64,000 bases of DNA, from positions 106,283 through 170,282 of the forward strand of contig CAYYFB010000002.1 in assembly GCA_964471255.1 (NCBI GenBank), in the 5' to 3' direction. The notes under the pieces are model-generated. The model did no database searches. It was given only the letters and a program-made list of their open reading frames with translations, and was not told the DNA's origin. Source of the DNA: Candidatus Woesearchaeota archaeon (GTDB lineage Archaea > Nanobdellota > Nanobdellia > CAYMVK01 > CAYYFB01). How positions within the stretch are numbered: the stretch's first letter is position 1; every line of letters starts with the position of its first letter. Shown here one piece after another: positions 1-64,000 of the stretch. The translations under genes were made by a program, and so were the position numbers.

Positions 1-853
1 TTCTTGATGCACCAATACTTCTCAATAACCCGATTATTCTAAATCTTTCAAAAACACTTGTGTAAATTGAATTCATAACTCCTATGCTTCCTACCACAAG
101 AGAAATCGATGCTGTTGCCAAGAAAAATATCTGAACAAGAATTTTTATCTTACTTACACTCTTTAAAAGAGTCTCTCCAGTTACTATTCTGAAATCTTCT
201 TTTCCCCTCCTTTTTTTGAGATACTCACGTAATCCTTCTGAAACAATTTCTGGATCTTTCTTTGTTTTTACTAAAACAAAAGAATATCCAGATTTTCCAA
301 AAAGTTCATTATAAGCGCTCTCCAGAATTACAACTGAAGAATCATCAAATTGGCTGCCAGTCCCTTCTAAGATTCCCACTACTTTGAACTTTTCTCCAGC
401 TATTTCTATGGTTTTTCCTACTTCAGCATCAAAAATTTTCTTAGCTACCTTACCTAAGACACATTCATGTCCTTTTTTCAAATACCTCCCATCCGCAATC
501 CTATATCCCGTATCTTCAAACATTTCTTTTACTTTCCTTTTCCCTATCCCATAAATGAGGATAAGTTCTCCATCTTTCATTATTCTTCCAGCCTTAATTG
601 GAAGAGCTAATTTAACATCTTTATATTTCTCTATTTGAGTTATATCTTTCTCAGAGAATCCAGAAAGGGACATGGGAACTACAAGGAGTTTGTTTGTTCC
701 TAAAGAAGAAATTGCTTCTTCCACCCCAGCAAATACTCCTTTGCCTATTGAAAAAAGAGTGAAAATCGAAAATGATCCTATAATGATCCCAAGGCAGGAA
801 AGAAATGATCTTAGTTTTCTATTAAGGATGTTCTTAATAACAAACCATATCAT
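1..853 (-). CDS. ABC transporter permease, FtsX/MacB-like (3' end runs off the window)
   Basis: Not in the ORF track because there is no stop in the window. My translation from the ATG at 853-851 gives MIWFVIKNILNRKLRSFLSCLGIIIGSFSIF...VMNSIYTSVFERFRIIGLLRSIGASR: an N-terminal TM helix, an extracytoplasmic domain and the start of an FtsX helix bundle. ATGA overlap with the stop of ORF 850..2070. Same strand and operon as the ABC ATPase. Confidence 0.7.
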   Translation of the reverse strand, partial: MIWFVIKNILNRKLRSFLSCLGIIIGSFSIFTLFSIGKGVFAGVEEAISSLGTNKLLVVPMSLSGFSEKDITQIEKYKDVKLALPIKAGRIMKDGELILIYGIGKRKVKEMFEDTGYRIADGRYLKKGHECVLGKVAKKIFDAEVGKTIEIAGEKFKVVGILEGTGSQFDDSSVVILESAYNELFGKSGYSFVLVKTKKDPEIVSEGLREYLKKRRGKEDFRIVTGETLLKSVSKIKILVQIFFLATASISLVVGSIGVMNSIYTSVFERFRIIGLLRSIGASR

Positions 854-2070
854 ACTATTCTTCCAATTACCAATCCGATTGCGAAAATGATGACAGGGAT
901 CAAGTACTTCCAAATTTCTACTTCTTTCTGCCATTTAGGTTCTGGAAGGGACACTTCAATCGATTTCCACTCTTCTCCATCGAAAAAGTAGAGTTTTCCT
1001 TTTCCTCCAGAATCTAGCTCAATAGATTCATAATCTTTTGAATAAATTTCCCCTATAAAGTAAGTCTGATTATTCAATAACAAATGAACTGATTCTGCCT
1101 TTTTATCACCTTTATTGAAGACTATAAATTTTATTTTCTTTCTTTTCCAATCGAAAGAATATCCGTAGGATATGTTTGCTTTTTTTCTAATTTTTAAATA
1201 GAAATACCCAGTGTCTATTTCTTTCCATACACCTCTTTCTTCTTTCTCCAGTTTATACCCCAATTTCAAAGTATCCATATCAGGATCTAGGATTTTATAT
1301 GAGAATTCTGGAGCGGGGCCTAGTTCACAGTTCTTATTTAATTCAACTTCTTCTTCAGGGGTGAGACACAATCTACATCTATCGCATATTGAAAATTGAA
1401 GTTTGCCTTCCTTTTGAATCTCCTCCTGGAGTATAAGTATACTCTCTTTGTTTTCTGGCTTTAATGGAAAGATTAAAGTATAGTTCATTGCTTTAGCTTC
1501 TCCTTCATTCTCAAACAAAGCTAAAATCTTCAGAATTTGAGTATCTTCCCCTTTGCCATATATTTTTATTTTAACAGCATCTCCATCACTACACACAACG
1601 TTTTCTCCGACAAATTCCCCATAAACACAGACTCTATCCCCTAAATAGTCAAAGCTTATTGTTATTTCGTTTATCTTCCCCTTTGTTAGGTAAAGAGGAT
1701 AAATGTTCTTTATTCTTGGGAGTTTAAATGGAATGATCAGAGCGTCCAGAATTTGCTCTTTATTTCCCTCAATTTTTATCTTCATCTTTGCTGGCTTCTC
1801 ACACAAGTTTTTCCCTCTTACTAAAACAGAAATTGTATTATTTGCAGAAACCCATCCCAAATCTATTTTGTCTTCTTCAAGTTTAATACAGGAAGGAGCA
1901 TCTATTTTTATTTCGAGATCTTCCCCATTAAGCTCCCATAATTTCAGCTCATATGTGAAAGACTTATTCACTTCAAGGAATACTTTTGGCTCATAGAAGA
2001 TTACACTTACCATGGAAAATACAACTGGAGCAAGAAGGTGGATGAGAAGAAGTGCTTTTAGGAATTTCAT
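850..2070 (-). CDS. Secreted, C-terminally membrane-anchored beta-rich protein of unknown function, within the ABC operon
   Basis: 406-aa ORF with an N-terminal signal-like segment ([19 protein letters not shown]) and a C-terminal TM helix (YLIPVIIFAIGLVIGRIV). It overlaps both neighbours by 4 nt. Confidence 0.6.
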   Translation of the reverse strand: MKFLKALLLIHLLAPVVFSMVSVIFYEPKVFLEVNKSFTYELKLWELNGEDLEIKIDAPSCIKLEEDKIDLGWVSANNTISVLVRGKNLCEKPAKMKIKIEGNKEQILDALIIPFKLPRIKNIYPLYLTKGKINEITISFDYLGDRVCVYGEFVGENVVCSDGDAVKIKIYGKGEDTQILKILALFENEGEAKAMNYTLIFPLKPENKESILILQEEIQKEGKLQFSICDRCRLCLTPEEEVELNKNCELGPAPEFSYKILDPDMDTLKLGYKLEKEERGVWKEIDTGYFYLKIRKKANISYGYSFDWKRKKIKFIVFNKGDKKAESVHLLLNNQTYFIGEIYSKDYESIELDSGGKGKLYFFDGEEWKSIEVSLPEPKWQKEVEIWKYLIPVIIFAIGLVIGRIV

Positions 2071-2777
2071 ACCACAATCCTACCGTCCTTCATTTTTATA
2101 ATCCTTTCTGCCGAAGTAGCAACAGAGTTATCATGCGTAACAACTACGATTGTTTTACCAGATTTATAAAGCTTTTTGAATATTCTTAATATCTTCTCCC
2201 CAGTTTTTGAGTCCAAATTGCCTGTGGGCTCATCTGCGAGTATTATTTCTGGATCATTAGCAAGAGCTCTTGCTATTGCTACTCTTTGTTGTTCTCCCCC
2301 AGATAGTTGAGTAGGAAATTTATTAAGATGTTTCTCTAAGCCTACACTTTCTAATAATTTAACTGCTTTCTTTCTAGCACTTCTAAGAGGTATTCCCCTA
2401 ATTGTTATTGGAAGGGCAACATTATCAAGAACCGTTAAGTAGGGAATTAGAAGAAACTGTTGAAAAATAAATCCTATTTTCTCCCTTCTAATTCTGTCTT
2501 TATCGTGCTCCAGAAGAAGGCTACAGTCTTTTCCAAAAAGAAATATTTTCCCTCGGTCAGGAGATTCTAATAATCCAATAATTCTTAATAATGTGGATTT
2601 GCCTGCTCCAGAAGGCCCCATTATGGCTACAAATTCATTTCTCTCTATCTGAAGAGTAACACCAGCAAGTGCAATTGTTTTACCATATATTTTCCAGACA
2701 TTTCTTAGATCAACCAAAATTTCTTTTTCCATCATTTTTTCTTTTCCTTTCTTTGTTAATATATTCTTATCACTCAT
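2067..2777 (-). CDS. ABC transporter ATP-binding protein (MacB/LolD-like)
   Basis: Walker [10 protein letters not shown], signature [15 protein letters not shown], Walker [13 protein letters not shown]-loop VVTHD. The true start may be the internal MMEKE. Confidence 0.9.
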
Positions 2778-2933
2778 AAGTAACAGAAATATAAAAGATA
2801 AGAAGAAAAAGAATCATAGATAAAACAAGGACGGATGAAAAAGAAATTATTAAGAAAGAACTTTTCATCTACACAATAGCAGAAAGAAATTTCTAGAAAT
2901 TTTCTGCGTATATCCACTGACAATGCCTCTTGT

Positions 2934-3281
2934 CTAACAAGTTAGATGAATTGCTAAAGCGGCTTTTTTCCCTTCTTCTATTAGGTTATTATACTCCTTT
3001 ACTGCTTCCTTACTATCCTTTACTATAACTTCAATTCCCCTTTCTTTAAAATAAGAGATAACATCCTTGTCTACTTTCATAATCCCATAATATCCAGTCC
3101 CAATTACAAGAATTTCAAATTTCTTTTCTTTTAGCCACTTCAGGTCATCTAAGGATAATCTGTGTCCTTCCTTTCTCCACCATTTTTCCAGTATTTCATC
3201 TCCACAGATAATAATATCGTTCTTAAACATCCTTTCTCCAATTTTTATCCTTCCAAACTCATATTCCTCAACTCTTTGCAT
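2934..3281 (-). CDS. Mth938-like (DUF498) domain protein
   Basis: MQRVEEYEFGRIKIGERMFKNDIIICGD...FEILVIGTGYYGIMKV resembles the Mth938 fold family. I trimmed the start to the internal Met to remove the overlap with the divergent GATase gene. Confidence 0.55.
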   Translation of the reverse strand: MQRVEEYEFGRIKIGERMFKNDIIICGDEILEKWWRKEGHRLSLDDLKWLKEKKFEILVIGTGYYGIMKVDKDVISYFKERGIEVIVKDSKEAVKEYNNLIEEGKKAALAIHLTC

Positions 3282-3291
3282 AATCCCAATT

Positions 3292-3846
3292 ATGGAGGTA
3301 TTAATCATAAACAATTACAAGGGAAAAATAGGACTGAAGCGCACCAGAAAAATAAAAGAGTTGTTTCTTAAATGTGGGTTTAGAGATTTTAAGATTCTAA
3401 ATTTTGAAAAGGTAAGGGAAGAACATATAAAAAGAAGCGAGCTCGTGGTATTGTCTGGATATGAGTCCGGATGCATAGGGGATTACCTAGAACTTTCAAA
3501 GAAAGTAAGAAAGGCAAAAAGAGCAATCGGGATTTGTGGTGGAATGTATATAATTGCCTTAGCATTCCATGTGCTTCCGAAAAGTCTTCCTAAAAGAAGG
3601 AAGGGGTTTAATAAAATTGAATTTAAGAAAAGAACATTCCTGGTTTACCATAATCACATTCTCTATCTGCCTGAGGAGAGGTTAAAAAAGTTTGAAATAC
3701 TTGGCCGCTCCAGATTCCTTAGAATGAAAATCCCAGAAATAATTAGAAAAAATAAATTTATTGGCCTTCAGTTTCATCCAGAGCTTTCTGGAGCGGACGG
3801 ATTAAATATAATTAAAGAAATTTTATTTTATTACTTGAAAACTTAA
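3292..3846 (+). CDS. Class I glutamine amidotransferase-like protein
   Basis: Nucleophile elbow GICGGMYIIA and C-terminal LQFHPE motif typical of GATase1 (GuaA-N/PabA-like). Confidence 0.7.
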   Translation: MEVLIINNYKGKIGLKRTRKIKELFLKCGFRDFKILNFEKVREEHIKRSELVVLSGYESGCIGDYLELSKKVRKAKRAIGICGGMYIIALAFHVLPKSLPKRRKGFNKIEFKKRTFLVYHNHILYLPEERLKKFEILGRSRFLRMKIPEIIRKNKFIGLQFHPELSGADGLNIIKEILFYYLKT

Positions 3847-4142
3847 TAACTCCTGGCAAGTTGTTGGATCTATCCTTCTGTATGAATCTGTGAAGTTTAA
3901 GATCAATGTGATTATTAATCTAGTTACAAGTGTGTTGTTTAGTGGTAGGTATTTATTCTCTAATTATTCCGAATTGCCAAAAATCTATGTCTTCCTTTCT
4001 TTATATCTCTCTCATATTAAATCCTTTCTCAATGATTATGCCATCCACAAATACTTTCCATTTACTTTGCTCTTTCCAAACTTGTATCCCTTAATTCCTA
4101 TAATTCTAGAAGGACTAAATTTTCTTTAGCTTCTATGTTACC

Positions 4143-4370
4143 ATGAAGAGGTCCCTCAAAATTCTTTCTGTAATCTTACTTTGGATAGCTGTTATTTGCC
4201 TCTGGATTCTTTATTTACTTATTACTATATCTCAGCTAGGGTTAAAATACCTCATTAATACCGTGCTTGACTGGAGAGTTTGGGTAAAAATCATTGTTGC
4301 TGTTTTAATAATCGACTTGACAATTGAACTTTGTTCTAGAGTTGCAAAAAGACTCTTAAAAAGGAAATAA
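4143..4370 (+). CDS. Small membrane protein (two predicted TM helices)
   Basis: 75-aa ORF with hydrophobic stretches ILSVILLWIAVICLWILYLLITI and VKIIVAVLIIDLTIELC. No homolog recognised. Confidence 0.35.
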   Translation: MKRSLKILSVILLWIAVICLWILYLLITISQLGLKYLINTVLDWRVWVKIIVAVLIIDLTIELCSRVAKRLLKRK

Positions 4371-4398
4371 ATATATCTCAAAGCACTAACTTATTCAT

Positions 4399-4535
4399 GC
4401 CGCCGTAGCTCAGCGGTAGAGCACCAGGCTCATATCCAGGGATGAGGGATTTGAGCGCTGACCATGATGAAATGCTTGGGGAGAGCACTGAAGGGAGAAA
4501 CCTGGGGGTCCGGGGTTCGAATCCCCGCGGCGGCA
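4399..4535 (+). tRNA. tRNA with CAT anticodon (elongator Met or Ile2) and a roughly 65-nt intron after position 37
   Basis: Acceptor GCCGCCG/CGGCGGC. D arm TAGCTCAGCGGTAGAGCA. Anticodon stem CCAGG(4424-4428)/CCTGG(4501-4505), with loop CTCATA + A. T arm CGGGGTTCGAATCCCCG. Discriminator A. G1-C72 argues against an initiator. Confidence 0.9.
4435..4499 (+). ncRNA. Box C/D sRNA-like module inside the tRNA(CAT) intron
   Basis: Box C-like GGGATGA 4439-4445, 12-nt guide GGGATTTGAGCG 4446-4457, D-prime CTGA 4458-4461, C-prime ATGATGA 4464-4470, guide ending ...TTGGGGAGAGCA, D CTGA 4488-4491. Confidence 0.6.
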
Positions 4536-4561
4536 GTTCTTTACTTCTAGACGGAACTTCT

Positions 4562-4999
4562 CTACTTGCATTCAATTTCTTCTAAAAATTCTTTTGGTCT
4601 CAAGATTTTAAGTCTATGCTCTTTTACTTCAAGTTCTTTATTTTTGTCTCGTAAATCTAGTAAGTCCTTATCCAAAGTTATCAGGTACTCTGCTTTGATC
4701 TCATAGGCTACATCTAGGAATTTATTATCTTTAGGGTCCCTGCAAAGGGAAAAATGTTCCCTTGGAAAAATAAGTACAGATTTTTCTTCTATAGCTTTGT
4801 AAAATTCGAATACTAATGAAAAAGGAAAATAATTAGTTCCTTTTAAAATTAGAGTCTTAAAGTATTCTATCAAGATCTCTTGACTGATGAAATTTATAAT
4901 CTTGTTTTCAAATAATTTCTTTATTACTTTGAAAGAATCTCCCGATTTAGATATTAAAGCTGCCAAGATTACAGAAGTGTTTAAAACCACTTTTATCAT
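4562..4999 (-). CDS. PIN-domain protein (VapC-like toxin, PIN_3-type)
   Basis: MIKVVLNTSVILAALIS...ILIEY...DPKDNKFLDVA...ITLDKDL. The first conserved acidic residue is Asn (LNTSV rather than LDTNV). 4-nt overlap with the upstream RHH gene. Confidence 0.65.
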   Translation of the reverse strand: MIKVVLNTSVILAALISKSGDSFKVIKKLFENKIINFISQEILIEYFKTLILKGTNYFPFSLVFEFYKAIEEKSVLIFPREHFSLCRDPKDNKFLDVAYEIKAEYLITLDKDLLDLRDKNKELEVKEHRLKILRPKEFLEEIECK

Positions 5000-5253
5000 T
5001 TTCTTATAGCTTTTATCATTTCAACAACTTCTTTGTCACTTACCAGCTTATTTTCTTTCTTTAATTTTTCTCTTATTAGATTAATCTCTTCTAGCAACTT
5101 TTTGTAGTACTCTTCTTTTTTCAAATCGCTAATCATCTTTAGTATGGAAAATCTTATTAATTCAGACTTATCTTTGAATATGCCAAGCTTTATAATGTCC
5201 TCTATTTGCTTCTCAAGGCCTTCAGGGATTCTTATTGTTAGAACTTTCTCCAT
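4996..5253 (-). CDS. Ribbon-helix-helix (CopG-like) antitoxin candidate
   Basis: MEKVLTIRIPEGLEKQIEDIIKLGIFKDKSELIRFSILKMI is an RHH-like N-terminus. Translationally coupled to the PIN gene. Start trimmed to the internal Met. Confidence 0.55.
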   Translation of the reverse strand: MEKVLTIRIPEGLEKQIEDIIKLGIFKDKSELIRFSILKMISDLKKEEYYKKLLEEINLIREKLKKENKLVSDKEVVEMIKAIRK

Positions 5254-5334
5254 ATTACACGTGTAATACATCAGTATTTAAGGCTTTTACACTTTCTTAG
5301 AGATTCATCCCAAATTTCGATATAGTAAATAGGA

Positions 5335-5985
5335 TTATCGAAAGCCCACTACGAAATATTCTTCCTTTCTGAAAACACTATCTTTATAGACCTCTGCTTT
5401 GTACCCTTTTTGTTCAGTATATTTCTTTAGAGCCTCTATCCAATCTTCATATTTCTCAAATTTCTTCCCTATCAATTTTTCAGCAATAGCTCTATCCACA
5501 CAACATGGAACAATCACTATTTTTTCAAAGCCCAAATTGGAGCCAATATCTATAGCTCTGAGAGAAAGGGACTTACAACAGTGCAAAGCAACAACTATTT
5601 TCTCATAATTTTGAAATTTCTCGATAATAGGTTTGAGTTCTTCCTCAAGCTCACCATCAAATAAATCTTTTCTTATATAGAAAAACCTTTTTGTTTTCTC
5701 AAAATTCTTAACAAGAGAAACAGGGGCTCTAATATCTACAGCAATTGAGACTCCATTGTTGTAAAGAACATTATAGAGGCTTATTAGTGCTCTAGACCCG
5801 GAACAAAGCTCAAGGACAAGAGCTTTTCTCCCTTTAATTTCATTCCAGAAAACTAGCAAAGTCTCGGTTATTTCCTTAAAAGGATCCAATGATTTTTTAG
5901 CTATTTTAATCAATATATCAGATTGTTTTCTTCTTAGAAACCATTTCCACATTTGATAAATTTTTTCCATAAAGAGGTCAAACAA
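5335..5985 (-). CDS. Hypothetical protein, possible SAM-dependent methyltransferase fold
   Basis: 216-aa ORF with a weak motif-I-like VLELCSGSRAL. The ORF-track start is a TTG and the true start is uncertain. Confidence 0.35.
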   Translation of the reverse strand: MFDLFMEKIYQMWKWFLRRKQSDILIKIAKKSLDPFKEITETLLVFWNEIKGRKALVLELCSGSRALISLYNVLYNNGVSIAVDIRAPVSLVKNFEKTKRFFYIRKDLFDGELEEELKPIIEKFQNYEKIVVALHCCKSLSLRAIDIGSNLGFEKIVIVPCCVDRAIAEKLIGKKFEKYEDWIEALKKYTEQKGYKAEVYKDSVFRKEEYFVVGFR

Positions 5986-6262
5986 ATGAAGGTTATTATT
6001 CTCTTCAAGATAGACATATACTAATACCGTATTTAAGCTTGTTTGAGGATCTATAATAAAGAAGATATTCCTTATTACTTTCGAATAACTTTTTATAATT
6101 CTAGCAATATCTTTGCTAGCTAATAGCTTATTCTTTTTTGATCTTCCTCTTATGGTATTAATTTCCCTTAATAATTCTCTGTAATCCTTTTCTTTTCAGG
6201 TATTGCTTACTGTTTTTAGTTTGAAGAACCAATTACCTTTCTTTAAAATCTTTCTAAGCAAT

Positions 6263-6846
6263 TTAATAACTTTTCAACCCATATCTTTCTAGAAAAATTG
6301 CCAAAATAGGCTTATATGTAAATTTACTAACTCCTAAAACTCTTAATGCCTCATTTATTCTCTTGCCTGCTATCTTTGGATCTTTCCCTTCAAATTCCAA
6401 TTCCCCTAGCCATCCAATTTCAGGAATGTATTCTATTACTGTTTTAAAATTTGGCCTTGGTATTTCATAAAACTCACAGTTCACTTTCCTAATCACAGCC
6501 AGCAATTTAAATCCCAAATCATTAACTATTTCTTTACATCTCTCAAGACTTCCTTTATATAACACAACTTTCCCTTCTGGATATAAAGATCTCTTAAATT
6601 TTACTCCATCAATCTCTTTAACTTCGTTCTTTGTAAGCAAAATTTCCGCTGGCTTTCTAGGAACTTTCATTCCCTAATCCTTAAATTCTTCCTAATAGGG
6701 TCCCATTTTTCATTTTTAGGAACATAGTAGTAGTCTGTAAACTCATAGGGAAACAATAGTTTTGCATTTAGTTTCTTTAGCCTATTTTTGAATTCCTTTA
6801 TATCATCAATAAAATATCTTATTTCACATTCATACGCAGAAACCAT
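6263..6846 (-). pseudogene. CYTH-domain (CyaB/ThTPase-like) gene split into two overlapping ORFs
   Basis: The upstream 59-codon ORF 6667..6846 (my translation MVSAYECEIRYFIDDIKEF...NLRIRE) carries the CYTH ExExK/R signature (ECEIR). The downstream ORF 6263..6670 carries the C-terminal half (IEYIPEIGWLGELEFEG). The two join at an ATGA overlap in different frames. Confidence 0.45.
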
Positions 6847-6892
6847 ATTTCCTTGAACATTTCCTAACTCTTAAGATCCCTTTCATAAGCAA

Positions 6893-6944
6893 TGTTCATT
6901 TTGAATGAACAAAGTTTAAAAATAATGTTCATCGTGAGTGAACA
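6893..6944 (+). promoter_or_regulatory. Two TGTTCA..TGAACA palindromes bracketing a TATA-like box upstream of the HEPN-MNT operon
   Basis: TGTTCATT-ttg-AATGAACA at 6893-6911, TTTAAAAATA at 6915-6924, TGTTCA-tcgtgag-TGAACA at 6926-6944. This lies about 70 nt upstream of the ATG at 7013. Confidence 0.4.
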
Positions 6945-7012
6945 CTACAAAAGACAAATTAATGAAAGGTTTTATCTCACTCTAATTTTCCTTCTAGGCT
7001 CTATTGTAAATT

Positions 7013-7372
7013 ATGGACCTAAGCAAGAAAGCTAAAATGTTTGAAGAGGAGGCCTATGAAGCGTTCGAAAAGGGAAGATATACATTTACAATTCTTTTTG
7101 CAGAACAAAGCATCCAGCTTTATATAAAACATATTTTGTTTAAAAATTTCGGAGATTTTCCAAAAATACATAATTTAAGAGTTCTTTTTAAGGGACTAAA
7201 TAAGATAAGAGATTTAAGCGACTTTATTGAGGAAAATTCAGCAATTATCGATTTGCTTATGACTGCATATATTGAAGCAAGATATACAAGCATGGAATAT
7301 AGCAAGGTAAGTGCAGAGCTAGCCCTTAAATTTCTAGAAAAATTTAAGGAGAAAATAAAGGATTTGCTATGA
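7013..7372 (+). CDS. HEPN domain protein (HEPN-MNT pair 1)
   Basis: 119 aa, all-helical, with AEQSIQLYIKHIL...HNL...YIEARYT typical of small archaeal HEPN proteins. 4-nt overlap with the MNT gene. Confidence 0.75.
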   Translation: MDLSKKAKMFEEEAYEAFEKGRYTFTILFAEQSIQLYIKHILFKNFGDFPKIHNLRVLFKGLNKIRDLSDFIEENSAIIDLLMTAYIEARYTSMEYSKVSAELALKFLEKFKEKIKDLL

Positions 7373-7725
7373 AATATAGCGTTATAGACCTCCAAAGAGA
7401 GCTAATAGAATCCTACCAGAAATATAGGAAGGACTACTTGAAATATGCTAGAAAAATAAAGGAAATTGCTGAAGAATTTTTTAAGGAAAATCTATTAAAG
7501 GTAATAGTATTTGGATCAACAGTAAAAGGAAATTTTAAGCCCTGGAGTGACATAGATGTTGCAATAATTTTAAAAGAGAGAGTAAATGAGATTGAGATTG
7601 CAAAGTTTATAGGAAAAATAAACAAATTATTTGGTATTCATCCATTTGAAATTCATGTAATTCCCCTAAAGTTTTGGGAGGAATGGTATTCGAAATTTAT
7701 TAAGAAGGATTGGGTTGAGGTTTAG
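7369..7725 (+). CDS. Minimal nucleotidyltransferase (MNT, pair 1)
   Basis: VIVFGSTVKGNFKPWSDIDVAIIL matches the GS-x(n)-DxD pol-beta-type NTase motif. Confidence 0.8.
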   Translation: MKYSVIDLQRELIESYQKYRKDYLKYARKIKEIAEEFFKENLLKVIVFGSTVKGNFKPWSDIDVAIILKERVNEIEIAKFIGKINKLFGIHPFEIHVIPLKFWEEWYSKFIKKDWVEV

Positions 7726-7783
7726 ATAGACCACTGGAAGGGCCTAATATTTTAGCCTGAACTAAAAATCGGGTAAATAATCT

Positions 7784-8860
7784 CTATTCCTTGATGTATT
7801 TCAAAATTTCCTTAGGATACACTTTAATCCTTATTCCTTGCTCATACTCTTTTAGAAATTCCTCAATTTTCCTTTTGAATTCCTTATTAATCTCTGAAAG
7901 TCTTTTTTCTCTAACAAAAGGATCAACATATCTGCGCTTGGTCCTAACTACAAAGTCAAATTCTTTTTCATCTATCTCAACTCTAATATTCTTTAGCAAA
8001 GATAATATTTTCTTCAACTCCCTATCCTTTATTAAAATCCTATATATTTCTTCCTCTCCCCGCTCCAGAAAATCTTTGGTTTCTATTAGGCCCTGCTCCA
8101 GAGCCTTCTTTAGGATTTTGCTAATAACCAGGAATATCCCTGAATCTTTATTGTAGTATCTAGATAGCTCCAAATAGCTTAGTGAATAAATTAAGGCTGT
8201 CTTTTCAGAACTAAAATACAAATTGCTTCCTTTTTTTATGTCCCTTGCTATCCAAAACAGATCTTCCCCAAATATGGATCTAATATGCCTTAGGGAATAG
8301 TCTAATCTATCTGCGCAAATGTTTGGAATTGGAGAATCTAAATATCTGTATCTTCCATTCCTAAATTTTTTTACCATTCTTTTTAGATTTAAACCATGGT
8401 TCTCACAAATTTCATTTATTTTTGAATTTTCCAAGAAACTTTCCATTACTCTTTCATGCCATTCCTGTTTTTCATAATCCCCAAACAAAAAATCGATTAT
8501 ATGACCAAAAGCAGGCCTGGAAATATCATGCAATAGCCCCATTATTCTTTCTTCATAATTAGCTCCTAGGCTTGTTAATAATGCATAGACTCCAATCGAG
8601 TGCTCAAAGATTGTAACAGGCTTTTTATAGAATGGATTATTGGGGCTTAGGAATACTTTATATCCGCTAAGAGTTATCTTTTTTAGCCTTTTGAATTCTG
8701 GAGCGCGAATTATTTCTGAAGAAAGCTTATTCATTTTAATTTTTCCATATTCTGTTTTTATTTCCATAGATAGGAAAGGATAAATTCCTAATAAGGTGTT
8801 AACAGTGCTTAGATTTTTAAGAAGGTATTTATAGAATTTTCCGCTTTTAATCCAACCCAA
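7784..8860 (-). CDS. HD-domain metal-dependent phosphohydrolase
   Basis: FEHSIGVYALL ... GLLHDISRPAFGH is an HD motif. The track start at 8860 is TTG; the real start is probably an internal Met (for example MEIKTEYG). Confidence 0.7.
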   Translation of the reverse strand: MGWIKSGKFYKYLLKNLSTVNTLLGIYPFLSMEIKTEYGKIKMNKLSSEIIRAPEFKRLKKITLSGYKVFLSPNNPFYKKPVTIFEHSIGVYALLTSLGANYEERIMGLLHDISRPAFGHIIDFLFGDYEKQEWHERVMESFLENSKINEICENHGLNLKRMVKKFRNGRYRYLDSPIPNICADRLDYSLRHIRSIFGEDLFWIARDIKKGSNLYFSSEKTALIYSLSYLELSRYYNKDSGIFLVISKILKKALEQGLIETKDFLERGEEEIYRILIKDRELKKILSLLKNIRVEIDEKEFDFVVRTKRRYVDPFVREKRLSEINKEFKRKIEEFLKEYEQGIRIKVYPKEILKYIKE

Positions 8861-9276
8861 TATTTATCCTATTTATTTTTTCCTTAAACTCCTCCCATCT
8901 CTTATGCTCTTCTTCTGGACTTGCTTCTGCACTTTTGGGTTTTCCCTTTATTTTTAGCCAGCACACCCCATAAATGTCATACATATGTGGTTCTTTCCGG
9001 TAATCTGGAGGGACATTGATATTGTGTTAACCAATCAATTTTCTCCTTCGTTCTTAATGCTTTTTAAATCCTCTTTTTTCGAGCCCAAACATATATTTCC
9101 CAAAAGAAAGCCATTTATGGCTCCCTTATCCAATATATTCTCCTTTTTGTTATGATAAAATAGAAGCGCACTCCCTCTTTTTCAAATTCCTTAGCTATTT
9201 GCTCTATATAAGCTATATTTGTTCCTTTTACTTTATTAGTTCTTAGGACAAATATTTCTGTGTTCTTACCTTCCAT
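8847..9276 (-). pseudogene. Decayed second copy of the end of the cassette (tail of the giant protein plus N- and C-terminal pieces of the 261-aa gene)
   Basis: My translations follow.
- 9276..9115 gives MEGKNTEIFVLRTNKVKGTNIAYIEQIAKEFEKEGVRFYFIITKRRIYWIREP*. It aligns to the last 52 aa of ORF 10083..13517 (MKENDIRYYILRTDRPQEVPLDKIKQLANKFEQENIGFYFVITRRKLWPRKM).
- 9114..9064 gives MAFFWEIYVWARKKRI*, versus MGIYWRVTVWAKDPQDI at the start of ORF 9292..10077.
- 9023..8847 gives NINVPPDYRKEPHMYDIYG...KRWEEFKEKI, versus NINVPPDYWKYPNFYDIYG...NFWKEFERKV at its end. Confidence 0.65.
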
Positions 9277-9291
9277 TTCTTAAGCTATAGT

Positions 9292-10077
9292 TTAGTCAAT
9301 TGAAATTTCTTTTACTTTTCTTTCAAATTCTTTCCAGAAATTATCTGCTTCATCATCAGACATACTCCACCCTGATATTTCCTCTTCTCCATAAATATCA
9401 TAGAAGTTTGGATATTTCCAGTAGTCTGGAGGGACATTGATATTGTATTTTTTATGAAAATTCTTTACTTCTTTTGGGAACTTTTCAACAAGAACTCTAT
9501 TAACTTCGCCAGGAACAATAGATCCGATAACTCTTTTTTCCCTGACATCTTTATATCCTAGAGGATTCCAATATATCAAAAATCTTTTTCGCTTGATTGC
9601 TGGCCAGGGTATTTTCAAAGGTTCTTTGCTCAGTATAAAAAGGGTCCCAGCACAGACCTTAAATGTCTCAAAATATGCTTCCATGAACCTAACTATTTGG
9701 CTGTAATCTGGAGCGGGAATTGGGAGAGATTTATCACTTCCATCAGCAATAATTCCTTTTTCAGTAAAGTAAATCCACCAAGCCAATGGAAATGCAGGAA
9801 AATCCCCTCTATCAGCAGTTAAAGTAACTAAAGCGCTTGATCTCGATGCTCTTACTAGACTGTACATTATTGTCGTTACTATATGTTCTTTGGTCCTTCC
9901 AGGTTTTAGACCTGGAGGAGTTATGTCCCCACCCTTTGCCATAACTGGCTTTCCATTTCTTGTCCGTATCTTCCAATATTGTGTTCTTAGATAGTGGCTT
10001 CTCTTACCTACTTTGAATATCCGCTGTATATCTTGAGGATCCTTAGCCCAAACCGTCACCCGCCAGTATATTCCCAT
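9292..10077 (-). CDS. Hypothetical protein, partner gene of the giant surface protein
   Basis: 261-aa ORF starting 5 nt after the stop of ORF 10083..13517. No recognisable domain. A decayed paralog lies immediately downstream. Confidence 0.6.
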   Translation of the reverse strand: MGIYWRVTVWAKDPQDIQRIFKVGKRSHYLRTQYWKIRTRNGKPVMAKGGDITPPGLKPGRTKEHIVTTIMYSLVRASRSSALVTLTADRGDFPAFPLAWWIYFTEKGIIADGSDKSLPIPAPDYSQIVRFMEAYFETFKVCAGTLFILSKEPLKIPWPAIKRKRFLIYWNPLGYKDVREKRVIGSIVPGEVNRVLVEKFPKEVKNFHKKYNINVPPDYWKYPNFYDIYGEEEISGWSMSDDEADNFWKEFERKVKEISID

Positions 10078-10082
10078 TTATC

Positions 10083-13000
10083 TCACATTTTCCTAGGCCA
10101 TAATTTTCTTCTGGTTATTACAAAGTAGAACCCAATGTTTTCTTGTTCGAATTTATTAGCAAGTTGTTTTATTTTATCCAAAGGTACCTCTTGTGGCCTA
10201 TCCGTCCTTAAGATGTAATACCTTATATCATTCTCCTTCATAAAAGCAATAATCCTATCTACCTTAGTTTCCCCATTTTCCCCCAAAAGCTCGGATAATT
10301 TATCTAATACAAAGGTCCTTGTATTTTCTATTAGGACCCTTCCTTCACTCGTTTCCAAAACCTCATCTACTTCTATCCTATAATCCTTTAATTCATGTCC
10401 CACATATAGCCAATCTGTTATTTCAAATTCTTTTGGAGATCTTGTCGTATATCTTATTTCATCCAAGTCGCAAACCTTCCCAATCTTTAAGTCCTGCAAG
10501 AGATTCTTAAACTCGTATTGGGTTTGTTCTCTTCTCATAAACTCGGTAAAGAATCTTTTATGCCCTATCTTCTCGATTCTGTTCATAATTAAGATCCAAA
10601 TATCCAAAGACTCCGCTCCAGTTTTCTGCATTGCTTTGTAAAACTCAGATACCCTTTTTGGATTGTAAGCAAATATTCCTAGCCATTCTGGCTTAGCCTT
10701 AATTAGCCTAATAGCAAATTCTAGCTCTTCTGGAGCGAGCCCTTCAAATGCTTTTATTACATCAACTTCTCTTAATGTCTTAACAACTTTCTCATTCTTT
10801 ACTGCCTTATAAACCACATTAACGTCTTTTATCTTCTTAGTAAGGTAATCTGCCTTCTCTTTTCCTAATAATTTTCTTATCTCTAAGTACTTGCTCCAGA
10901 AGTCTATTTCAATTGTTGTCGTTATGACATTGGCTACATCCAAAACAAAGTATGGAAGCTCTTCCTCAAGTAAGAATGGATTTTTTGTGTTTGCTAATCT
11001 TAGGCCTCTCCAGGTTGCTGAAGCTGCAGTTGTAATTCCACAGGCTGTTAAAGCTGGAGTGGCCGCTCCAGAACTTGCTAAGGTTGCTGCTAGAGCTGCT
11101 CCACATGCCACTCCAGAAGCTAAATCAAGACCAGCTTGTATGTTTCTTGATTCTCTTTCAAATTTATTCCTTGACTCATAAATTCCAGTATATAAATTCC
11201 CTACTATTTCCCTTAGCCTAAATAGGCTTCCCAGTAATCTTTCCTCTTCCAATTTTTCAATATAATCCCTAATTGATTGGGTCCTTGCTTCTGATTCTAA
11301 GATTCCTTTTTCAAACATCTCAATTAAGTCCCCATTTATGTTTTCAGATTTTCGCTTCTTTAGCCAGGAATATAGAGCTCTTACTCCTGGAATCCATTTT
11401 ATGGCGCTCCAGACTGGAACCTCTTTTTGAATATAAGAATCTATATCTTTTCTGACCCGCTCCAGATAATCAAGAACATCCTTAAATCTCTCCCTTCCCG
11501 CTCCAGTAAGAATTGGCAAATAATAATTAGAATCCTTATCTTTTACCTCTAATATCTCCCCGTACTTGTCTTTGTATGCTTTTCTAATGTATCTTTTTAT
11601 TTCTCTTCTAACTTCCTCTATTATTCTAAGAGTTCTTCTATCCAGAATTCCCTTCCTTAAGCCTACTAATCCAAATTTTGCATAGCTTGAAAGTAGCGCT
11701 CCAGAATCATAGAGAGCCAATGCATTCCTTATTTCATTCTCATTAAAACTAGCTAGCTTATCTAGTAGTCCAAATTTATATAAAAAGGAAATGAAATCTT
11801 TCCTTCCAGTTAGATTAAAGATTCTAATTGCTATTTTGTAATACTTCTTTGGAACCAGTTGATAGATTTGATATAAGGCTTTCAAATCATAGCTATCTAG
11901 GTTATTCTTTAAAACATATTCAGCAAAATCCTTATCCTCAACCTTTCTAAGGACATAGATTGCCCTTTTTCCATATTTCTGGACTAGTTTATCTACAAAC
12001 TCTCTTCCAAATTTTGCATAGAGGTCCTGGTATTCAAATTCGGTATACTCAAATGGAAATATTTTCGTCCTAAATGAATTAAACAACTCTGTCACTCCTT
12101 TTCCAAACCTTTTAAAGATCTCTAATAGAGAAACCCTCTTCTTAATCCTATTGGCATATTTTATTCCCAAATCGGTTAGTTCGACCTCATTTCCTCTTAT
12201 TTTAACTAAGTTCCCTCTCCAGAAATCCCTTCCTGCTCTTATCCCAGTAGTTAAAATTATCCTTCTTAAGTAATTGCTAAGTAAAAAGGCGAGGTAAGCT
12301 GATGCAAATAAAGAGGTTGAAACAAGAATTGCTTTTCTGCTTGCTAATTTGATCCTTACAAATGCTCCAGAATATTTCCTTTTTGATCCCTCCTTTGGTT
12401 TTAATGGATAGTCAAAAGATAAGGGAGTAATATTTCCATAGGTCAAAATTGTTTTTCCATATTCATTTTCCGCTGTTATTTTCAGAACTCCAAATCCTTT
12501 TAGGAATATTTCATTATCCTTTACTTCCTTCTCCTTTCCATTAAAAGAAATATAAACTCTTTTTGCATATTTTGTTTTAAATTTTAAGAGAAAGCCATCG
12601 GATGGAGCTTGGAAGAATAGCCCACATTTACCATTAAAACAAACTTTAATGTCATAAACAATTGGCTTTGAATATACATTAACTCTAATCTTTTTTTCAG
12701 AAAAATCATAGGATGGATCATCTGAAAGATCCCAAACCCTTACAGTCAGTTCTTTTAAACCTAAATCGAAAACATCATTTACACAAACCTTTTTATGATT
12801 TGAATTTATTACTCCAGAAAATAATTCCCGATTGTCTAAATAGACTTCCAATTTTGCTTTATATGGGCTTTCTAAGTTCTTTACTCTCACATCAAAACAA
12901 TCTCCTGGCTTTATTTCGTTTAGATTAAGCATTATTTCTGGTTTTTCATCGCATATGGTCCTAGTATCACAAACAATCCGCTCATCGCAAACCTCCTTAT

Positions 13001-13517
13001 ATTTATCAATGCATACTTTCTCCGTAGTCTTTTCAGCGCATGGATCCCAAACCTGATCATATTTTATGCATCCGTATTCAACGCATCTATGACAGGTATC
13101 GCATTTGGTCCGGTAACAGGTATCGCAAACTAATTTTTCTCTATAATCAGCACAATACCAGTGTATACTGCAAACTTTTACACTAAAAGGCCACCAGCAA
13201 TCCCATCCTAATCCAAATTTGCATTTGCAATCGAAATAGTAATCCCAATCTATGCATTCACTTGTCCTAATCCATCGGCAATTACAAGAATAAGAAACTC
13301 TCCTGCAGTTGCAAGGATAAGATTCCTTGTGCTTGCATCCATATTTCTCACATATGGTTACATAATCTCCATGGCAAACTTCTTCAAGATGACAATCTGT
13401 TCCTATGTAAACTTTATGGCAATTGGATTTTACTCTATGGCAATTGTAGCTCTCCTGCCAGCAATGGGAAAAAATTAAAGGAAATATGAAAAACAAAAGG
13501 AAAACAAGCTTTCTCAT
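10083..13517 (-). CDS. Giant (1144 aa) multidomain membrane/surface protein with a Cys-rich N-terminal region
   Basis: The ORF reads, in order:
- signal-like N-terminus MRKLVFLLFFIFPLIFS;
- about 170 aa with roughly 35 Cys (NCHRV, NCHKV, DCHLE, CDTCYRTKCDTCHRC...);
- beta-rich repeats;
- a TM helix (AILVSTSLFASAYLAFLLSNYL);
- a long helical region;
- an Ala/Gly/Thr-rich hydrophobic segment (GLDLASGVACGAALAATLASSGAATPALTACGITTAASA);
- a C-terminal globular domain. Confidence 0.8.
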   Translation of the reverse strand: MRKLVFLLFFIFPLIFSHCWQESYNCHRVKSNCHKVYIGTDCHLEEVCHGDYVTICEKYGCKHKESYPCNCRRVSYSCNCRWIRTSECIDWDYYFDCKCKFGLGWDCWWPFSVKVCSIHWYCADYREKLVCDTCYRTKCDTCHRCVEYGCIKYDQVWDPCAEKTTEKVCIDKYKEVCDERIVCDTRTICDEKPEIMLNLNEIKPGDCFDVRVKNLESPYKAKLEVYLDNRELFSGVINSNHKKVCVNDVFDLGLKELTVRVWDLSDDPSYDFSEKKIRVNVYSKPIVYDIKVCFNGKCGLFFQAPSDGFLLKFKTKYAKRVYISFNGKEKEVKDNEIFLKGFGVLKITAENEYGKTILTYGNITPLSFDYPLKPKEGSKRKYSGAFVRIKLASRKAILVSTSLFASAYLAFLLSNYLRRIILTTGIRAGRDFWRGNLVKIRGNEVELTDLGIKYANRIKKRVSLLEIFKRFGKGVTELFNSFRTKIFPFEYTEFEYQDLYAKFGREFVDKLVQKYGKRAIYVLRKVEDKDFAEYVLKNNLDSYDLKALYQIYQLVPKKYYKIAIRIFNLTGRKDFISFLYKFGLLDKLASFNENEIRNALALYDSGALLSSYAKFGLVGLRKGILDRRTLRIIEEVRREIKRYIRKAYKDKYGEILEVKDKDSNYYLPILTGAGRERFKDVLDYLERVRKDIDSYIQKEVPVWSAIKWIPGVRALYSWLKKRKSENINGDLIEMFEKGILESEARTQSIRDYIEKLEEERLLGSLFRLREIVGNLYTGIYESRNKFERESRNIQAGLDLASGVACGAALAATLASSGAATPALTACGITTAASATWRGLRLANTKNPFLLEEELPYFVLDVANVITTTIEIDFWSKYLEIRKLLGKEKADYLTKKIKDVNVVYKAVKNEKVVKTLREVDVIKAFEGLAPEELEFAIRLIKAKPEWLGIFAYNPKRVSEFYKAMQKTGAESLDIWILIMNRIEKIGHKRFFTEFMRREQTQYEFKNLLQDLKIGKVCDLDEIRYTTRSPKEFEITDWLYVGHELKDYRIEVDEVLETSEGRVLIENTRTFVLDKLSELLGENGETKVDRIIAFMKENDIRYYILRTDRPQEVPLDKIKQLANKFEQENIGFYFVITRRKLWPRKM

Positions 13518-13643
13518 AATTCATCTTCCTACTCTCTAGAAAAAAATTTATCTTTGATTAGAAAAGTTGAGGTAGTTAGAAATTTTCTATTTTTCCAATA
13601 AAATTCGAGGGATCTTTAGACAAGGGGGAATAACTATTAATCA

Positions 13644-14459
13644 TTGGGCAATAGTAATAAGTACATGGATTATGAAGTTACATTAGATAAGGAGATCCTT
13701 TCTCAAAACAAAATAGCGCTTGCTAGAGCAATTACTCTTACTTTGGAAGATGAAGGGTTCAGGCAAAAAGTTTGTGAACTTTGTTTACCCTATTCCTCCA
13801 GAGCTTTAAGGATAGGAATAGCAGGGCCTCCTGGAGCGGGAAAGAGTAGCTTAATTAGGGAACTAATAGGGTACTTTCTAGAAAAAGAAAAAAAGGTTGC
13901 AGTATTAAGCAATGATCCTGTGGATAAGCGAACAGGAGGTGCATTTTTGGCTGACAGATTAGAATACCAGCAGTATACTTCTCATAAGAGATTTTATGCA
14001 AGGAGCATTGCAACTAATGAAGAATATGACATCCATCCAGTAACTCCCTCCATAATGGCTTTGTGCGCTTATGCTGGTTATGATGTAATCATAGTAGAGA
14101 GCACTGGATTGGGGCAGAGGTCACTTACTTTACCTGAGTACTGCAATATTTTCATTTGGGTAACTACCCCCTTCTTTGGAGGTCCTATGCAAGTAATTAA
14201 GACTGATTGGCAGCTTAAACCTGCGGACATAATTGTTATAACAAGGGGAGATATTTTATTCGAGCTTTGTAATTATGCTGCTGCAGTAATAGAAAGAACT
14301 TTAGCAGAGATAAAGGCAGATAAAAAAGCAGAGGTAAAAGTAGATGTAAATAATGTAAAAATTGTATCAGTAGGTTTAAGAGATAGGAAGAATCTTGATG
14401 AATTCTTTAGTATCTTGGAGGAAGTAATAAAGAAAAAATTTCCAGGATTCTACAGGTAA
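13644..14459 (+). CDS. G3E-family P-loop GTPase, MeaB/ArgK-like
   Basis: GIAGPPGAGKSSLI (Walker A), LSNDPVDKRTGGAFLADR, VIIVESTGLGQ. Order and spacing are as in MeaB/ArgK. The start codon is non-ATG in the track. Confidence 0.7.
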   Translation: MGNSNKYMDYEVTLDKEILSQNKIALARAITLTLEDEGFRQKVCELCLPYSSRALRIGIAGPPGAGKSSLIRELIGYFLEKEKKVAVLSNDPVDKRTGGAFLADRLEYQQYTSHKRFYARSIATNEEYDIHPVTPSIMALCAYAGYDVIIVESTGLGQRSLTLPEYCNIFIWVTTPFFGGPMQVIKTDWQLKPADIIVITRGDILFELCNYAAAVIERTLAEIKADKKAEVKVDVNNVKIVSVGLRDRKNLDEFFSILEEVIKKKFPGFYR

Positions 14460-14490
14460 GTAATATATTTTGCTTAGCTGTTTATAAACT

Positions 14491-14868
14491 GTGAAAAAGA
14501 AAATAAGAATACTCATCCATGCAAATGAAAATGAGTTTCTGAAAATAAAAGAAGAATTGAATAAACTGTTCAAAAATAAAGACTATGAAGTTATTTTTGA
14601 GAAGGATTTTATAGAAGATTTTGAGCACTTAAAGAAAAAATATAAGGAAATAAAAATAAGTTCTGGGGCGGAAGCAAAGAAATTGCTAGCACCAGACATA
14701 ATACTTGAATGTGTAATGTATGATCCAAAGCAAAATTGCCTAGTTATATCACCAAAAAGGGCATTGAAATACAAAATAACATCTATAAAGATAGCTCAAG
14801 ACAGTTTTGGGTCAAAAACAATCCTTCAATTTAGGCTTGATTATAATATTAAGAAAATAAAGGCTTAA
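14491..14868 (+). CDS. Hypothetical protein
   Basis: 125-aa ORF with a GTG start and no recognisable motif. Confidence 0.4.
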   Translation: MKKKIRILIHANENEFLKIKEELNKLFKNKDYEVIFEKDFIEDFEHLKKKYKEIKISSGAEAKKLLAPDIILECVMYDPKQNCLVISPKRALKYKITSIKIAQDSFGSKTILQFRLDYNIKKIKA

Positions 14869-14882
14869 TGAAATGAAATTAA

Positions 14883-15836
14883 GTGGAAGGTAAGTACCCC
14901 GAGGTGGCAAAAAAAGATATTGGAACCTTTCTTGGAGAGATTTCCAAAATATTAATAGGATATAAAGGCTATAGAGAAGAGATCCCGAATTCAGAATTAC
15001 TAGGCATAGTTAACAAATTTTATTCAATATTTTCAGAGAAAAGGAAAGAAATAGAAAAAGTATTAGGAGTAAAAATTCAGGAGTCAAGATTAGAATTATA
15101 TCTTTCTCCTTTTGAACTATTTAGAGATAGTATTGGAATTGAATTTGTAGAAGAGGGGGAAACGATTGCAAGAAGATTAGTTGATATTCTGGAGCAGGCT
15201 TATAGGAGGGAAGAAGAATTTAATCCAGCCCTAGTAAAAGTGGAATTTGGTCCTGAGGACTTAATTTTTCTCTTTATATTTAGTGAAATCTGGACAAGCG
15301 TTCTAGCCGCTTGTGGATCAAGCTATCCTGGCGGAAAAGTAATTGTTTCTCCCATTTATATGTTATTCCTCTGTAAAAAGGGAGGAATAGACCTTGAGAA
15401 ATGCGTTGAGAGGGAAATTGCAAACTTACTGTTATTCCAAGTCTTCAGCAATCTCCTTGAGGTGATATTGGAGCTTGGAAGGAAAGCCCAGAGAATTTAT
15501 TTTCAAACTGGGGAATATGGATTAGGTCCTTGGAAAAGTGATATCTTGCTCGAGGCCCTTGTTGAATATTCATTCTTTGCGAGAGTTACTAATTCTATCA
15601 TAAATGCCTTTTCATATGTATTGGGATATCGGGATAACCTGGAGGGGCCTATCGAAAACGCTATTTATGACCTATGGAAGAGGGAAGGAAAGACAATAAT
15701 TGACGAATTAAGGCGAATACATAGCTTTGTAGATCTTATAAAGTTCCTTAACAGAAAAAGAGTAGAATTCTCAACAGAATATGAGTTTATAAGAAAAAAG
15801 TATCAAAGAGTTATTACAATGACGAAGGTGGCCTAA
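14883..15836 (+). CDS. Hypothetical protein
   Basis: 317-aa ORF with no recognisable motif. Confidence 0.5.
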   Translation: MEGKYPEVAKKDIGTFLGEISKILIGYKGYREEIPNSELLGIVNKFYSIFSEKRKEIEKVLGVKIQESRLELYLSPFELFRDSIGIEFVEEGETIARRLVDILEQAYRREEEFNPALVKVEFGPEDLIFLFIFSEIWTSVLAACGSSYPGGKVIVSPIYMLFLCKKGGIDLEKCVEREIANLLLFQVFSNLLEVILELGRKAQRIYFQTGEYGLGPWKSDILLEALVEYSFFARVTNSIINAFSYVLGYRDNLEGPIENAIYDLWKREGKTIIDELRRIHSFVDLIKFLNRKRVEFSTEYEFIRKKYQRVITMTKVA

Positions 15837-15840
15837 ACTA

Positions 15841-15914
15841 TGCCCCCGAGGGGATTTGAACCCCCGACCTTCCGGTCCGAAGCCGGACGCTCTTCCAGGC
15901 TGAGCTACGGGGGC
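15841..15914 (-). tRNA. tRNA-Arg (TCG)
   Basis: The reverse complement reads GCCCCCG TA GCTCAGCCTGGAAGAGC G TCCGG CTTCGGA CCGGA AGGTC GGGGGTTCAAATCCCCT CGGGGGC A. Confidence 0.9.
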
Positions 15915-15938
15915 ATAAATAAAATAAAAAAATAACTA

Positions 15939-16544
15939 CTATCTCTTCCTTTCCTCAAGCAAGAATGAAAGCAGTAGAGTTGCTGTGCTTAAGTCCGCAT
16001 TGCTTCCCTCATATATTTTCTTTAACTCCTTTTCTGTTAGGAATTTAGGTAATTCTTCCATATTTGCTTTTAATATTTCCTTGAACTCATCAAATGAAGG
16101 TTTTTTCAATTCATAGGTTTCATCAAATTTAAATTCCTTAGATATTTTTTCATAGTTTTCCTTATTTATAGCACAGATTACCGCTTTTGTCTTTTCCATC
16201 AATTCCCTAATCCTTAAATCATCAATAGAGATCTCAGACTCAAGAACTAAATCCAAATCATCTATTAGAACTACATCCAAATCCTTAGCTTCATTAATAG
16301 CCTTAAGTATTTGAGTAATTGTTGGAATTATTCTCTTAGTCTTCTTCCCTTCTTTAGCTAATTTCTCCTCTATTATCCTTAATAGAGTTGTTTTTCCTGC
16401 CCCCTTTTCTCCCAGTATCAATATTTTCTTTTTTCCCTTCTTAATAGAGCTAATAATATTATCTACTACCCCTCCAAACCTTTTTGTAAGCTTAATCTTA
16501 TAAGTTTCTTCAAAAGAAAGTGGATGAACCCTCATGTTTCTCAT
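15939..16544 (-). CDS. Small P-loop ATPase of unknown function
   Basis: Walker A ILILGEKGAGKTTLL and Walker B-like VVLIDDLD. Confidence 0.55.
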   Translation of the reverse strand: MRNMRVHPLSFEETYKIKLTKRFGGVVDNIISSIKKGKKKILILGEKGAGKTTLLRIIEEKLAKEGKKTKRIIPTITQILKAINEAKDLDVVLIDDLDLVLESEISIDDLRIRELMEKTKAVICAINKENYEKISKEFKFDETYELKKPSFDEFKEILKANMEELPKFLTEKELKKIYEGSNADLSTATLLLSFLLEERKR

Positions 16545-16562
16545 TTGAGTTCCAGATAATAT

Positions 16563-17321
16563 ATGCTTTGGTTAGTAGGATTACCACCCTCCTTAGACCT
16601 TATCCCTCCAAAAGTTGTTAGGGTTTGTAGAAAGGCTAGTCGAGTCCTTCTGGAGCGATATACAAACTATCCGTGGATTAAGACTGAAGAGCTTTCAAAT
16701 CTTTTTAAAAGGGAAATTGAGGAAGTAAGCAGGGAATATTTAGAAAACAAATCTGAAGCCATAGTAAAATCTGCAAAAGCTGAAAATATTGTTATTCTTT
16801 CATTTGGAAATCCCTTAGTAGCTACTACTCATTATTCCCTGATTCTAGAGTGCCAAAGGAGCAAAATAAAATTTGATATTATCCATTCTCCATCAATTTT
16901 TGATTTCGTACTAGAAACTGGCCTTCATTTCTATAAATTTGGAATTACCGTATCGATTCCATTTAGAGAAAAGGTTGCTTTACCATTTTCTGTTTATGAA
17001 AAAGTAAAAAAGAATCTCAAAGCTGGAGCGCATACCTTAATTTTGCTTGATGCCTCTCCAGAAGAGGGGAGATATATGAGCATAAAAGAGGCATTGAATA
17101 TCTTGCTGGAGCTGGAGCAAAGAATTAAAGAAGGTTTGTTTTCCGAGGAAAAAAGGCTTCTAGCCTGCTCCAGACTTGGAACTCCAGAGAGAAAAATTGT
17201 ATATGGTGAAATAAAAAAACTAATGGAAATTGATATAGGTCCTCCCCCTTACTGCTTAGTATATCCAGCAAGCCTTCATTTCACAGAGAAGGAGGCCCTC
17301 CAGAAATTTGAAATTATTTAA
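16563..17321 (+). CDS. dphB: Diphthine synthase (tetrapyrrole-methylase fold)
   Basis: LWLVGLPP..., SFGNPLVATTH, TLILLD, PPYCLVYPASLHFTEKEAL. Length (about 250 aa) and motifs match archaeal Dph5. Confidence 0.85.
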   Translation: MLWLVGLPPSLDLIPPKVVRVCRKASRVLLERYTNYPWIKTEELSNLFKREIEEVSREYLENKSEAIVKSAKAENIVILSFGNPLVATTHYSLILECQRSKIKFDIIHSPSIFDFVLETGLHFYKFGITVSIPFREKVALPFSVYEKVKKNLKAGAHTLILLDASPEEGRYMSIKEALNILLELEQRIKEGLFSEEKRLLACSRLGTPERKIVYGEIKKLMEIDIGPPPYCLVYPASLHFTEKEALQKFEII

Positions 17322-18322
17322 AAATAGGGATTATTTACTAATATTTCCCCCTTTTCCTTATCAACCTTGAATTTAACATTTAGCATTTTCTCACATACCC
17401 AAATGTTTGTTAAGGTATGCTGGGTTATTCTTGAAGTTATAAATTTCCCACCATAAAGGGCAATCCATAGGACTAGGTGATCAGCTAAATATGGGTCTAC
17501 TGGAGCGGCCAGAAAATCTTTTAATTCTTTTGCACATTTTCTACCTATCTCCTCCGCAGGAACTCCTTTTTCTCCTAATCTATCATTTCCAATTATTGTA
17601 GAATTAGAGACATAAACAAGAACAATTCCACATCCTGTGGAAAAGGTTTTTGAATAGTCATGCTCGGTTTTACTTAATTCTAAAATTTCTCCCGCTCCAG
17701 CTATCATTCGCTCACAGACCCTTCTCTTTCTTAAATTTTCAGATGCATTCGTATAGCCCTCGAATTTCCCTTCTCCCACTTCTGTTAGATTAAATTTTCC
17801 TTCAAAGTTTCTCCCATCAATATTTACCTTAACAATCCCCCCTCCCCTAGGATAATATCCTCTTCTTTCTACATTACAAATTATCTCCGCTCCAGCTCTG
17901 CAGAGATGCTCAAAATATACTTTTCTATAATAATCAATTAGGGGGCTATGGGTTACATCAGTCCCCCCTACTATTTTTAATCTAAAAGGCGCTCCAGTTG
18001 TTAGGCAAATAGGAACTAGGGTCTGGAGCAGCAAAGATATGGACCCTGCAGTTCCTATATCGAAGAAATAATTACCAGCTTTCGGCTCTCCAGGATAAAA
18101 CTCTATTTCCAGTGATCCAACTCGCGCTCCAGAACACCTCCCATTTACTATTTGCTTCGCTGAAAGTATTCCAGTCAAATGCTGAGGTCTAAGCCCAGGA
18201 TTGCTTCTTTTTTTCCTTATATTAAAGACCCTTATCGGCTCTCCAGTAACACAGGAAAGGGCTATTGCTGTCCTAAGAATTTGTCCTCCTCCCTCACCGT
18301 AAGATCCATCTATCTCGATCAT
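17318..18322 (-). CDS. rtcA: RNA 3'-terminal phosphate cyclase
   Basis: IEIDGSYGEGGGQILRTAIALS at the N-terminus, GGTDVTHSP, and length 334 aa. Confidence 0.9.
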   Translation of the reverse strand: MIEIDGSYGEGGGQILRTAIALSCVTGEPIRVFNIRKKRSNPGLRPQHLTGILSAKQIVNGRCSGARVGSLEIEFYPGEPKAGNYFFDIGTAGSISLLLQTLVPICLTTGAPFRLKIVGGTDVTHSPLIDYYRKVYFEHLCRAGAEIICNVERRGYYPRGGGIVKVNIDGRNFEGKFNLTEVGEGKFEGYTNASENLRKRRVCERMIAGAGEILELSKTEHDYSKTFSTGCGIVLVYVSNSTIIGNDRLGEKGVPAEEIGRKCAKELKDFLAAPVDPYLADHLVLWIALYGGKFITSRITQHTLTNIWVCEKMLNVKFKVDKEKGEILVNNPYF

Positions 18323-19266
18323 GGGTTAATAACTTCTATTTTTCCTTCTTTATCAATTTTTATTTTCATAAAATCCGCTCCAGCCACAACCTTATCATAT
18401 TCTTTCTTTGCTTCCTCAAGTAATGGCCTAGTGTCTTTATATCTTTGGGAGAAATGAGTAAGGACTAATAGCTTTGGTTTTATAATTTTCCCTATCTCTC
18501 CTGCCTGTTTCGAATCCAAATGCATTTTTTCTGTTTCTTCTCCCCTATCTTTTGATAAGTAAGTTGATTCAATTATTAATAAAGTTGAATCCTTCGCTAT
18601 TTCAAAAATTTGATCACAATAATCCGTATCAGTAATGTATACTATCTTCTTTCCAGGAACCACATAAGTCGCCTCTTCAGGAGTAATTAATTTCCCCCTT
18701 ATTCTGATTGGCTTCCCTTCCTTTAATTTCCTTAGGATTTTCCCTGGCCTAATCCCCTCTTTTTTCAAAAAATCTTTTCTTATGTTACGATAAGGGTATG
18801 TTTCAAAAGCATAGGCTAGACAAGGAATATCATGCTTTAGATAAATACAGGAAACTTGGAATTCTTTTTCTTTTAAAATTGTTCCTTTATAGCCTAAAGG
18901 TATTTCATTTATCTTTAACTTAAACCCAAGTCTGTAAGCGCAGCATTTTAGCATATGAAAAAGGAACTCATTAGTACCAACTGGCCCAAATATCAATAAA
19001 TCCTTTTTTCTTCCATTTAGATCCATAGACTGAAGCAGTCCAGGTATCCCTAATACATGATCTCCATGCCAATGGGTTATGAAAATTGCTTCAATTTTTT
19101 GTGGGCTTAATCCTGCCTTTCTTATCCTCAATTGTGCCCCTTCCCCGCAGTCAAATAAGAATATCCTTCCCTTATACCTTAGAGCAATACAGGGGTGTTC
19201 CCTATATTCGGTAGGGAAAGAGCTAGAAGTCCCCAATAGATATACCTCAATCATACTAACTAGCAA
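18319..19266 (-). CDS. rnz: Ribonuclease Z (tRNA 3' endonuclease, metallo-beta-lactamase fold)
   Basis: LLGTSSSFPT, FLFDCGEGAQ, ITHWHGDHVLGIPGLL, LTHFSQRY. Confidence 0.85.
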   Translation of the reverse strand: MLVSMIEVYLLGTSSSFPTEYREHPCIALRYKGRIFLFDCGEGAQLRIRKAGLSPQKIEAIFITHWHGDHVLGIPGLLQSMDLNGRKKDLLIFGPVGTNEFLFHMLKCCAYRLGFKLKINEIPLGYKGTILKEKEFQVSCIYLKHDIPCLAYAFETYPYRNIRKDFLKKEGIRPGKILRKLKEGKPIRIRGKLITPEEATYVVPGKKIVYITDTDYCDQIFEIAKDSTLLIIESTYLSKDRGEETEKMHLDSKQAGEIGKIIKPKLLVLTHFSQRYKDTRPLLEEAKKEYDKVVAGADFMKIKIDKEGKIEVINP

Positions 19267-20332
19267 AAGAAGTGAGAATTGTACCAGCCAGGATTGAAAG
19301 ATAAACTAGAGTTAATGTTATTCCTATAACCTTTCCTCTTATCTTTTTGGAGTAATTATAATAAGCTATTCCAGTTAGACCTCCCGTTACTACCATCCCA
19401 ACTGCTCCAGTAATGCTGAGAATATCTACAAACCCCAACTTCCCTATATAAGCTACAAAAAAAGGAAGGTAGTAAGCAATAAAAAGAGATAAAAATCTAT
19501 TTAACTTAAAATCTCTCTCCAGCATGCAAAACAGCACATATCCTAAAGAAATATAAGAAGTACTCATGCACAATAGTACTAAAGCAAGGCCAAAAACCTT
19601 CTTAATGCCAGTTAGGTTCTCTATTGCAATTTGTTTAATATTTTCCCCATAATTTCCGAGAAATGCTAAGGCAAAAACAAAATACAAAACAAAAACAAAT
19701 AAGTAAGCTAACAGGACAGATATCCCCACCCTCCTTTTATCAAGAAATTTTAGTAATATTGGAATTGAACTATAGCCTGCGCTTGCAAATACACATACAT
19801 TAAAAGTGTAGAAAAAATTTGCTGGAGAGCTACCATAAAGATTAGAAATTTTGACTCCAGGAGTCAAGAAAAAAGCTATTAAGAATGCTGATGTAATTAA
19901 AATAATAACAAGGCATGTCTGGACTTCTGATAATACCCTAATTCCTTTATAACCTAACAAGGAGATTAAAAAAACAAACATGATGCTAGCAACTCTTTTG
20001 TCTATTCCTATTAAAGCATTAACAGCCTCCCCTATCCCTATATTATAAGCAACAATAGCCCCAAAGCAAAGAAAGAAAAGGCTTAGGCTAGAAATTATGA
20101 ATCCAAATTTTCCAGTATATCTTGAGTAAATATCAGGAATTTCATCTTCCTCCTTCCCCATATCCGCAAGCATAAGGGATGTAATTCCCAAAAGCAAGCA
20201 AGAGAGAGACAGTGCTATAGACCCTAAGGCAAAGCCTGTTTTGGAAAAGGCATAAGGAATACCGAAAATCCCCGCTCCAACGATTGTACCTATCATTACA
20301 CTGGCCCCAACGAATATGCCCTTAACTCTCAT
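19256..20332 (-). CDS. Amino acid permease-like transporter (about 11 TM)
   Basis: A polytopic membrane protein with N-terminus GASVMIGTIVGAGIFGIPYAFSKTG, typical of amino-acid/aromatic permease families. Confidence 0.6.
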   Translation of the reverse strand: MRVKGIFVGASVMIGTIVGAGIFGIPYAFSKTGFALGSIALSLSCLLLGITSLMLADMGKEEDEIPDIYSRYTGKFGFIISSLSLFFLCFGAIVAYNIGIGEAVNALIGIDKRVASIMFVFLISLLGYKGIRVLSEVQTCLVIILITSAFLIAFFLTPGVKISNLYGSSPANFFYTFNVCVFASAGYSSIPILLKFLDKRRVGISVLLAYLFVFVLYFVFALAFLGNYGENIKQIAIENLTGIKKVFGLALVLLCMSTSYISLGYVLFCMLERDFKLNRFLSLFIAYYLPFFVAYIGKLGFVDILSITGAVGMVVTGGLTGIAYYNYSKKIRGKVIGITLTLVYLSILAGTILTSFAS

Positions 20333-20375
20333 ATCTCTTCTTATTTTATAGGAAAAAATAGTAGTGGGATATTAG

Positions 20376-22136
20376 ATGAGAATAGCAATAATTGATAGGA
20401 AAAAGTGTGCTGCATTTAGTAAGTGCGATTTAATTTGCATGAGATACTGTCCAGTCCAAAGGGCAAAGAAGGAGGTATTTAAGATCGTGGATAAGAAAAT
20501 CCAAATAAATGAAGAGCTCTGTATAGGCTGCGGGATATGTGTAAAGAAATGTCCATTTAATGCAATAAAAATAGTAAATATCCCTGATGAGTACGAAAAA
20601 AGGTTAATTCATAGTTATGGAAAGAATTCTTTTAGACTCTATGGATTACCCCATCCTAAACTTGGGGAAATAATTGGAATATTGGGAAAAAATGGGATTG
20701 GAAAAACAACATCCTTTCTAATTCTTTCTGGAAAACTTCTTCCTAATTTTGGCAAGGAAAACATAAGAGAAGAGGACGTTCTTAACAATTTCAGAGGAAA
20801 AAGCATTGCTAAATATTTTGAAGAGCTATACTTTAAAAAGATAAAAATATCACAAAAACCCCAGTATATTGGTCTAATAAAAAAGAAATTCAAAGGAAAA
20901 GTAAGTAACCTTATAAAAAAGTTCAATGTTGAAAAAGTTATAGAATTACTCCGGTCTCTTAATTCAGAATATTTGCTAGAGAGAAGGATAGAGGATTTGT
21001 CTGGAGGGGAGTTACAAAAACTTTTGGTTTGTCTTGCACTTTCAAAGGATGCAAACGTTTTCCTAATAGATGAACCATCAAGTCATTTGGATATTATAGA
21101 AAGAGTAAGAGTCTCTAATTTAATAAGAAATCAGATAGGAGAGGACTCGTATTGTATGGTTATAGATCATGATTTGTTGGTAATTGATCTGTTAGCTGAT
21201 TACGTTTATATCTTTTATGGGACTCCTGGGGCCTATGGTGTTGTTTCAAGTCTTTATCAGTGTAGAGTAGGAATAAATGCGTACCTAGATGGCTTTCTTA
21301 GAGCTGATAATGTAAGATTCAGAGAATGGAAAATTATTTTTGAGGAAAAGAAAGCAATACCAATAGAAGAGTCGGAAACGTTGCTTGAATGGGAAGGAAT
21401 AAAGAAAAGACTTGGAGATTTTGAACTGAAGGCTCAAAAAGGAAAAATTAGGGTTGGGGAAATAATTGGAATATTGGGAAAAAATGGGATTGGAAAAACA
21501 ACCTTTCTGAGAATAATAGCGAATGAGCTTTCTCCAGACTCAGGAGAGATAAAAAAGAACGATTTAAAAATTTCGCATAAAAAACAATTTATAGTTCCAG
21601 AAGGAAAAGAGCTGGTTAAGGATGTTTTAGGAAAAATAAACAAAGATTACAATACAGGGTACTTAAGAGAAACTGTAATAAGGCCATTGGGAATTCTGGA
21701 TTTGCTAGAGAGAAGGATAGAGGATTTGTCTGGAGGGGAGTTACAAAAGTTTGAAATAGCTAAGTGTCTGATTTCAGATGCAGATATTTACTTACTCGAT
21801 GAACCTACCGCCTATTTAGATATAGAAGAAAGAATAATTCTTTCAAAGGTTATAAGAAAGGTTGTAAAAGATTTGAAAAAGGCAGCATTTGTTGTAGACC
21901 ACGATCTCCTTTTCTTAAATTATGCAATAGATAGCCTAATAATTTTCGAAGGAATACCTGGAAAACAAGGCCTTTGCTCAGAACCTTTGGACTTTTATAC
22001 AGGAATGGAAAGATTTCTTAGATCTGTTGGAATAACCATAAGAAAAGACAAAGAAAGTGGTAGGCCAAGGGTAAATAAACCTGGGAGCAAGAAAGATAGA
22101 GAGCAAAGAAGCCTTAACAGATATTTTTTAGGTTAA
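20376..22136 (+). CDS. abce1: ABCE1 / RNase L inhibitor homolog (ribosome recycling factor)
   Basis: N-terminal 4Fe-4S ferredoxin cysteines (CIGCGICVKKCPF). Two ABC NBDs, each with GILGKNGIGKTT and LSGGELQK. Confidence 0.92.
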   Translation: MRIAIIDRKKCAAFSKCDLICMRYCPVQRAKKEVFKIVDKKIQINEELCIGCGICVKKCPFNAIKIVNIPDEYEKRLIHSYGKNSFRLYGLPHPKLGEIIGILGKNGIGKTTSFLILSGKLLPNFGKENIREEDVLNNFRGKSIAKYFEELYFKKIKISQKPQYIGLIKKKFKGKVSNLIKKFNVEKVIELLRSLNSEYLLERRIEDLSGGELQKLLVCLALSKDANVFLIDEPSSHLDIIERVRVSNLIRNQIGEDSYCMVIDHDLLVIDLLADYVYIFYGTPGAYGVVSSLYQCRVGINAYLDGFLRADNVRFREWKIIFEEKKAIPIEESETLLEWEGIKKRLGDFELKAQKGKIRVGEIIGILGKNGIGKTTFLRIIANELSPDSGEIKKNDLKISHKKQFIVPEGKELVKDVLGKINKDYNTGYLRETVIRPLGILDLLERRIEDLSGGELQKFEIAKCLISDADIYLLDEPTAYLDIEERIILSKVIRKVVKDLKKAAFVVDHDLLFLNYAIDSLIIFEGIPGKQGLCSEPLDFYTGMERFLRSVGITIRKDKESGRPRVNKPGSKKDREQRSLNRYFLG

Positions 22137-22855
22137 ATCATAAGCAAGACTCTTAAGAAAGACCTAATAGATGTACAAAAGGAAATAAGGATCAAAAAAT
22201 AGAGAGGAGCCTTGTAATCTTCTATGTATTTCTTCAAGAGGTAAAAAATTAACAAGGATCCAAAAATTCTTAGAGTTGGGTAAGAAACTGGTAAGGTATT
22301 TAACAAAAATTCAGATAAGGGATGTAGTTCTCCATAACCAAAGTAATGGGTAGCAAATAGTGGAACTATAGAATCCAGGGATGAAAAAAACAGAAAAAGC
22401 ATTAATTCAACATCCTTTATAAACAAAATTGGAAATAGGGGAAGAAGGCAAAAAAATACAGAAAAATTTATTCCTTTTCTATTTAGAAAGACCAAGGAAA
22501 AAATAAATGATGCTATAAGCGCATTTATCCAACACACTCTATCATAGTTTTCCCCGTAGATTTTTCTTGAAAAATACAACATAAAAAATCCTAAAGGTAT
22601 GAATATAATCCATATTCCAGGAGTAACTGTGAAGAAGGAAGTTGGGAGAACGTGGGCATCCTCCAACAATCTGGTAGAGATCCCAATTAAGGAGAAAGAG
22701 AGTATTGTCTTTAAGAAGTTTATATCGAATTTAAATTTTAATTTCTTTAAAACCCAATACACAATCAAAAACCATATAAATGCTAAGAAAGACAGAAAAA
22801 ATTCCCAAAAAACAGAATAACTACCCATATAGTCTCTGCTGGATAAGGCTAACAA
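22133..22855 (-). CDS. Integral membrane protein of unknown function
   Basis: 240 aa, about 7 hydrophobic helices, no motif recognised. Confidence 0.5.
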   Translation of the reverse strand: MLALSSRDYMGSYSVFWEFFLSFLAFIWFLIVYWVLKKLKFKFDINFLKTILSFSLIGISTRLLEDAHVLPTSFFTVTPGIWIIFIPLGFFMLYFSRKIYGENYDRVCWINALIASFIFSLVFLNRKGINFSVFFCLLPLFPILFIKDVELMLFLFFSSLDSIVPLFATHYFGYGELHPLSEFLLNTLPVSYPTLRIFGSLLIFYLLKKYIEDYKAPLYFLILISFCTSIRSFLRVLLMI

Positions 22856-23153
22856 GATAATCTATCCTCTGAGTTAAGTAATCTATTCGTTGAACGAGTC
22901 TTTGAATATCTAATCTCATCATATCTATCTTATTGCTTAATACAGCGATATCCATAGAAATGTCTTTTTCAGTATGCAGCTCTACCGCCCTTTCTATTTT
23001 TGGCTTCCTTTCTAGGGGTTTAATAGGAGTTACAGAGGGTTTAGAGAGTTCCTCTCTAAACTCGCTCTCAAAATTTAAATCAATATCCTCTATCTCAGGA
23101 AATTCTTCCTCTTTCTTTTTCTTTTTTTTGAAGATACTCACAATCCCTCTCAT
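22821..23153 (-). CDS. Small coiled-coil protein
   Basis: 110 aa with a basic/acidic N-terminus and a C-terminal heptad repeat (DIQRLVQRIDYLTQRIDYLVSLIQQ). Confidence 0.4.
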   Translation of the reverse strand: MRGIVSIFKKKKKKEEEFPEIEDIDLNFESEFREELSKPSVTPIKPLERKPKIERAVELHTEKDISMDIAVLSNKIDMMRLDIQRLVQRIDYLTQRIDYLVSLIQQRLYG

Positions 23154-23166
23154 ACCTTTTTAGGAA

Positions 23167-24522
23167 ATGATTAATACTTTTTGGCTTTCGATTTATTTTG
23201 TGGAAGTAAGTAAGTTATTAGAAAAATTTGAAAAGATAAAAGAGATGAAATTTAGTGTAGACAAGCCAAGGTTCGATTTTGAGGAATTCTATTTATCAGT
23301 TTTAGGAAAATCTGTGGAAGATGGATGGGAAGTAAAGAAATACATAGAGAAAATTGTAATAACGCCTGGATCAAAAGCAATGGATATTTTTGGAGCAAGA
23401 CTTTCTGGATGGCAAGAAAAAATCTTCAAAATTGGAGAGCAGATTTCAGTAATGACAAGAGGGATATGGAAGCTCTTTAATGATTTGAGAAAAGCTGAAA
23501 GATTAAGAATACTCTTTAAAGAGTGGGAAAAGAAAAAAGATGAAAAAGCACTTTATCAATTAAAAGCTTACTGGATGACTGAAGTTGATCCAAAAGAGTC
23601 TGGACGTGGATCTATAAATGCATTAGCAGCAATGGGGATGCCAATTATCAGAGATGCTTTCTTTGCCTGCAAGAGTATTGAAGAAGCGGAAAAATTAGAA
23701 ATAAATGAGAGAGTAAAAAGAATTTTGCTCCAAAAATTAAAGTCGTTCTTTATATGGCTTGAATATGAAAAAGAAAATGTAGAGAGAAGGTTAAAGTTTA
23801 CAAGAAGCTACTTGAAATCGATGATGTCTTCACTTGAAAATTACATTTCATGGCTAAAACCCTTGCTTCGCTTTACTAGGGCTTTTAAGTTCGAAGAGTG
23901 GAAGGAGCCTTTTATGCTTTCTTTATTCGATCAGACTTTAGCCTATGCTAGCCTATTTTTATTAAAGGAAGTTCAAGATGGGTATTTTTGCCTAGTAAAG
24001 TTAGATTTAAAATGTTTGGGAAGACATAAGAGAATCTCTGTTCCTCCTGCTGGAGAGACCTATGTGCTTAGCGGTTCTCTTAGTATTTCTCTAGAGGGAT
24101 ATGCGATTAATGAAAAGCAAAAAAAGGAATTATTCGATGCAATTGATGAAGAAGAACAAAAAGCTTTAGAAAATATTGTCTCTAAATCAGAGGAAGAGAT
24201 AATAAAAAGCATAAAAGAATACTTAGAAGCGGTCGAAAAAGGTGAAACAGAATATATAAAGAAAAGTTTGGGAATTGAAGAGGAAAAAAAGAAAAAAAGT
24301 TTAAAAGAAAAAATAAAAGAAGAAAGCCTCATTCTATCCACTTTCATAGAGGCGGCAGAGTTTTTTAGCAAACTTTTTAAGAAGAAAAAGGAGGAAAAGA
24401 AAGAGGAAAAGGAAAAACCTCCAAGAGAACTAAAAATCTATGACCATATAAAAGATTTATGTAAGGATGAATTTGATAAGCTTGTAGATACAGTAAAAGC
24501 TATCGCAGGTATTGAAATATGA
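23167..24522 (+). CDS. Hypothetical 451-aa protein with a Lys/Glu-rich C-terminal half; first gene of a three-gene operon
   Basis: Long ORF with no domain recognised. ATGA overlap with the next gene. The start is uncertain (an internal Met at about 23245 is possible). Confidence 0.55.
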   Translation: MINTFWLSIYFVEVSKLLEKFEKIKEMKFSVDKPRFDFEEFYLSVLGKSVEDGWEVKKYIEKIVITPGSKAMDIFGARLSGWQEKIFKIGEQISVMTRGIWKLFNDLRKAERLRILFKEWEKKKDEKALYQLKAYWMTEVDPKESGRGSINALAAMGMPIIRDAFFACKSIEEAEKLEINERVKRILLQKLKSFFIWLEYEKENVERRLKFTRSYLKSMMSSLENYISWLKPLLRFTRAFKFEEWKEPFMLSLFDQTLAYASLFLLKEVQDGYFCLVKLDLKCLGRHKRISVPPAGETYVLSGSLSISLEGYAINEKQKKELFDAIDEEEQKALENIVSKSEEEIIKSIKEYLEAVEKGETEYIKKSLGIEEEKKKKSLKEKIKEESLILSTFIEAAEFFSKLFKKKKEEKKEEKEKPPRELKIYDHIKDLCKDEFDKLVDTVKAIAGIEI

Positions 24523-26573
24523 CAGAACAGCCCATACCAAAAGGCTTTAAGTTTGAATGGAGTACTTATCAAAGACTTTCGGAGAATCCTTTAACTGAAT
24601 TAGGAATAAAACCATCAGCTATAGGTACTTCTGGAGTAGGTAGGCCCCCTCTTGAGTTATTTGAAACATTGCTTGGATCTGGAGCACCAAGAATAGAAAT
24701 TGTTGAATCTTTAGGAGAAAGAGGGTTCCAGATCCCCAAATGGGCTGCTGAGAGGATCAGAGAATTAGCAAAAATAAATAAGGTAAGAGTAAGTTTGCAT
24801 GCCCCACCAAATCTTACTGATATTTCAACTATGAAAGAGGACCAACTGAAAAATATACTTCATAAAGAGCTTGAGACTGCTGTAGATTTGGTAATGAGTC
24901 CAAAGGAGAAGAAAGGAGATCCAAGAGAAGTCTTGGAAAAAGCTAAAAAAGGTTTAGTAAATCTACATGGAAATATTGGAACCCAACTAGGTCTCTTTAA
25001 AGTAAAACCAGAGATGGGCGGTGTTCCTGCTCCATATATAGAATATTCCCAACCTTACCTAATTGCAAGGAAGACACCCACAGGAGAATATGAAATAACA
25101 AGGCTTGAAGGGAGACCGCTCGCAGCATATTCCGATGAGCTCCTTTCTATTTACTTCCCAGAAAAGAAGAAAGAGATAGAGGAGGAGCTAAGAAAATTAA
25201 AAGAAGATTATGAGGCTGGAAAAATAAGATTTGATGAATATTTGAATAAAAAAGACAAAATACTAAAAGAGATGGACAAATGGGCAAGAAAAGCGCTTCA
25301 ACTTCATGCAGATACAGAGGTAACATCTCTTTATCTAAGAATGAAAGAGCTGGAAGAAGATATTGGTGAAAGGGCAAAGGATATTGCAGAAACTATGGGA
25401 CAAATAGAAAGAATACGTAAGCAAATAGAACAAACAACAGATCCTGATGAAAGAAGAAGATTAGAAGAATTGCTTATCCAAAATCAGAAAAAACTGAGAG
25501 ATCTATTGAGGAGATCAAAAGGTGGGATTTTAATGAGGGATCTTGGAAGATCTATATCAAGCATTGCTTTTCTCCAATCCTCTCTCTCACAACTTTCTGA
25601 AGCATTTGAAAAACCAAAGAAAATAGAAAGGGAAGAAATAAAAAAAGAAATAGAAAATCTCTATGGAATAAAGATAAAGGAATTAGGAGAAAGATTAAAA
25701 GAAAGGGGCTTGATAACTGAAAGAGGGTTACAAAAAATATCAGAAGCTCTTGCAGATGTAAAGGAAGAATTAGCAAAGAGATTTGGAATGGGAGTAAAGG
25801 CTAATGTTCTCTCTGCTGAGGAATTCTTAGCAGAGAACACTGCCAGAAAACTTTCTAGAGTTTTAGCTGATTTCTTTGTAAAAAAAGGATACATGCCGAC
25901 TGTTTGCTTAGAGAATGTTCAAGTACCATGGTATGATGGAGATATAAGATTTCTTACCAAAGTAATTAAGAAAACAAGGGAATATTTTGTTGAGGAAGTT
26001 ATGAAACGGAGAGATAAACTAGAAGAAAAAGGACTTTCTCTTAGTAAGGAAGAATTGAAAAAACTGGCTAAAGATACGATAGGATTAACCCTTGATACTT
26101 CTCATTTGTGGTTTTGGAGAGATTATGGAAAATCAGATGAAGAAATACTCAAGGACTTGGAATACGCTTTAAAGGAGGGTGTTGTTAGACACATCCACGC
26201 TGTGGATACTATCCCAGGGCTTGGCCATCTTCACCTAGTCCCTGGAGAGGGGACATTAGACTGGAAAAAGATAATTAAAAAGATAAAAGAAGCTATAAAA
26301 GAAGGAAAGGTCCCTGAGGATGTATCTTTTATACTTGAACCTGGAACAACCGTTTCCGAATTAGCTGGATTGGCTAGGCTTCCAGGTGCGCAGGCAATGG
26401 GGATAAGAGAATCGGAACTTGCTGGATATACTTATGCGGCTGCAGTTTATCCGTGGGCAATGCAAGCAGGGCCAGTATCTCCTTATATAGGAACAGAGCC
26501 TTATCCTATAGCTTCAGAATACTTTGGATGGGGGCCTGAGGCTTCTTATTTTGAAGAAGTAAAAAAGAGATAG
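24519..26573 (+). CDS. Xylose-isomerase-like (AP endonuclease 2 family) TIM-barrel protein split by a long coiled-coil insertion
   Basis: The N-terminal part has RIEIVESLG, VRVSLHAPP and NLHGN. The C-terminal part has VCLENV, IGLTLDTSHLWF, VRHIHAVD, HLVPGEGTLDWKKIIKKI and VSFILEPG. Between them lie about 330 aa of K/E/R-rich heptad-like sequence. Confidence 0.6.
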   Translation: MTEQPIPKGFKFEWSTYQRLSENPLTELGIKPSAIGTSGVGRPPLELFETLLGSGAPRIEIVESLGERGFQIPKWAAERIRELAKINKVRVSLHAPPNLTDISTMKEDQLKNILHKELETAVDLVMSPKEKKGDPREVLEKAKKGLVNLHGNIGTQLGLFKVKPEMGGVPAPYIEYSQPYLIARKTPTGEYEITRLEGRPLAAYSDELLSIYFPEKKKEIEEELRKLKEDYEAGKIRFDEYLNKKDKILKEMDKWARKALQLHADTEVTSLYLRMKELEEDIGERAKDIAETMGQIERIRKQIEQTTDPDERRRLEELLIQNQKKLRDLLRRSKGGILMRDLGRSISSIAFLQSSLSQLSEAFEKPKKIEREEIKKEIENLYGIKIKELGERLKERGLITERGLQKISEALADVKEELAKRFGMGVKANVLSAEEFLAENTARKLSRVLADFFVKKGYMPTVCLENVQVPWYDGDIRFLTKVIKKTREYFVEEVMKRRDKLEEKGLSLSKEELKKLAKDTIGLTLDTSHLWFWRDYGKSDEEILKDLEYALKEGVVRHIHAVDTIPGLGHLHLVPGEGTLDWKKIIKKIKEAIKEGKVPEDVSFILEPGTTVSELAGLARLPGAQAMGIRESELAGYTYAAAVYPWAMQAGPVSPYIGTEPYPIASEYFGWGPEASYFEEVKKR

Positions 26574-26580
26574 ATTTAGT

Positions 26581-27315
26581 ATGAAGACAAGAGATATCGC
26601 AGTAAAGTTTGCTGATAGGGTTGTAGACAAATTCAAAGAGTTTATCAAATCTGTGGTTCTTTTTGGATCTGCTGCCAGGGAAGAGGAGGCTAGAGATATA
26701 GATCTTCTTATAATAGTCGATGACACATTACTTCCATGGACTGTAGAGACGTATAATACCGTTTATCATGAAATTGGGAAAATATTAGAAGATTTTGAAG
26801 AAAAGGAAAAAATACATCCTAATGTATTAGTACTAACAGCATTTGTTAATAACCTGATTAAGGGGGATCCAATTCTTGTAAATATAGTTAGGGATGGAAT
26901 TCCAATTTATGATGTTGGTGTATTCTCTGCAATGCAACGCCTATTGAGGAAAGGGACTTTTAAACCCTCTCCAGAAGCAGTTCAGGCCTGTTTCAATAGA
27001 GCGTTAATTCATGAGGGGAGAATAAAATGGAAACTTTTAACCACATTAATAGATGTCTATTGGGCGATGATAATGTTATCAGAGGCTTACTTACTAAAAC
27101 AAGGAATTATCCCAAGATCTCCTTCCGAGATCCCTGATCAGCTTAAAGAAATCCTAAAAGGAGAAAAATACCCAGAATGGCTAAGAGAAATCTATAATAT
27201 CCAGAAAGAAATAGCAAGATATCAAAAGAAGGAAGTAACTATAGAAGAACTAAAAAAATGGCTAGATAGGCTAAAAGAGTTCTCTACATATATGGAAGAG
27301 AAACTTAAGTCTTAG
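26581..27315 (+). CDS. Nucleotidyltransferase-domain protein with a C-terminal helical domain (KNTase/MNT-HEPN-like fusion)
   Basis: VVLFGSAAREEEARDIDLLIIVDD is the NTase motif. The helical C-terminal half is paralogous to that of ORF 28206..29210. Confidence 0.7.
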   Translation: MKTRDIAVKFADRVVDKFKEFIKSVVLFGSAAREEEARDIDLLIIVDDTLLPWTVETYNTVYHEIGKILEDFEEKEKIHPNVLVLTAFVNNLIKGDPILVNIVRDGIPIYDVGVFSAMQRLLRKGTFKPSPEAVQACFNRALIHEGRIKWKLLTTLIDVYWAMIMLSEAYLLKQGIIPRSPSEIPDQLKEILKGEKYPEWLREIYNIQKEIARYQKKEVTIEELKKWLDRLKEFSTYMEEKLKS

Positions 27316-28178
27316 ATTTTATATTCTTCTTTAATAAACTTTTCCAAAAGCTCCTTGTAGATTTTATCTCTAATCCTTCTCAATCCCTCATAAAATTTAC
27401 TTACCCTTTGCTTAGTGAGGACGCCTGCCCTGGAACGTATTTGTGGGACGTTTTTAAGAAGATATGTCCTAACATCGGAGCTTTCTGTTTCTATACCATA
27501 GATTGGCTCTATTAAAAGGGCTTCAGAAGCACTGTCTATAAGCTCCGCATGCAGGATAAGAGGAAGGATATTTTTTGCCTCTCCTTTTTTGTACAAATCC
27601 TCTAATGCCTTTTTAAGCTCTTCCTCCCCACTCAAGATCCCCAATCGTCCTGCCAACTTTCTTAGTTGATCGGAAAGAGTCCTGTTAACTTCATCTTCTC
27701 TCATATCCTTTCTCCTTTGGAAATCAACACTAGCTTTCTCAAGTGCATTGAATAATTCCATAAATAAAGTATCCTCATGGGAAACGGCCAGTTCATCTTT
27801 AATTGTTTGGAGCACCTCCCTCCTATTGTATTTTATTTCCTCAATTGAATTTTTGATCCTTTCCGAAAGTCTCCTTAATTCTTCATCTTTTTCTAAAAAA
27901 TCTTTTAAATCTCCAGCAGGAAAGATCAAACTCATTAGGGTTAAGAATGTTTCTAGATTGAGCTTGTCACTGGGAGTAAATTCCGCCTCTTTAATCTCCC
28001 TAGCAAATGCTTTAAGAGTGGATATATCTATCCCCCCAGACAAAGAGTAATTTATTATTCTCCTGACAATATCCTTCTTTTCCATTTCTTTTCTTACCAA
28101 CAATTCTGGGAGTCTGGCTTCACGCCATACTATTTCTATTCTGGGGGGAACTGGAGACCTAATCTCTTCTTCAGCCAT
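27312..28178 (-). CDS. Hypothetical acidic helical protein
   Basis: 288-aa ORF, convergent with the upstream operon (4-nt overlap of stops). No motif recognised. Confidence 0.5.
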   Translation of the reverse strand: MAEEEIRSPVPPRIEIVWREARLPELLVRKEMEKKDIVRRIINYSLSGGIDISTLKAFAREIKEAEFTPSDKLNLETFLTLMSLIFPAGDLKDFLEKDEELRRLSERIKNSIEEIKYNRREVLQTIKDELAVSHEDTLFMELFNALEKASVDFQRRKDMREDEVNRTLSDQLRKLAGRLGILSGEEELKKALEDLYKKGEAKNILPLILHAELIDSASEALLIEPIYGIETESSDVRTYLLKNVPQIRSRAGVLTKQRVSKFYEGLRRIRDKIYKELLEKFIKEEYKI

Positions 28179-28205
28179 ATTTTTTTCTATTGTGTTCTAG
28201 TAATT

Positions 28206-29210
28206 ATGCCTGAATCGAAAGAGGATATTCCTTTGAAGGAGGCTGTTGAGGCACTGAAGCAAGCTTTAGGAGTCAAAACTCCCCAAACCATTTATGATTT
28301 TCTATCTGAGAAAGATGTTCTTTTAGTAAAAAAGTATGCACAAAATGTCCTAAAAGAATTTGGGAGATATATAAAAACAGTCGCCGTTGTTGGGTCAAGA
28401 AAGACTGGCGTGGGGAAAGAACCTTCATCAGATCTAGATGTAATTGTAATTGTAGATGATACTGATGTTGAGAAGATGACTAGAGAAGAAGTAAAGACTA
28501 GGCTTCTTTTAATGCTTTATAGCATAGGAGAGGCTACGGAAAGGGAAGTTTTGGGGGAAGGAAAAAAGAGGAGACTACATATAAATGCCTATCTGCTAAC
28601 TGAGTGGTGGAAAGCATTATTAGACTGTAATCCAGTGATATTTACAATGCTAGAGACAGGTTTTCCTGTTGTCGATAGAGGCTTCTTCTTACCTCTCCAG
28701 ATTCTCCTAAGAAAGGGAATGATCATACCATCTAGACAGCATATAGATGAGTTGATGAAAACTTCTTTGTTTTTAATGAGGAAAGCTAAGAATTTCCTTT
28801 ATCATGATGTAGTAAATGATCTTTTTTGGACAGTAAGTTGTGCGGTTCATTCCATTTTGATGGAATTAGGATACAAACCACCACTTCCAAAAAGAATGGC
28901 CGAGGTTGCTGAAAAAATACTTGTTGAGAAGCATGGGATCCTAAAAAAAGAACATGTAGAGACTATCAGGGAAGTTGTTCAATTAACCAAGGACCTGGAG
29001 CATGGAAAAAGGAAAGTTGTCTATGGGAAGGAATTAGATGAGCTCATTCAAAAGGTAGATGACCTTGTTAGGAGAATTGAAAGCGCTCTTGAGGAAAAAA
29101 GGAGAAAAGAAGGGGTTGAAATTGGTTGGAGGATAAAACCACCTGAAAAAATAAAGATAGAAAGACCAGGGATATTTAAAATAGAAAAAAGAGGGGTTAA
29201 AGAGGGATGA
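28206..29210 (+). CDS. Nucleotidyltransferase-domain protein (paralog of 26581..27315), translationally coupled to rpl35ae
   Basis: VAVVGSRKTGVGKEPSSDLDVIVIVDD is the NTase motif. The following helical domain aligns by eye with the 244-aa paralog (LLRKG.I.PS...). ATGA overlap with the L35Ae start. Confidence 0.65.
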   Translation: MPESKEDIPLKEAVEALKQALGVKTPQTIYDFLSEKDVLLVKKYAQNVLKEFGRYIKTVAVVGSRKTGVGKEPSSDLDVIVIVDDTDVEKMTREEVKTRLLLMLYSIGEATEREVLGEGKKRRLHINAYLLTEWWKALLDCNPVIFTMLETGFPVVDRGFFLPLQILLRKGMIIPSRQHIDELMKTSLFLMRKAKNFLYHDVVNDLFWTVSCAVHSILMELGYKPPLPKRMAEVAEKILVEKHGILKKEHVETIREVVQLTKDLEHGKRKVVYGKELDELIQKVDDLVRRIESALEEKRRKEGVEIGWRIKPPEKIKIERPGIFKIEKRGVKEG

Positions 29211-29494
29211 AGAAAAAGTTAAAGGGTATTATAGTAAGCTTCAGAAGGGGAAGACATACTCAGTACAATAGACAGATGATAGTAAAAATAGAGGGCATTA
29301 GAAGCAGAAAGGATGCGCAAAAAGTGGTGGGTTGGAAAGTTATTTGGAAAAGCAAGGGAGGAAAAACAATAGAAGGTGTTATTTCATCCCCACACGGAAA
29401 TAAAGGAAAAGTAAGAGCAATATTTTCAAAAGGAATGCCAGGTCAAGCTCTTTTATCAGAAGTCATTATCCTGCCTCCAGAAGGTTCTCACTAG
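29207..29494 (+). CDS. rpl35ae: Ribosomal protein L35Ae (eL33)
   Basis: GIIVSFRRGRHTQYNRQMIVKIEGI...GVISSPHGNKGKVRAIFSKGMPGQAL. Confidence 0.85.
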   Translation: MKKKLKGIIVSFRRGRHTQYNRQMIVKIEGIRSRKDAQKVVGWKVIWKSKGGKTIEGVISSPHGNKGKVRAIFSKGMPGQALLSEVIILPPEGSH

Positions 29495-29666
29495 AGATTC
29501 TTTTTTCAGCTTCCTCCAGTGTTCTTACTTTTATGCAAACATACTTAATAACTAAGTAATAATTATCTCTCTCTACAATTAAAAAGCCCGATAATGGCTT
29601 ATTGAAAGGTATCCTCTTTTCTATCTCTAAGAAATGTTTATCTAAGGCTCCTATTTCATCATCCAT
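29466..29666 (-). CDS. Small hypothetical protein
   Basis: 66-aa ORF downstream of and overlapping ORF 29651..30166. No motif. Confidence 0.3.
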   Translation of the reverse strand: MDDEIGALDKHFLEIEKRIPFNKPLSGFLIVERDNYYLVIKYVCIKVRTLEEAEKRISSENLLEAG

Positions 29667-30166
29667 TCCGCCTTCCCCTCTTCTAACTTTTTTTCTTCTT
29701 CTTTTATTTTTTCAAGAATCTTTTCTGAAAGATTCAAAATATATTTCCGGCATTCCGATATTTGCTTCACTGCATCCTTAAAGAATTCTATTTGTTTTTC
29801 AATACTTTCCTTTTCTTCTCCTACTCGAACGCTAGTCCAATATATCCTTAACAATTTAAAAACCCATCTCATTGCTTCTTCTCTTAACTTTCTATCTTTA
29901 AACGGGGATTCAAGGGCATGAATGGGATTTTTTGGAAAAAGGTAATCTGAAAGAAAAATTAAATATCTATCTGCTGATCTCCTTACTATCCAAAGCAAAG
30001 CTTCTATTACATTATATGAGCATTTGAAATGTTTTGGGTAAGTCACCTCCAAATTTTTTTCTATATCCTCTAATGGAGGAAGATTAAATTCCTTTCTTAT
30101 TTTCTCATATTCCTCTTCAAACTTCTTTCTAGCTTCTCTCTCAAAATAATCTAGGACTTCTATCAT
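29651..30166 (-). CDS. Hypothetical helical protein
   Basis: 171-aa ORF with no motif recognised. Confidence 0.45.
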   Translation of the reverse strand: MIEVLDYFEREARKKFEEEYEKIRKEFNLPPLEDIEKNLEVTYPKHFKCSYNVIEALLWIVRRSADRYLIFLSDYLFPKNPIHALESPFKDRKLREEAMRWVFKLLRIYWTSVRVGEEKESIEKQIEFFKDAVKQISECRKYILNLSEKILEKIKEEEKKLEEGKAEWMMK

Positions 30167-30168
30167 AT

Positions 30169-30672
30169 ATGAAGGAATGTATTTTTTGTAAGATAGCTAT
30201 TGGGAGTGTTCCATCTTACAAAATTTGGGAAACAGACTCTGTTCTCGGTGTCCTAGACATTCTTCCTGCCTCAAAAGGGCATGTTATTATATTTCCAAAA
30301 GAACATCTCGAGAAAATAGAAAGCATAAGTGATAATATTCTAAAAGAGATCGTTATAGCAATAAAAGCCTTATGCTCTGCCATTTATAGAGCATTCAATC
30401 CAAAAGGCATACATATAGTGGTAAATGAGGGAGAGATAGCTGGACAGACAGTGAAACATTTTTCAGTTAATATTATCCCACGATATGGAAATGAAAAGGT
30501 GGTTTGTGCATGGGAAAAGAGATCGGTCTCACCGGAGGAATTGGTTCAAATCCAGCAAGTACTGTTAAAAGCTCTCCAGCAGACCACTATAGCAAAAGAA
30601 GGGGAGAAAAAAGAAGAAAAGATTGAGGATATAGAAGTAAAATACCTAAGTAGCCTTTTTACTAGAAAGTGA
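30169..30672 (+). CDS. HIT-family protein with a degenerate histidine triad
   Basis: CIFCKI...[30 protein letters not shown] is the HIT fold. The triad position reads [10 protein letters not shown] instead of HxHxHxx. Confidence 0.7.
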
Positions 30673-30837
30673 TTTTCTTATCCATTTTTGTTTCCTTGGA
30701 TCTCTTTTTTGGATTATCATGAACCTTTCACACTTTCTGGAGCAGAATCTGTAAATAGTTCCATCTTTTTTTACATAAACTATCCCGGTTCCAGGAGCTA
30801 TTTCCTTACCACAAAATGAACATTTAAATATCTTCAT
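30646..30837 (-). CDS. rpl24e: Ribosomal protein L24e
   Basis: [39 protein letters not shown]. Confidence 0.9.
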
Positions 30838-31115
30838 TATCTTCTCCTCCTAGTAAGAGGAGCTGCTTCTATCTCTGGATCTCTTAAAATAATTATATCC
30901 CCAACCCTAACAGGTCCTCTCACATTCCTTCTTATTGTCCTTACTCTTCCCTCTGGCCCCTCAACTTTTACTAAAACTTGGATAGCCTCTCCTCTTACTC
31001 CTGTTCTCCCAATTATTTCAACAACTTCTCCAGGAACAGCTCCTTCTTCTTTTGCAGCCTTTAATCCTTCTGTTATTGTTTTTAGTCTTTTAAATCCTGC
31101 TTTTTTGCTTCCCAT
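30837..31115 (-). CDS. rps28e: Ribosomal protein S28e
   Basis: [23 protein letters not shown]...[26 protein letters not shown], preceded by a roughly 20-aa N-terminal extension. Confidence 0.88.
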
Positions 31116-31116
31116 A

Positions 31117-31491
31117 CTATTCCTTCTTTAATTCTTTTATTTTTTCAACAATCTCAGCCAGAAGAGTTCTCCCTTCTCCAGGGTCTATTACACATGCTGA
31201 TGCCGCTGGCCTAGGTATCCCTGCACTTTGTCCTAGTCTGTGTTTACTTGAGACAAAAATATATGGAATTCCTCTTTCTTTGCAGAGAGGAGGGAGATGC
31301 ATAACTATTTCTGGTGGATCAACATCCTCTGCTATTATAACAAGCTTTGCTAAACCTCTTTCAGTAGCTTTTGTCGTTTCGTTCGTACCTTTCTTTATTT
31401 GGCCGGTCTCTCTGGCTATCTCCATCAATTTATATACCTTCTCCATCAATTCCTCTGGGACTTCGAAGTCCACATAAGGGGGTTTCGTCAT
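31117..31491 (-). CDS. rpl7ae: Ribosomal protein L7Ae (K-turn binding; C/D and H/ACA RNP component)
   Basis: [53 protein letters not shown]. Confidence 0.92.
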
Positions 31492-31541
31492 CCTTCCTCA
31501 CCTGATAAAGAGAATTAGTGAAAATAACAATTTAAAGCTTA

Positions 31542-32204
31542 CTAAGTCACTACCTCCAGTGCTGCTAAGATATTCTTCTTTACAACCTCTATGCTCTCTG
31601 GAGTGGCTATTAGCAAAATATCCCCAGCTTTAAGGGTAATATCTTTGTCATAAAATATTACATTCCCTTCGCGAATTATTGCAAAAATAAAGAAAATATC
31701 TCCATTACCTTTTATTTTTCCTAAAGGGATATCTTTTGGCTGTGTTTTTATTTTTATTTTGAATATTTTCATACCATCTATTACTGAATACTTTTCTATT
31801 CGGTAAAGAAGCTCCATAACTTTTGACAATAGTAATTCTGACTCCACAGCAACCAGCAGCCCGTGATCTATAGCTACGTTTTCAAGACTTTCATCACTTA
31901 ACCGAACAATTACATTCCTTGCTCCTAAATTTTTTGCCACCATTCCTGTTGTGAAGTTCTTTGAATCGTTTTTACTTAAAACTATCACACAATCCATTTT
32001 ATCAGCTTTTGCCGTTCTTAGGGTCTTCTCATCAGCAATATCCCCAATATATCCTTCTATCCCAAATTTTTCAGTAATTTTTCGGCACTTATCTTCTCTT
32101 TCATGAAGAAGTATCACTCTATGTCCCTCTTTTAGCAATATACTCATTAACTTCTCCAAAAACTCTTCTTCCCCACCTACCAAAAGAATGCGCATGCTAT
32201 TCAC
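31542..32204 (-). CDS. trkA: Trk potassium uptake system, NAD-binding subunit
   Basis: RILLVGGEEEF (Rossmann N-terminus) plus a C-terminal TrkA-C-like domain. Overlaps the trkH-like gene. Confidence 0.75.
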   Translation of the reverse strand: MNSMRILLVGGEEEFLEKLMSILLKEGHRVILLHEREDKCRKITEKFGIEGYIGDIADEKTLRTAKADKMDCVIVLSKNDSKNFTTGMVAKNLGARNVIVRLSDESLENVAIDHGLLVAVESELLLSKVMELLYRIEKYSVIDGMKIFKIKIKTQPKDIPLGKIKGNGDIFFIFAIIREGNVIFYDKDITLKAGDILLIATPESIEVVKKNILAALEVVT

Positions 32205-33528
32205 CCTTCAGGAATAAAATAAGTGAAAATGGAAAGACAAATAAAGGAATAACCCCTAACCTCCCAGCTATCATTAGAAAGATTGCAAGTATTTTTTCCC
32301 AGGCTGCTAATTGTGTATTAACATATACATCACTTAGAAAAGATGCAGAAAGGAGCAAAGCCTCATTTAAGTTTCGATGAATAGAAAAAACAAGACCCGA
32401 TAGAAAAAATAAGAAAAGATAAGCTAGAACCAAAGATAAGGAATATTGAAAAATTTCGTCTTTTAGATATTCTCTGGCCACATAGCCTGGGGTTGCTTTT
32501 TTAACCTCTTCTTTTATAAAAGACAGAATACGGAGTAGCCTTTCAAATTTGATACCCCCAGATGGGCTTCCAACCATTCCTCCAACAAAGATGGCAAATA
32601 GAGAAATAAGAAACACGGCAGGATGCATATTTTTGATATCAGGTACAGCCGTAGTAGTTGATAGTAAAATACTGTTCTCGATACCTCTTACACCCTGAAA
32701 TACTGAGAAGATTGTAGCAAGCAAGCCTATGTAAAAAATATAGGTAAGAATTATTCTTCTGTAGGTTTTTTTCTTTATCCCAAATAACCTTGCCATACCT
32801 ACCCCTCCCGCGAGCGAGAGTAAGAGCAGTACAACTCTTTGCAGAAAGGAAGCTTTGGGAAACTCTCTTAATGTTCCAGTGCATACAGCTGCCATGACTT
32901 CAAATATTGCAGAAAGAGGACTCATTCCAGCAATTATTAAAAGAAAAACTCCTACTATTGTTATAATGACATAGAGAAATAGGATTTTTGAAATGAGACT
33001 TCTAATATCCCACCCCTCTTTTTCAATTCCTTCAATTTTTATCATTTCGAACCACCCGTAGGTTCTTCCGAGTAAAAATATTGAAAAGAATACAATACCC
33101 AAGCCGCCAAACCACTGTTGCAGTATAGACCAAGCAATTAGTGATAGAAAGCGTAATTCAAGATAGGGGGCTGCAGTAACAAAAGAACCATAGCTGTTGA
33201 AGAGTGCGTCAATTAAGCTAACGTTCCCTATTAAGTATGGAATTACTCCTATTAAAGGAAAGAGAATCCATACACTAACTACCGTGAGGGGAGCAAGCCA
33301 TTTTTTTGATGAAATTATACTTAAATCAACCTGAATCCTAGAAAGTTTATTCCCTATGAAAAAAAGGACATTACTCAAAAGCAAAAAAGCAATAGAAAAT
33401 TTAAGTTCTTCCAATTGAGTTGTCAGCCCAAAATAAAGGGAGAATATAGAGGCTACAAAAAATATAACTGAGTAAATATTCAGAGTAATACCTATAAACT
33501 TCCAAAAAATTTTTTGCGAAATATTCAT
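32197..33528 (-). CDS. trkH: Trk/Ktr-type potassium transporter membrane subunit
   Basis: 443-aa polytopic protein with repeated pore-loop-like GG segments (WFGGLGIV, SLAGGVGMA, VGSPSGGIKF). Adjacent to trkA. Confidence 0.7.
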   Translation of the reverse strand: MNISQKIFWKFIGITLNIYSVIFFVASIFSLYFGLTTQLEELKFSIAFLLLSNVLFFIGNKLSRIQVDLSIISSKKWLAPLTVVSVWILFPLIGVIPYLIGNVSLIDALFNSYGSFVTAAPYLELRFLSLIAWSILQQWFGGLGIVFFSIFLLGRTYGWFEMIKIEGIEKEGWDIRSLISKILFLYVIITIVGVFLLIIAGMSPLSAIFEVMAAVCTGTLREFPKASFLQRVVLLLLSLAGGVGMARLFGIKKKTYRRIILTYIFYIGLLATIFSVFQGVRGIENSILLSTTTAVPDIKNMHPAVFLISLFAIFVGGMVGSPSGGIKFERLLRILSFIKEEVKKATPGYVAREYLKDEIFQYSLSLVLAYLFLFFLSGLVFSIHRNLNEALLLSASFLSDVYVNTQLAAWEKILAIFLMIAGRLGVIPLFVFPFSLILFLKGE

Positions 33529-34154
33529 ATATCTGGTAATATCTTTTTCTTAATTATTTTTTCTTTAATTAAAGAGAAAACATCCTCCTTTGGCAATTCC
33601 CCATTTACGACTAATATTTGATCTACTTTAGAATACCTTTCTATTAGATATTTAAAATTTCTCCTAACTGCTGATAGAGTTTCTCTATTTTCATAGATTT
33701 TTCTTTCCTCGTTAAGAGAGTTTAATCTTCTCAAAGCCTCTTCTGGTGAAATATCTATAAATATAGACAAATCTGGAAAAAGAACGCCAGAACCAAAAAC
33801 GACCTCCTCCAAATATTCTAAAGGATAACCTTCAAGTAAATGATAAGCGAGAGTATCTAGATAATATCTTTCGCAAATAACAATCTTTCCTTCCCTGATT
33901 CCTTTTTTTATAACTCTTTCTGTATGATCTATCCTGTCTGCATTAAAAAGAAATAACAGAGACTTTCTATCTACCTCTATTTTCCCTCTAACTATTTCCT
34001 TTAATAATTTTCCTACAGGACCATTGCTCGGTTCTTTTGTGCAGATTACGCTATATCCTTCAGAAGTTAACCAATTGGAAAGCAATTTTAATTGTGTTGA
34101 TTTACCTGAGGCTGATATCCCGTATATTACTATAAAAGCTCCCCTCTTCATCAA
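33525..34154 (-). CDS. tmk: Thymidylate kinase
   Basis: FIVIYGISASGKSTQLKLL, KEPSNGPVGKLL, CERYYLDTLAY. Confidence 0.85.
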   Translation of the reverse strand: MMKRGAFIVIYGISASGKSTQLKLLSNWLTSEGYSVICTKEPSNGPVGKLLKEIVRGKIEVDRKSLLFLFNADRIDHTERVIKKGIREGKIVICERYYLDTLAYHLLEGYPLEYLEEVVFGSGVLFPDLSIFIDISPEEALRRLNSLNEERKIYENRETLSAVRRNFKYLIERYSKVDQILVVNGELPKEDVFSLIKEKIIKKKILPDI

Positions 34155-34521
34155 TGTTTCCCTCCAAATATTTTTTCAAATGTTCTAATCCTTTAAGCGT
34201 TTCCCAACTTCTCTTTAAAATGTATTTTTCCTTACCATATCCTTCCAGAATAAGAAAATCTCCTTCCCAACGCGCTGAGGAAAGCATTAAAGGCATTTCA
34301 GGGACCGGAAGATTCAGCAATATATATAATAAAAAACTGCCTTGACGATCCCTTATTATAGCTATTTCATCTTCAAAACTAATCTTAGCAGGGCTTTCTG
34401 GAGTGTTTAGGATGTCTCGTAGTTTTTCCTTACCCAAGCTTACTGCCTTACTAATAATATCCTCCAAGGTATAAGCGAGTCTAAAAAGAAACTCAAATAA
34501 TTTACTTGCACAGGTACTCAT
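34102..34521 (-). CDS. Hypothetical protein
   Basis: 139-aa ORF between the DUF763-like gene and tmk. It overlaps tmk by 53 nt. No motif. Confidence 0.4.
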   Translation of the reverse strand: MSTCASKLFEFLFRLAYTLEDIISKAVSLGKEKLRDILNTPESPAKISFEDEIAIIRDRQGSFLLYILLNLPVPEMPLMLSSARWEGDFLILEGYGKEKYILKRSWETLKGLEHLKKYLEGNIDEEGSFYSNIRDISLR

Positions 34522-35591
34522 ATTTCTTTTAGCCTTTCCAAGATTCTTATTTTTTCCTTCTTTCCAAGCTTTAAATCTTGTAAGATATCTTCCAAAACTT
34601 GGATGCTTTTATCGTAAACTCTCTTCTTTACAAAGAATGGAAACCCATCTTTTCCTCCATGAGCAAAGGAGAATAATAGTGGGTCTTCAAAGCTTAATTC
34701 GGTCCCATAGATTAGATGAGAAATAAGCGCAAGAGCTCTTATGATTGATGAGCCAAACCCTTTAATCATAAATAATTCTTCAAAATCTTTTGGACTGTGT
34801 TTATTTATTTTAGAAAGGACTTGAAATATTTTCTTTGGTATCTTTATTCTATGATTTTTTGGAAAAATTAAATAGGTGTCTTTTTCAAATAGTCTTTTTT
34901 GTCCTTTCAAAATCATTTTTAATGTCCTAAATTCTCTTTCAATCTTCCTTGGGTCCTCAGTAGCTAGATCATAAATTGTTTTTCTAGTTTCCCTGCTTTT
35001 CCTAGAAGTAAGATCAATAACCCATTCCTCTCTCTTAGATCCTATTATATTGGAATGGGGTTCTTCAAACCAATCCTTTAGATCAAAAATAGACCAATGA
35101 TATCTTCTCGCATATTGATTAACTGGATTCATCCCTTGCTGGACTACGACCCAGTTCCCCTTTTCATCAACTATTAAGGAATGTATATAGAGCGAATACC
35201 CATCTTGCAATAAGGCATTATCAACTTTTGCACATAACCTGCTTATCTTCTTAAATTTTCCCTTTTCTCTTAATTTTGATTTATCTATTTCCTCCAAAGT
35301 TTTCAAGCTATGTTTTCCTTTTCCTCCAAATACTTGAATCTCATCAATGCCCTTTAACGCCTGTTTTAATGCATAAAGAGTTGCCGTGGTTGATCCTGAG
35401 GAATGCCAATCAAATCCCAAAACACAAGAGAAAGATTGGAACCAAATTGGATCGCTTAAAAATTTTAGGAACTTCTTTGTCCCAAATTCTAAGATAATTA
35501 TCTCAGAGATCTCCCTAGCTAATTTTATCATCCTACTCATTAGCCAAGGTGGGATTTTTCCATAATGGAGAGGGAGTTCAACTACTTTCAC
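34518..35591 (-). CDS. DUF763-family protein
   Basis: The N-terminus VELPLHYGKIPPWL and FDWHSSGSTTATL resemble my recollection of the conserved archaeal DUF763 family. Confidence 0.55.
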   Translation of the reverse strand: MKVVELPLHYGKIPPWLMSRMIKLAREISEIIILEFGTKKFLKFLSDPIWFQSFSCVLGFDWHSSGSTTATLYALKQALKGIDEIQVFGGKGKHSLKTLEEIDKSKLREKGKFKKISRLCAKVDNALLQDGYSLYIHSLIVDEKGNWVVVQQGMNPVNQYARRYHWSIFDLKDWFEEPHSNIIGSKREEWVIDLTSRKSRETRKTIYDLATEDPRKIEREFRTLKMILKGQKRLFEKDTYLIFPKNHRIKIPKKIFQVLSKINKHSPKDFEELFMIKGFGSSIIRALALISHLIYGTELSFEDPLLFSFAHGGKDGFPFFVKKRVYDKSIQVLEDILQDLKLGKKEKIRILERLKEI

Positions 35592-35640
35592 GAATTTTTT
35601 AAGAATTATCTCTAATTATCCTTTAGCCTGAAATTTGATC

Positions 35641-36621
35641 TTACTGGAAGAGATTATCGATCTCAGGAAATTTTGTTAATATATGAAGATTAGCTGATCT
35701 TTTTGATTTTATTTTTATTCCTATTTCCTTTTCGCTAAAGCATCTTGCCCTTAAGAATCTTCTATCAAAGAGGGATTGAGAGCCTATAGAAATCCTATCA
35801 TAAATCCCTCTAGAATAAAAAAAGTCTTTGAAAATTTGTACATTTCTTGGATTAAAATCATAAATCCTAAATCCATAAAGCCTTCTTTCTTCCAGAAATT
35901 GGATTAGGTCATCATTATGTGTTTTAGATATTTCAAACTCTTCTTCCCCAATAAATTTTACCTTTCTTAAAATTAGTTCTCTCTCGCTTCTAAGTTTCTC
36001 AATCAATGAGAGGTACTCTTTTTCCAGAGCATTTGCTGGAGGAAGGATTTTCCTTTCCTTAATTTTTTTATTCGTAAAGAGGAATGCAACAGAAATTGAA
36101 TATTTTCTAGGGACAACTTCAAAGGGTATTTTATTTTCTTTTAAGGTAGTATAAACGTCAATTCCCCAACTTTCTGGAGGGTAATGTTTCAGACTTGGTT
36201 TTCTGCAAGGCTTTCTCTCTAAGCAGGCACATTTTCTACATAAATTGCAAGGAGAAACTATCCCTAGAAAAAGACCTTTATTCGAAAATATTCTAAATAA
36301 TTTCCATCCTATCTTTTTCTTTTTGCTACTAATTATCCTATGCATTAAAACTAGCTTTATAACTTTCTGAGGTAAGTGCTTTACACTTTTCCAAATTTCA
36401 GATAAGGAAAAATAATGATAAATAACGTGGCAATATTTGTATTTTCTTGTGATTTCCCTAGCTTGAGAGGGTAAGGGAGTATAGGGAGGGCAAGTATAGT
36501 GTTTATTATAGCCTGGGCATTCCATGCAAAGAAAGCGGGTATATAGGTCAAAAATTGGGGCCTCTATTCTCTTTATACCTAACTTAAGCTCCTCTGGATT
36601 AGTATTCAAAAAAATGTCCAT
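35641..36621 (-). CDS. Cys-rich metal-binding protein (DUF2284-like)
   Basis: CMECPGYNKHYTCPPYTP and CNLCRKCACLERKPC cysteine clusters. Confidence 0.5.
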   Translation of the reverse strand: MDIFLNTNPEELKLGIKRIEAPIFDLYTRFLCMECPGYNKHYTCPPYTPLPSQAREITRKYKYCHVIYHYFSLSEIWKSVKHLPQKVIKLVLMHRIISSKKKKIGWKLFRIFSNKGLFLGIVSPCNLCRKCACLERKPCRKPSLKHYPPESWGIDVYTTLKENKIPFEVVPRKYSISVAFLFTNKKIKERKILPPANALEKEYLSLIEKLRSERELILRKVKFIGEEEFEISKTHNDDLIQFLEERRLYGFRIYDFNPRNVQIFKDFFYSRGIYDRISIGSQSLFDRRFLRARCFSEKEIGIKIKSKRSANLHILTKFPEIDNLFQ

Positions 36622-36645
36622 ATTACGATGAAAAATTCCTCTTTG

Positions 36646-38109
36646 TTAGGAAATTATAAATTGCTTGCAAACCCCCCTTCCTTGGATTATCAGACATAGT
36701 TCGTAGACTCCGGATCCTAGCAAATCGCAATTAAAGACTCTTGGACGGATATAAATATCGGTTATTACATTTGCCTGGAGGTCAATGGGACCAATATAAG
36801 AATGATTACAGATAAGCTTTCCGGAGCAAGAGTAATCTCTAGAAAGGCCTTTGAGCTTAAAATAACTACCGTTGAAAGGAATGGTTTCTTCAGAAATTAG
36901 AGATACTTTAATTGGACCCAAATAGATTTGTTTTATTTCTTCCTCGCTCAAAGCTCTGTTGTAGATGCGGACTTCGTCGATGGTGCCGTTCCAGAAATCT
37001 ATAGGCGCTCCTTGAGATACACCAACCCTAACTCTTGGCCCAGTATCACGTGGATAGGATGTTACTTCCTTTTCTTCTTCCAATATACCATCAACGTAAA
37101 TTCTTAAGAGAAGCTTACCGTTTATCAGGCCATAAGTCCCAGCTACATGATGCCATCTTCCATCATTTATCAAACTCGTGCTTTCTGCACTATGCCAATT
37201 AGCCCCATCATAATACTGAACTCTTGCAGCTCCCCAAGGTCTCATATCAAGATGATAATCCCAATCATTGCCTGCAGAAACTATCATTCTACGCTCGCCT
37301 GAGTAAGTTGTTTTAACCCACGTTACAAGAGTGAAATCTTTTAAAGGCTTACCTACTGCTTCTGTGATTTCCACATAATCATCTACTCCATCAAAACTCA
37401 AAGCTTTACCAAAACCTGAGCTTTCTTGATGGCTTTCATAAACAATATGATGTGAATCATGTGCAATGTTTCCTTTTCCCTCATCAAATCTCCAAAAAGC
37501 GATTAATCCATCTTGAATGAACGTATTGTTTTCATAGATCGCTTTTATCTCTTCTTCTGTTAGGGCTCTATTGTATATCCTCACTTCATCTATAATCCCA
37601 TTAACAGTTCTCTCCTCTCCAGCCATCCCTCCTATCCATAGGCTCTCCGTGCTTTCTGCTACTGAATATCCCGCAAATTTATCCGTTTGCTTTACAAGTT
37701 CACCATTAATGTAAAGTTTCAGGTAGGTTCCATCCCATGTTCCAACTACAAATTGCCATTCGTCCGTTAATTTGCCCCCTTCTAAAGTATGCCACCCTTC
37801 TCCGTCATAAAATCCAATGAGAAATCTATTTGGGTAGACATACTCATCAATTGCCAGACCATAGGAGAGCCATTTCCACGCGATAAAGTCCCAGTAAGGA
37901 GCAGCGCTAGGTTTGCTTTTGGCTTTTACCCACGCTGCAATTGTAAAGTTCTGTAGGTTTAGAGTATCACTATGAGATATTTCAACATAATCATCCACTC
38001 CATCGAACTGTAAAGCTTTTCCTATCTTCCCATCTACCCACCTAGCCCCAAAGATACTTCCATCATTTAGGACTTCCCCCATAAAAAATTCCATCATTTC
38101 CATTCCCAC
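36646..38109 (-). CDS. Tandem LamG / concanavalin-A-like lectin domain protein (likely the 3' part of a frameshifted gene)
   Basis: Two repeats of GKALxFDGVDDYVEI...W...IDEVRIYNRAL(T/S)EEEIK. No signal peptide of its own. It overlaps ORF 38063..38365 by 47 nt in another frame. Confidence 0.75.
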   Translation of the reverse strand: MGMEMMEFFMGEVLNDGSIFGARWVDGKIGKALQFDGVDDYVEISHSDTLNLQNFTIAAWVKAKSKPSAAPYWDFIAWKWLSYGLAIDEYVYPNRFLIGFYDGEGWHTLEGGKLTDEWQFVVGTWDGTYLKLYINGELVKQTDKFAGYSVAESTESLWIGGMAGEERTVNGIIDEVRIYNRALTEEEIKAIYENNTFIQDGLIAFWRFDEGKGNIAHDSHHIVYESHQESSGFGKALSFDGVDDYVEITEAVGKPLKDFTLVTWVKTTYSGERRMIVSAGNDWDYHLDMRPWGAARVQYYDGANWHSAESTSLINDGRWHHVAGTYGLINGKLLLRIYVDGILEEEKEVTSYPRDTGPRVRVGVSQGAPIDFWNGTIDEVRIYNRALSEEEIKQIYLGPIKVSLISEETIPFNGSYFKLKGLSRDYSCSGKLICNHSYIGPIDLQANVITDIYIRPRVFNCDLLGSGVYELCLIIQGRGVCKQFIIS

Positions 38110-38365
38110 TCCAGTCCCTGGTTATATTTCCATATCCCTCTTCAAGAGGGAGGAATAAAACCAATCCTTTCTTTTCGTTTATCCCATAAATATCTAATAT
38201 TTCCACCTCCGGAATTACCCCTTTTAAGCCTCTTTCTATACTCTTTTTTCCCGTCGCTGCAGCCTTTCTTATAATAGAAGAAAAGGTATAGAAAGTTGTA
38301 ACTGAGACCGAAATGATTATTATTACGATTAGAATTGAAGAAATAACTGGAGATATTGCTCTCAT
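38063..38365 (-). CDS. Archaeal type IV pilin-like (class III signal peptide) N-terminal fragment, running into the start of a LamG domain
   Basis: MRAISPVISSILIVIIIISVSVTTF is a pilin/archaellin-type signal. The C-terminus ...DWSGNGNDGIFYGG is the usual lead-in to a LamG_3 domain. Confidence 0.6.
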   Translation of the reverse strand: MRAISPVISSILIVIIIISVSVTTFYTFSSIIRKAAATGKKSIERGLKGVIPEVEILDIYGINEKKGLVLFLPLEEGYGNITRDWSGNGNDGIFYGGSPK

Positions 38366-38844
38366 AACAATTACTTTTCAAAATTTCTCATATACCTTTT
38401 GGCCATTACTAGCAATTAATCTCTTTTTTCTCAATTTTTATCCCTGTAAATGGCTTCCTTAAATTTTATTTTACAAAAACTTATGCAATTGATTGTTTCT
38501 ACCTTAATATGTTCGTTCTTCTCCTAAAGTTCCAGATTTTATGCTTCTTAACAAATTAAGAAAATGTAAAGGCTTATTTATATTGAGACAAGTGTATCAA
38601 AAGTGTTGATACAGATATACCAACATTTACTAAGACCTTTTCAACTGTTATATAAAGCTTGAAAACATAAAAAGATACAAAGCAGAAAAAAGAAATACCC
38701 TGGAAAAATAGGGAAAGATAAATTTAGAAAGATTGGAAGGACTGTTTCTTAGTAAGTTCAAGCGTTTTAGATAAGTTCTTAAATATTCTGAAAGAATGTG
38801 ATGCAAAGCATTCGCTTCTCAGAATATTTATGGAATAAAGCTAC

Positions 38845-40035
38845 CTAAAAACTGAAACGGGTAATTACCTTTTGATTTTTCTCAGAAAATAAGTTCAAGA
38901 GAAACTCAGGTATGCTATCTTTATCTAGTAACATAGCCTTTGATGAATGCTTCCTCTTTGCTTTTTTCTTTATTTCTATCCTTAAGTCTCCGGCTATGCA
39001 ATCTATTTCATAGTTGTTTTTATAATAATATATCTCTCCAAACTTTCTAAGCAAATGTTCCTGAACTACCCATTCCAGTAAGATTTCCTCTCTGGCTTCT
39101 AACCCGGTCAAGCTAAATATAGATCTTGCTATAAAGGGATCTCTTAGCATTACTTTCTTCTCTTTTCTAAAAATAACGTGAGGTCCTTCTTTTAAATATA
39201 TTATTTTCAAAATAAACAAATCTTCCATTAGGCCTAAATATTCTCTAACAGTTACATGGCTAATTCTTAATTCTGAAGCTATTGAATGATAAGATAGTGC
39301 GGATGGAGCCTTTCTTGCTACTTCATATAGTATTTCTCTGGCTAATTTAAAATCCTTTCCAATTTTTGTTATTTCCCTATCTACGCTAAGGAAAAAATCG
39401 ATTGAGAATTGTTTGTCCCTATTAATGCTCCTTGGAAAACCTCCAACATTTAAATATTCAGAAAATGCTTTTCTAAGCTCATAACCATACTTTTTATATC
39501 CTTTTACTTCAAGGAAATCTGGAAAAGATAATGGAAGGACATTTATTTTCCTTCCTTTTCCTCTACGCCCAGGAAAGGCTTCGTAAAATTTAAATAGCTT
39601 TACAGAAGAGGATCCAGAAACTATAATTACATGAGTATTAAATCTTCCAAGATCAATATACCCCTTAACTATTTTCCACCAATATTCTAAAGATGTTACC
39701 TCATCTAGTATTAATATCCCACTATCAACCTTATCAAGATAATAATCAACCGCTTCCTTTAGCTCCTTTAGAGTTGGAAATAGATCACAATTTATATAGA
39801 AAATATTCTTTGGATCATACCCACTTTCTATCAATTTTTTTATTAGGAGCTTCAATCCTGTTGTTTTTCCAACTTGCCTTGGTCCTATTACAAAATTAAG
39901 GGAAAAAGGTTCTAAGGAGATATTATTAATCCAATTAGGTATCCATCTAATCTCATTTTTCTCCCAGCTTTTTATATCATTATCTTCCCTTTCCCATTTG
40001 TCACTATACCACCACGGATTCATCTCTTCTAACAT
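38845..40035 (-). CDS. AAA-type ATPase (COG1373-like, AAA_14 + DUF4143)
   Basis: N-terminal NPWW motif, Walker A GPRQVGKTT, Walker B ILILDEV. Confidence 0.8.
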   Translation of the reverse strand: MLEEMNPWWYSDKWEREDNDIKSWEKNEIRWIPNWINNISLEPFSLNFVIGPRQVGKTTGLKLLIKKLIESGYDPKNIFYINCDLFPTLKELKEAVDYYLDKVDSGILILDEVTSLEYWWKIVKGYIDLGRFNTHVIIVSGSSSVKLFKFYEAFPGRRGKGRKINVLPLSFPDFLEVKGYKKYGYELRKAFSEYLNVGGFPRSINRDKQFSIDFFLSVDREITKIGKDFKLAREILYEVARKAPSALSYHSIASELRISHVTVREYLGLMEDLFILKIIYLKEGPHVIFRKEKKVMLRDPFIARSIFSLTGLEAREEILLEWVVQEHLLRKFGEIYYYKNNYEIDCIAGDLRIEIKKKAKRKHSSKAMLLDKDSIPEFLLNLFSEKNQKVITRFSF

Positions 40036-40055
40036 ATTGACAATGTATTGTCAAT
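40036..40055 (-). promoter_or_regulatory. Perfect 9-bp inverted repeat abutting the ATPase start codon, just downstream of a TATA-like box
   Basis: ATTGACAAT-gt-ATTGTCAAT at 40036-40055. The gene's ATG is at 40035-40033. TTTTTAAATAT (minus sense) lies at about 40055-40068. Confidence 0.45.
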
Positions 40056-40209
40056 ATATTTAAAAACCTTTGACACTACAATATCAAAGATTTATTAAGG
40101 CCTAAGCACCTGGGATACTGGAACGGGACATTTTCGAAATGGCTATTGAAAATTTTCATCAAAAAATTCAAGCCACTCCAGTCATATTAATTGCCTAAAA
40201 AGTAATCAA

Positions 40210-40770
40210 CTATTCTTTGCTTTCATATTCCTCTCTAAGTATCTCAAAAACCAGACTATCTTGGTAGCCTGCTCCAGGAACCCATTCATGTTTCCGCATC
40301 CTCCCAACCAACTTAAATCCATTTTTCTCAAGTACTCTAATGGATGCCTTATTTCCCTCAATTACCCCGGCCCAGACCTTGTTAAGGTTGAGATATTCAA
40401 ATGCGTATTTTAACATTAATCTAACAGCCTCAGTTGCATATCCTTTACCCCAATATTCTTTCCCTATCCAACACTCTATTTCAGCGCTCCTGGAGACCCA
40501 TCTTATCCCGTAAAGCCCTATTAAACCAACCAGTTCATTCGATTCTTTTTCAATTATGGCCAATATTATTTCCTCCTTCCTATTTTTGTTTTCAATAATC
40601 TCTTCATAAAATTTCTCCTCATCTTCATAAAATACTGGGAAATTTGATCTTGGCTCTCCTAAATGTCTTCTTAACTCCCATTTCCCATAATATTCATAAA
40701 TCTTCTTTATATCCTTGCGTTCTGGAGTGGCTAAACAAACTTTTTCTCCTTCTAAAACTATATGTCTCAT
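40210..40770 (-). CDS. GNAT N-acetyltransferase (RimJ/RimL-like)
   Basis: ECWIGKEYWGKGYATEAVRLMLKYAF...NLNKVWAGVIEGNKASIRVLEKNGF. Confidence 0.85.
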   Translation of the reverse strand: MRHIVLEGEKVCLATPERKDIKKIYEYYGKWELRRHLGEPRSNFPVFYEDEEKFYEEIIENKNRKEEIILAIIEKESNELVGLIGLYGIRWVSRSAEIECWIGKEYWGKGYATEAVRLMLKYAFEYLNLNKVWAGVIEGNKASIRVLEKNGFKLVGRMRKHEWVPGAGYQDSLVFEILREEYESKE

Positions 40771-40840
40771 AATTATGATAGTAATAGAAAGTGATTTACC
40801 AAAAAGACTTAGAGAATATCTCTAGGATCTAATAACTATT

Positions 40841-41722
40841 ATGAAGAAGATTTTTAAACCACATGAAGGAAAGCTAGTAGAAGTAACCGAACCTCTTCCT
40901 ACCTCTATACTTTTCTATTTTAAGCCTAATGAAAAAGAGGTAGAGGAAATTTCTAGAGAATATAAAATATCAAAGGATGAAATAGTTTCCCTCCAGGATC
41001 CTTACGAACTGCCTAGCTTTGAAAAGGAAAAGGGATATTCCTTTTGCGTGTTTATAGTACCTGTTAAAACTAATAGAGAAGTAGAAACAAGACCTTTGGG
41101 GATATTATTAAAGGATAGGCAAGTTGTTCTCATTAGCTATTTTAAAGAAATAGGGAAGGATTACTTGCCCTCCAATATAGATTTCTTCCTGCCCAATTTT
41201 CTGGAGCGGGTAGCAAAGGAATATTCAAAGCTTATAGAAGAATTAGGAAGGAAAATGTATGAGATTCAAGAATCTATAAGAACAACCACTACAAATGAAA
41301 GACTATTTGATCTATTTCTAATTAATAAGGCATTAACCTATATCCTGACTTCCATAAAATCAAATTTAGGGATAATTAGGAAAATAGAAGAGAGCGCTCC
41401 AGAACTGCTTAATGGGAAAATAACGGATATAATCGAGGAATTTGAACAAGCAATTTCTCTAGCTGAGGTTAGGTTAAATGTCCTGTCTGGGATGATTGGA
41501 ACATCCGCATCAATTATTTCAAATAACATTAGCCAAATAATGAGGGTTCTTACTGCAGTTACTATAGTATTGACAATTCCAACCCTTGTTAGCACAATCT
41601 ATGGAATGAATGTTCTACTCCCGCTCCAGCTCAACCCCTCTGCCTTTTATATTCTCCTAGGAATTTCATTTTTACTTTCTGGCTTGGTTTATCTTTTCTT
41701 CAGACTAAAAGGTATTTTATGA
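40841..41722 (+). CDS. corA: CorA-family magnesium transporter
   Basis: C-terminal two TM helices with the YGMN motif (STIYGMNVLLP). Confidence 0.85.
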   Translation: MKKIFKPHEGKLVEVTEPLPTSILFYFKPNEKEVEEISREYKISKDEIVSLQDPYELPSFEKEKGYSFCVFIVPVKTNREVETRPLGILLKDRQVVLISYFKEIGKDYLPSNIDFFLPNFLERVAKEYSKLIEELGRKMYEIQESIRTTTTNERLFDLFLINKALTYILTSIKSNLGIIRKIEESAPELLNGKITDIIEEFEQAISLAEVRLNVLSGMIGTSASIISNNISQIMRVLTAVTIVLTIPTLVSTIYGMNVLLPLQLNPSAFYILLGISFLLSGLVYLFFRLKGIL

Positions 41723-42393
41723 TTATAATGGTCTTTGGATTAGCAGGATCTGGAAAGTCCACTTTAATCTCAAAAATGAAAGGAAAGAAAATAAATCTAG
41801 ACCCTGGAGCGCGAGTTTTGCCTTATATTCCAGATATTAATGTTAGGGACAAAGTAAGGATAGAGCATATAATGGAAGGATATGGATTGGGGCCAAACTC
41901 AGCATTTATTCAGGCTTTCTCTGAGATTTCAGAAAACTTTGAAATAAATGATGAACCTGATTATGTTTGGGTAGATATGCCAGGTCAATTTGAGGTTTAT
42001 TATCTCTATGACTTTGAATTCATAAAAGGAAGAAAAGTTGGGCTTTATTTAATGGATTCAAAGAGAGATTTAGAGTGGAAAAACTTTTTAATGGATCACT
42101 TGCTTTTTATGGTTCTCTTTTTCAAATTTGATTTTCCTTTGCTTAGAGTTTTTAGTAAGGCAGATCTGCTAACAGAAGATGAACTTGATTTGCTAACCGG
42201 TTGGTGTTTAGGAGAGGATATACCGAAAGAAGAAGGTATGCTTGGAAATATACTTGAAGATTTAAGAAAATTACTTCAAGATTTCTATATTTACCAAAGG
42301 CCTATTTTTATTAGCGCCTATGATAAGGAGTCTTTAGAGGAATTGTTAAAATTCATAGAAGAAAGTCTTTGCACTTGCGGTGATATGACTTAG
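41719..42393 (+). CDS. GPN-loop GTPase
   Basis: VFGLAGSGKSTL, NLDPGA, GLGPNSA (GPN motif), VDMPGQFE. Confidence 0.8.
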   Translation: MIIMVFGLAGSGKSTLISKMKGKKINLDPGARVLPYIPDINVRDKVRIEHIMEGYGLGPNSAFIQAFSEISENFEINDEPDYVWVDMPGQFEVYYLYDFEFIKGRKVGLYLMDSKRDLEWKNFLMDHLLFMVLFFKFDFPLLRVFSKADLLTEDELDLLTGWCLGEDIPKEEGMLGNILEDLRKLLQDFYIYQRPIFISAYDKESLEELLKFIEESLCTCGDMT

Positions 42394-42537
42394 CTAATGT
42401 TATTATCATTTCTAATGAAACTCTTCATTAATTTGACAAGAAATAATGAACTACATGAAAATATCAATTAAGCCTTAACAGAAAAGGGCTGTATTCTCAA
42501 ATGCAAAGAGCTGTTTATAAACTTCTTTATACAAAGA

Positions 42538-42747
42538 TTGATAAACAGTATGAAAAAGACCCTTACCATTGAATTAGAAAAAGCATCAGAGGAACTAATA
42601 AAAAATATCTGTAATAGACTAGCAAGGGATATATACTATATATTATTGTTTATGAAGTACATTAAGGAGATAGAGGAATCAAAAGGAGAATTAATAGAGA
42701 TAGATGAATTTTGTAAATACATTGAAAAGAGTTTACTTAGAAAGTAG
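42538..42747 (+). CDS. Small hypothetical protein
   Basis: 69-aa ORF convergent with, and overlapping, the RelE-like gene. Weak. Confidence 0.25.
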   Translation: MINSMKKTLTIELEKASEELIKNICNRLARDIYYILLFMKYIKEIEESKGELIEIDEFCKYIEKSLLRK

Positions 42748-43053
42748 CTCCAAAAGATCTTTATATAATAGACTTGAGATTTTCTCAATAACTTTCTCTT
42801 GCTTTTTCTTGTGTACCCAATCTACTATGTAAAGTATTTTCCTTTTTGTGTCAAGCACGGCATACAGTCTGTAAGGTGGTCTATGCACTTTCTCCTCTAA
42901 CAGAATATAGTTGCCAGCCTTAAGAAGCCTCTTCATCCCCCTAACCCCTACCTCTTTTATCTTCTTGATTTTTTTCAACAATATTGCTAACTGTTTTCTG
43001 TCTTTTATCTTTGATATTCTTTCCTGAAAGTGTTTAGTAATCAGAACTCTCAA
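42733..43053 (-). CDS. RelE/ParE-like toxin
   Basis: ...HRPPYRLYAVLDTKRKILYIVDWVHKKK resembles the RelE-family C-terminus. TTG start preceded by GGAGG. No full-length antitoxin ORF upstream. Confidence 0.55.
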   Translation of the reverse strand: MRVLITKHFQERISKIKDRKQLAILLKKIKKIKEVGVRGMKRLLKAGNYILLEEKVHRPPYRLYAVLDTKRKILYIVDWVHKKKQEKVIEKISSLLYKDLLELLSK

Positions 43054-43126
43054 GTCTTATCCCTCCTCCCTAAATATTTTTCTCAGCTTGTGCTTGTGAG
43101 CTATCTCCTGTTCCATGGCACACGGC

Positions 43127-43474
43127 TTAAAGCCTAATTTCCCTTATATCTTTTCCTACCATTTTTGAATAAAATGAATTGAATTGTTCTGGAGTGGCCA
43201 GATGAAATTCAAATGGTTTTGCAAAATATTTTTCTCCAAGTTCCAAATATACCTTTCTCCTTAATTCCTTGTCCTTGAATTTATCCGAAACAATTAGGAC
43301 ATCTATATCGCTTAAGCCTATGGAATAATCTCCTCTAACTATGCTTCCAAACAGAAAAATTCTAAATTCCTTTATCCCATTCTTTTTTAAAATCTTTTTA
43401 ACTCCTCTTAAATATTTCAAAGGATTTTCAAAGTATTTCTTATTTTCTTCATATCTTGCTCTTAAGATTTCCAT
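43127..43474 (-). CDS. Minimal nucleotidyltransferase (MNT, pair 2)
   Basis: IFLFGSIVRGDYSIGLSDIDVLIV. Confidence 0.8.
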   Translation of the reverse strand: MEILRARYEENKKYFENPLKYLRGVKKILKKNGIKEFRIFLFGSIVRGDYSIGLSDIDVLIVSDKFKDKELRRKVYLELGEKYFAKPFEFHLATPEQFNSFYSKMVGKDIREIRL

Positions 43475-43842
43475 AACAATCCAATCAATTTTTGATATAA
43501 TTCCTTAGCTTTCTCAACGCTTTCTTTATCAAAAGTTTCTGGGAGGTATCTGCTTGAAATATATGCGCGTTCCAGTTCTGCAATTGTTCTTTTATACTGA
43601 CTAACTACTTCTTTTATATCTCTCTTCTTCATGACTTTTGATAGATCATGCAGAAGTTTTGAGAGTTTATGAGTTTTCTCGAAAAATCCTGTAAGATCAA
43701 GGAGTTTTGCCTTAACTATGAGCTGAATTGCCTGTTCTAAACAGAACATTGCCATTTCATATTGTTTATCCTTTTCGCTTTTCTTAGCTAGCTCAAAGAA
43801 ATATTTCCCCCGCTCCAGAAGAAGCTTTATTTCTTCTCTCAT
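43462..43842 (-). CDS. HEPN domain protein (pair 2)
   Basis: FCLEQAIQLIVKAKL...HKLSKLL...YISSRYLP. Overlaps the MNT gene by 13 nt and the aspS stop by 4 nt. Confidence 0.75.
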   Translation of the reverse strand: MREEIKLLLERGKYFFELAKKSEKDKQYEMAMFCLEQAIQLIVKAKLLDLTGFFEKTHKLSKLLHDLSKVMKKRDIKEVVSQYKRTIAELERAYISSRYLPETFDKESVEKAKELYQKLIGLLWKS

Positions 43843-45143
43843 GGTTTCACGCGCTCCGGATCCCTTGGAAACATCACTACCTCCCTAATGTTTGTAGTTC
43901 CAACTAATTGCATCATAAATCTATCCAATCCAAAACCAAATCCTCCATGGGGTGGCATTCCATATTTAAAGGCCTCTAAATACCAGTCAATTTTTTCAAT
44001 ACTAACCCCTTTCTCCTTCGCCTGCTCCAGAAGTTTTTCATATCTATGCTCTCTTTGGGATCCAGTAATTATTTCAAGCCCAAGGAATAGTAAGTCAAAT
44101 CCTTTTGTTACTGAAGGATCAGACTCTTTTCTCATATGATAAAATGGCTTATGCTTCCATCCATATTCTTCAACAAAGACAAATGGGATTCCTTTCAACC
44201 AGAAGTAGTTCCCAAGCAATTTTTCTTCTTCCCAACTTATATCTAGTTCTTCCTCAGCCTCCTTCCCATACTCTTTTTTTATTAACTTATGAGCATCCCT
44301 TACTGTAATTCTTTCGAAAACTGGAGCGGGCAGTTTGATATCTAGCTCCTTTATAGTCTCATTATTCTCTAGATTTTCTATCGTATATTTTAACCAATCC
44401 TCAATTATCTTCTCTATGTCCCTATGATCTTTGATAAAAGCTATTTCTGCATCAATTCCATAGAATTCGCATAAATGTCTTGTGGTAAAATGGGGTTCCG
44501 CCCTCCAGACTGGAGCGGTTATGAAAACTTTTTCAAATCCACAGGCTATTGCATACTGTTTAAATAACTGGGGGCTTTGAGTTAGGTAAGCTTCCTTATC
44601 AAAATAAACAATTGGAAATACTTCCGCCCCTCCTTCTGGAGCTTCAAGCGTTATTGATGAGGGATTTATTTCAATAAAATCATTCTCATAAAACCAATCT
44701 CTCATTGTCCTCAGGACTTCTGATCTTAATTTAAAAATAAGGAAATTTCTTCTATTTCTTAAATCAAGAAACCTATAATCTAGTCTCTTTGCTAGGGAAG
44801 TATTTGGATTGTAAATATCAATAGGTAAGGGCTGACTTTCTGCTATTACTTCAAACTCATTCACTAAAACTTCATGATGTCCAGTTTTCATTGCAGGATT
44901 TGGAGCCTTTCTCCTTACGACCTTTCCTTTAACTCTAATTAATGATTCATCCCTGATTTTCTTTATCCTTTCTGCAAGCTTATCTTTAAAAACTAGTTGA
45001 CAGGCTCCAGAACTATCTCTCAAAACTAGAAAAACAATTTTTCCTAGAATTCTTTTACTTCTTATCCATCCTATTAGCTCTACCTCACTACCTTCATGAA
45101 AGGGGATTTCTGAACAGTAAATCCTGGGCCCGATTTTTCTCAC
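43839..45143 (-). CDS. aspS: Aspartyl-tRNA synthetase, archaeal type
   Basis: OB-fold N-terminus (VELIGWIRSKRILGKIVFLVLRDSSG), class II motifs (FRAE-like WRAEPHFTTRH, GGFGFGLDR), 434 aa. Confidence 0.92.
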   Translation of the reverse strand: MRKIGPRIYCSEIPFHEGSEVELIGWIRSKRILGKIVFLVLRDSSGACQLVFKDKLAERIKKIRDESLIRVKGKVVRRKAPNPAMKTGHHEVLVNEFEVIAESQPLPIDIYNPNTSLAKRLDYRFLDLRNRRNFLIFKLRSEVLRTMRDWFYENDFIEINPSSITLEAPEGGAEVFPIVYFDKEAYLTQSPQLFKQYAIACGFEKVFITAPVWRAEPHFTTRHLCEFYGIDAEIAFIKDHRDIEKIIEDWLKYTIENLENNETIKELDIKLPAPVFERITVRDAHKLIKKEYGKEAEEELDISWEEEKLLGNYFWLKGIPFVFVEEYGWKHKPFYHMRKESDPSVTKGFDLLFLGLEIITGSQREHRYEKLLEQAKEKGVSIEKIDWYLEAFKYGMPPHGGFGFGLDRFMMQLVGTTNIREVVMFPRDPERVKP

Positions 45144-45150
45144 CTAATAA

Positions 45151-46983
45151 TCATTTCAAACTCCCTATATATTTAAATATTTCCCTACCATCAATCCTTT
45201 TTCCATACTTTCTTATCAGTTCCCCTATTATCTTGTTTATCTGATCCTTTCCGTATTTCTTAATTAGCTCCTCAATTTCTCCTTTAATTTTTTCTAAAGG
45301 TATTTTTCCAAGTTCTTTTATTACTTCGTCTTCACTCTTTCCATTAATTAACATCCAATAAGCCTTGTAAAAATTGTCTTTAGATATTTTTCCAGCGGAG
45401 AAAAGGGAAAATGTTTTTATAAATATTTTCTCATCAAATTCAAATTTTCCAAAATCTTTCTTTACAAGGGTATCTATAGATAAAAGCAATTGGGCAATTA
45501 GGTTTGGATCCTCTCCAGAAATGCTTACCAACTCTTCAAAAACTCCCTCCCTATCTTTGCTAATTAGTGCTTTTATTATTTCTTCCCTAACTCCATATTC
45601 ACTCGCCATTCTTTTTATTTTTTCAAATATTGGTTCTGGAATGCTTACTTTTGCTATTTCAATTAATTCAGCTGGATCTATTGGAGGTAAATCGGTTTCA
45701 GGATACATCCTTGCCGCTCCAGGCAATGGTCTTAAAAAAGTTGTTGTTCCATCTGGGTTTGCTTTTCTTACTTCTTTTGGTACTCCCTCCAGGCATTGAC
45801 ATAGCCTTTCTTTTAGAATTAGAAAGCATCTTTTAACTCTTTCTTCTGGACCGGCAATTAAAATAAATCCATCCTGATCAGAACAAAATAATTTCTCTTT
45901 TATTTCCTTAACTTTTTCTGGAGCGAAATATTTTTCAGCCTCATCTGAATGAATTAATCCTTTTAATCCAAAAGCTACTACGATATCTGCTAATTCTCTC
46001 CCAAATCTTTTTCCAGGCTGTATTTCAAAATTGAATAAACCTCTAAACTTAGGAACTTTTATTGCAAGTATTTTCCCTTCTTTTAAAAGTCTCTTTGAGA
46101 ATTTATCCTCCCATTTCTGGAGCAGCGAAGTAATATCTTTTATTTCTTCCTTTCTTATCTCCTCCTTAGTTAATCCTCTCTGGAGCAGCCCATTTTTTAG
46201 CTTTAATAAAGAAAGCTGCCGTATTACCTCATATTCTACTATTTTTGGAATTAGTCCTAGATCTTGTACCCCCTTTATTTCAACTCTTGCTCCTCCCTCA
46301 ATTGAAACATTAACATCCTGCCTTATGGTCCCAATTCCCCGCTTAACTCTAAAGCTTCTAAGGAACAGCCCAATATACTCAGCAACTTTTCTAGCCTCCT
46401 CCGGATCTTGGATTACCGGGTCTGTCCTTATCTCAACTAAAGGAATTCCTAATCTGTCTAGGGCAAAATATACTCTCTCCCCTTCCTCCTTAATTTTCCT
46501 TCCAGAATCTTCCTCAAGACAAATAGTCCCTATAGGAATTTTCTTTCCATTTACCTCAATCCAACCATTCATTCCAATTAATATTGTTCTTTGGAAACCA
46601 GAAGGAACAGATCCATCAACTATCGTCTTCCTCATTACACATAATATTTCAGGGATCTCACAATGCATGGCCAAAGCAATTCTTAAAGCTTCCAATAGAG
46701 CGTCCTTATCAGCCTCGTGTGGAGGCTCTTCATCAATATCTACCAAGCAATCAACCTCATCCCAGCAATAATAAATAACTTCTCTAGCCCTTGTCTCCTC
46801 AAATAAGGCTGCAATATCAATTTCTCTTAGCTCTCCAGGTACAGCCCTAAATAGCCTTTTTATTACCAGATCTGGCTTCCTATCCTTAACTATTCTGGAT
46901 GGGCACCTACAAAATAGTTTCCCGGTATCTAATTGTTGATGTATTTCGAATCCTACCTTAAGGCCAAGCTTTTGATAATCCAT
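45151..46983 (-). CDS. gatE: Glutamyl-tRNA(Gln) amidotransferase subunit E
   Basis: DYQKLGLKVGFEIHQQLDT...KLFC N-terminus, 610 aa with an insertion domain and a GatB/YqeY-like tail. Confidence 0.92.
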   Translation of the reverse strand: MDYQKLGLKVGFEIHQQLDTGKLFCRCPSRIVKDRKPDLVIKRLFRAVPGELREIDIAALFEETRAREVIYYCWDEVDCLVDIDEEPPHEADKDALLEALRIALAMHCEIPEILCVMRKTIVDGSVPSGFQRTILIGMNGWIEVNGKKIPIGTICLEEDSGRKIKEEGERVYFALDRLGIPLVEIRTDPVIQDPEEARKVAEYIGLFLRSFRVKRGIGTIRQDVNVSIEGGARVEIKGVQDLGLIPKIVEYEVIRQLSLLKLKNGLLQRGLTKEEIRKEEIKDITSLLQKWEDKFSKRLLKEGKILAIKVPKFRGLFNFEIQPGKRFGRELADIVVAFGLKGLIHSDEAEKYFAPEKVKEIKEKLFCSDQDGFILIAGPEERVKRCFLILKERLCQCLEGVPKEVRKANPDGTTTFLRPLPGAARMYPETDLPPIDPAELIEIAKVSIPEPIFEKIKRMASEYGVREEIIKALISKDREGVFEELVSISGEDPNLIAQLLLSIDTLVKKDFGKFEFDEKIFIKTFSLFSAGKISKDNFYKAYWMLINGKSEDEVIKELGKIPLEKIKGEIEELIKKYGKDQINKIIGELIRKYGKRIDGREIFKYIGSLK

Positions 46984-47056
46984 GTCAATTATTTAGCCTT
47001 ACAATTTTATTCCATTCATAGGAATTGAGGAATAGTTTTGTTCAAACTAATTCATT

Positions 47057-47860
47057 TCAAGTATAGGGTGCTGATATTTTTTCCTTAGCTGAAGGATAAA
47101 TTTTTTCCAAGGATTCATAAAAAACTACAAAAATAGCTTCGACAGCATCTTCACCAAGAACAGAGACGTGTCTTGCGAAAGAGAATAGCAAATCTATCCA
47201 GTCTCCAAGAGACCTAGGTAGATAACTATTGTATGGAATATCTTTTCTTAGAATCCTAGGACCCAGAAATTTGGCTGGCTCGGCTTCTTCATGGGCTTCT
47301 AAGTAATCTTGCAGTTTTATGAAACCAAGCTTAGACAATATATATCTTTCACTTTCAGATCCCTTTTTTACGAAACAAAGCGGAAGATAACCAGGCCTTC
47401 TTCCAGGTGCTGCCCCAACAAAGATCGCAGGTATTACCTCAACCCCCTCCTCAGACAATATATTCAATATTTCCTCTAGTCTATTTCCTATCGGTTTCCA
47501 TCCTTCATCTTTTCCCCATCCTTTCTCACAGAGCTTATAAAGAGAGAAAGGATGAAGGATGAGGAATAAATTTTCTACCAGATCCGTACTTCCAATAGAA
47601 AAACCCCTCTCATTAAGAAGTACATAGGAAGGAATGGCAGAGCATATGTGAAGCACACTCAATCCTAAGCTATTAACCAACGCTTCCATTTCGGGAGGAT
47701 TTGGGGTCTTTCCATTTATCATTTTGTAAAAGATACCCACCAAATTGATGGAAAATTCTATAAAAATTTCTTTGTCAATTTTAAGTTCACTTCTTCTTTG
47801 AGAATATACCTTCTCAGCAATTTCTCTTACCTTAGCTATTTGGGAAGGCTCCAAATACAT
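47057..47860 (-). CDS. Hypothetical protein
   Basis: 267-aa ORF with no motif recognised. Confidence 0.5.
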   Translation of the reverse strand: MYLEPSQIAKVREIAEKVYSQRRSELKIDKEIFIEFSINLVGIFYKMINGKTPNPPEMEALVNSLGLSVLHICSAIPSYVLLNERGFSIGSTDLVENLFLILHPFSLYKLCEKGWGKDEGWKPIGNRLEEILNILSEEGVEVIPAIFVGAAPGRRPGYLPLCFVKKGSESERYILSKLGFIKLQDYLEAHEEAEPAKFLGPRILRKDIPYNSYLPRSLGDWIDLLFSFARHVSVLGEDAVEAIFVVFYESLEKIYPSAKEKISAPYT

Positions 47861-47920
47861 ATATCACTCTTATGGGGTGACAAATATATAAATGAACGAA
47901 GTTAGTTTGGGATAAAATAT

Positions 47921-47993
47921 AGCCCCGTAGTCTAGCGGCCTAGGATGCCGGGCTCTGGACCCGGAGACCGGGGTTCGAATCCCCGCGGGGCTA
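47921..47993 (+). tRNA. tRNA-Gln (CTG)
   Basis: AGCCCCG TA GTCTAGCGGCCTAGGAT G CCGGG CTCTGGA CCCGG AGAC CGGGGTTCGAATCCCCG CGGGGCT A, with the A1-U72 pair typical of archaeal tRNA-Gln. Confidence 0.9.
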
Positions 47994-48020
47994 TATTTCT
48001 AAAGAGTTTCTTAGGAAAGC

Positions 48021-48611
48021 ATGGTGAAGGTTTTTGCAAGGATATTTATTTTTGATAAAAAGGCAATAGAGGAAAATAAAAGAGACATGAAGAGGTGGTT
48101 TAAGGTTATAGAAGAGGATGTAAAATTTGAAATAAAAGAAAACATTCTTGAGGAGGTATACAGTGAACTTCCTAAAGAAGTTAGGAAAATAATAGAGCAA
48201 GAAAAGATAAAAATCTATATTTGCCCACCAATAAGGGAAATTTGCAGGAATTGGGTCTGTGGGAGATGTAAAGGCAAGAAGGTTTTTCTAGAAATAGGAG
48301 TTTGGACTAAAGAAAGAATTCTTTGGAAGTTGTTACATGAAGTTTGCCATGTTTTGCAAGGAAAAGCTGATAAGGATAGATTATCAAGAGAGATTGTTGC
48401 TGGCCATTTTGCTGACCTATTTAGCCTAAGAGTTGTTCGGAAGGTTGAGGAAGAATATAAAGTAAAGATTGGAAGGAATGAAAAAGAAAAGATACTGCAT
48501 TGCTTGCTTAATCTTAGCTTAAATAATGTAAGGGAAATCACAGAAAAAATAAGTAAAATACTTGGAAAGAAAGATATAATTATGATGAGTCCTGCAGCAT
48601 CTGAGAAATGA
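48021..48611 (+). CDS. Hypothetical protein with an HExxH motif (possible zinc metallopeptidase)
   Basis: LLHEVCHVLQG in a 196-aa ORF. Weak. Confidence 0.4.
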   Translation: MVKVFARIFIFDKKAIEENKRDMKRWFKVIEEDVKFEIKENILEEVYSELPKEVRKIIEQEKIKIYICPPIREICRNWVCGRCKGKKVFLEIGVWTKERILWKLLHEVCHVLQGKADKDRLSREIVAGHFADLFSLRVVRKVEEEYKVKIGRNEKEKILHCLLNLSLNNVREITEKISKILGKKDIIMMSPAASEK

Positions 48612-48630
48612 TGAAGCTTAACGGTGCTGA
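48582..48630 (+). ncRNA. Box C/D sRNA candidate
   Basis: C ATGATGA 48582-48588, 12-nt guide GTCCTGCAGCAT, D-prime CTGA 48601-48604, 3-nt linker, C-prime ATGATGA 48608-48614, 12-nt guide AGCTTAACGGTG, D CTGA 48627-48630. Box order and spacing are canonical for archaea. Confidence 0.75.
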
Positions 48631-50219
48631 GAATATTCAATACATGCTTTTGCAAATGCTACAAAAATTGGATGAGGGTTTTCCGGCCTTGATTTAAACT
48701 CAGGATGGAATTGAACCCCCAAGAAGAAGGGATGGTTCCCTAACTCTATTGCCTCAACTCTTTTTCCATCTTCGCTCCAAGCAGAAAAAACTAGACCATT
48801 TTCTCTTAGGATGTCAAAATATTTTGGATTTACTTCCCATCTATGCCTGTGTCTTTCATAAACAAGCTCTTTTTGGTATATTTTATGTAAAAGTGTATTA
48901 GGAACTATTCTTACCGGCATCGACCCTAATCTCATTGTTCCTCCTAGTTTGTCAATATCCCTTTGCTCGGGCATAAGATCAACTACTGGATGAGGAGTCT
49001 CTGGATCAATTTCTGTGGTATTTGCCCGCTCCATACCGCAAACGTTCCTTGCATATTCTATAGCCATTAATTGAAGACCCCAGCACAAGCCGAGGACGGG
49101 TATTTTATTCTTCCTGCAGTACTCGATAAATCTCATCTTTCCTTCCGCAGCCCTTTTTCCAAATCCCCCTGGAATTATGCAACCATCATAGGGAAATTCC
49201 TTTATTTCTTTGTTCTCATAATCTGTGGCTTCTATCAGCGTAATGTCTGGCTTATATCCAAGTTTTAATGTGGTATGTTTTAGAGCCTCAATGATACTAA
49301 GATAAGCATCTGGAACACGAGTATACTTCCCAATTATCGCAATTTTTACGCTCCTTTTACAATTGCTCCATAGCTTACAGAAAGATATAAAATTATCAAG
49401 TTTCCCATCTTTTCTTTTTTCTAAATCAAGTATCTGAAGAATGGGCTCCAATATTCCTTGTCTACTTAGAACAATTGGAACTTTATAGTAAATGTCATAT
49501 GTAGGGACCTGAAAAACATTCTTTATTCCGCACCTAACCCTTATTTTCTCTATAATATATGGAGGAAGAATGATATCAGACCTTACAACCAATATATCAG
49601 GATTTAGACCCAAACTTCTAATTTGGGAAACACTTCTCTGGAGAGGCCTAGTCTTTGGTTCTTTAAGGAACGGAGGAACAAAAACGTACCCCACATGAAT
49701 TATGCAAACTCTATAATCTTCACTATTCTTCATCCTTCTTGCTGCTTCAATCATATACCAATTTTCCCAATCTCCAACACTTCCTCCTACTTCTACAAGA
49801 AATATTTCAAAATTTTTTGAGACTTCCTGTAAATGATCAATCACCCATCTTACGACATGAGGAATAAACTGCACTGTTTTTCCAAGATACTCCCCCTTTC
49901 TTTCCCTTTCAAGTATGCTCAGTAAAACCTTTCCTCCAGTCAAATAAGAAATTTTACCAGAGAGATTTTCATTTAACATTCTTTCATAGTGTCCTAGGTC
50001 CTCATCACACTCGGTCCCATCATCAAGGACATAAACCTCCCCATGTTCATAAGGATTAAGAGTCCCGGCATCTACATTCAAATATCCGTCAAACTTCATT
50101 ACTCCGATCTTAAAACCTGCTTCCTTTAAGATTCTTGCTATGCTTGCTGTTACGGTCCCCTTTCCTACTCCAGAAATTACCCCTCCAGTTACAAATATAA
50201 ACCTCTGGAGAGGGGGCAT
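48618..50219 (-). CDS. pyrG: CTP synthase
   Basis: FIFVTGGVISGVGKG N-terminus, GLCWGLQ GATase nucleophile, GVQFHPEF, 533 aa. Confidence 0.93.
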   Translation of the reverse strand: MPPLQRFIFVTGGVISGVGKGTVTASIARILKEAGFKIGVMKFDGYLNVDAGTLNPYEHGEVYVLDDGTECDEDLGHYERMLNENLSGKISYLTGGKVLLSILERERKGEYLGKTVQFIPHVVRWVIDHLQEVSKNFEIFLVEVGGSVGDWENWYMIEAARRMKNSEDYRVCIIHVGYVFVPPFLKEPKTRPLQRSVSQIRSLGLNPDILVVRSDIILPPYIIEKIRVRCGIKNVFQVPTYDIYYKVPIVLSRQGILEPILQILDLEKRKDGKLDNFISFCKLWSNCKRSVKIAIIGKYTRVPDAYLSIIEALKHTTLKLGYKPDITLIEATDYENKEIKEFPYDGCIIPGGFGKRAAEGKMRFIEYCRKNKIPVLGLCWGLQLMAIEYARNVCGMERANTTEIDPETPHPVVDLMPEQRDIDKLGGTMRLGSMPVRIVPNTLLHKIYQKELVYERHRHRWEVNPKYFDILRENGLVFSAWSEDGKRVEAIELGNHPFFLGVQFHPEFKSRPENPHPIFVAFAKACIEYSQHR

Positions 50220-50291
50220 AAGAGTAATCTCTCTAGACCTTATCTTTCCTTATATTTAAAGGATAATTATTTAAAGGGTAGGGAGAAGTAT

Positions 50292-50540
50292 ATGCCTAAG
50301 GACTTGAAGGAAAAAATAGAGGAGTTAAAAGGAAAAAAGGAAGTAAGTGAAGAGGAATTGGAAGAACTTGTTGATGAAGTAATGGACGCATACGATAATG
50401 AAGTCATTACAAAAGACGAGGCAATAGATCTCCTGAATGAATTAGCTAATTTAGGTTCTGAGTACGCTAGCGAGCTTTTAGAAGATTTAATGGCAGAAGA
50501 GGAAGAAGAAGCTTTTGAAGAAGAAGAGGAAGAAGAATAA
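50292..50540 (+). CDS. Small highly acidic protein
   Basis: 82 aa, about half Glu/Asp, with an EEEEEE tail. Confidence 0.4.
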   Translation: MPKDLKEKIEELKGKKEVSEEELEELVDEVMDAYDNEVITKDEAIDLLNELANLGSEYASELLEDLMAEEEEEAFEEEEEEE

Positions 50541-50544
50541 AAAA

Positions 50545-51030
50545 CTACTCTATCTCCAGTTTTCTTCCTTCTTCCTCTCTAATTTTCTTTTTTGCTCTTA
50601 TTTCAAGAATCCCATTTTCATACTTCGCCCTTGCTGTAGCCGGATCTATTTCTACAGGCAATGGAATTACCCTCCTAAATGACTTTGCAATTCTTTCTTT
50701 TCTATAAAAATCTTCTTCTTTTATTTCCATTTCTTCCTTACATCTTGCTTTTATATCTATCCTGTTTGAGTAAATTCTTAGATCAATGTCCTCCTTTTTT
50801 ACTCCGGGCAATTCTGCTCTAACTACGAGTTCATCTCCAATTTCCCCCACATCGACCCTTGGTACCCTTATCCTTCTTATTGTCTCGATGCCAACTGTAG
50901 GTATTTCCCTCAGAAACGCTTTGGTCATTCTTTCAATTCCTCTTAACATCTTTTCCATTCTTCTCCTAAACAATCGCAAAAATTCGTCTATATCCCAAAA
51001 TTCCTCTTCTAAATCCCAATCCCACTCCAT
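50545..51030 (-). CDS. hsp20: Small heat shock protein (Hsp20/alpha-crystallin)
   Basis: VDVGEIGDELVVRAELPGVKKEDIDLRI...FRRVIPLPVEIDPATARAKYENGILEI. Confidence 0.85.
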   Translation of the reverse strand: MEWDWDLEEEFWDIDEFLRLFRRRMEKMLRGIERMTKAFLREIPTVGIETIRRIRVPRVDVGEIGDELVVRAELPGVKKEDIDLRIYSNRIDIKARCKEEMEIKEEDFYRKERIAKSFRRVIPLPVEIDPATARAKYENGILEIRAKKKIREEEGRKLEIE

Positions 51031-51036
51031 ACTATA

Positions 51037-52230
51037 CTATTTTTTAACCCTTATTTTTATTTTTCCGACAAATTTTCTTTTGCCTATAATCAGAGTCGGT
51101 TTTGGAAGAACAATCTTTCCTTTTAATACCTCAAAACTGAAGGTTATTGTATATCCTAAATAGAGCTCTTCTCCAGCTTCCATTTTTCCTATGTCCCAAA
51201 TTAAGAAAGAATTTTGTCTTTTTGGTTCCAGTACTTCATATTTTTCTATTTTTGCAAAAGAAGGGATTTCATCTATAAGCCTTATGTCATCAAGATCCTT
51301 CAAAGCTTTGAGCTTTATGTTCACATGTACATAAGTTTTTCCTTCTTTTGAATAATAGAAATACTCCTTAAAGACTTTGATAACCGGCGGATAGAAGGCA
51401 TATAATACTAAGCCCACAACTAGAAGAGTTAGGATAGTATTTCCTATATCCAACACCACAAACGAATATTTTTTTCTGGAAAACGCCTGGACCTCAACAG
51501 GTATCTGGGCATATTCACCAACATTTTTTCCACCTTTTATTACAAACCCTTTCTTCTTTATTTCTAAAGAATCTACAAACGGAACATTTCCTCTGTTGTC
51601 TATTTCTATAATATAGTATCTAAAAAAGAAATAATCTTTTTTGATAACTTTTTTAACAACTTCTTTGTATTCCTTTACCTCTATTGCGTAAGAGGAATAG
51701 AAGGGGAAAGGATAGTTTTCAAACTCCACTTTCATTAAAATTGGGTAGTCACCGGCAATCAAATTTTCCAGTTTTAGGCTTTCTTTTCCAAAGAGTACCA
51801 TTGTTCCCATTTGGATACTGAATTTTTTTATCCTGTAATTACAAATTGGTTTTAATACAACCACATTTTTGTCTTGAACATATCTTAACTCACATTTGGG
51901 AACTACGACTCTTTTTGGTTTGCCGATGATAGGGAGAAGGAACATCTTTTCATGAGAATTGTAACGGACATATAAAGGAGTACGATAGCTATGCCCTACT
52001 TTACATGTAACTTCTACCTTCTTTTCTAGAGTTGCAAAAGGCGAAACAGTAAAAGAAGTGGGAGAAATATCTGGACCGTAAATATTAATATTGTAAGTTT
52101 TGTTCTCATTGTTCGTAATCAGCACCTGAAATATTGCTTTATCTCCAACTTCCACAACGTTTTTGATTGGATAAAATGTTATGGTCAGGGAAAACGCCAA
52201 AGGGAATATGAAAGCTAGGATTTTTCTCAT
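51037..52230 (-). CDS. Secreted/membrane protein of unknown function
   Basis: Signal-like MRKILAFIFPLAFSL, an internal TM helix (ILTLLVVGLVLYAFYPPVI) and beta-rich domains. Confidence 0.5.
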   Translation of the reverse strand: MRKILAFIFPLAFSLTITFYPIKNVVEVGDKAIFQVLITNNENKTYNINIYGPDISPTSFTVSPFATLEKKVEVTCKVGHSYRTPLYVRYNSHEKMFLLPIIGKPKRVVVPKCELRYVQDKNVVVLKPICNYRIKKFSIQMGTMVLFGKESLKLENLIAGDYPILMKVEFENYPFPFYSSYAIEVKEYKEVVKKVIKKDYFFFRYYIIEIDNRGNVPFVDSLEIKKKGFVIKGGKNVGEYAQIPVEVQAFSRKKYSFVVLDIGNTILTLLVVGLVLYAFYPPVIKVFKEYFYYSKEGKTYVHVNIKLKALKDLDDIRLIDEIPSFAKIEKYEVLEPKRQNSFLIWDIGKMEAGEELYLGYTITFSFEVLKGKIVLPKPTLIIGKRKFVGKIKIRVKK

Positions 52231-52252
52231 ATTTAAGACTCAGGCTTAGATA

Positions 52253-53224
52253 TTAAAACTTGCTTTTCTTCCACAAAGGAGGATATCTACCTCTTTCCAT
52301 AATGACCCTCTCTATTTTGGCCACAATTCCTCTTTTTTTCTCGAGTATCTCTTGAGAATTCATAAGCGCTCTACCAAATCCAATTAATTCATTTTTCAGT
52401 GTCATTATAGCAACAAAATCATCGGGTTGTATATCTGAACTCAATTTAGCCACTCCAGGCGCTTTAAGAGACGCACCATGGCAGATTGCATCAACACAAG
52501 AGTCCAGTACCCATATCTTTTTAAGATGCTCCACTCCAGCCTCAATAGGTAATAATATTTTTCTTAAATATTTCTCATTTCCTGTTTCTTTCCACACCAT
52601 GAAAGCATCGGCGATATCTTGTAATATTACAGAATCCTCCTCGGAAAAAGGTCCTGATCTTATCCTTCTTAATTCCTGCATATGGGCTCTTGTCCCCATC
52701 TCCTTCCCCATGTCCCAAATCAATTTTCTAATATATACCCCTGCCTCACATTCTATCTCCAAAAGAACATCTCTCCCATCCACCTCCAATACTTTTATTT
52801 TGTATACCCATTTTCTCCTTGGCCTCCTTTTTACAGCTGACTTAAGTGGTGGAACCTGAATTATCGGGCCCTCAAATTTCTTGATTGTTTTAAAGAGTTT
52901 TTCTTCTTTAAAGTCTGAATGAACATGCATTAAAGCAACATAAGTCTTTCTTCCATAAAGAAAAGCTTGTAAGACCTTTGTCCCTTTATTTACTCCTACA
53001 GGCAATACTCCTGTAACTTTGGGATCTAAGGTTCCACCATGTCCTACTTTGTTAACCCCCAGAATTTTCTTTATCCAATAACAAACTTGGTGAGAGGTAG
53101 GTCCTCTTGGTTTATCTAAATTTATTAAGGAGCATTCTAGCAACTCAGAGATAGATCTCTCATATGGGTCTTTTCCCCATTCTGGATTTGTTTCGGCTTC
53201 TTTTTTTACCAATATTTCTGACAT
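52253..53224 (-). CDS. cbf5: H/ACA RNP pseudouridine synthase Cbf5 (TruB family with PUA domain)
   Basis: INLDKPRGPTSHQV, VGHGGTLDPKVTGVLPV, and a C-terminal PUA-like region. Confidence 0.9.
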   Translation of the reverse strand: MSEILVKKEAETNPEWGKDPYERSISELLECSLINLDKPRGPTSHQVCYWIKKILGVNKVGHGGTLDPKVTGVLPVGVNKGTKVLQAFLYGRKTYVALMHVHSDFKEEKLFKTIKKFEGPIIQVPPLKSAVKRRPRRKWVYKIKVLEVDGRDVLLEIECEAGVYIRKLIWDMGKEMGTRAHMQELRRIRSGPFSEEDSVILQDIADAFMVWKETGNEKYLRKILLPIEAGVEHLKKIWVLDSCVDAICHGASLKAPGVAKLSSDIQPDDFVAIMTLKNELIGFGRALMNSQEILEKKRGIVAKIERVIMERGRYPPLWKKSKF

Positions 53225-53232
53225 AAAGAGAT

Positions 53233-54357
53233 ATGAGAATCGGAGTAACTAAAAAACTAGAGACTATATACCATTTAGAACTCCTCAGATCTGTTCTTTG
53301 GGCGAGTTTTGTAATTTTCTTTCCTGTTATACTTTTTCAAAAATGCGGGTTAGGCTGTTCTCTATTATTCTTAATGCTTTCCTACTCTATTTTTCCAATC
53401 TTTTCTCCTTTCTTAGCTTGGTATATTTCCAGAAGGAAGGTTTTGTTCTCTTACTTCCTTTATTTTCTATTAATGTTTATCGCAGTAATAGCCTCTCCTT
53501 TGGTTAAGAAGAATACACTAATGGTTTTATTTTTTATACCCTTCCTAACAGGAATTTCTCTTTCTCTATACTATCTTCCCTTTCATACTTCCTTGGCAAA
53601 ATATGGGAAAGAGAAAATTACTAAGAACGTCTCTTTCCTTCTTTTGATTTCTACATGTATAAATACTTTTTTCCCTGTTTTAACGGCAATCTTTATCAAA
53701 GTTTATGGAATAATGGGTTTTTATATCTTTCTTACATCTTTTATTTTCTTTTTTGCGCTTTTCCTTAGTACAAAATACAAAAGTTACCTTTCAGAAAAAA
53801 TTATTTTTGAAATAAAGATGCCAAAGAAGCGTCACTCTCTTTTTATTTTAGAGGGAGCGGTATGGTCAATTCCTAGGATTCTCCCAATATTTGTTTATCA
53901 ACTAACCGGGAGTGTGATGAAAACAGGTATTATCTTCTCCGCAGCCTCTCTCCTTAGTTCAGTTATTTCATACCTAATACTCCCCTTTCTTAAATTAGAA
54001 AAAAACAGAATAATACGAACGATCTCCTTTTCTCTATCCTATCCAGAGTCTTTTCTAATGATATCAAATTCACCTTTCATTTGTAATTTAAATTATCTTA
54101 TTTCAAGATGTGTACGGTGTTTTTTCTGGCCAATATACTTTGGAAGCATCTGTCTCAGATCTAAAGAAGATAAAACTCTTTCTAATACTTTTTTCTGGAG
54201 AGAGTTGTTTGGAAGATTCGGAGAGTTATTTATCTATATAGTAGGTCTAATTACCTTGAGTTTCAGATGGATGTTTACAATAGCCATCCTTGCCAATTTC
54301 TTAGGAAGCATTGTTATGTATAATACCTTTGCTAAAGAAAGTATGATGAAAGATTGA
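53233..54357 (+). CDS. Polytopic membrane protein (MFS-like)
   Basis: 374 aa with about 10-11 hydrophobic helices. No specific motif. Confidence 0.5.
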   Translation: MRIGVTKKLETIYHLELLRSVLWASFVIFFPVILFQKCGLGCSLLFLMLSYSIFPIFSPFLAWYISRRKVLFSYFLYFLLMFIAVIASPLVKKNTLMVLFFIPFLTGISLSLYYLPFHTSLAKYGKEKITKNVSFLLLISTCINTFFPVLTAIFIKVYGIMGFYIFLTSFIFFFALFLSTKYKSYLSEKIIFEIKMPKKRHSLFILEGAVWSIPRILPIFVYQLTGSVMKTGIIFSAASLLSSVISYLILPFLKLEKNRIIRTISFSLSYPESFLMISNSPFICNLNYLISRCVRCFFWPIYFGSICLRSKEDKTLSNTFFWRELFGRFGELFIYIVGLITLSFRWMFTIAILANFLGSIVMYNTFAKESMMKD

Positions 54358-54388
54358 TCTGAAGTGTGATGAAGATCTTAAGTGCTGA
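54343..54388 (+). ncRNA. Box C/D sRNA candidate
   Basis: C ATGATGA 54343-54349, 9-nt spacer AAGATTGAT, D-prime CTGA 54359-54362, 3-nt linker, C-prime GTGATGA 54366-54372, 12-nt guide AGATCTTAAGTG, D CTGA 54385-54388. Confidence 0.6.
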
Positions 54389-54643
54389 CTATCTCCCAAA
54401 TTCTCTTAAAACTTTTCTCCCTTTTGTTATTTTTAGAATTTTCTCTCGAATAGTTTCAGAGGATTCATCCTCCTTTACGTTTATTTTGTAAGGAAGAGGT
54501 TCTAAATGTTTTCTATTACATCTTCTCCTTTTTACAAAACCATCTATTAACACAAATTTATCATCTATTTCCTTGACTACAACACAAACCCTACCAGCTT
54601 CCCTACCTGCTATTTTAATACATAGCCTTCCTGGTTCTATCAT
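54389..54643 (-). CDS. rpl14e: Ribosomal protein L14e
   Basis: IEPGRLCIKIAGREAGRVCVVVKEIDDKFVLIDG...KRRRCNRKHLEP (KOW-type). Confidence 0.85.
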   Translation of the reverse strand: MIEPGRLCIKIAGREAGRVCVVVKEIDDKFVLIDGFVKRRRCNRKHLEPLPYKINVKEDESSETIREKILKITKGRKVLREFGR

Positions 54644-54652
54644 ATCTATCCC

Positions 54653-55510
54653 TTATTTATATAAATAAGAGGAAAAGTCTGGATCTTTAAAAGGGTTAAA
54701 TCTTTCAGGAAAGGACAGGTAGGCTGAAGGACAAATAAAATAAAGGCTAAGATTCTCTCTCACCTTTACTGGACCTAAGAATGTGAACGAAACATCTATC
54801 CCCATTTGCAAAAATATCCTCTCTATTCTAGAAAGAGCTGCCTGAATCAGCAGAGATGTGGGATTAAAAGGAGAAAGAGATAGATCTAGATAATCTCTGG
54901 ATAAAATGTAGTCAACTATAAGTAAAGGGATGTTCGTTATGCCCTCACTAAAAGAAGATATTTCTTTTATTTCATCTTGCATTTTCCTGAAGATCCTTAG
55001 AGAATAAAAGAGATCTTTACTCCTAAGAAGGGCCTTAGAGAAAATTGCCCCCAATAGGAAAGAAACAGATTCTAAAACAGCGTCTAAAGTATTTTCTTCC
55101 TCCCCCTTGCTCTCTCCAGATAAAATAATTTTTCCTTCTTTGGCTAAGTAGAGAAGGGAAGTGAAATTAAGAAGAGTAGCACCAATTCCTAAGTAACTAT
55201 TACCTTGAGGAACTAGAAGAATTGTTATCCCCTTGTTCTTTTTGCCTTTATCGCTAAAAATATAATTGGGAGAGATTGCCGCTCCAGTAAAGAGAGATGT
55301 TATTTCTCTTGGAATATCTTTTTTAGGGTTTAATATGGAAAGGAGATGATTGTATTTTTCTGTCCTAGCAAAATATTCTTCTTCAGATACAATTTCTACT
55401 CTAACAGAAGAGTTAAAGCGAATGCTTCTTATTATTTCTCCTAAACATGGAGCTATGTTCCTTACAAATTCCTCCGATACTTCCTCACTATAGATGATGA
55501 AGTTATTCAT
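54653..55510 (-). CDS. Hypothetical protein inserted between cmk and rpl14e
   Basis: 285-aa ORF with no motif recognised. Confidence 0.45.
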   Translation of the reverse strand: MNNFIIYSEEVSEEFVRNIAPCLGEIIRSIRFNSSVRVEIVSEEEYFARTEKYNHLLSILNPKKDIPREITSLFTGAAISPNYIFSDKGKKNKGITILLVPQGNSYLGIGATLLNFTSLLYLAKEGKIILSGESKGEEENTLDAVLESVSFLLGAIFSKALLRSKDLFYSLRIFRKMQDEIKEISSFSEGITNIPLLIVDYILSRDYLDLSLSPFNPTSLLIQAALSRIERIFLQMGIDVSFTFLGPVKVRENLSLYFICPSAYLSFPERFNPFKDPDFSSYLYK

Positions 55511-56054
55511 AGAAGAACCAATATCTCACAATCTCTTCAGCTATTTTTACCATTTTTTTCTTTCCTACTCTAGAAGTATTGAAATAAAAATCGATCTGGA
55601 GCGAGGGAATATCAAAAATATCTATGTGATAAAGGTAAATATACCTTTCCCTGGTTATGTTGTTTTTTCTTTGAACAAAATCATACGCGTCTTTTAAAGG
55701 AATTCTTTCCCTTTTTGCAATTCTTTCTGCCGCCTGCTCCAGATTACAATGAACATAGATAATCAAATCAATCTTTTCAAGCAAAAAAGGTAAAATCCAA
55801 GAGTCTATTACCAATCTCTCTTTTTCTTTGCAGATTTTTATAAGTTCTTTATCAATTTCCCTCTCTATCCTGGGGTTCTCTTTAAGGAAATCTAGCCACT
55901 CAAAAAATTTCTCCTTATCATTAAATCCATATTCAAAGCTTTTCTTCTTAATAAAATCTCCACATCTAAGGAGCTCGAGATTGAATACTTTTGCCAAATG
56001 GGACGCTATGGTTGACTTGCCCGCTCCAGAAGTTCCAACAACGCCTATCTTCAT
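55503..56054 (-). CDS. cmk: Archaeal-type cytidylate kinase / small P-loop NMP kinase
   Basis: MKIGVVGTSGAGKSTIASHLA. The position next to rpl14e and cbf5 matches the conserved archaeal cmk-rpl14e-cbf5 neighbourhood. Confidence 0.6.
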   Translation of the reverse strand: MKIGVVGTSGAGKSTIASHLAKVFNLELLRCGDFIKKKSFEYGFNDKEKFFEWLDFLKENPRIEREIDKELIKICKEKERLVIDSWILPFLLEKIDLIIYVHCNLEQAAERIAKRERIPLKDAYDFVQRKNNITRERYIYLYHIDIFDIPSLQIDFYFNTSRVGKKKMVKIAEEIVRYWFFYE

Positions 56055-56175
56055 AGCTAGATATACTGTTACTCCTAAAAAGTTTACTTAACTAAAAGCA
56101 TTTCTGGAGCGCGATGGAAATCTTTATCATAGACAAAACTAAAGAGTGATTACCAATTTAAAGCCCTTTATATAT

Positions 56176-56204
56176 CCCCCCACCCCTTAGTTTCCAGTGG
56201 AAAA
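56176..56204 (-). promoter_or_regulatory. ORB element 1 (dyad plus G-string, read on the minus strand)
   Basis: The minus strand reads TTTTCCACTGGAAACTAAGGGGTGGGGGG. This matches the archaeal ORB core TCCA(G/C)TGGAAA followed by a G-tract. Confidence 0.7.
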
Positions 56205-56332
56205 GAATGGAATGTGTTGAGAAGCAAGGAACAGAAAATGTATATAAAATAAGGAAATAGTAATATATAGAACTATTTACTACTAATTATAAATGAATAT
56301 TTAAAGACCTGCAATACTATACGCGAGTAGTG

Positions 56333-56354
56333 TTTCCATAGGAAATGAAGGGGT
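56333..56354 (+). promoter_or_regulatory. ORB element 2 (variant dyad plus G-string, read on the plus strand)
   Basis: TTTCCATAGGAAATGAAGGGGT, inverted relative to ORB 1 across the AT-rich segment. Confidence 0.6.
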
Positions 56355-56440
56355 GCCTCATATTTTTAAAGGGTTTTTATATGATGTTACTATTTGTTAA
56401 TTACTTTTTTAAATAAAAAAGCAAGAGCTCAGAGATAATC

Positions 56441-56471
56441 TCCCTAATTTGATTTCGTTTTCCACTGGAAA
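56441..56471 (-). promoter_or_regulatory. ORB element 3
   Basis: The minus strand reads TTTCCAGTGGAAAACGAAATCAAATTAGGGAG. Confidence 0.6.
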
Positions 56472-56717
56472 TTTTATTACTTTCAAGAGACAAAATTGCA
56501 AGTGGAAATTTTAATATTTATAAGTAGTAAAATCCGCTCCAGAATCTGGATAAGTAATTTATAAAGGCAACAAGCAAGGATGAATTGAGATATTCTAAGA
56601 CCGCCCAAGGCCTTTAAATGCCGGAAAACCTGGAGCGGCAAGAAAATTCCTATTTCAAATTATGAAATAAAAGGTTTTTTATAAGAAAGAATTAAATCCA
56701 TTATAGCTATTAATATT

Positions 56718-57911
56718 GTGAAACTTACAGACTTCTTTAAGCAAGCAAAAGAAGGAAAAAGGATATTTAGAAACAAAGATGTTCTAACTGATAGATATTT
56801 TCCTGATAAAATAATGCATAGGGATGAACAAATAAAGGCAATTGCTGAAATACTCTCTCCAGCGCTAAGACTGGAGCGGCCAAGCAATCTTTTTATTTAT
56901 GGGAAGCCTGGAACTGGGAAGACTCTTGTTATAAAGTATGTTACAAAAGAAATGGAAAAAGTGGCAAAAGAAGATAACGTACCTCTTGATATTATCTACG
57001 TAAACTGTAAAATGAAGAAAGTTGCAGATACTGAGTACAGATTACTCGCTCATTTAATAAGATGCTTTGGTAAAAGGGCTCCATTGCTTGGTATCCCTAC
57101 CTACGAACTTTATAGGAATCTTTTTTCTATACTTGATGAGAAAGAGAGGCTTGCAATACTAATTTTTGATGAGATTGATGAGCTTGTAAAAAAGACTGGT
57201 GATAATATTCTTTATAACTTTACAAGGATCAATGAAAACCTGGAGCGGGCCAAGGTATCTATAGTTGGAATTTCAAATGACATTGTATTTGTGGAAAACC
57301 TAGATCCTAGAGTAAAGAGCTCTTTAGGAGAGGAGGAAGTAATATTTCCCCCTTATGATGCTAATCAATTAAGAGACATTCTTTGGCAAAGAGCAAAGCT
57401 AGCATTTGAGCCAGAGGCTATTTCGGATGCTGTAATATCAAAATGCGCCGCATATGCTGCAAGGGAGCATGGAGATGCCAGGAAAGCATTAGACCTACTT
57501 AGGGTTGCTGGGGAGATTGCAGAGAGAGAAGGAAGAAGCAAGGTTCTGGAGCAGGATGTCGATAAAGCATTGGAGAAACTGGAGCGGGATAGGATAATAG
57601 AAATTGTGAAAGTCCAGCCAATTCAGTCTAAGCTAATTTTATTGGCAATAATAAATGCGATAGAAAAGAAGGGAGAACCTATAGAAGTAGGGGATGTTTA
57701 CGATGAATATGAGAGAATAACTGAAAAATTCAAGATTAGACCCATCTCTCAAAGAAGGGCATCGGATCTTATTTCTGAATGGGACATGTTTGGAGTAATA
57801 AATGCAAGAACTGTAAGCTTTGGTAAATATGGAAGAAAGAAAGAAATAAAATTGGCAATTCCAAATTCCATAAAAACAAAAATTATTGAAGTAATAGAGA
57901 ACTCAATTTAA
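56718..57911 (+). CDS. cdc6: Orc1/Cdc6 replication initiator
   Basis: GTG start. RIFRNKDVLTDRYFPDKIMHRDEQI, Walker A YGKPGTGKT, Walker B LIFDEIDEL, sensor and GDARKALDLLRVAGEIAE, and a C-terminal winged helix (ISQRRASDLISEWDMFGVINAR). Confidence 0.93.
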   Translation: MKLTDFFKQAKEGKRIFRNKDVLTDRYFPDKIMHRDEQIKAIAEILSPALRLERPSNLFIYGKPGTGKTLVIKYVTKEMEKVAKEDNVPLDIIYVNCKMKKVADTEYRLLAHLIRCFGKRAPLLGIPTYELYRNLFSILDEKERLAILIFDEIDELVKKTGDNILYNFTRINENLERAKVSIVGISNDIVFVENLDPRVKSSLGEEEVIFPPYDANQLRDILWQRAKLAFEPEAISDAVISKCAAYAAREHGDARKALDLLRVAGEIAEREGRSKVLEQDVDKALEKLERDRIIEIVKVQPIQSKLILLAIINAIEKKGEPIEVGDVYDEYERITEKFKIRPISQRRASDLISEWDMFGVINARTVSFGKYGRKKEIKLAIPNSIKTKIIEVIENSI

Positions 57912-57916
57912 TTCTT

Positions 57917-57955
57917 CCGCTCCAGAAAATGAATTACTAAAAAGTTCTGGAGTGG
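57917..57955. terminator. Hairpin made of two inverted motif copies between the convergent cdc6 and MNT genes
   Basis: CCGCTCCAGAA (57917-57927) and TTCTGGAGTGG (57945-57955) give an 11-bp stem with one G-T pair and a 17-nt loop. It starts 6 nt after the cdc6 stop. Confidence 0.4.
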
Positions 57956-57961
57956 CGGTCT

Positions 57962-58285
57962 TTATAATTTTTTAGCGTATTTGAGAATTTCTTTATAAAA
58001 GCTCAATTTCTTTGCTTTCTCAAATTCTTCCTCTGTCAATACTATTGGTTCTATCGGTAATTTTGTAAGAGAAAGGACGTATGCGATTCTTTCAATAGCC
58101 CTCATCTTTAGATCCCAGATTATGAGAAGATCTATATCAGAACCTTCATGAAAATCTCCTCTTGCAAAAGATCCAAATAAGTATACTTCTTTTGCTCCCA
58201 TTTTCTTCAATTTCTTCGCGAATTTTTTTATTTCATCAAATATTTCCTTACTTCTTTCAATATCGATTCTGACAATTTTATGCAT
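57962..58285 (-). CDS. Minimal nucleotidyltransferase (MNT, pair 3)
   Basis: VYLFGSFARGDFHEGSDIDLLIIW. Confidence 0.8.
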   Translation of the reverse strand: MHKIVRIDIERSKEIFDEIKKFAKKLKKMGAKEVYLFGSFARGDFHEGSDIDLLIIWDLKMRAIERIAYVLSLTKLPIEPIVLTEEEFEKAKKLSFYKEILKYAKKL

Positions 58286-58623
58286 AATTCAGCATCCTCT
58301 TTTGTAAAATATTTTGATGGGGGGAGATTTGAAATTATTCCATTAGGATATCTCGATGCTATGTACATTGCGTCTAAGAGATAAACTTCCCTTTCAAAAG
58401 ATTTAAGAGAGGGGATAAACCTTTCACATTCCTCTATTAAATCTCTTATAGAATGAGTTAATATTGCCCTTTTTCCATGCTTTATCAATACAGCCTTAAG
58501 GGCTTTCTCAGAGGCTTGTTGAGCCTGAAAGCATGCCCAATTATATCTTTTCATTCTTAAGCTATCTTTTGCGGCTTCCAGATCATATTCCGCATCTTCA
58601 AACCATCTTCTCCACTCTTCCAC
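58228..58623 (-). CDS. HEPN domain protein (pair 3)
   Basis: WFEDAEYDLEAAK...ACFQAQQASEKALKAVL...HSIRDL...YIASRYPNG. Confidence 0.78.
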   Translation of the reverse strand: MEEWRRWFEDAEYDLEAAKDSLRMKRYNWACFQAQQASEKALKAVLIKHGKRAILTHSIRDLIEECERFIPSLKSFEREVYLLDAMYIASRYPNGIISNLPPSKYFTKEDAELCIKLSESILKEVRKYLMK

Positions 58624-59107
58624 AAGTCTTAAGTATTGGAAACCTTTTAAATTTTCTTTTCTGATTATTCTTCCCTTACTAGCTCTTACATAGAAGAAAA
58701 AGCCATATCATTTCTGAAGTAGCTAGTAGACCCTCTGGAGTGGCTTTTTGTATTTAAGACATTGTCTACTCTACTCTTAGAATTCTTTGGAAAGGTTCAT
58801 ATTTCGAATTATTTTTGTGGAAGGCCGCTCCAGAATTCGGATAAAGGCCGAGTAGGTGAAAATTTTTAACTTTAAGAACCATGGTTTAATTTTGAGCATG
58901 TTCAATAGGACCTCCGTTAAGTGATAAAAGTGAGTATAGCAATGTTAATAAAAACACTGGCAGAACCAGAAAGAAGATATTACTTACTCCAAGAAACGCT
59001 TGAAGCAATATTAGAAAATAAAAAAAATAATTAATATTCCTGAGTTATACAGAGAGTACCAAGAAAAATGTATTAGAAAAGGAATTATCCCTCTAGATTA
59101 TAATGGT

Positions 59108-59587
59108 TTGTATTATATACTTAAAAAAATAGAGCCCTGTGAAGATACCTTCTATGTAAAGGAAATTTTTAGGAAAGCAAATTATCCAAGAATCCCACCA
59201 AACCTTGGAGGGATTTTAATAATAGCGACGGTTCTGGCGCGCTATGGAAGAATTTCAAAAGAAAATATTAGTAGTGTAGGAGTACTTACAATCTTAGAAT
59301 ACATAGGTCTGTTGATTGAAATGAATATAATCTCTCCTGAATTGGGAAAAAAGCTGTGCAAAAACATAAACTGCCGTTCCATTCGCCGTAGGAGAAAAAA
59401 ACTATGCAAAGGTTATAAAGCAATACCAACCTTGCTTAGAAGGCATGGTATTTGGTTAATTGGTAGTCCTATACGTTTACAGGACAGTTATGGGACTATA
59501 GAAAAAATTGAAATAGATGAGAGAGAAGGAATAATTTGGGCTTTTTATTCACAAGATAGCTTGAGAGGCTGTAAAAGAATTTACTAA
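59108..59587 (+). CDS. Hypothetical protein (start uncertain)
   Basis: 159-aa ORF with a TTG start in the track. The frame stays open upstream to about 59015. Confidence 0.35.
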   Translation: MYYILKKIEPCEDTFYVKEIFRKANYPRIPPNLGGILIIATVLARYGRISKENISSVGVLTILEYIGLLIEMNIISPELGKKLCKNINCRSIRRRRKKLCKGYKAIPTLLRRHGIWLIGSPIRLQDSYGTIEKIEIDEREGIIWAFYSQDSLRGCKRIY

Positions 59588-59764
59588 AACAGAAGCCCAG
59601 TTTTCTGGTATTGGTTTTTTTAAATGATGCTCCTACAGATACTATTACTTTACTTGCTTTACTGGGCCAACCTGGTTTTTCTTTCATTACCTACAAATCC
59701 AGGTTGTGCCAGAGTCCAAGCGAGTCTAGAGTAATTGTTTAAAAAGGTGAAGGAATTTTTTGGT

Positions 59765-62620
59765 ATGAATAAATCAATGGGGGAATTTCTGGATAAGGTT
59801 AGGAATATAGAGGCAAAGTGGAGCGAGATATGGATTAAGGAAAAAGAATTTGAGGCTGATGCCAAGCCTGGAGCACCAAAATATTTTATAACAGTCCCCT
59901 ATCCCTATGTTTCTGGGCCACCACACATTGGACATGGAAGATCTTATGTTGTGGGGGATGTAATAGCAAGATATAAGAGACTTAAGGGGTACCATGTCCT
60001 ATATCCCATTGCTTTTCATGTAAGTGGGCTACCTATTGCTTCTATAGCTGATGGAATCTCGAGAGGAGATAAAGGGATGTTTGATAGGATGATGTTCTAT
60101 GTACTTCCGTTTGAGAAGGATGAAGAAAAAGCCAAAGAGATTATAGAAAGCTTTAAGGATCCAATGAATGTTGCTCTATATTTCATAAAAATATGGGAAA
60201 AAGATCTTAAGAATTTTGGATTTTCTCTTGACTGGAGGAGAAAATTTCATACTGCAGAGCCAATTTATAATAAATTTGTTGAATGGCAGTATTATAAGCT
60301 TAAAGAGAAAGGAGTTTTGAAGAAAGGAGAATATTATGTCCTTTATTGTCTAATGCACAAACACCCAGCTGGAGAGGATGATATTCAGGACGGGGATGTT
60401 AACCCGGTAAAAAAAGTTGAATGGGTTGGAGTTAAGTTTAAATTCGAGGATGGATGGATAATAGCCGGAACTTTAAGGCCTGAGACAATCTTTGGGATAA
60501 CAAATGTATGGGCGAAGCCAGAAGCAAAGTACTGTAAAATTAAAGTTAATGAGGAAGTTTGGTATGTTTCCAGGGAGGCTGCGGAGAAGTTTTCATATCA
60601 ATTTGATAATGTTTCTATTCTAGAAGAAATAGATGGTTCTTACTTTATAGGGAAATGGTGTGTAGACCCACTAGGTAATAAACAAATAATACTTCCAGCA
60701 AGATTTATAGATCCAGACATAGGAACGGGCTTTGTTTATTCCGAACCATCCGATGCTCCAATAGATTGGGTAGCATTAATGGAATTGAAGGCCGCTCCAG
60801 AAAAAGTTAGGGAATTTGGAATAGATCCAAGAATATTAGAAAAAATAGAGCCAAAGAAGATTATTGATTTGCCTGGAGTGGAGGGACACCATAGCGAAGT
60901 TCTAATAAAGAAGTATAATGTAAAAGATCAATTGGACCCAAGATTAGAACAAATTTCTGAAGAGGCGTATAAGGAGCAATATTATAATGGAATAATGATT
61001 CCAGAAGGAGTAAAAGGGATGAAAGTATCTGAAGCTAAAGAATATGTAAAAGAGAAGCTATTGAGGGAAAATAAAGCAATAATTTTCTACGAAACATCAA
61101 GAAAAGCCGTCTGTAGAGCTAAGGGAAAAATAATTGTGGCTAAAGTAAAGGATCAATGGTTTATAGATTATTCTCCTGAATGGATTAAGGAACTAGGGAG
61201 GAAATGGTTAGATAAGAATATTGTTTATCCAGAGAAGTATAGGAAGCTATTTTATGATACAATTGATTGGTTAGAGAAAAGACCCTGCACCAGAACTAGG
61301 GGCCTTGGGACAAGGTTTCCATTTGACAAAAAATGGGTAATTGAATCCCTATCTGATTCTACCATCTATATGGCCTTTTATACCATTGCTCACTTAATCC
61401 GCTCCAGAAATATTGACCCATCTCAATTAATACCTGAAGTGTTTGACTATGTATTCCTGGGTAAGGGGGATGTTAAGGAAGTATCTAAAAGTTCAGGAAT
61501 ACCTGAAGAAACTCTAGAAGAGATGAGAAAGGAATTCCTATATTGGTATCCATTAGATCATAGGCATACTGGAGTGGCCCACATAACTAATCATCTTTCT
61601 TTCTTCATCTTACATCACTGCATCATATTCCCAGAAGAGTTGTGGCCAAAGCGGATTACTTTGCATGAAATGGTCTTAAGTGAAGGGGAAAAAATGTCAA
61701 AATCAAAAGGAAATGTGGTGCTACTTAAAGATATTGTAGAAAGGTATTCAATAGACCTTTATAGGCTATATGCAATAGGAACAGCAGATTTAGGGGCACC
61801 AATGGATTGGAGAGAAAGGGATGTTGCAGCATTAACAGGAAGACTACATAGATTTTTCCAAGTATGTGAAAAAGCAATTGCCGCTCCAGAAAGGGAGAAA
61901 GATAGGTTAGATGAGTGGCTCCTATCATCCTTTTATAAAAGATTGAAAGAAGCCTCCGCTCTAATAGAGTCTTTTAGGTTTAGGGAATATGTTCAAAGTC
62001 TATTTTATGGTGTATTAAGTGATATAAATAGATATTTATTGAGAAAAGGAACCGAAGATTATTATGGAGTAAAATTAATCCTTAAAGATTGGCTAATTTC
62101 CCTCTCTCCAGTCATTCCCCATATTTGTGAGGAATTTCTGGAGCGGATGGGAGAGAAAAGAATAAAAGATCAGAAATGGCCTGAGATTAGGGAAATAAAA
62201 GAAGAAATATTAAGAGAAGAAGAGTTCATTGAACAAGTGAAAGAGCAAGTAATAAAAATATGTTCTAGGCTTAAAAAACCGATTGAAGAGAAAGGAATAA
62301 AGGTTGTTAGGATAGTTATTCCAAAAGAAGAAAAGTACAAACTGTGGGAGGAAATAGAAAAAGTTTCTGAAAAAGACATTGGAAGAATTTTGGCTGAAAA
62401 AGGATTTTATGATCTAATAAGGCAAGCATTGAGGCAAAAAAGGGAAAAATTAATATGGTTTAACAGATCTAAGGAAAAAGAATTATTGGAGGATTCCATG
62501 AAATACTTTTCTTTCATATTTGGAGCACCATTTGAGCTAGTAATGGAGGAAGAAATACCTGAAGAAATTGCTAAAATTAGCGCTCCAGGTCAGCCAGCAA
62601 TTTTGGTTGAGTTTAAGTAA
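59765..62620 (+). CDS. leuS: Leucyl-tRNA synthetase, archaeal type
   Basis: PYPYVSGPPHIGHGRSY (HIGH), KMSKSKGN (KMSKS), a CP1 editing insertion, about 950 aa. Start moved to the first ATG (MNKSMGEFLDKVRNIEAKW); the track ORF begins at TTG 59735. Confidence 0.92.
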   Translation: MNKSMGEFLDKVRNIEAKWSEIWIKEKEFEADAKPGAPKYFITVPYPYVSGPPHIGHGRSYVVGDVIARYKRLKGYHVLYPIAFHVSGLPIASIADGISRGDKGMFDRMMFYVLPFEKDEEKAKEIIESFKDPMNVALYFIKIWEKDLKNFGFSLDWRRKFHTAEPIYNKFVEWQYYKLKEKGVLKKGEYYVLYCLMHKHPAGEDDIQDGDVNPVKKVEWVGVKFKFEDGWIIAGTLRPETIFGITNVWAKPEAKYCKIKVNEEVWYVSREAAEKFSYQFDNVSILEEIDGSYFIGKWCVDPLGNKQIILPARFIDPDIGTGFVYSEPSDAPIDWVALMELKAAPEKVREFGIDPRILEKIEPKKIIDLPGVEGHHSEVLIKKYNVKDQLDPRLEQISEEAYKEQYYNGIMIPEGVKGMKVSEAKEYVKEKLLRENKAIIFYETSRKAVCRAKGKIIVAKVKDQWFIDYSPEWIKELGRKWLDKNIVYPEKYRKLFYDTIDWLEKRPCTRTRGLGTRFPFDKKWVIESLSDSTIYMAFYTIAHLIRSRNIDPSQLIPEVFDYVFLGKGDVKEVSKSSGIPEETLEEMRKEFLYWYPLDHRHTGVAHITNHLSFFILHHCIIFPEELWPKRITLHEMVLSEGEKMSKSKGNVVLLKDIVERYSIDLYRLYAIGTADLGAPMDWRERDVAALTGRLHRFFQVCEKAIAAPEREKDRLDEWLLSSFYKRLKEASALIESFRFREYVQSLFYGVLSDINRYLLRKGTEDYYGVKLILKDWLISLSPVIPHICEEFLERMGEKRIKDQKWPEIREIKEEILREEEFIEQVKEQVIKICSRLKKPIEEKGIKVVRIVIPKEEKYKLWEEIEKVSEKDIGRILAEKGFYDLIRQALRQKREKLIWFNRSKEKELLEDSMKYFSFIFGAPFELVMEEEIPEEIAKISAPGQPAILVEFK

Positions 62621-62629
62621 TATGAAATT

Positions 62630-63367
62630 ATGGAGGTCATTAGATTAAATGAAATTAGGAATCCGGTAATTTCTGTTATAATACCTACCTATAATGAGGA
62701 GAAATATCTCAAATATACATTGCTCTCAATAAAAAATCAAGATTTTGACTTGCCCTATGAAATAATAATTGGAGATTCAAAAAGCGAGGACAGAACTATA
62801 GAAATAGCTAAGGAATTTGCTGATAAGATAGCTATTATAGAGAAAAGGAACATAGGGGCAGGAAGGAATGCTGGAGCAAAAATTTCTAAAGGAAAATATT
62901 TGGTGTTTATAGATGCGGATACAATTGCTGCTCCAAATCTCCTTTCTGAGTTTTATAATACTTTCCTCAATGACAATATTGTAGGAGTAACTTGCCCTAT
63001 TGTTCCTCTTCCTCCAACTGTATCTAATCTTCTAATGTACACCACCTTTAACTATTTTTGCAAGTTTACAATATACAAAAAACCCCAGTTGCCAGGAATA
63101 ATTTGCGCTTATAGAAGAGATGCGTTCTTTGAGGTTGGGGGATTCAATGAGGAATTGCATGTATGTGAGGACTTTGATCTTTCAGAAAGGATTGCAAAAC
63201 TAGGAAAGATTGTTTACAATGAAAAAACTTTTGTAATGACTTCCGCTAGAAGAATTGAGAAGTGGGGGAAAGGAAAAAGTGCAGCAAAATATATTGGGAT
63301 ATACATTAGTTACTTGCTTAGGAATAGATTAAAAAGAATACCCTTCTCTTATGAGCCAATAAGGTAA
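62630..63367 (+). CDS. Family 2 glycosyltransferase
   Basis: ISVIIPTYNEEKYL, FIDADT (DxD), 245 aa. Confidence 0.85.
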   Translation: MEVIRLNEIRNPVISVIIPTYNEEKYLKYTLLSIKNQDFDLPYEIIIGDSKSEDRTIEIAKEFADKIAIIEKRNIGAGRNAGAKISKGKYLVFIDADTIAAPNLLSEFYNTFLNDNIVGVTCPIVPLPPTVSNLLMYTTFNYFCKFTIYKKPQLPGIICAYRRDAFFEVGGFNEELHVCEDFDLSERIAKLGKIVYNEKTFVMTSARRIEKWGKGKSAAKYIGIYISYLLRNRLKRIPFSYEPIR

Positions 63368-63394
63368 AAAAGAAGAAATGGAAAATTTTTCTAT

Positions 63395-63523
63395 GCCCCC
63401 GTAGCTCAGCCTGGAAGAGCACCGGCCTCCTAATGATAAGGGCAGCTCGGGCTGAATAATGATGAATAAACCACCGTTTGAGGAGAAAGCCGGGGGTCGC
63501 GGGTTCAAATCCCGCCGGGGGCA
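63395..63523 (+). tRNA. tRNA-Arg (CCT) with a roughly 55-nt intron after position 37
   Basis: GCCCCCG TA GCTCAGCCTGGAAGAGC A CCGGC CTCCTA [intron] A GCCGG GGGTC GCGGGTTCAAATCCCGC CGGGGGC A. Confidence 0.9.
63433..63487 (+). ncRNA. Box C/D sRNA-like module inside the tRNA-Arg(CCT) intron
   Basis: C-like ATGATAA 63433-63439, 12-nt guide GGGCAGCTCGGG, D-prime CTGA 63452-63455, linker ATA, C-prime ATGATGA 63459-63465, 12-nt guide ATAAACCACCGT, D-like TTGA 63478-63481. Confidence 0.6.
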
Positions 63524-63804
63524 TTAATCTAGAGACCCCAAATGAGAACTAATCTGTTTGAACTACAAATTCTCACATACATCTTCTCACGAAAAGATTA
63601 GCTAGTAATTTCTCAGTGCTTCTCCTAATAAGAAAAGAATACAATCCTAAAGCACTGCAGTCTTTTTCACTTTCCTTTAAAAATTATTTTTCTTCCTTGT
63701 GCATCACATATGGGTGCTTTGTGGCCAACCTTTGTGGAACTTTCTAGCTGACTTTAGCTAGCTCCTTCATTTAAGTTTTAGAATAAGCTTATGACATGTT
63801 TTCC

Positions 63805-63878
63805 AGCCGGGGGTGGGATTCGAACCCACGAAAACCGGGTCTGCAGCCCGGCCCCTTAGACCCCTCGGGCACCCCGGC
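63805..63878 (-). tRNA. tRNA-Cys (GCA)
   Basis: The reverse complement reads GCCGGGG TG CCCGAGGGGTCTAAGGG G CCGGG CTGCAGA CCCGG TTTTC GTGGGTTCGAATCCCAC CCCCGGC T. U73 is the expected tRNA-Cys discriminator. Confidence 0.85.
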
Positions 63879-64000
63879 ACAATATATTATTTTTCCCTTC
63901 CATTTCAAAAATAAAAATTAAAGAAAAGAATCTAAGAGATGTTTGTTCTTCCTTAATTCTTCAATCTTTGCAAGCAATTTAGCTATGTTTTTATGATATT

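Follow-up and report, generated by a model that had tools for sequence, protein, structure and literature searches.

An over-represented nine-base word resembling bacterial uptake sequences and cyanobacterial HIP1 in a Candidatus Woesearchaeota archaeon

The stretch of DNA analysed here (64 kb, hereafter the window) came from an uncultured Candidatus Woesearchaeota archaeon with an AT-rich genome (34.7% G+C in the window), and contained 63 ORFs and an oriC located at 56.2-56.5 kb. The nine-base word CTGGAGCGG or its complement was present as 33 exact copies (13 on the plus strand, 20 on the minus strand). All the starts and strands reported from a hand scan in the initial annotation were exact on a computed recount. 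These copies, with the amino acids encoded, and two inverted pairs were located as follows:

1308..1316, plus: antisense in ORF 850-2070, codes PAPE
3705..3713, minus: antisense in GATase ORF, GRSR
3788..3796, plus: sense in GATase ORF, SGAD
8060..8068, minus: sense in HD-domain ORF, LER
9708..9716, plus: antisense in ORF 9292-10077, PAPD
10613..10621, minus: sense in 1144-aa ORF, TGAE
11063-11071, minus: in 1144-aa ORF, half of the inverted pair 11054..11071
11457..11465, minus: sense in 1144-aa ORF, LER
11498..11506, minus: sense in 1144-aa ORF, TGAG
13831..13839, plus: sense, P-loop of MeaB-like GTPase, PGAG
17500..17508, plus: antisense in RtcA ORF, AAPV
17692..17700, minus: sense in RtcA ORF, AGAG
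17887..17895, minus: sense in RtcA ORF, AGAE
18375..18383, minus: sense in RNase Z-like ORF, AGAD; last before a 22.8-kb gap
41201..41209, plus: sense in CorA ORF, LER; first past the 22.8-kb gap
41621..41629, minus: antisense in CorA ORF, PLQ
43810..43818, minus: sense in HEPN ORF, LER
44321..44329, plus: antisense in AspRS ORF, PAPV
44510..44518, plus: antisense in AspRS ORF, TAPV; adjoins an inverted CTCCAG at 44503
45714..45722, minus: sense in GatE ORF, PGAA
55279..55287, minus: sense in ORF 54653-55510, TGAA
56021..56029, minus: sense, P-loop of kinase-like ORF, SGAG
56534..56542, minus: intergenic, oriC repeats on one side, cdc6 on the other
56630..56638, plus: intergenic, upstream of cdc6
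56871..56879, plus: sense in cdc6/orc1, LER
57240..57248, plus: sense in cdc6/orc1, LER
57579..57587, plus: sense in cdc6/orc1, LER
57917-57925, minus: cdc6/MNT intergenic, part of the inverted pair 57917..57955
58825..58833, minus: intergenic
60792..60800, minus: antisense in leuS, AAPE; orthologues [KR]-N-P-E
61399..61407, minus: antisense in leuS, IRSR; orthologues I-R-[KE]-[YH]
61881..61889, minus: antisense in leuS, AAPE; orthologue columns variable, different
62138..62146, plus: sense in leuS, LER; orthologues W/N-S/E-W/K
11054..11071, no strand: abutting inverted pair CTGGAGTGG/CCGCTCCAG, an 18-bp near-palindrome within the 1144-aa ORF
57917..57955, no strand: CCGCTCCAGAA...TTCTGGAGTGG, an inverted pair lying between cdc6 and MNT, two convergent genes

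Base composition alone predicted 0.065 copies in the window, in agreement with the earlier estimates of about one-third G+C and less than one copy, and dinucleotide-preserving shuffles (n=100) gave a mean of 0.07 copies (maximum 1) vs. 33 observed. The enrichment also survived a codon-aware null, named beforehand as a refutation test, in which synonymous codons were permuted per ORF while protein sequences and gene codon counts were kept fixed: 300 such shuffles of the 63 ORFs gave 0.75 +/- 0.87 copies (maximum 4) vs. 29 in coding sequence. Control hexamers (CTGAAG, CTTGAG and GGAGGA among them) were found at 0.8-1.3 times their expectation under the same shuffles. Exact copies occupied five of the six frame/orientation classes, and four more copies were intergenic.

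Twenty-nine of the 53 amino-acid-compatible sites held the word, written with rare codons. LER was spelled CTG GAG CGG in 8 of 19 cases (0.013 expected), and the word was present in 11 of 15 cases of [STPA]-G-A-[VADEG] (0.31 expected) and in 7 of 10 cases of [STPA]-A-P-[VADEG] (0.22 expected); it was used regardless of the fact that CGG represented 3% of the Arg codons and GCG 11% of the Ala codons. The frames and peptides listed previously were right: LER in cdc6 and leuS, xGAx in the MeaB P-loop, AAPE and IRSR in leuS. Some copies encoded conserved motifs (the P-loop GAGK, the ABC signature SGGE), and those of LeuS fell in poorly conserved columns, at residues altered in this lineage alone ([KR]NPE to AAPE, W-S-W to L-E-R). 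Findlay and Redfield found the uptake sequences USS and DUS likewise at poorly conserved protein positions (PMC2817400). The word was absent from the LeuS loci of relatives (36-57% identity) and, save one chance copy, from the 80 loci sampled in relatives. The word overrides codon choice and even alters protein sequences, and these results show selection or drive on the DNA itself, whichever strand or frame a copy occupies, with codon usage and protein sequence bearing the cost. The core claim of the initial annotation, that a short word used on both strands is maintained as DNA in spite of codon preferences, was upheld by the shuffles, the codon override and the LeuS columns.

What that first reading missed was the internal structure of the word: a nearly invariant CTGGAG core with a soft CGG tail (consensus tt-CTGGAG-CGG-v, six hard and three soft positions), and a second layer of CTGGAG[A/T/G]GG sites, evenly spread and about tenfold over expectation. 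One-base variants had been put at about 35; there were 62 (40 of them the four variants named at the time), 56 of which fell in the tail (positions 7-9) and just 6 in the core (positions 1-6). The commonest were CTGGAGTGG and CTGGAGCAG (13 copies each), both products of a transition at the CG step. The flanks of exact copies were nearly uninformative except for a weak preference for T at the two preceding bases (-1 and -2) and avoidance of T at +10, so the copies were not pieces of a longer repeat, and the window yielded no repeat family; the earlier view that flanks were unconserved beyond a weak preference, with no mobile element, was correct.

The even spread assumed for the word did not hold: exact copies left a gap of 22.8 kb (P < 2e-4), with an index of dispersion of 3.3. 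Sites with C at position 7 (CTGGAGC[G/A]N, here C7-type; 69 in the window) were restricted to four domains and all but missing from three others (4-21 kb), which are native and carry housekeeping genes. Rich domains, 31.9 kb in all, had 65 of these sites and poor domains, 32.1 kb in all, had 4 (Fisher P = 9e-6):

1..4000: rich domain R1, 6 C7-type sites
4001..7760: poor domain P1, 0 C7-type sites, CTGGAG itself unenriched; intron-containing tRNA, PIN and HEPN-MNT toxin-antitoxin genes
7761..19270: rich domain R2, 26 C7-type sites, 19 CTGGAGCG in coding sequence
19271..40100: poor domain P2, 0 CTGGAGCG, 0 of 10 compatible sites occupied, 8 CTGGAG[A/T/G]GG; ABCE1, L7Ae, Tmk, Trk and other native genes
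40101..47000: rich domain R3, 13 C7-type sites
47001..54500: poor domain P3, 0 C7-type sites, 5 CTGGAG[A/T/G]GG; tRNA-Gln, PyrG, Hsp20 and Cbf5
54501..64000: rich domain R4, 20 C7-type sites; oriC, cdc6 and leuS

In P2, the largest poor domain, none of the 10 amino-acid-compatible sites was filled vs. 29 of 43 elsewhere (P = 1e-4). Rich domains had 2-3 family sites per kb with Poisson-like gaps (CV 1.0). Poor domains were native by codon usage and tetranucleotides and contained housekeeping genes, one border lay inside an operon, and composition was homogeneous across rich and poor domains, as was the CpG observed/expected ratio outside the word (0.31-0.47). An independent single-run Logan assembly matched 1-9120, 15888-20691, 36961-50770 and 56250-63419 with 0-1 mismatches, and its contigs crossed four of the six domain junctions with none. 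The word was missing from the PIN gene and from two of the window's three toxin-antitoxin modules.

This archaeal word resembles bacterial uptake sequences and cyanobacterial HIP1, and a literature search found no archaeal example, in agreement with the initial annotation. The analogies proposed there (DUS/USS, HIP1 and Chi) were not equivalent: DUS/USS-like and HIP1-like readings were both possible, and Chi was unsupported.

The first-ranked mechanism, to which we give a probability of roughly 0.35, is a molecular drive of the uptake-sequence type. The word would be the recognition site of a sequence-specific factor on double-stranded DNA, pushed towards saturation by a process acting on DNA and not on proteins or RNA: conspecific fragments bearing it would be preferentially captured or recombined, alleles creating or improving it would replace word-less alleles, and copies would build up wherever the protein tolerates them. 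We infer biased uptake or recombination as the driver; the domain mosaic would then reflect differing recombination or import histories, or accessibility, of chromosome segments. Uptake sequences (the 12-mer AT-GCCGTCTGAA of Neisseriaceae, the USS core AAGTGCGGT of Pasteurellaceae) are likewise non-palindromic words of 9-12 bp, with densities from roughly 0.5-1 copy per kb upwards, equal use of both strands, gene copies in several frames, strong and weak positions with many one-base variants, raised frequencies of the encoded tripeptides, and copies at poorly conserved residues. Counted in favor of this drive were the strand symmetry and frame independence of the word (no flip at oriC), its density (0.5 exact copies per kb, of the same order), the split between strong and weak positions, the codon override, the altered residues at poorly conserved LeuS columns, the Poisson-like gaps within rich domains, and the terminator-like hairpin pair at 57917..57955, which as a single strand was predicted to fold into an 11-bp stem (dG -8.4, z -2.8). 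DUS/USS genomes have occasional inverted pairs, and these often form hairpins between genes. The word-free accessory genes were also counted in favor, USS being missing from recently acquired genes (PMC2817400) and uptake sequences from some accessory genes.

A simple uptake model accounts poorly for the patchiness of the word because the C7 form is domain-confined, whereas roughly uniform spacing is predicted; native poor domains with housekeeping genes and a border inside an operon also counted against plain uptake drive, and the uniform CTGGAG[A/T/G]GG layer, which DUS/USS lack, needs a separate explanation. Further differences were the small intergenic share of exact copies (4 of 33) and the host, an archaeon without known sequence-specific uptake. 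No description of such uptake in Archaea was found in the literature, and no pilus, DNA-import, DprA or ComEC-like genes were found in the window (Pfam on 60 of 63 ORFs, NCBIfam and PADLOC on about ten each).

A HIP1-like chromosome-organising site is a tentative alternative, only slightly less probable. An abundant DNA-binding or nucleoid protein would recognise CTGGAG plus tail, selection would keep high-affinity C7 sites clustered in domains of 4-12 kb and weaker sites with other bases at position 7 everywhere, and the word would mark or shape chromosomal domains. The domain-restricted C7 layer, with sharp borders blind to gene function and operon structure, and real by the mismatch-free contigs spanning four of the six, points this way, as does the gradation from hard core to soft tail, a pattern that binding-site matrices of proteins typically show. 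HIP1 (GCGATCGC) is also hyper-abundant in coding and non-coding DNA, far over codon-aware expectation and possibly tied to methyltransferase target sites; it occupies every frame, is over-represented 15- to 300-fold, conserved and periodically uneven at the 10-90 kb scale, much as the C7 distribution is non-uniform, and its authors connected this unevenness with nucleoid structure (PMC5861425). However, HIP1 is an 8-bp palindrome with GATC and is phylum-wide, whereas the archaeal word is asymmetric and, one chance copy aside, was missing from the loci sampled in relatives. No candidate binding protein was identified and no methyltransferase evidence was found for the archaeal word, a density of 2-3 per kb that forces residue changes would be high among known architectural sites, and no function has been proven for HIP1 itself.

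Methylation with biased repair is unlikely. A Type IIG/BREX-like or orphan methyltransferase would act on CTGGAG, possibly with an additional cytosine methylase at the tail CG, and sequence-directed mismatch repair would convert near-matches to the full site. Very-short-patch repair acts this way on CCWGG in E. coli. The invariant core is identical to CTGGAG, documented in Haloterrigena as a 6mA target for one group of archaeal BREX methyltransferases (PMC10609329). Type IIG enzymes typically have non-palindromic cores of 6 bp, the two commonest variants are consistent with a deamination-prone CG, and Elhai tied HIP abundance to methyltransferases (PMC4390886). Nevertheless, repair drive should deplete its substrates, and TGG and CAG variants were abundant instead; the specificity (9-12 bp) is longer than that of known methylase sites; no tens- to hundreds-fold enrichment is known for such sites, and those that are restriction targets are usually avoided. 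Searches of the window turned up no DNA methyltransferase, Type IIG/BREX or restriction gene (the sole match was a weak Methyltransf_32 at 5335-5985), CpG ratios outside the word were equal in both domain types, and the domain restriction is left unexplained.

A polar recombination or translocation signal (Chi, KOPS or architecture-imparting sequences), which a helicase-nuclease or translocase would read while moving relative to replication, is disfavoured and very improbable. The word is short, asymmetric and over-represented, as are these signals (5-8 bp or more, read on DNA), and its tail contains AGCGG, the Bacillus subtilis Chi sequence, probably by coincidence. Such signals are strongly polarised relative to replication, whereas the word showed no orientation switch across oriC: exact copies were distributed 8 plus/14 minus to its left and 5/6 to its right, and relaxed copies 31/38 and 12/8. 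The mild minus-strand excess on the left tracked gene orientation (19 sense vs. 10 antisense). A role for the word as an origin recognition box was rejected.

The absence of any real DNA-level feature (a codon or amino-acid by-product, a dispersed repeat or duplication, or a two-strain assembly chimera), to which the 38 CTGGAG yielded in coding sequence by synonymous shuffles alone and the few copies encoding conserved motifs might lend some color, was refuted by the synonymous-shuffle null, the uninformative flanks, the four segments reproduced in the Logan assembly and the homogeneous composition of the domains.

The 9-mer CTGGAGCGG, hereafter the word, was found 33 times on either strand of the 64-kb window by direct search (13 copies on the + strand and 20 on the − strand), and every coordinate and strand of the 33 copies counted by hand in the initial annotation proved exact. 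Dinucleotide-preserving shuffles of the window, whose G+C content was 34.7%, contained a mean of 0.07 copies and never more than 1 (n=100). When all the k-mers of the window were ranked, the word and its sub-words were the most enriched at each k from 6 to 12.

Copies in the window
CTGGAG, 150 copies
CTGGAGC, 72 copies
CTGGAGCG, 47 copies
CTGGAGCGG, 33 copies
TTCTGGAGCGG, 14 copies

The excess was also analysed with a codon-aware null, in which synonymous codons were shuffled within each of 63 ORFs, preserving the proteins and the codon counts of each gene. This gave 0.75 ± 0.87 copies (n=300, maximum 4) vs. 29 observed in coding sequence, the codons shuffled including the rare ones that the word itself contributes; unrelated control hexamers were at 0.8- to 1.3-fold their expectation in the same test. 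The enrichment survived this null, set beforehand as its refutation test; the excess is real, and stronger than the initial annotation reported. CpG was strongly depleted in the whole window (observed/expected 0.39) and still 47 of the 740 CpGs were inside CTGGAGCG, a sub-word of CTGGAGCGG; CC/GG dinucleotides were at 1.4-fold expectation in the whole window.

Copies were spread over sense and antisense frames and intergenic DNA:

Location of the exact copies of CTGGAGCGG
Sense, frame 0 (Leu-Glu-Arg), 8 copies
Sense, frame 1 (x-Gly-Ala-x), 11 copies
Antisense, three frames, 7, 2 and 1 copies
Intergenic, 4 copies (the other 29 of 33 in genes)

The codons used at these copies were rare in the genome (CGG, 3% of Arg; GCG, 11% of Ala; CTG, 7% of Leu), as expected by the initial annotation, which had called them disfavoured. 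Overall, 29 of the 53 amino-acid-compatible sites in the window were filled by the word, far above the values predicted from codon usage for each peptide:

Occupancy of compatible peptides by the word
LER, word in 8 of 19, codon-usage expectation 0.013
[STPA]-G-A-[VADEG], word in 11 of 15, codon-usage expectation 0.31
[STPA]-A-P-[VADEG], word in 7 of 10, codon-usage expectation 0.22
x-R-S-[SR], word in 2 of 4, codon-usage expectation 0.001

A codon or amino-acid artefact was ruled out by the synonymous shuffles together with these counts. The compatible peptides were themselves about 2- to 6-fold more frequent than expected from amino-acid frequencies, and alignment of the LeuS protein of the window with 59 orthologues revealed residues at the motif sites that differed in this lineage alone:

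Residue changes at LeuS motif sites (orthologues to this lineage)
[KR]-N-P-E to A-A-P-E
I-R-[KE]-[YH] to I-R-S-R
W-S-W to L-E-R
A-L-P-L to S-A-P-G, carrying a CGC variant of the word

Proteins have thus had to accommodate the word where they tolerate it, as was demonstrated for bacterial uptake sequences by Findlay and Redfield (PMC2817400). These results show that some process recognizing a specific sequence in duplex DNA, whatever the strand or frame, drove the word near saturation in parts of the chromosome, at a cost paid in codon usage and protein sequence. The word is a DNA-level signal, neither a coding nor an RNA signal; selection at the DNA level, proposed initially, is supported by the codon-aware null, the spread over frames and the site occupancy.

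Most of the 62 one-base variants of CTGGAGCGG affected the last three positions (56, vs. 6 in the first six):

One-base variants of the word
Position 7, C to T 13, to A 11, to G 4
Position 8, G to A 13, to T 1
Position 9, G to C 10, to A 4
Positions 1-6, 6 in total

A CT prefix predominated whatever the tail (before 13 of 15 GGAGTGG and 33 of 36 GGAGCGG). The unit is therefore a hard CTGGAG hexamer followed by three softer bases resembling CGG. With CGV, DGG and CAG tails set aside, CTGGAG was left at approximately the count predicted from codon usage. Flanking preferences were weak (TT before the unit and G, C or A after it), and information was close to zero outside −2 to +10, where T was preferred at −1 and −2 and avoided at +10. 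A longer repeat or mobile element of the REP/MITE type was discarded, as in the initial annotation: flanks were uninformative, the repeat search gave no longer family in the window, and 29 of the 33 copies were genic. One inverted pair (57917-57955) can form a terminator-like hairpin, and one abutting inverted pair was inside a gene.

The family comprised two layers with different distributions. C7 forms (CTGGAGC[G/A]N) were concentrated in four rich domains and almost lacking from three poor domains, whereas D7GG forms (CTGGAG[A/T/G]GG, the CTGGAGNGG layer) were equally dense in both (0.47 per kb in rich, 0.40 per kb in poor; Fisher P = 9e-6 for C7 vs. D7GG forms):

Domains of the window and their CTGGAG forms
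Rich domains, 0-4, 7.8-19.3, 40.1-47 and 54.5-64 kb, 31.9 kb in total
Poor domains, 4-7.8, 19.3-40.1 and 47-54.5 kb, 32.1 kb in total
C7 forms, rich 65, poor 4 (none with CG)
D7GG forms, rich 15, poor 13
Other CTGGAG, rich 27, poor 26

In coding sequence, CTGGAGCG was present 42 times in rich domains and never in poor ones. The word occupied none of the 10 compatible sites of the 21-kb poor domain, where LER was spelt CTA GAG AGA, vs. 29 of 43 in 1-19.3 plus 40.1-64 kb (P = 1e-4). The longest gap free of CTGGAGCG measured 22.8 kb, a length never matched in 5000 random placements (P < 2e-4). D7GG forms were about tenfold or more above the synonymous-shuffle expectation in both kinds of domain, and within the poor domains CTGGAGAG was the most over-represented 8-mer (11 vs. 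1.5 expected) and CTGGAG the most over-represented hexamer (38 vs. 15.9 expected, z = 6.6). In rich domains a family site appeared about every 350 bp, in mixed orientation and with Poisson-like spacing (CV 1.0). Such a two-layered arrangement, with C7 forms confined to domains and an evenly spread CTGGAGNGG layer beneath them, is new and was not expected. One rich/poor border was located at 19256-19266, inside an operon of overlapping genes:

17318-18322, RtcA
18319-19266, RNase Z-like protein
19256-20332, permease

The poor domains are native. Their codon usage was the same as in the rest of the window (permutation P = 0.30), their tetranucleotide correlation with it was 0.98-0.99, and they encoded ABCE1, L7Ae, thymidylate kinase, Trk, CTP synthase and Cbf5. 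The phylogenetic isolation of ABCE1, from a poor domain, matched that of LeuS, encoded in a rich one (best matches at 48-50% and 54-57% identity respectively). An independent single-run assembly (Logan, SRR7051321) reproduced window positions 1-9120, 15888-20691, 36961-50770 and 56250-63419 with 0-1 mismatches, and its contigs crossed four of the six domain junctions. Foreign DNA or an assembly chimera was ruled out by these data together with CpG observed/expected, which outside the word was 0.31-0.47 in every domain. Loss of the CG form by CpG decay was not supported either, CpG outside the word being no lower in poor domains and D7GG density equal. The smallest poor domain alone looked accessory, with a PIN gene and a HEPN-MNT toxin-antitoxin pair beside a tRNA gene, and there the CTGGAG hexamer itself was not enriched. 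Genes of these kinds in the window were:

4399-4535 (+), tRNA gene with a long insertion, presumably an intron, at the start of a motif-poor domain
4562-4999, PIN-domain gene
7013-7725, HEPN-MNT toxin-antitoxin pair
43127-43842, HEPN-MNT toxin-antitoxin pair, the HEPN gene (43462-43842) with one exact copy of the word
47920-47994, intron-less tRNA-Gln, inside another poor domain
57962-58623, HEPN-MNT toxin-antitoxin pair
63395-63523 (+), tRNA gene with a long insertion, presumably an intron

The three HEPN-MNT pairs shared only 26-35% identity, and the word was absent from two of them and from the PIN gene. Both tRNA genes with insertions were found with Rfam and missed by ARAGORN.

Elhai distinguished three classes of over-represented words, all of them bacterial: Chi, uptake sequences and HIP1 (PMC4390886). 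The initial annotation had proposed the same classes for the word; a word selected at the DNA level was upheld and Chi was rejected, with DUS/USS and HIP1 nearly equal in probability. We infer the nature of the driving process, ranking an uptake-like drive first, a HIP1-like site second and methylation-linked repair third; the leftover probability belongs to mechanisms not considered here.

An uptake-sequence-like molecular drive, in which fragments bearing the word would be preferentially captured or recombined, has in our estimate a probability of about 0.35. It would cover a larger share of the local features than its rivals do: how dense and symmetric the copies are, the contrast of strong with weak positions, the effects on the proteome, the lack of the word in some accessory genes, and a terminator-like inverted pair. 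DUS and USS number in the hundreds to thousands in a genome, at about 1 per kb and well beyond chance, and the word was likewise far in excess within the window, with 33 copies in 64 kb; their two orientations are about equal and without replication polarity, as here; and they raise the frequency of the encoded peptides at poorly conserved residues, as seen in the occupancy counts and the LeuS alignment. They also form frequent inverted pairs as terminators, and the one hairpin pair and one abutting genic pair of the word were too few to judge. The domain mosaic is the main weakness of the uptake-like drive: DUS and USS are spread roughly evenly over the core genome, but the word left a 22.8-kb gap and native poor domains.

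That mosaic, and the graded matrix of forms, would be accounted for by a HIP1-like binding site marking chromosome domains, which we consider a tentative second choice. HIP1 is likewise unevenly distributed, and its authors proposed a role in the nucleoid (PMC5861425); it is hyper-abundant in all frames beyond codon usage, as is the word, and non-uniform or periodic at the 10-90 kb scale, compared with a mosaic of 4-21 kb here in a window too short for periodicity. However, HIP1 is a palindrome (GCGATCGC or a variant) and CTGGAGCGG is not self-complementary, and the HIP1-like reading has no known binding protein.

Methylation-linked biased repair was judged rather improbable. It would match the hexamer core and the abundance of variants arising by CG transition. 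The same reading, however, predicts that such variants should be depleted, and it leaves the domains without explanation. The core of the word is identical to a known target of restriction/BREX methylation, since a BREX methyltransferase group in Haloterrigena modifies CTGGAG to carry 6mA (PMC10609329); this match may serve as a lead and is not evidence for the organism studied here. A cognate methyltransferase would be expected for BREX targets and for sub-sites of HIP1-type words, and a receptor with competence machinery for uptake sequences, since cells that use these preferentially take up DNA carrying them. No gene for a DNA methyltransferase, restriction/BREX system, pilus or DNA import was found in the window with Pfam (60 of 63 ORFs) or with NCBIfam and PADLOC (about ten ORFs each).

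Replication polarity was directly testable because the window contains an archaeal oriC, directly upstream of cdc6/orc1. The region 56176-56510 looks like the replication origin, with an AT-rich stretch separating the two ORB repeats:

56176-56205, ORB repeat of the TTTCCAGTGGAAA type, with G-strings
56333-56355, ORB repeat of the same type, inverted, with G-strings
56458-56473, mini-ORB
56498-56510, mini-ORB
56718-57911, cdc6/orc1

Exact copies of the word were 8+/14− to the left of oriC and 5+/6− to the right (relaxed copies, 31+/38− and 12+/8−), and the mild strand bias tracked gene orientation (19 sense, 10 antisense). A Chi- or KOPS-like polar signal, which would reverse its orientation bias at the origin, is essentially excluded, as no such switch was seen across oriC. 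On the other evidence given above, an artefact is excluded even more firmly. The word was also rejected as an origin recognition box, its sequence differing from the canonical ORBs (TTCCAGTGGAAA-type, 56176-56510).

The host belongs to an isolated archaeal lineage with intron-containing tRNAs, Cdc6 and ORBs. Among 5.8 billion proteins, no LeuS exceeded 57% identity (the closest were from Njordarchaeales-type and “Nitrososphaerota” MAGs) and the best relative of ABCE1 was 48-50% identical; only a single sample, run SRR7051321, has yielded this genome, which is present as a 184-kb contig in NCBI/ENA with a JGI copy. The initial annotation had suggested looking for the word in related genomes and viruses. 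Uptake sequences, or dialects of them, are shared by related species; the 80 LeuS loci of other archaea (36-57% LeuS identity) contained one copy in total and no comparable word (best score 16 vs. 33-34 in the outer thirds of the window). The IMG/VR contigs scanned with two-copy patterns contained only GC-rich chance matches and tandem Gly-Ala-type repeat genes, with no dispersed use.

Hyper-abundant genomic words are rare, and each class has exposed a DNA-handling machine or, as in the case of HIP1, stayed a puzzle. The word is a kind of feature already known in bacteria, in a domain of life where our literature search, in agreement with the initial annotation, found no equivalent described, whether sequence-selective DNA uptake, Chi-like or HIP-like sites. 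The signal is strong, with about two thirds of compatible sites filled in the rich domains that were set against the 21-kb poor domain, and with proteins altered; a sequence-specific factor is therefore implied in Archaea. It is possible, though we would not favour it, that the word is the first genome-wide recognition word from Archaea, either a self-DNA tag for uptake/recombination or a code marking chromosomal domains, in two layers (uniform CTGGAGNGG, domain-restricted CTGGAGCG); if so, the layers would carry a record of chromosome compartments or of past recombination in an uncultured lineage that branches deeply. The domain-restricted layer offers a sequence-only read-out of chromosome segments differing in some process in an uncultured organism, and the word can readily be followed by methylome reads, binding assays (oligonucleotides with CTGGAGCGG, CTGGAGAGG and the control CTGGAC) and population metagenomics.

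Three further genes deserve mention. The most motif-laden was an ORF of 1144 amino acids (14 CTGGAG, 4 exact 9-mers) whose N-terminal region is rich in Cys and which has apparent membrane segments but no match in Pfam, NCBIfam or PADLOC; the other two gave matches to defence ATPases or a candidate defence family:

10083-13517 (−), 1144-aa ORF
15939-16544 (−), small STAND-like NTPase, weak matches to defence ATPases
38845-40035 (−), AAA_14/DUF4143 ATPase at the edge of the large poor domain, match to the PADLOC candidate defence family PDC-S01 (E = 3e-35)

Follow-up and report, generated by a model that had tools for sequence, protein, structure and literature searches.

An intron-borne box C/D guide candidate in an archaeal tRNA(CAU) gene, with complementarity to C34 of its host and to C56 of the T arm

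Results

The window analysed here, by which we mean the whole stretch of 64,000 nucleotides from an uncultured archaeon with a G+C content of 34-36%, contains a gene for a tRNA with a CAU anticodon that is interrupted by an intron. An Rfam search called this tRNA at 4399-4535 on the plus strand, with 60.2 bits and an insertion of 65-67 nt after the anticodon, and no tRNA was called at the same positions by ARAGORN. The gene was divided into two exons and an intron at the canonical 37/38 site (Table 1), the intron boundaries being taken from a reading of the sequence and accurate to about 1 nt. Positions 1-6070 of the window show 100% identity to an independent Logan assembly of SRR7051321. With regard to the source organism, the LeuRS shows 51-55% identity to proteins of Candidatus Njordarchaeales, Thermoprotei and Desulfurococcales, and the neighbouring GATase gene has a single homologue, at 99%.

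The end of exon 1 supplies an anticodon loop with the order C32 U33 C34 A35 U36 A37. As the host tRNA possesses a G1:C72 pair together with a CCAGG/CCUGG anticodon stem it is not an initiator, and by analogy with its homologues it was treated as an elongator-type tRNA-Met rather than as tRNA-Ile2. On a reading of the sequence, the junctions can be drawn as a relaxed bulge-helix-bulge (BHB) in which C32-C34 pair with intron G61-G63 and A35 is mismatched opposite G60; the central helix accordingly holds three Watson-Crick pairs and an A.G mismatch, with an AA/A bulge, and the corresponding element of the homologous gene L041 is arranged alike.

The intron reads, from its 5′ end, UCCAG, GGGAUGA, GGGAUUUGAGCG, CUGA, CC, AUGAUGA, AAUGCUUGGGGAGAGCA, CUGA and AGGGAGAA. 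An earlier note on this DNA had described the order as a C-like box, a guide of 12 nt, box D′, 2 nt, box C′, a second guide and box D, which proved exact both on the sequence and by a strict regular expression (C / 10-14 nt / D′ / loop / C′ / 9-18 nt / D). The strict pattern occurs at just two loci in the 64 kb, namely the tRNA(CAU) intron and positions 48582-48630. The latter is a stand-alone intergenic sRNA that scores 38 bits against a Pyrococcus C/D model. The terminal C/D motif of the intron possesses the bases (G3-A4 and G-A) that sheared pairing requires, and the internal C′/D′ motif consists of CUGA, CC and AUGAUGA with a short loop between the boxes. Set against an expected spacer length of about 12 nt, the D′ spacer measures exactly 12 nt and the D spacer 17 nt, the latter with a hairpin of 5 bp. 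When the intron was compared with curated C/D covariance models none reached its gathering score, the best being sR33 with 24.2 as against 37 bits (E = 0.006 in a local Rfam search), which is weak evidence against membership, these families being species-specific guides. Judged on this architecture the tRNA(CAU) intron is a genuine box C/D guide RNA, with methylation as its predicted activity. The window holds a second intron-borne C/D-like RNA in the gene for tRNA-Arg(CCU), whose guides mismatch their own host.

Table 1. Elements of the intron-containing tRNA(CAU) gene (positions counted from the first nucleotide of the window)
Feature	Position	Strand	Description	Evidence
tRNA(CAU) exon 1	4399..4434	+	Acceptor, D arm, anticodon stem and loop to A37	Rfam, sequence reading
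C34; A37	4431; 4434		Exon 1 3′ end ...CCAGG-CUCAUA	Sequence reading
Intron	4435..4499	+	65 nt, canonical 37/38 site, itself the box C/D RNA	Rfam, regular expression, sequence
Box C	4439..4445	+	GGGAUGA, U-to-G change at position 2	Sequence
D′ guide	4446..4457	+	GGGAUUUGAGCG, 12 nt, N+5 base G4453	Pairing tables, duplex energies
Box D′	4458..4461	+	CUGA, invariant in all 11 family members	Sequence
Linker	4462..4463	+	CC	Sequence
Box C′	4464..4470	+	AUGAUGA, forms K-loop with D′ and the CC linker	Sequence
D spacer	4471..4487	+	AAUGCUUGGGGAGAGCA, 17 nt, hairpin UGCUU (4473-4477) / GAGCA (4483-4487)	Fold
Box D	4488..4491	+	CUGA	Sequence, regular expression
Tail	4492..4499	+	AGGGAGAA	Sequence
tRNA(CAU) exon 2	4500..4535	+	Starts A-CCUGG	Rfam, sequence
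T-arm candidate target	4515-4525		G53-C63, with C56 at 4518	

The hairpin of the D spacer is present in the minimum-energy fold, and a comparison of this spacer with the five tRNAs of the window gave no match above 6 bp. A GC hairpin occupies the matching place in the tRNA-Met intron of Nanoarchaeum equitans (Randau 2012, PMC3491384). Among the tRNA-targeting sRNAs of Pyrobaculum about 80% carry one orphan guide. The D spacer, which the earlier note had left as a second guide that it could not place, is best read as a hairpin or orphan spacer.

Pairing of the D′ guide with the T arm was found as the earlier note had described it, that is, at 11 of 12 positions with two wobbles: over G53-C63 of the host the guide forms nine Watson-Crick and two G.U pairs, with one terminal mismatch, at -16.7 kcal/mol, and C56 lies opposite the fifth guide base upstream of D′ (N+5), so that the register given for C56 was correct. 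The T arms of the five window tRNAs all read GG-UUC(G/A)AAU-CCC and all five form 11 contiguous pairs with the guide over G53-C63; the pattern for tRNA-Gln and tRNA-Cys equals that of the host, and the better fit claimed for both tRNA-Arg genes, whose T loops read UUCAAAU, was borne out, with ten Watson-Crick pairs, one G.U pair and -17.0 kcal/mol. A credible archaeal guide-target pair, in rRNA or tRNA, has been defined as at least nine continuous Watson-Crick pairs around N+5 (Lui et al. 2018), and such a run, from U55 to C63, is formed with tRNA-Arg(UCG) and tRNA-Arg(CCU); strictly applied, the definition does not admit the G57-type T arms or the C34 site of the host. A random 12-mer would fit all 11 positions in the C56 register with p ~8e-6 (product of per-base pairing odds), and among random 12-mers 1.1% gave a run of at least 11 pairs somewhere in the five tRNAs, as did 2.1% when the guide was shuffled. 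The T-arm match of the D′ guide is thus not random, and it is in part inherited, because the anticodon loop that the family targets (see below) resembles the T loop.

The same guide also pairs with G31-A37 of the host and with the first three bases of the intron, UCC, a match that the earlier note had overlooked. This duplex comprises nine Watson-Crick pairs, in blocks of five (G31-A35) and four (A37-i3) around a single U.U mismatch at U36, and it places C34 at N+5 with -14.2 kcal/mol, the T-arm duplexes being 2.5-2.8 kcal/mol more stable. It has been practice to extend a target predicted for a guide family to minority members with one mismatch (Lui et al. 2018). The two candidate sites differ at few positions, with G-C-U-C-A-U-A-U-C-C in the anticodon loop and intron start versus G-U-U-C-R-A-A-U-C-C in the T arm. 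A hypothetical guide that matches C34 of the host perfectly (GGGAUAUGAGCG) would pair with the anticodon region at -18.1 and with the T arm at -12.6 kcal/mol, as compared to -14.2 and -16.7 kcal/mol for the real guide, and among the 36 single-base mutants of the perfect C34 guide the real guide is the best T-arm pairer.

Metagenomes were scanned with a pattern composed of a GGCUCAUA anchor, a degenerate guide, CUGA and GAUGA, which returned 17 loci, 10 of them intron-bearing archaeal tRNA(CAU) genes. Hairpins were compared through register-anchored pairing tables, as a MAFFT alignment placed L041 out of register. In all 11 members compared (the 10 metagenomic introns and that of N. equitans) C34 faces the fifth base, a G, upstream of CUGA, and this exact N+5 spacing is constant although loops and spacers vary; GAUGA follows 4-10 nt 3′ of CUGA in all family members. 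The four introns closest to the window tRNA (L034, L036, L040 and L041), which form a hydrothermal-type group, have guides that pair without interruption over 9-10 positions with the anticodon loop and intron start of their hosts, at -12.1 to -15.5 kcal/mol and with one G.U pair in L034. The resulting cis hairpins have loops of 3-6 nt. In these four introns the 5′ end of the guide and the bases at the intron start change in concert, the combinations being UCC/GGA in the window and UCU/AGA, AUC/GAU and AU/AU elsewhere, which implies that the unspliced pre-tRNA is the substrate. Six marine homologues (L033, L037, L043, L045, L047 and L048) have a shorter cis helix in which G31-A35 pairs with UGAGC, and their CUGA-GAUGA stem covaries, with CCC...GGG versus GGC...GCC (CCCGAAAGGG, GGCAUUAGCC, GGCUCAGGCC and others). 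Such covariation is the signature of a real K-turn, and the relatives of the window intron have a single one.

T-arm complementarity is not conserved across the related guides. The four closest homologues reach -4.5 to -7.7 kcal/mol with their T arms, and no usable T-arm match was found in the ten metagenomic relatives and N. equitans as a whole (-3.4 to -8.3 kcal/mol). We conclude that the conserved function of the family is probably that of guiding, or at least presenting, C34 in the unspliced host. The tRNA-Met intron guides constitute a widespread and barely described family of which the window intron is a new member. The proposal of the earlier note that the guide is aimed at C56 survives in part: the complementarity is real, and the conserved target of the family is C34, with the T-arm match confined, among the members compared, to the window copy.

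The window copy departs from its relatives in two respects. Opposite U36 the four closest homologues and N. equitans have an A and the window has a U (U4451), and its guide is an outlier among the 11 family members for T-arm pairing; however, U4451 alone does not prove retargeting, since the six marine homologues also have a U opposite U36, there within a hairpin loop. Moreover, a complete C/D and C′/D′ layout with a canonical spacer of 12 nt was found in the window copy only, among the family members compared. The terminal K-turn would form in the excised intron, where UCC at one end is able to pair with GGA at the other, next to A.G and G.A mismatches.

Folding of the pre-tRNA with the cloverleaf enforced gave a structure that contains the cis hairpin of guide and anticodon loop. 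The unconstrained minimum-energy fold (-58.3 kcal/mol) instead formed the pairing of guide and T arm, but in doing so gave up both the anticodon stem and the T arm, and together with the cloverleaf that pairing could form only as a pseudoknot with the anticodon stem, so that C56, if it is a target, is one in trans. The earlier note had allowed for action on C56 in cis or in trans; the former is topologically awkward for the reason just given and the latter plausible. In the window copy box C falls in the 9-nt loop of the cis hairpin, so that this pairing in its full extent and the terminal C/D K-turn probably exclude each other. The terminal motif, clashing as it does with cis pairing, needs some other explanation, such as action in trans, and this suggests that the extra C/D motif may mark a lineage-specific trans-acting phase.

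A scan of genome contigs for D′ guides of the C56 type returned 29 matches, mostly chance matches in bacteria, and the only convincing one was an sRNA in a Vulcanisaeta MAG (L013 2126-2178, minus strand) that reads GUGAUUG-GGGAUUCGAACA-CUGA-CCCUG-UGAUGA-AAUCGACCG-CUGA and has, as does the window intron, sR33 as its best Rfam neighbour. A candidate in an archaeal MAG (L006) was rejected, as it lies in apparent coding sequence and has no flanking boxes, and the one match from a scan of viral contigs was judged to be due to chance. The C34 of tRNA-Leu(CAA) was considered as a trans target of a UUUGAG guide and dropped, that tRNA being absent from the window and a mismatch to G37/A38 being expected.

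Discussion

[quoted passage not shown] The two introns interrupt the same tRNA, are nearly equal in length (66 versus 65 nt), share the GGGAUGA variant of box C, have a near-identical core (GGGCUAUGAGCU-CUGA-CC in N. equitans, GGGAUUUGAGCG-CUGA-CC in the window) and both fold a hairpin in the stretch from the C-type box to the 3′ end. In our own reading the N. equitans guide complements CUCAUA, the anticodon loop of tRNA-Met, and places C34 at N+5. The differences lie in the N. equitans RNA having one K-turn, with a CCCGAAAGG loop between its boxes, whereas the window intron has a terminal C/D and an internal C′/D′ motif, and in the base that faces U36, an A in N. equitans (T-arm duplex -8.3 kcal/mol) and a U in the window.

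Intron-borne box C/D guides of archaeal tRNAs are usually presented as a curiosity of tRNA-Trp, where the intron of the pre-tRNA directs formation of Cm34 and Um39 (Clouet d'Orval 2001, Singh 2004); it methylates the wobble C34 of its host, can act in trans, and is circularised after excision. Like the window intron it is about 65 nt long, sits at position 37/38 and has a full complement of C/D and C′/D′ boxes, but it belongs to a different tRNA and uses both of its guides, on C34 and U39, whereas in the window intron a target was found for the D′ guide alone and the D spacer forms a hairpin; the two are likened here by layout and target. Cm34 of archaeal elongator tRNA-Met is itself made by box C/D RNPs, with stand-alone guides in Pyrococcus and Haloferax, and sR-tMet of H. 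volcanii is reported to act on the intron-containing elongator pre-tRNA-Met (Joardar 2011). Those guides direct the same modification as the one proposed for the window; they are, however, encoded by separate sRNA genes and act in trans, whereas the window guide resides inside the intron of its own target.

For C56 the comparison is with a different set of RNAs. According to reviews, Cm56 is made by aTrm56 in most Archaea and by a C/D sRNP in Pyrobaculum aerophilum, which is without aTrm56 (a guide reported in Renalier 2005), and the precedent named in the earlier note was thereby confirmed. The Vulcanisaeta guide resembles that of the window in having 12 nt before D′, a 5′ GGGAUU, pairing over G53-C63 and C56 at N+5, and the common length, 5′ GGG and register make a C56 reading of the window guide mechanically credible. 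The Cm56 guides of Thermoproteales are nevertheless stand-alone RNAs with perfect Watson-Crick pairing (GGGAUUCGAAC) in a lineage devoid of aTrm56, whereas the window guide is intronic, relies on a G.U pair at U54 and, with some tRNAs, on another at G57, and is still complementary to the C34 site.

We lean towards the reading in which the window intron is a new and unusually complete tRNA-Met intron guide that shares C34 as the conserved family target. From the boxes, the pairings and the conservation of the C34 register we infer a course of RNP assembly and methylation, the steps of which are all predictions. The sequence 5′ of CUGA would pair with the host anticodon loop and the first intron bases, and CUGA and the nearby GAUGA would form a K-turn or K-loop that recruits L7Ae, Nop5 and fibrillarin, none of whose genes lies in the window. 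C34, facing the fifth guide base, would then be 2′-O-methylated before splicing. The window copy would keep this C34 module with one U.U mismatch at U36, and its added terminal C/D motif would turn the excised, and probably circularised, intron into a complete sRNA with two motifs that could work in trans. The one-base variant gives the guide full complementarity to the T arm, and C56 may thus be a second rather than a primary target. Several points tell against C34: its duplex fails the strict rule of at least nine continuous pairs, which the T arms of the tRNA-Arg genes pass, the T-arm duplexes are the more stable, and the extra motif clashes with cis pairing; a target in rRNA is also conceivable for either guide.

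A serious though less probable rival, or an additional function, is that the guide has come to serve the T loop, by retargeting or co-option, and that the sRNP of the excised intron 2′-O-methylates C56 in trans across many tRNAs, in place of aTrm56 or as its backup, like the guide of Thermoproteales. The 11 contiguous pairs found in five out of five tRNAs with C56 at N+5 (-16.7 to -17.0 kcal/mol) speak for this, as does the published criterion being satisfied by nine continuous Watson-Crick pairs with the UUCAAAU tRNAs, and so do the peculiarities of the window copy, which is the T-arm outlier of the 11 family members, pairs better with the T arm than any other single-base variant (36 in all) of a perfect C34 guide, and alone has a complete C/D and C′/D′ layout. 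The tRNA-Arg(CCU) intron guides, which mismatch their own host, suggest moreover that intron sRNAs in this organism may act in trans, while GGGAUUCGAACA-CUGA of the Vulcanisaeta sRNA shows the identical 12-nt register and P. aerophilum offers a precedent backed by reviews. All the same, the guide lies a single base from an ancestral C34 guide and the two loops are intrinsically alike (G-Y-U-C-R-N-A), so that a neutral or tolerated substitution could have created the match to C56. The U opposite U36 recurs in marine homologues that have no T-arm match, the guide still fits the first three bases of the host intron, for which a pure T-loop guide has no need, and with the G57-type tRNAs there are two G.U pairs, one of them adjoining the target base, in addition to the pseudoknot with the anticodon stem that action in cis would entail. 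No aTrm56 gene (PF01994) was found among the 30 ORFs of the window, a result that is uninformative for the genome as a whole. We regard the C56 match as having arisen from the one-base guide variant and C56 itself as an unproven extra target, plausible in trans but tentative.

The K-turn module might alternatively be purely structural, with L7Ae chaperoning the folding of the pre-tRNA or presenting the BHB for splicing and no methylation being guided at all. This accords with most family members having a single K-turn and a "guide" that is permanently paired in a cis hairpin, and Pyrobaculum offers cases in which guide and target stay paired through evolution although no methylation follows; we consider it improbable, however, given that all 11 of 11 members place C34 exactly at N+5, that box C/D RNAs are known to be needed for Cm34 in archaeal tRNA-Met, and that the window copy has the canonical double-motif architecture. 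That the box-like motifs and complementarities are functionless products of chance is hardly credible: the Rfam matches do fall below gathering scores and CUGA is a mere 4-mer, but the module is conserved in unrelated metagenomes and in N. equitans, the full C/D pattern is confined to two loci in the 64 kb, and the T-arm register is very improbable for a random guide.

N. equitans, the sole tRNA-Met case so far, was published without a target, and the comparison made here provides it with a testable one, C34. A guide aimed at C34 together with a K-turn module recurs in tRNA(CAU) introns of several unrelated environmental lineages. The window copy illustrates how close two tRNA targets can lie, since a single base is enough for the T loop to displace the anticodon loop as the preferred pairing partner. 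A tentative and rather less probable scenario is that in this deep-branching thermophilic archaeon an ancestral Cm34 intron guide acting in cis has become, through U4451 and a second C/D motif, a trans-acting, pan-tRNA Cm56 guide that substitutes for or backs up aTrm56 while possibly still serving C34. If this were true, one guide would have two physiological targets, and guide-dependent Cm56 would have a second, independent origin outside Thermoproteales; were C56 truly methylated, the intron would exemplify in detail both the retargeting of a guide and the takeover of an enzyme's task by a guide RNA. With C34 as its sole target, the intron would be an unremarkable if pleasingly complete representative of its family. 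The C34 guide module that it shares with its relatives suggests one selective reason for the persistence of introns in tRNA-Met genes.

Box C/D and C/D-like RNAs in tRNA introns and as stand-alone genes

Several environmental archaeal lineages that are unrelated to one another have tRNA(CAU) introns with a guide-CUGA-stem/loop-GAUGA module, in which C34 falls at N+5 (the target nucleotide facing the fifth guide base upstream of box D or D′). The module was seen in the marine metagenome homologues L033, L037, L043, L045, L047 and L048 and in the hydrothermal-type homologues L034, L036, L040 and L041. In the marine introns the K-turn stem covaries, and the marine genes carry an apparent second intron, containing UGAUGA, upstream of the anticodon. 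No description of the spread of this module across archaeal lineages was found in the literature searched.

The window encodes a second intron-borne C/D-like RNA, located in tRNA-Arg(CCU), in which AUGAUAA, 12 nt, CUGA, AUA, AUGAUGA, 12 nt, UUGA and GGAGAA follow one another, and where the G6-to-A change in box C and the C1-to-U change in box D compensate each other (A:U for G:C). Its matches to Rfam C/D families are weak (sR1, E = 9e-4). Neither of its two guides pairs with the host tRNA; among tRNAs, the anticodon stem of tRNA-Cys fits best (9 bp, -19 kcal/mol), with G30 at N+5. The literature searched yielded no mention of a tRNA-Arg intron carrying a box C/D RNA.

Stand-alone C/D sRNAs were identified both in the window and elsewhere. 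The canonical sRNA of the window, AUGAUGA-GUCCUGCAGCAU-CUGA-GAA-AUGAUGA-AGCUUAACGGUG-CUGA, scores 38.4 bits against snoPyro_CD (E = 4e-7) and sits where two convergent genes meet, overlapping the 3′ end of an ORF (48021-48611) as well as the stop-codon end of the CTP synthase gene (48618-50219, minus strand). The sRNA from a Vulcanisaeta MAG (locus L013) bears a 12-nt D′ guide, GGGAUUCGAACA, which is a perfect complement of G53-C63 with C56 at N+5, and is presumably the Thermoproteales Cm56 guide.

Features of the window and of the Vulcanisaeta locus
Feature	Position	Strand	Basis or remark
TATA-like A/T-rich element	4366-4377		sequence reading; upstream of tRNA at 4399
PIN-domain gene and small upstream gene	4562-5271	-	PF13470 match
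Stand-alone C/D sRNA	48579-48633	+	box order, snoPyro_CD match
323-aa protein gene	52253-53224	-	homologues near tRNA-Met in L034, L036, L040
LeuRS gene	59735-62620	+	database matches
tRNA-Arg(CCU) gene (intron)	63395-63523 (63433-63487)	+	55-nt intron, full C/D-like layout
Vulcanisaeta C/D sRNA (JAKMAE010000029.1)	L013 2126-2178	-	D′ guide match to T arm

Promoter, neighbouring genes and lineage

Roughly 23-33 nt separate the TATA-like element, AAUAAAUAUAU, from the mature tRNA(CAU) 5′ end, a spacing which, as read from this single gene, would have transcription begin at +1 or right next to it and yield a leaderless pre-tRNA, as in N. equitans. Directly downstream of the tRNA gene, the PIN-domain gene and its small partner, for which no family match was found, look like a toxin-antitoxin pair. 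Logan gene calls identical to 43127-43842 (-) gave HEPN and nucleotidyltransferase matches, and 7013-7725 (+) holds, from reading only, another pair of genes of this general kind. Homologues of the 323-aa protein (36-50% identical) lie no more than a few kb from the tRNA-Met of L034, L036 and L040; in the window, 48 kb separate the two genes.

The G+C content of the window is 34-36%. Its LeuRS has best matches of just 51-55% identity (Candidatus Njordarchaeales/Njordarchaeia, Thermoprotei, Desulfurococcales), and the GATase gene from the tRNA(CAU) neighbourhood has one 99% copy and otherwise no homologue below E = 1e-5. The low LeuRS identity and the GATase without further homologues thus place the window in a thermophilic archaeal lineage that branches deeply and has been poorly sampled.

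Follow-up and report, generated by a model that had tools for sequence, protein, structure and literature searches.

A giant membrane protein gene followed by a degraded second cassette end in an AT-rich archaeon: a possible polymorphic-toxin-like locus

The giant gene, its partner and the downstream remnant

The locus lies on the reverse strand (−) of a 64-kb stretch of archaeal DNA, the whole of which is called the window here. The giant ORF, W (10083..13517, −, stop codon counted in), encodes 1144 aa, and a partner gene of 261 aa (9292..10077, −) begins 5 nt past its stop, with the spacer 'gataa' separating the TGA of the giant from the ATG of the partner. These positions and the 5-nt gap are as given in the original prediction made from this DNA. 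In public gene calls W is only 949 aa long and the Cys-rich N-terminal domain is cut off; the full-length reading is backed by the N-terminus (SHCW..., Cys pattern), which is kept in three homologues.

W opens with a hydrophobic, signal-peptide-like stretch (aa 1–19) followed by a Cys-rich domain (together aa 1–190; 12948..13517, −), with 28 Cys within the first 200 aa. The Cys-rich domain is common to all four members of the family described below, as is the hydrophobic N-terminus (Kyte-Doolittle 1.7–2.6), and inspection of the sequences points to an export signal or presentation region at the start of each. The conserved region that follows (aa 191–385; 12363..12947, −) carries an invariant VWDLSDDP(S/N/T)YD motif, has no Pfam match, and is probably a beta-rich ectodomain. 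It leads into a predicted transmembrane helix, AILVSTSLFASAYLAFLLS (aa 396–414; 12276..12332, −; Kyte-Doolittle 1.86), whose equivalent scores 1.3–1.7 in the homologues, and then into a conserved helical domain (aa 420–655; 11553..12260, −), the final portion common to all members, which closes with the motif (R/K)(F/Y)G(L/I)xG(L/I)R ... RK.Y.D..G. The remainder is the variable half (aa 656–1144; 10086..11552, −). Inside it are one or more Ala/Gly-rich hydrophobic segments (aa 795–835; 11013..11135, −), with analogous Gly-rich hydrophobic segments in the homologues G2 and G3 (the count of membrane passes is uncertain), and a candidate PD-(D/E)xK-like domain (aa 1030–1144; 10086..10430, −) that reads E...IEVDEV...RVLIENTRT and continues as beta-alpha-beta.

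The partner protein is predicted to have neither a signal peptide nor a transmembrane helix. It is an ORFan, its sole match in 5.8 billion clusters being itself, and is a candidate for the cognate immunity protein of W. Its only Pfam match is to SUKH-1/SMI1_KNR4 (aa 199–246, E 0.048, 14.7 bits against a curated threshold of 25.4), lying over a conserved NINVPPDY patch. We rejected a SUKH identity, as the match is too weak and ~50 residues are too few for a SUKH domain.

Downstream of the partner lie three fragments that are collinear with the cassette order of tail, partner N-terminus and partner C-terminus. The tail fragment, ORF53 (9115..9276, −), starts 15 nt past the partner's stop and is a 53-codon ORF, still intact, that copies the final 52 aa of the giant; compared with giant aa 1093–1143 (10089..10241, −), 18/52 residues are identical (35%) and 69% are positives (BLASTP E 6e-10; z 15.4 against shuffles). 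Abutting its stop with no spacer, and in frame with it, is a 16-codon remnant of the partner N-terminus (9064..9114, −), MAFFWEIYVWARKKRI up to its stop (MAFFWEIYVWAR...). This is identical to partner aa 1–12 at 5/12 residues (z 4.3–5.2 against shuffles), a similarity that is weak alone, and it sits exactly where expected. The partner C-terminus remnant (8847..9023, −) is an open frame, NINVPPDYRKEPHMYDIYG...NIGLD and a stop (NINVPPDY...), that is frame-shifted relative to the N-terminal remnant. It shares 41% identity with partner aa 211–260 (tblastn E 2e-8; z 14.8 against shuffles), including 15 of its first 19 residues. From the old partner, ~195 codons have been lost between the two remnants. 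At the right-hand edge of this internal deletion is the second copy (8968..9028, −) of a 61-nt patch of the partner gene (9389..9449, −; codons for ...YNINVPPDYWKYPNFYDIYG), the two being 84% identical; outside the patch the remnant is 44–57% identical at the DNA level. The cassette junction is therefore duplicated, diverged at the protein level and internally deleted, as had been proposed, and no further copy of it was found within the 64-kb window.

An apparent extension of tail homology 5' of the ATG of ORF53 (EISID*TIA*E against ETKVDRIIAF, asterisks marking stops) was judged coincidental, because EISID* is the native end of the partner, matching the NIGLD* of the remnant. The remnant carries no conserved upstream homology of the kind needed for re-use, and the term 'orphan' module does not hold: what is present is a 52-codon stub and a wrecked partner gene, not a usable spare. 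A sigma-70 promoter and terminator scan was uninformative, the host being an archaeon.

A family of four with a constant front and a variable rear

The family has only four members among ~15 billion public proteins: W, G2 (P0002/L001), G3 (L005:2555-5956) and the partial homologue G4 (L006). The source of each is an AT-rich archaeon; one, the only named relative, bears the label of a Woesearchaeota MAG. An HMMER search with full-length W against 1.84 billion representative proteins matched its own family only; a first scan of genome contigs and a scan of viral contigs found no relatives, and a metagenome scan found L001 again and nothing else. A comparison across strains had been suggested for detecting C-terminal exchange. 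The C-terminal variability is seen among the four family members, but the other contigs (L002, L003 and L007) are 99.9–100% identical to the window and provide no strain-level variants. A Nextera adapter accounts for the odd 15-nt end of L002.

The N-terminal ~650 aa are common to all four members at 30–46% identity. W and G3 are 42–46% identical across aa 1–640, whereas their last ~480 aa give z −0.2; W and G2 are 30–35% identical in the front part, after which z is 1.1. Similarity of the rear ~450–490 aa of W to G2 or G3 is undetectable. G4 is equally distant from W and G3 in its N-terminal part, and its last 75 aa side with W, matching it as far as aa ~722 (z 14.8), rather than with G3 (z 0.6). 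The variable part makes up ~43% of the protein, with a fuzzy boundary at aa ~630–700. The homologues thus appear alike over the body and different at the C-terminus, although with n=4 sequences very fast divergence is not separable from cassette swapping.

The genes 3' of the giants encode 261, 398 and 211 aa, are mutually unrelated, and begin 5 nt past the giant, with an overlap of 4 nt, and 6–30 nt past it, respectively. A small adjacent gene therefore appears to co-vary with the tip, as would suit an immunity role.

The C-terminal tip and comparison with known systems

The termini of G2 and G3 carry canonical D...ExK motifs, EVDIITSTRIIEIKG and GDFVVEDKGKIVIYECK. W has ENT where its siblings have ExK, so that the position of the catalytic Lys is occupied by Thr. 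A MAFFT alignment places all four termini and ORF53 together on D...ExK-type motifs; pairwise similarity among the family C-termini is not significant, and hhalign gives W against the sibling termini a probability of 0.3%. The G3 contig (L005) has a separate stand-alone ORF with EIDIITDKYIIECKSGK, a PD-(D/E)xK nuclease motif, 3' of its partner gene and cut by the contig end. The best Pfam match of this ORF is Tox-REase-3 (PF15647; E 0.016, 15.9 bits against a curated threshold of 25), and in PADLOC it matches CARF_PDDEXK (E 0.003). Displaced or stand-alone tip cassettes hence seem to lie downstream of both giants, as a degraded remnant in the window and as an intact ORF in L005.

The original prediction had raised the prospect of a toxin or immunity fold for the W C-terminus or the partner, and here neither sequence searches nor AlphaFold and Foldseek runs showed such a fold. 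Nothing rose above threshold in Pfam, NCBIfam or PADLOC, whether the query was the giant, its partner, a sibling protein or an isolated C-terminal piece, and neither the W C-terminus nor the partner has a significant toxin or immunity family match. Neither single-sequence queries nor a five-sequence profile found anything relevant among PDB sequences. AlphaFold2 models of giant aa 860–1144 (single sequence) and aa 988–1144 (aligned with ORF53) reached pLDDT 44.9 and 47.8, and since values of 45–48 are low we used only their secondary structure. For the last 95 aa of W these low-confidence models give beta-beta-beta-alpha-beta-alpha-beta, a prediction compatible with the PD-(D/E)xK core of alpha-beta-beta-beta-alpha-beta. 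The best Foldseek match of the W C-terminal model in the PDB had E 0.66; Mus81, ERCC1 and EcoT38I were among the top matches, none significant, and were not counted.

The layout resembles that of polymorphic toxin systems (PTS; Zhang, Aravind et al. 2012, PMC3482391) in several respects. A multi-domain protein, large and secreted or at the surface, keeps its 5' body constant while its 3' tip varies; the small gene next to it on the 3' side changes along with that tip; further 3' there are remains of tips (and partners) or tips that stand alone; and the sibling proteins have restriction-endonuclease-fold motifs at their tips. The layout differs in its scaffold, which lacks RHS, filamentous haemagglutinin, LXG/WXG, PAAR, HINT and DUF4157 as well as known trafficking, repeat or protease domains. 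W also has a transmembrane helix in its constant part, a hydrophobic segment in its variable part, and a very long variable part (~450–490 aa). Fusions of the W C-terminal domains to other delivery scaffolds were absent from the 1.84 billion representative proteins, which counts against a toxin, since such re-use is usual for genuine PTS toxins. Tox-REase-3 is paired with Imm-SUKH as its immunity protein (PMC3482391), and the L005 orphan and the window partner give sub-threshold matches to Tox-REase-3 and SUKH-1, respectively; the Tox-REase-3 match, however, is in the orphan of another genome and not in W.

Displaced C-terminal tip and immunity modules 3' of a full-length gene, and a short well-conserved sequence at the end of the constant part, are shared with CDI (CdiBAI) and Rhs loci. 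In contrast to CDI, the W locus has no CdiB/TPS, FHA repeats or VENN motif (Pfam, E <= 0.1) and no cdiB-like neighbour, and its host is archaeal, with no outer membrane; in contrast to Rhs, W has neither YD/RHS repeats (Pfam) nor the PxxxxDPxGL core-end motif. CDI and Rhs orphans usually keep some constant-region homology for re-use, whereas the degraded window remnant has none. The toxin-immunity-type layout first proposed with these systems as models is borne out by the conserved N-terminal ~650 aa, the non-alignable C-terminal ~450 aa, the unrelated downstream genes and the stand-alone nuclease-like ORF of a sibling, but the locus is neither Rhs nor CDI.

Among archaea, the VARTIG proteins of Thermococcales (PMC8416519) are likewise large surface proteins with a recombining hypervariable C-terminal region and a variable downstream gene set, in a PTS-like organisation whose function is unknown (PMC8416519). 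W has no sequence relationship to VARTIG (arCOG07710 modules) and no Ig or CARDB Pfam matches. In VARTIG, which is confined to Thermococcales, an extracellular Ig domain that lacks nuclease motifs forms the variable part, whereas the W family has a Woesearchaeota MAG member. Reports or predictions of PTS already exist for archaea, and their common toxins include PD-(D/E)xK nucleases (PMC3482391, PMC6393860, PMC8416519). Makarova et al. 2019, to whom PMC8416519 and PMC6393860 refer, are among the sources of such predictions. The archaeal cases are so far predictions without experimental test (PMC8416519), and the examples mostly appear borrowed from bacteria (PMC3482391). The earlier view that the locus has no clear archaeal precedent is therefore limited to this protein family.

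Origin of the remnant and the preferred reading

A local tandem duplication of the last ~52 giant codons and the partner, with the second copy decaying neutrally and no cassette exchange, would account for a remnant that starts directly past the partner's stop, like a tandem junction, and for a second partner copy that is clearly dead (frameshift, ~195-codon deletion); the 61-nt patch, 84% identical, could have survived from a time when the copies were identical, or reflect gene conversion. The divergence of the tail copy argues strongly the other way. The copy differs at 61/141 nt (43% divergence) and contains no stop codon (P 0.05 under neutral substitution). Its BLOSUM score of 96 compares with 24 ± 16 under neutrality and a neutral maximum of 84 (5000 simulations), so that the frame and conservative substitutions it has kept have P<2e-4 under neutral decay. 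Identity by codon position is 0.53/0.71/0.47, with the second above the third (P 0.014), and synonymous sites are saturated (dN 0.48) with the ORF still open. The tail divergence is protein-constrained. As the frame and conservative changes were kept despite the divergence, the tail copy diverged as a working coding sequence, not as a rotting local duplicate, and a 5'-truncated tail could not have been selected. Divergence under protein-level selection fits alleles evolving apart and later brought together. A simple tandem duplicate in decay, which the original prediction had named as evidence against itself, is accordingly disfavoured by the neutral-decay simulations, and we regard it as very improbable.

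Two further explanations concern the role of W. It could be a variable surface or host-contact protein (adhesin or recognition) of a DPANN-type symbiont, with no toxin activity. Diversifying selection for recognising a partner or host, of the kind proposed for VARTIG, would then drive very fast evolution or swapping of its rear half and of a partner with an accessory or chaperone role, and the remnant would be a by-product of such recombination. The predicted signal peptide, Cys-rich ectodomain and transmembrane helix would suit such a protein, as would the lack of a toxin family match for W, the Woesearchaeota MAG as sole named relative, and the example of VARTIG, where the same organisation occurs with identifiable toxins absent (PMC8416519). 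We think this unlikely, given that the predicted ectodomain is the best-conserved part of the family and the variability lies elsewhere, that nuclease-type D...ExK motifs occur in the sibling termini and the L005 orphan, and that the partner is predicted to be cytoplasmic. This last prediction would favour a membrane-anchored sensor-effector (defence, abortive infection or a toxin-antitoxin-like pair), whose ectodomain senses, for example, virus attachment, with the nuclease-like cytoplasmic C-terminus as effector, the partner as inhibitor, and the variability reflecting an arms race with viral inhibitors. Because the transmembrane helix is C-terminal to the ectodomain, the rear half of W may be cytoplasmic (the predicted topology places aa 420–790 there, possibly the entire rear half), which would be easier to reconcile with a receptor or effector than with a toxin that is exported. 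At a distance of 1.1 kb there is a HEPN-MNT pair, and the L005 orphan matches PDDEXK effector models of PADLOC. Conversely, PADLOC is blank for W, its partner, G2 and G3, the neighbouring genes are housekeeping genes and not a defence island, and polymorphic toxins, not defence effectors, are where stand-alone tips and displaced remnants of tip plus partner typically occur (PMC3482391), so that a sensor-effector seems to us quite unlikely.

We prefer, while rating its chances as about even, the explanation that the locus is polymorphic-toxin-like and that its former tip and immunity cassette was displaced by a diverged allele. On this view the constant 'presentation' part would be made up of the conserved N-terminal ~650 aa. 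The last ~450–490 aa would be exchangeable, comprising the Gly/Ala-rich hydrophobic segment, a helical stretch and a terminal ~110-aa domain, the latter with a PD-(D/E)xK nuclease look in the siblings; the small cytoplasmic partner encoded 5 nt downstream would be the cognate neutraliser of the tip. The stretch 8847–9276 would then be the leftover of an older allelic tip-plus-partner cassette. We infer that the diverged allele may have entered by recombination, crossing over on the left within the conserved body of the gene and joining on the right near codon 1092, inside the old tail. With the incoming allele would have come a C-terminus and a partner gene that were both new, while the final 52 codons of the old gene and its partner were moved downstream, where this older partner would afterwards have lost ~195 codons and its reading frame.

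More tentatively, and with the balance against it, the locus may belong to a DPANN-type small-genome archaeon whose lineage-specific giant, anchored in the membrane, delivers an exchangeable nuclease tip into neighbour or host cells, for competition or nucleic-acid scavenging. The Gly/Ala-rich segment ahead of the tip would serve in membrane insertion and the cytoplasmic immunity protein would guard the producer; such a contact-dependent weapon would owe nothing to any bacterial delivery scaffold in its evolution and would diversify through allele replacements that leave relic cassettes.

What the locus offers is a constant body, an apparently exchangeable tip, a co-varying partner and leftover cassettes on a scaffold unrelated to any described delivery system, in a previously undescribed family of four giant membrane proteins from a few AT-rich archaea. 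Even with a tip that is no toxin, this would still be a new four-member giant membrane protein family, one whose Cys-rich N-terminal domain public gene calls leave out. If it is a toxin, the locus would hold a compact, testable toxin-immunity pair and a natural 'fossil' of cassette replacement, and would aid the study of inter-cell conflict or host interaction in little-known archaea.

The cassette junction and its downstream remnant

The giant protein (1144 aa) is encoded at 10083..13517 on the reverse strand of the window, and the 261-aa partner ORF (9292..10077, reverse strand) begins 5 nt past its TGA. A 53-codon ORF, ORF53 (9115..9276, reverse strand), begins 15 nt past the partner's stop and aligns with giant aa 1093–1143 (18/52 identical, 69% positives, E 6e-10, z 15.4 against shuffled sequences). 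Directly adjoining ORF53's stop, in the same frame, is a 16-codon ORF, MAFFWEIYVWARKKRI*, resembling partner aa 1–12 (5/12 identical, z 4.3–5.2), while a C-terminal fragment at 9023..8847, reading NINVPPDYRKEPHMYDIYG...NIGLD* in a frame other than that of the 16-codon ORF, matches partner aa 211–260 (41% identity, tblastn E 2e-8, z 14.8). The three pieces follow the order of the cassette, and the partner copy is dead, with a frame shift and ~195 codons missing. The ORF map and three remnants of the original prediction were borne out, as the ORFs match and the similarities are real, and the remnant is probably a displaced, diverged cassette end. No further sequence like the giant or the partner was found in a search of the 64-kb window.

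Across 47 ungapped codons (141 nt), 61 nt differ between ORF53 and the tail of the giant; identities at codon positions 1/2/3 are 0.53/0.71/0.47 (51 aligned codons), dN is 0.48 and dS is saturated. Under a neutral model, in which an equal number of random substitutions was put on the giant's tail (5000 runs), the open frame was kept in 4.9% of simulations, and BLOSUM62 scores of 24 ± 16 (maximum 84) were obtained compared with the observed 96. Identity was higher at second than at third codon positions (P 0.014 for the excess). Taken together, the codon-position, dN/dS, BLOSUM62 and open-frame results indicate that the sequence was coding for a functional protein during most of its divergence. 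Such a protein cannot be a 52-codon stub, and the simplest history is of two alleles that diverged separately and were joined later.

At the edge of the deletion lies one copy of a 61-nt direct repeat (8968–9028 and 9389–9449) that codes for NINVPPDY..YDIYG and is 84% identical, the first ~24 nt being the same; the rest of the remnant is 44–57% identical to its counterpart. Gene conversion, a joint left by recombination or strong constraint on a motif may account for this patch. L002 and L007, two short metagenome contigs that match the window and are independent of each other, end within the downstream copy (window ~8975–8981), and recombination between the copies would remove ORF53 and yield a chimeric partner gene. 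The last 15 nt of L002 (L002:1487–1501, CTGTCTCTTATACACATCT) we take to be Nextera adapter and non-genomic.

Family members and their architecture

Among 5.8 G protein clusters, a word-indexed search matched the giant only to itself and P0002 (G2, contig L001); among 1.84 G representatives, a complete HMMER run matched it only to itself, P0002 and P0007, a truncated call whose full ORF, G3, occupies L005:2555–5956 (1133 aa). A fourth member, G4 (contig L006), truncated at its 3' end, came from a second scan of genomes and lies in a MAG labelled Candidatus Woesearchaeota, kingdom Nanobdellati (DPANN). The giant protein family is extremely rare. No homologue of the 261-aa partner was found in the protein clusters searched, no synteny is shared among the four loci, and no strain variants of the window locus were found. 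The public call for the window giant, P0001 (949 aa), begins at aa 196, omitting aa 1–195 (window 12933–13517), and P0007 (919 aa) begins at G3 aa 215, omitting L005:2555–3196; neither includes the signal peptide or the Cys-rich domain, the latter being conserved in 4/4 members. A 1415-aa protein without Pfam match is encoded 5.6 kb upstream of G2 on its contig, at L001:145–4392 (−).

The window giant opens with a hydrophobic, signal-like N-terminus. Next come a Cys-rich stretch (of the first 200 aa, 28 are Cys), a region marked by the invariant motif VWDLSDDP(S/N/T)YD, a TM helix (aa 396–414) and a helical domain up to ~aa 655, followed by a variable half made up of an Ala/Gly-rich hydrophobic segment (aa 795–835), a helical stretch and the terminal ~110 aa. 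Topology beyond the TM helix is uncertain. The giant and G3 are 42–46% identical over aa 1–640, with z −0.2 across the last ~480 aa; for G2 the corresponding values are 30–35% in the N-terminal half (aa 1–640) and z 1.1 in the C-terminal half. Front-half distances among the giant, G3 and G4 are about equal, and the last 75 aa of G4, past the motif (F/Y)G(L/I)xG(L/I)R, match the giant with z 14.8 and G3 with z 0.6. That the G4 rear follows the giant and not G3 is a modest sign of mosaicism. The directly downstream genes (261 aa in the window, 398 aa on L001 and 211 aa on L005) are mutually unrelated.

Terminal folds and genomic setting

MAFFT aligns the four termini and ORF53 as an E-helix, a D strand, an ExK strand, a hydrophobic strand plus Pro, and a final strand; ORF53 is equivalent to the last beta-alpha-beta of this terminal unit and therefore cannot be a complete domain. 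G2 ends in EVDIITSTRIIEIKG and G3 in GDFVVEDKGKIVIYECKAK, both of them nuclease-like tips, and at the aligned site the window giant reads IEVDEV...RVLIENTRT, with Thr where Lys is expected. After the 211-aa gene, L005 (contig JBPLNB010000087.1 of GCA_054036315.1) carries a stand-alone ORF (6570–6857, +), cut by the contig end, that contains EIDIITDKYIIECKSGK...LLYVFSSDPP and a clear D...ExK motif; its best Pfam match, Tox-REase-3 (E 0.016), and its PADLOC match, CARF_PDDEXK (E 0.003), are both below threshold. PD-DExK nucleases are frequent among the toxins of archaeal systems predicted to date (PMC6393860, PMC8416519).

The original prediction looked to the folds of the giant's C-terminus and the partner, and family searches with both gave no match. 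The partner resembles SUKH-1 with E 0.048 over 50 residues, too weak for assignment as a SUKH-1 protein. Both AlphaFold models were poor (pLDDT 45 and 48), the sole usable output being the secondary structure of the giant's last 95 aa (beta-beta-beta-alpha-beta-alpha-beta), and Foldseek returned no significant match for the tip model. Profile–profile comparison of the giant's tip with sibling tips gave no match, and tip-versus-tip pairwise scores were at noise level.

The host of the locus is an archaeon; the window (~34% GC) carries GatE and predicted intron-containing tRNAs, and the locus neighbours are housekeeping genes (LeuRS-type synthetase, AspRS, CTP synthase and ABCE1). Rfam identified two tRNA genes with the full model matched, at 4399–4535 (+, 137 nt) and 63395–63523 (+, 129 nt), which presumably contain introns and were both missed by ARAGORN in bacterial mode. 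At 7013–7725 (+), 1.1 kb beyond the remnant on its downstream side and past an HD-domain gene (7784–8860), two overlapping genes for a HEPN protein (PF05168, E 4e-22) and a minimal nucleotidyltransferase (PF01909, E 6e-14) form a toxin–antitoxin-type module. Co-directional 59-aa and 135-aa ORFs at 6263–6846 (−), overlapping by 4 nt, may be a single gene broken by a frameshift; the latter has no Pfam match. At 36646–38109 (−), a 487-aa protein with two strong Laminin_G_3/ConA-like lectin domains (E 3.5e-60) may be another surface protein, and by tblastn its coding region resembles the Cys-rich N-terminus of the giant weakly and without significance (E 0.33). A 451-aa ORF at 23167–24522 (+), with no Pfam match, weakly matches the giant's helical domain (aa 413–702; tblastn within the window, E 0.008, 20% identity across 321 aa); distant paralogy to that domain or an artefact of composition could explain the match.

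Interpretation of the locus

Allele replacement is the best account of the window locus, and one to which we give about an even chance. An incoming, diverged allele would have recombined within the conserved body of the giant gene, the other join falling within the old tail at about codon 1092. The final 52 codons of the former gene and its former partner would have stayed behind, that partner decaying afterwards. Plain tandem duplication is a rival; the protein-level constraint on the tail divergence speaks against a neutrally decayed local copy.

The locus fits the gene-neighbourhood pattern by which polymorphic toxin systems are defined: a 5' body that stays constant, a 3' cassette that can be replaced together with its own immunity gene, and, further downstream, residual cassettes or immunity genes (PMC3482391). 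The toxin–immunity-like interpretation originally offered stands as far as this neighbourhood signature, with toxin and immunity functions putative, and fails in its likeness to CDI and Rhs, as the TPS/FHA/VENN features of the former and the YD-repeat features of the latter are absent. Nor is the locus a VARTIG, since the giant has no Ig domains and belongs to another lineage. The giant could instead be a surface or host-contact protein that varies but has no toxicity, or a membrane sensor with a cytoplasmic nuclease effector and an inhibitor; what mainly speaks against a classical toxin is that the constant part carries a TM helix and that the tips occur on no other scaffold among the representatives searched.

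The lack of archaeal precedent originally claimed was too strong, since polymorphic toxin systems are known in Methanosarcina and haloarchaea (PMC3482391) and, as PMC8416519 describes the work of Makarova 2019, have been predicted more widely; these archaeal predictions are so far without experimental test (PMC8416519). Compared with those systems, the window locus would work alike on a previously undescribed scaffold. From a sample of four sequences, and with function putative, it brings to this already established concept a new family with a clean genomic signature.
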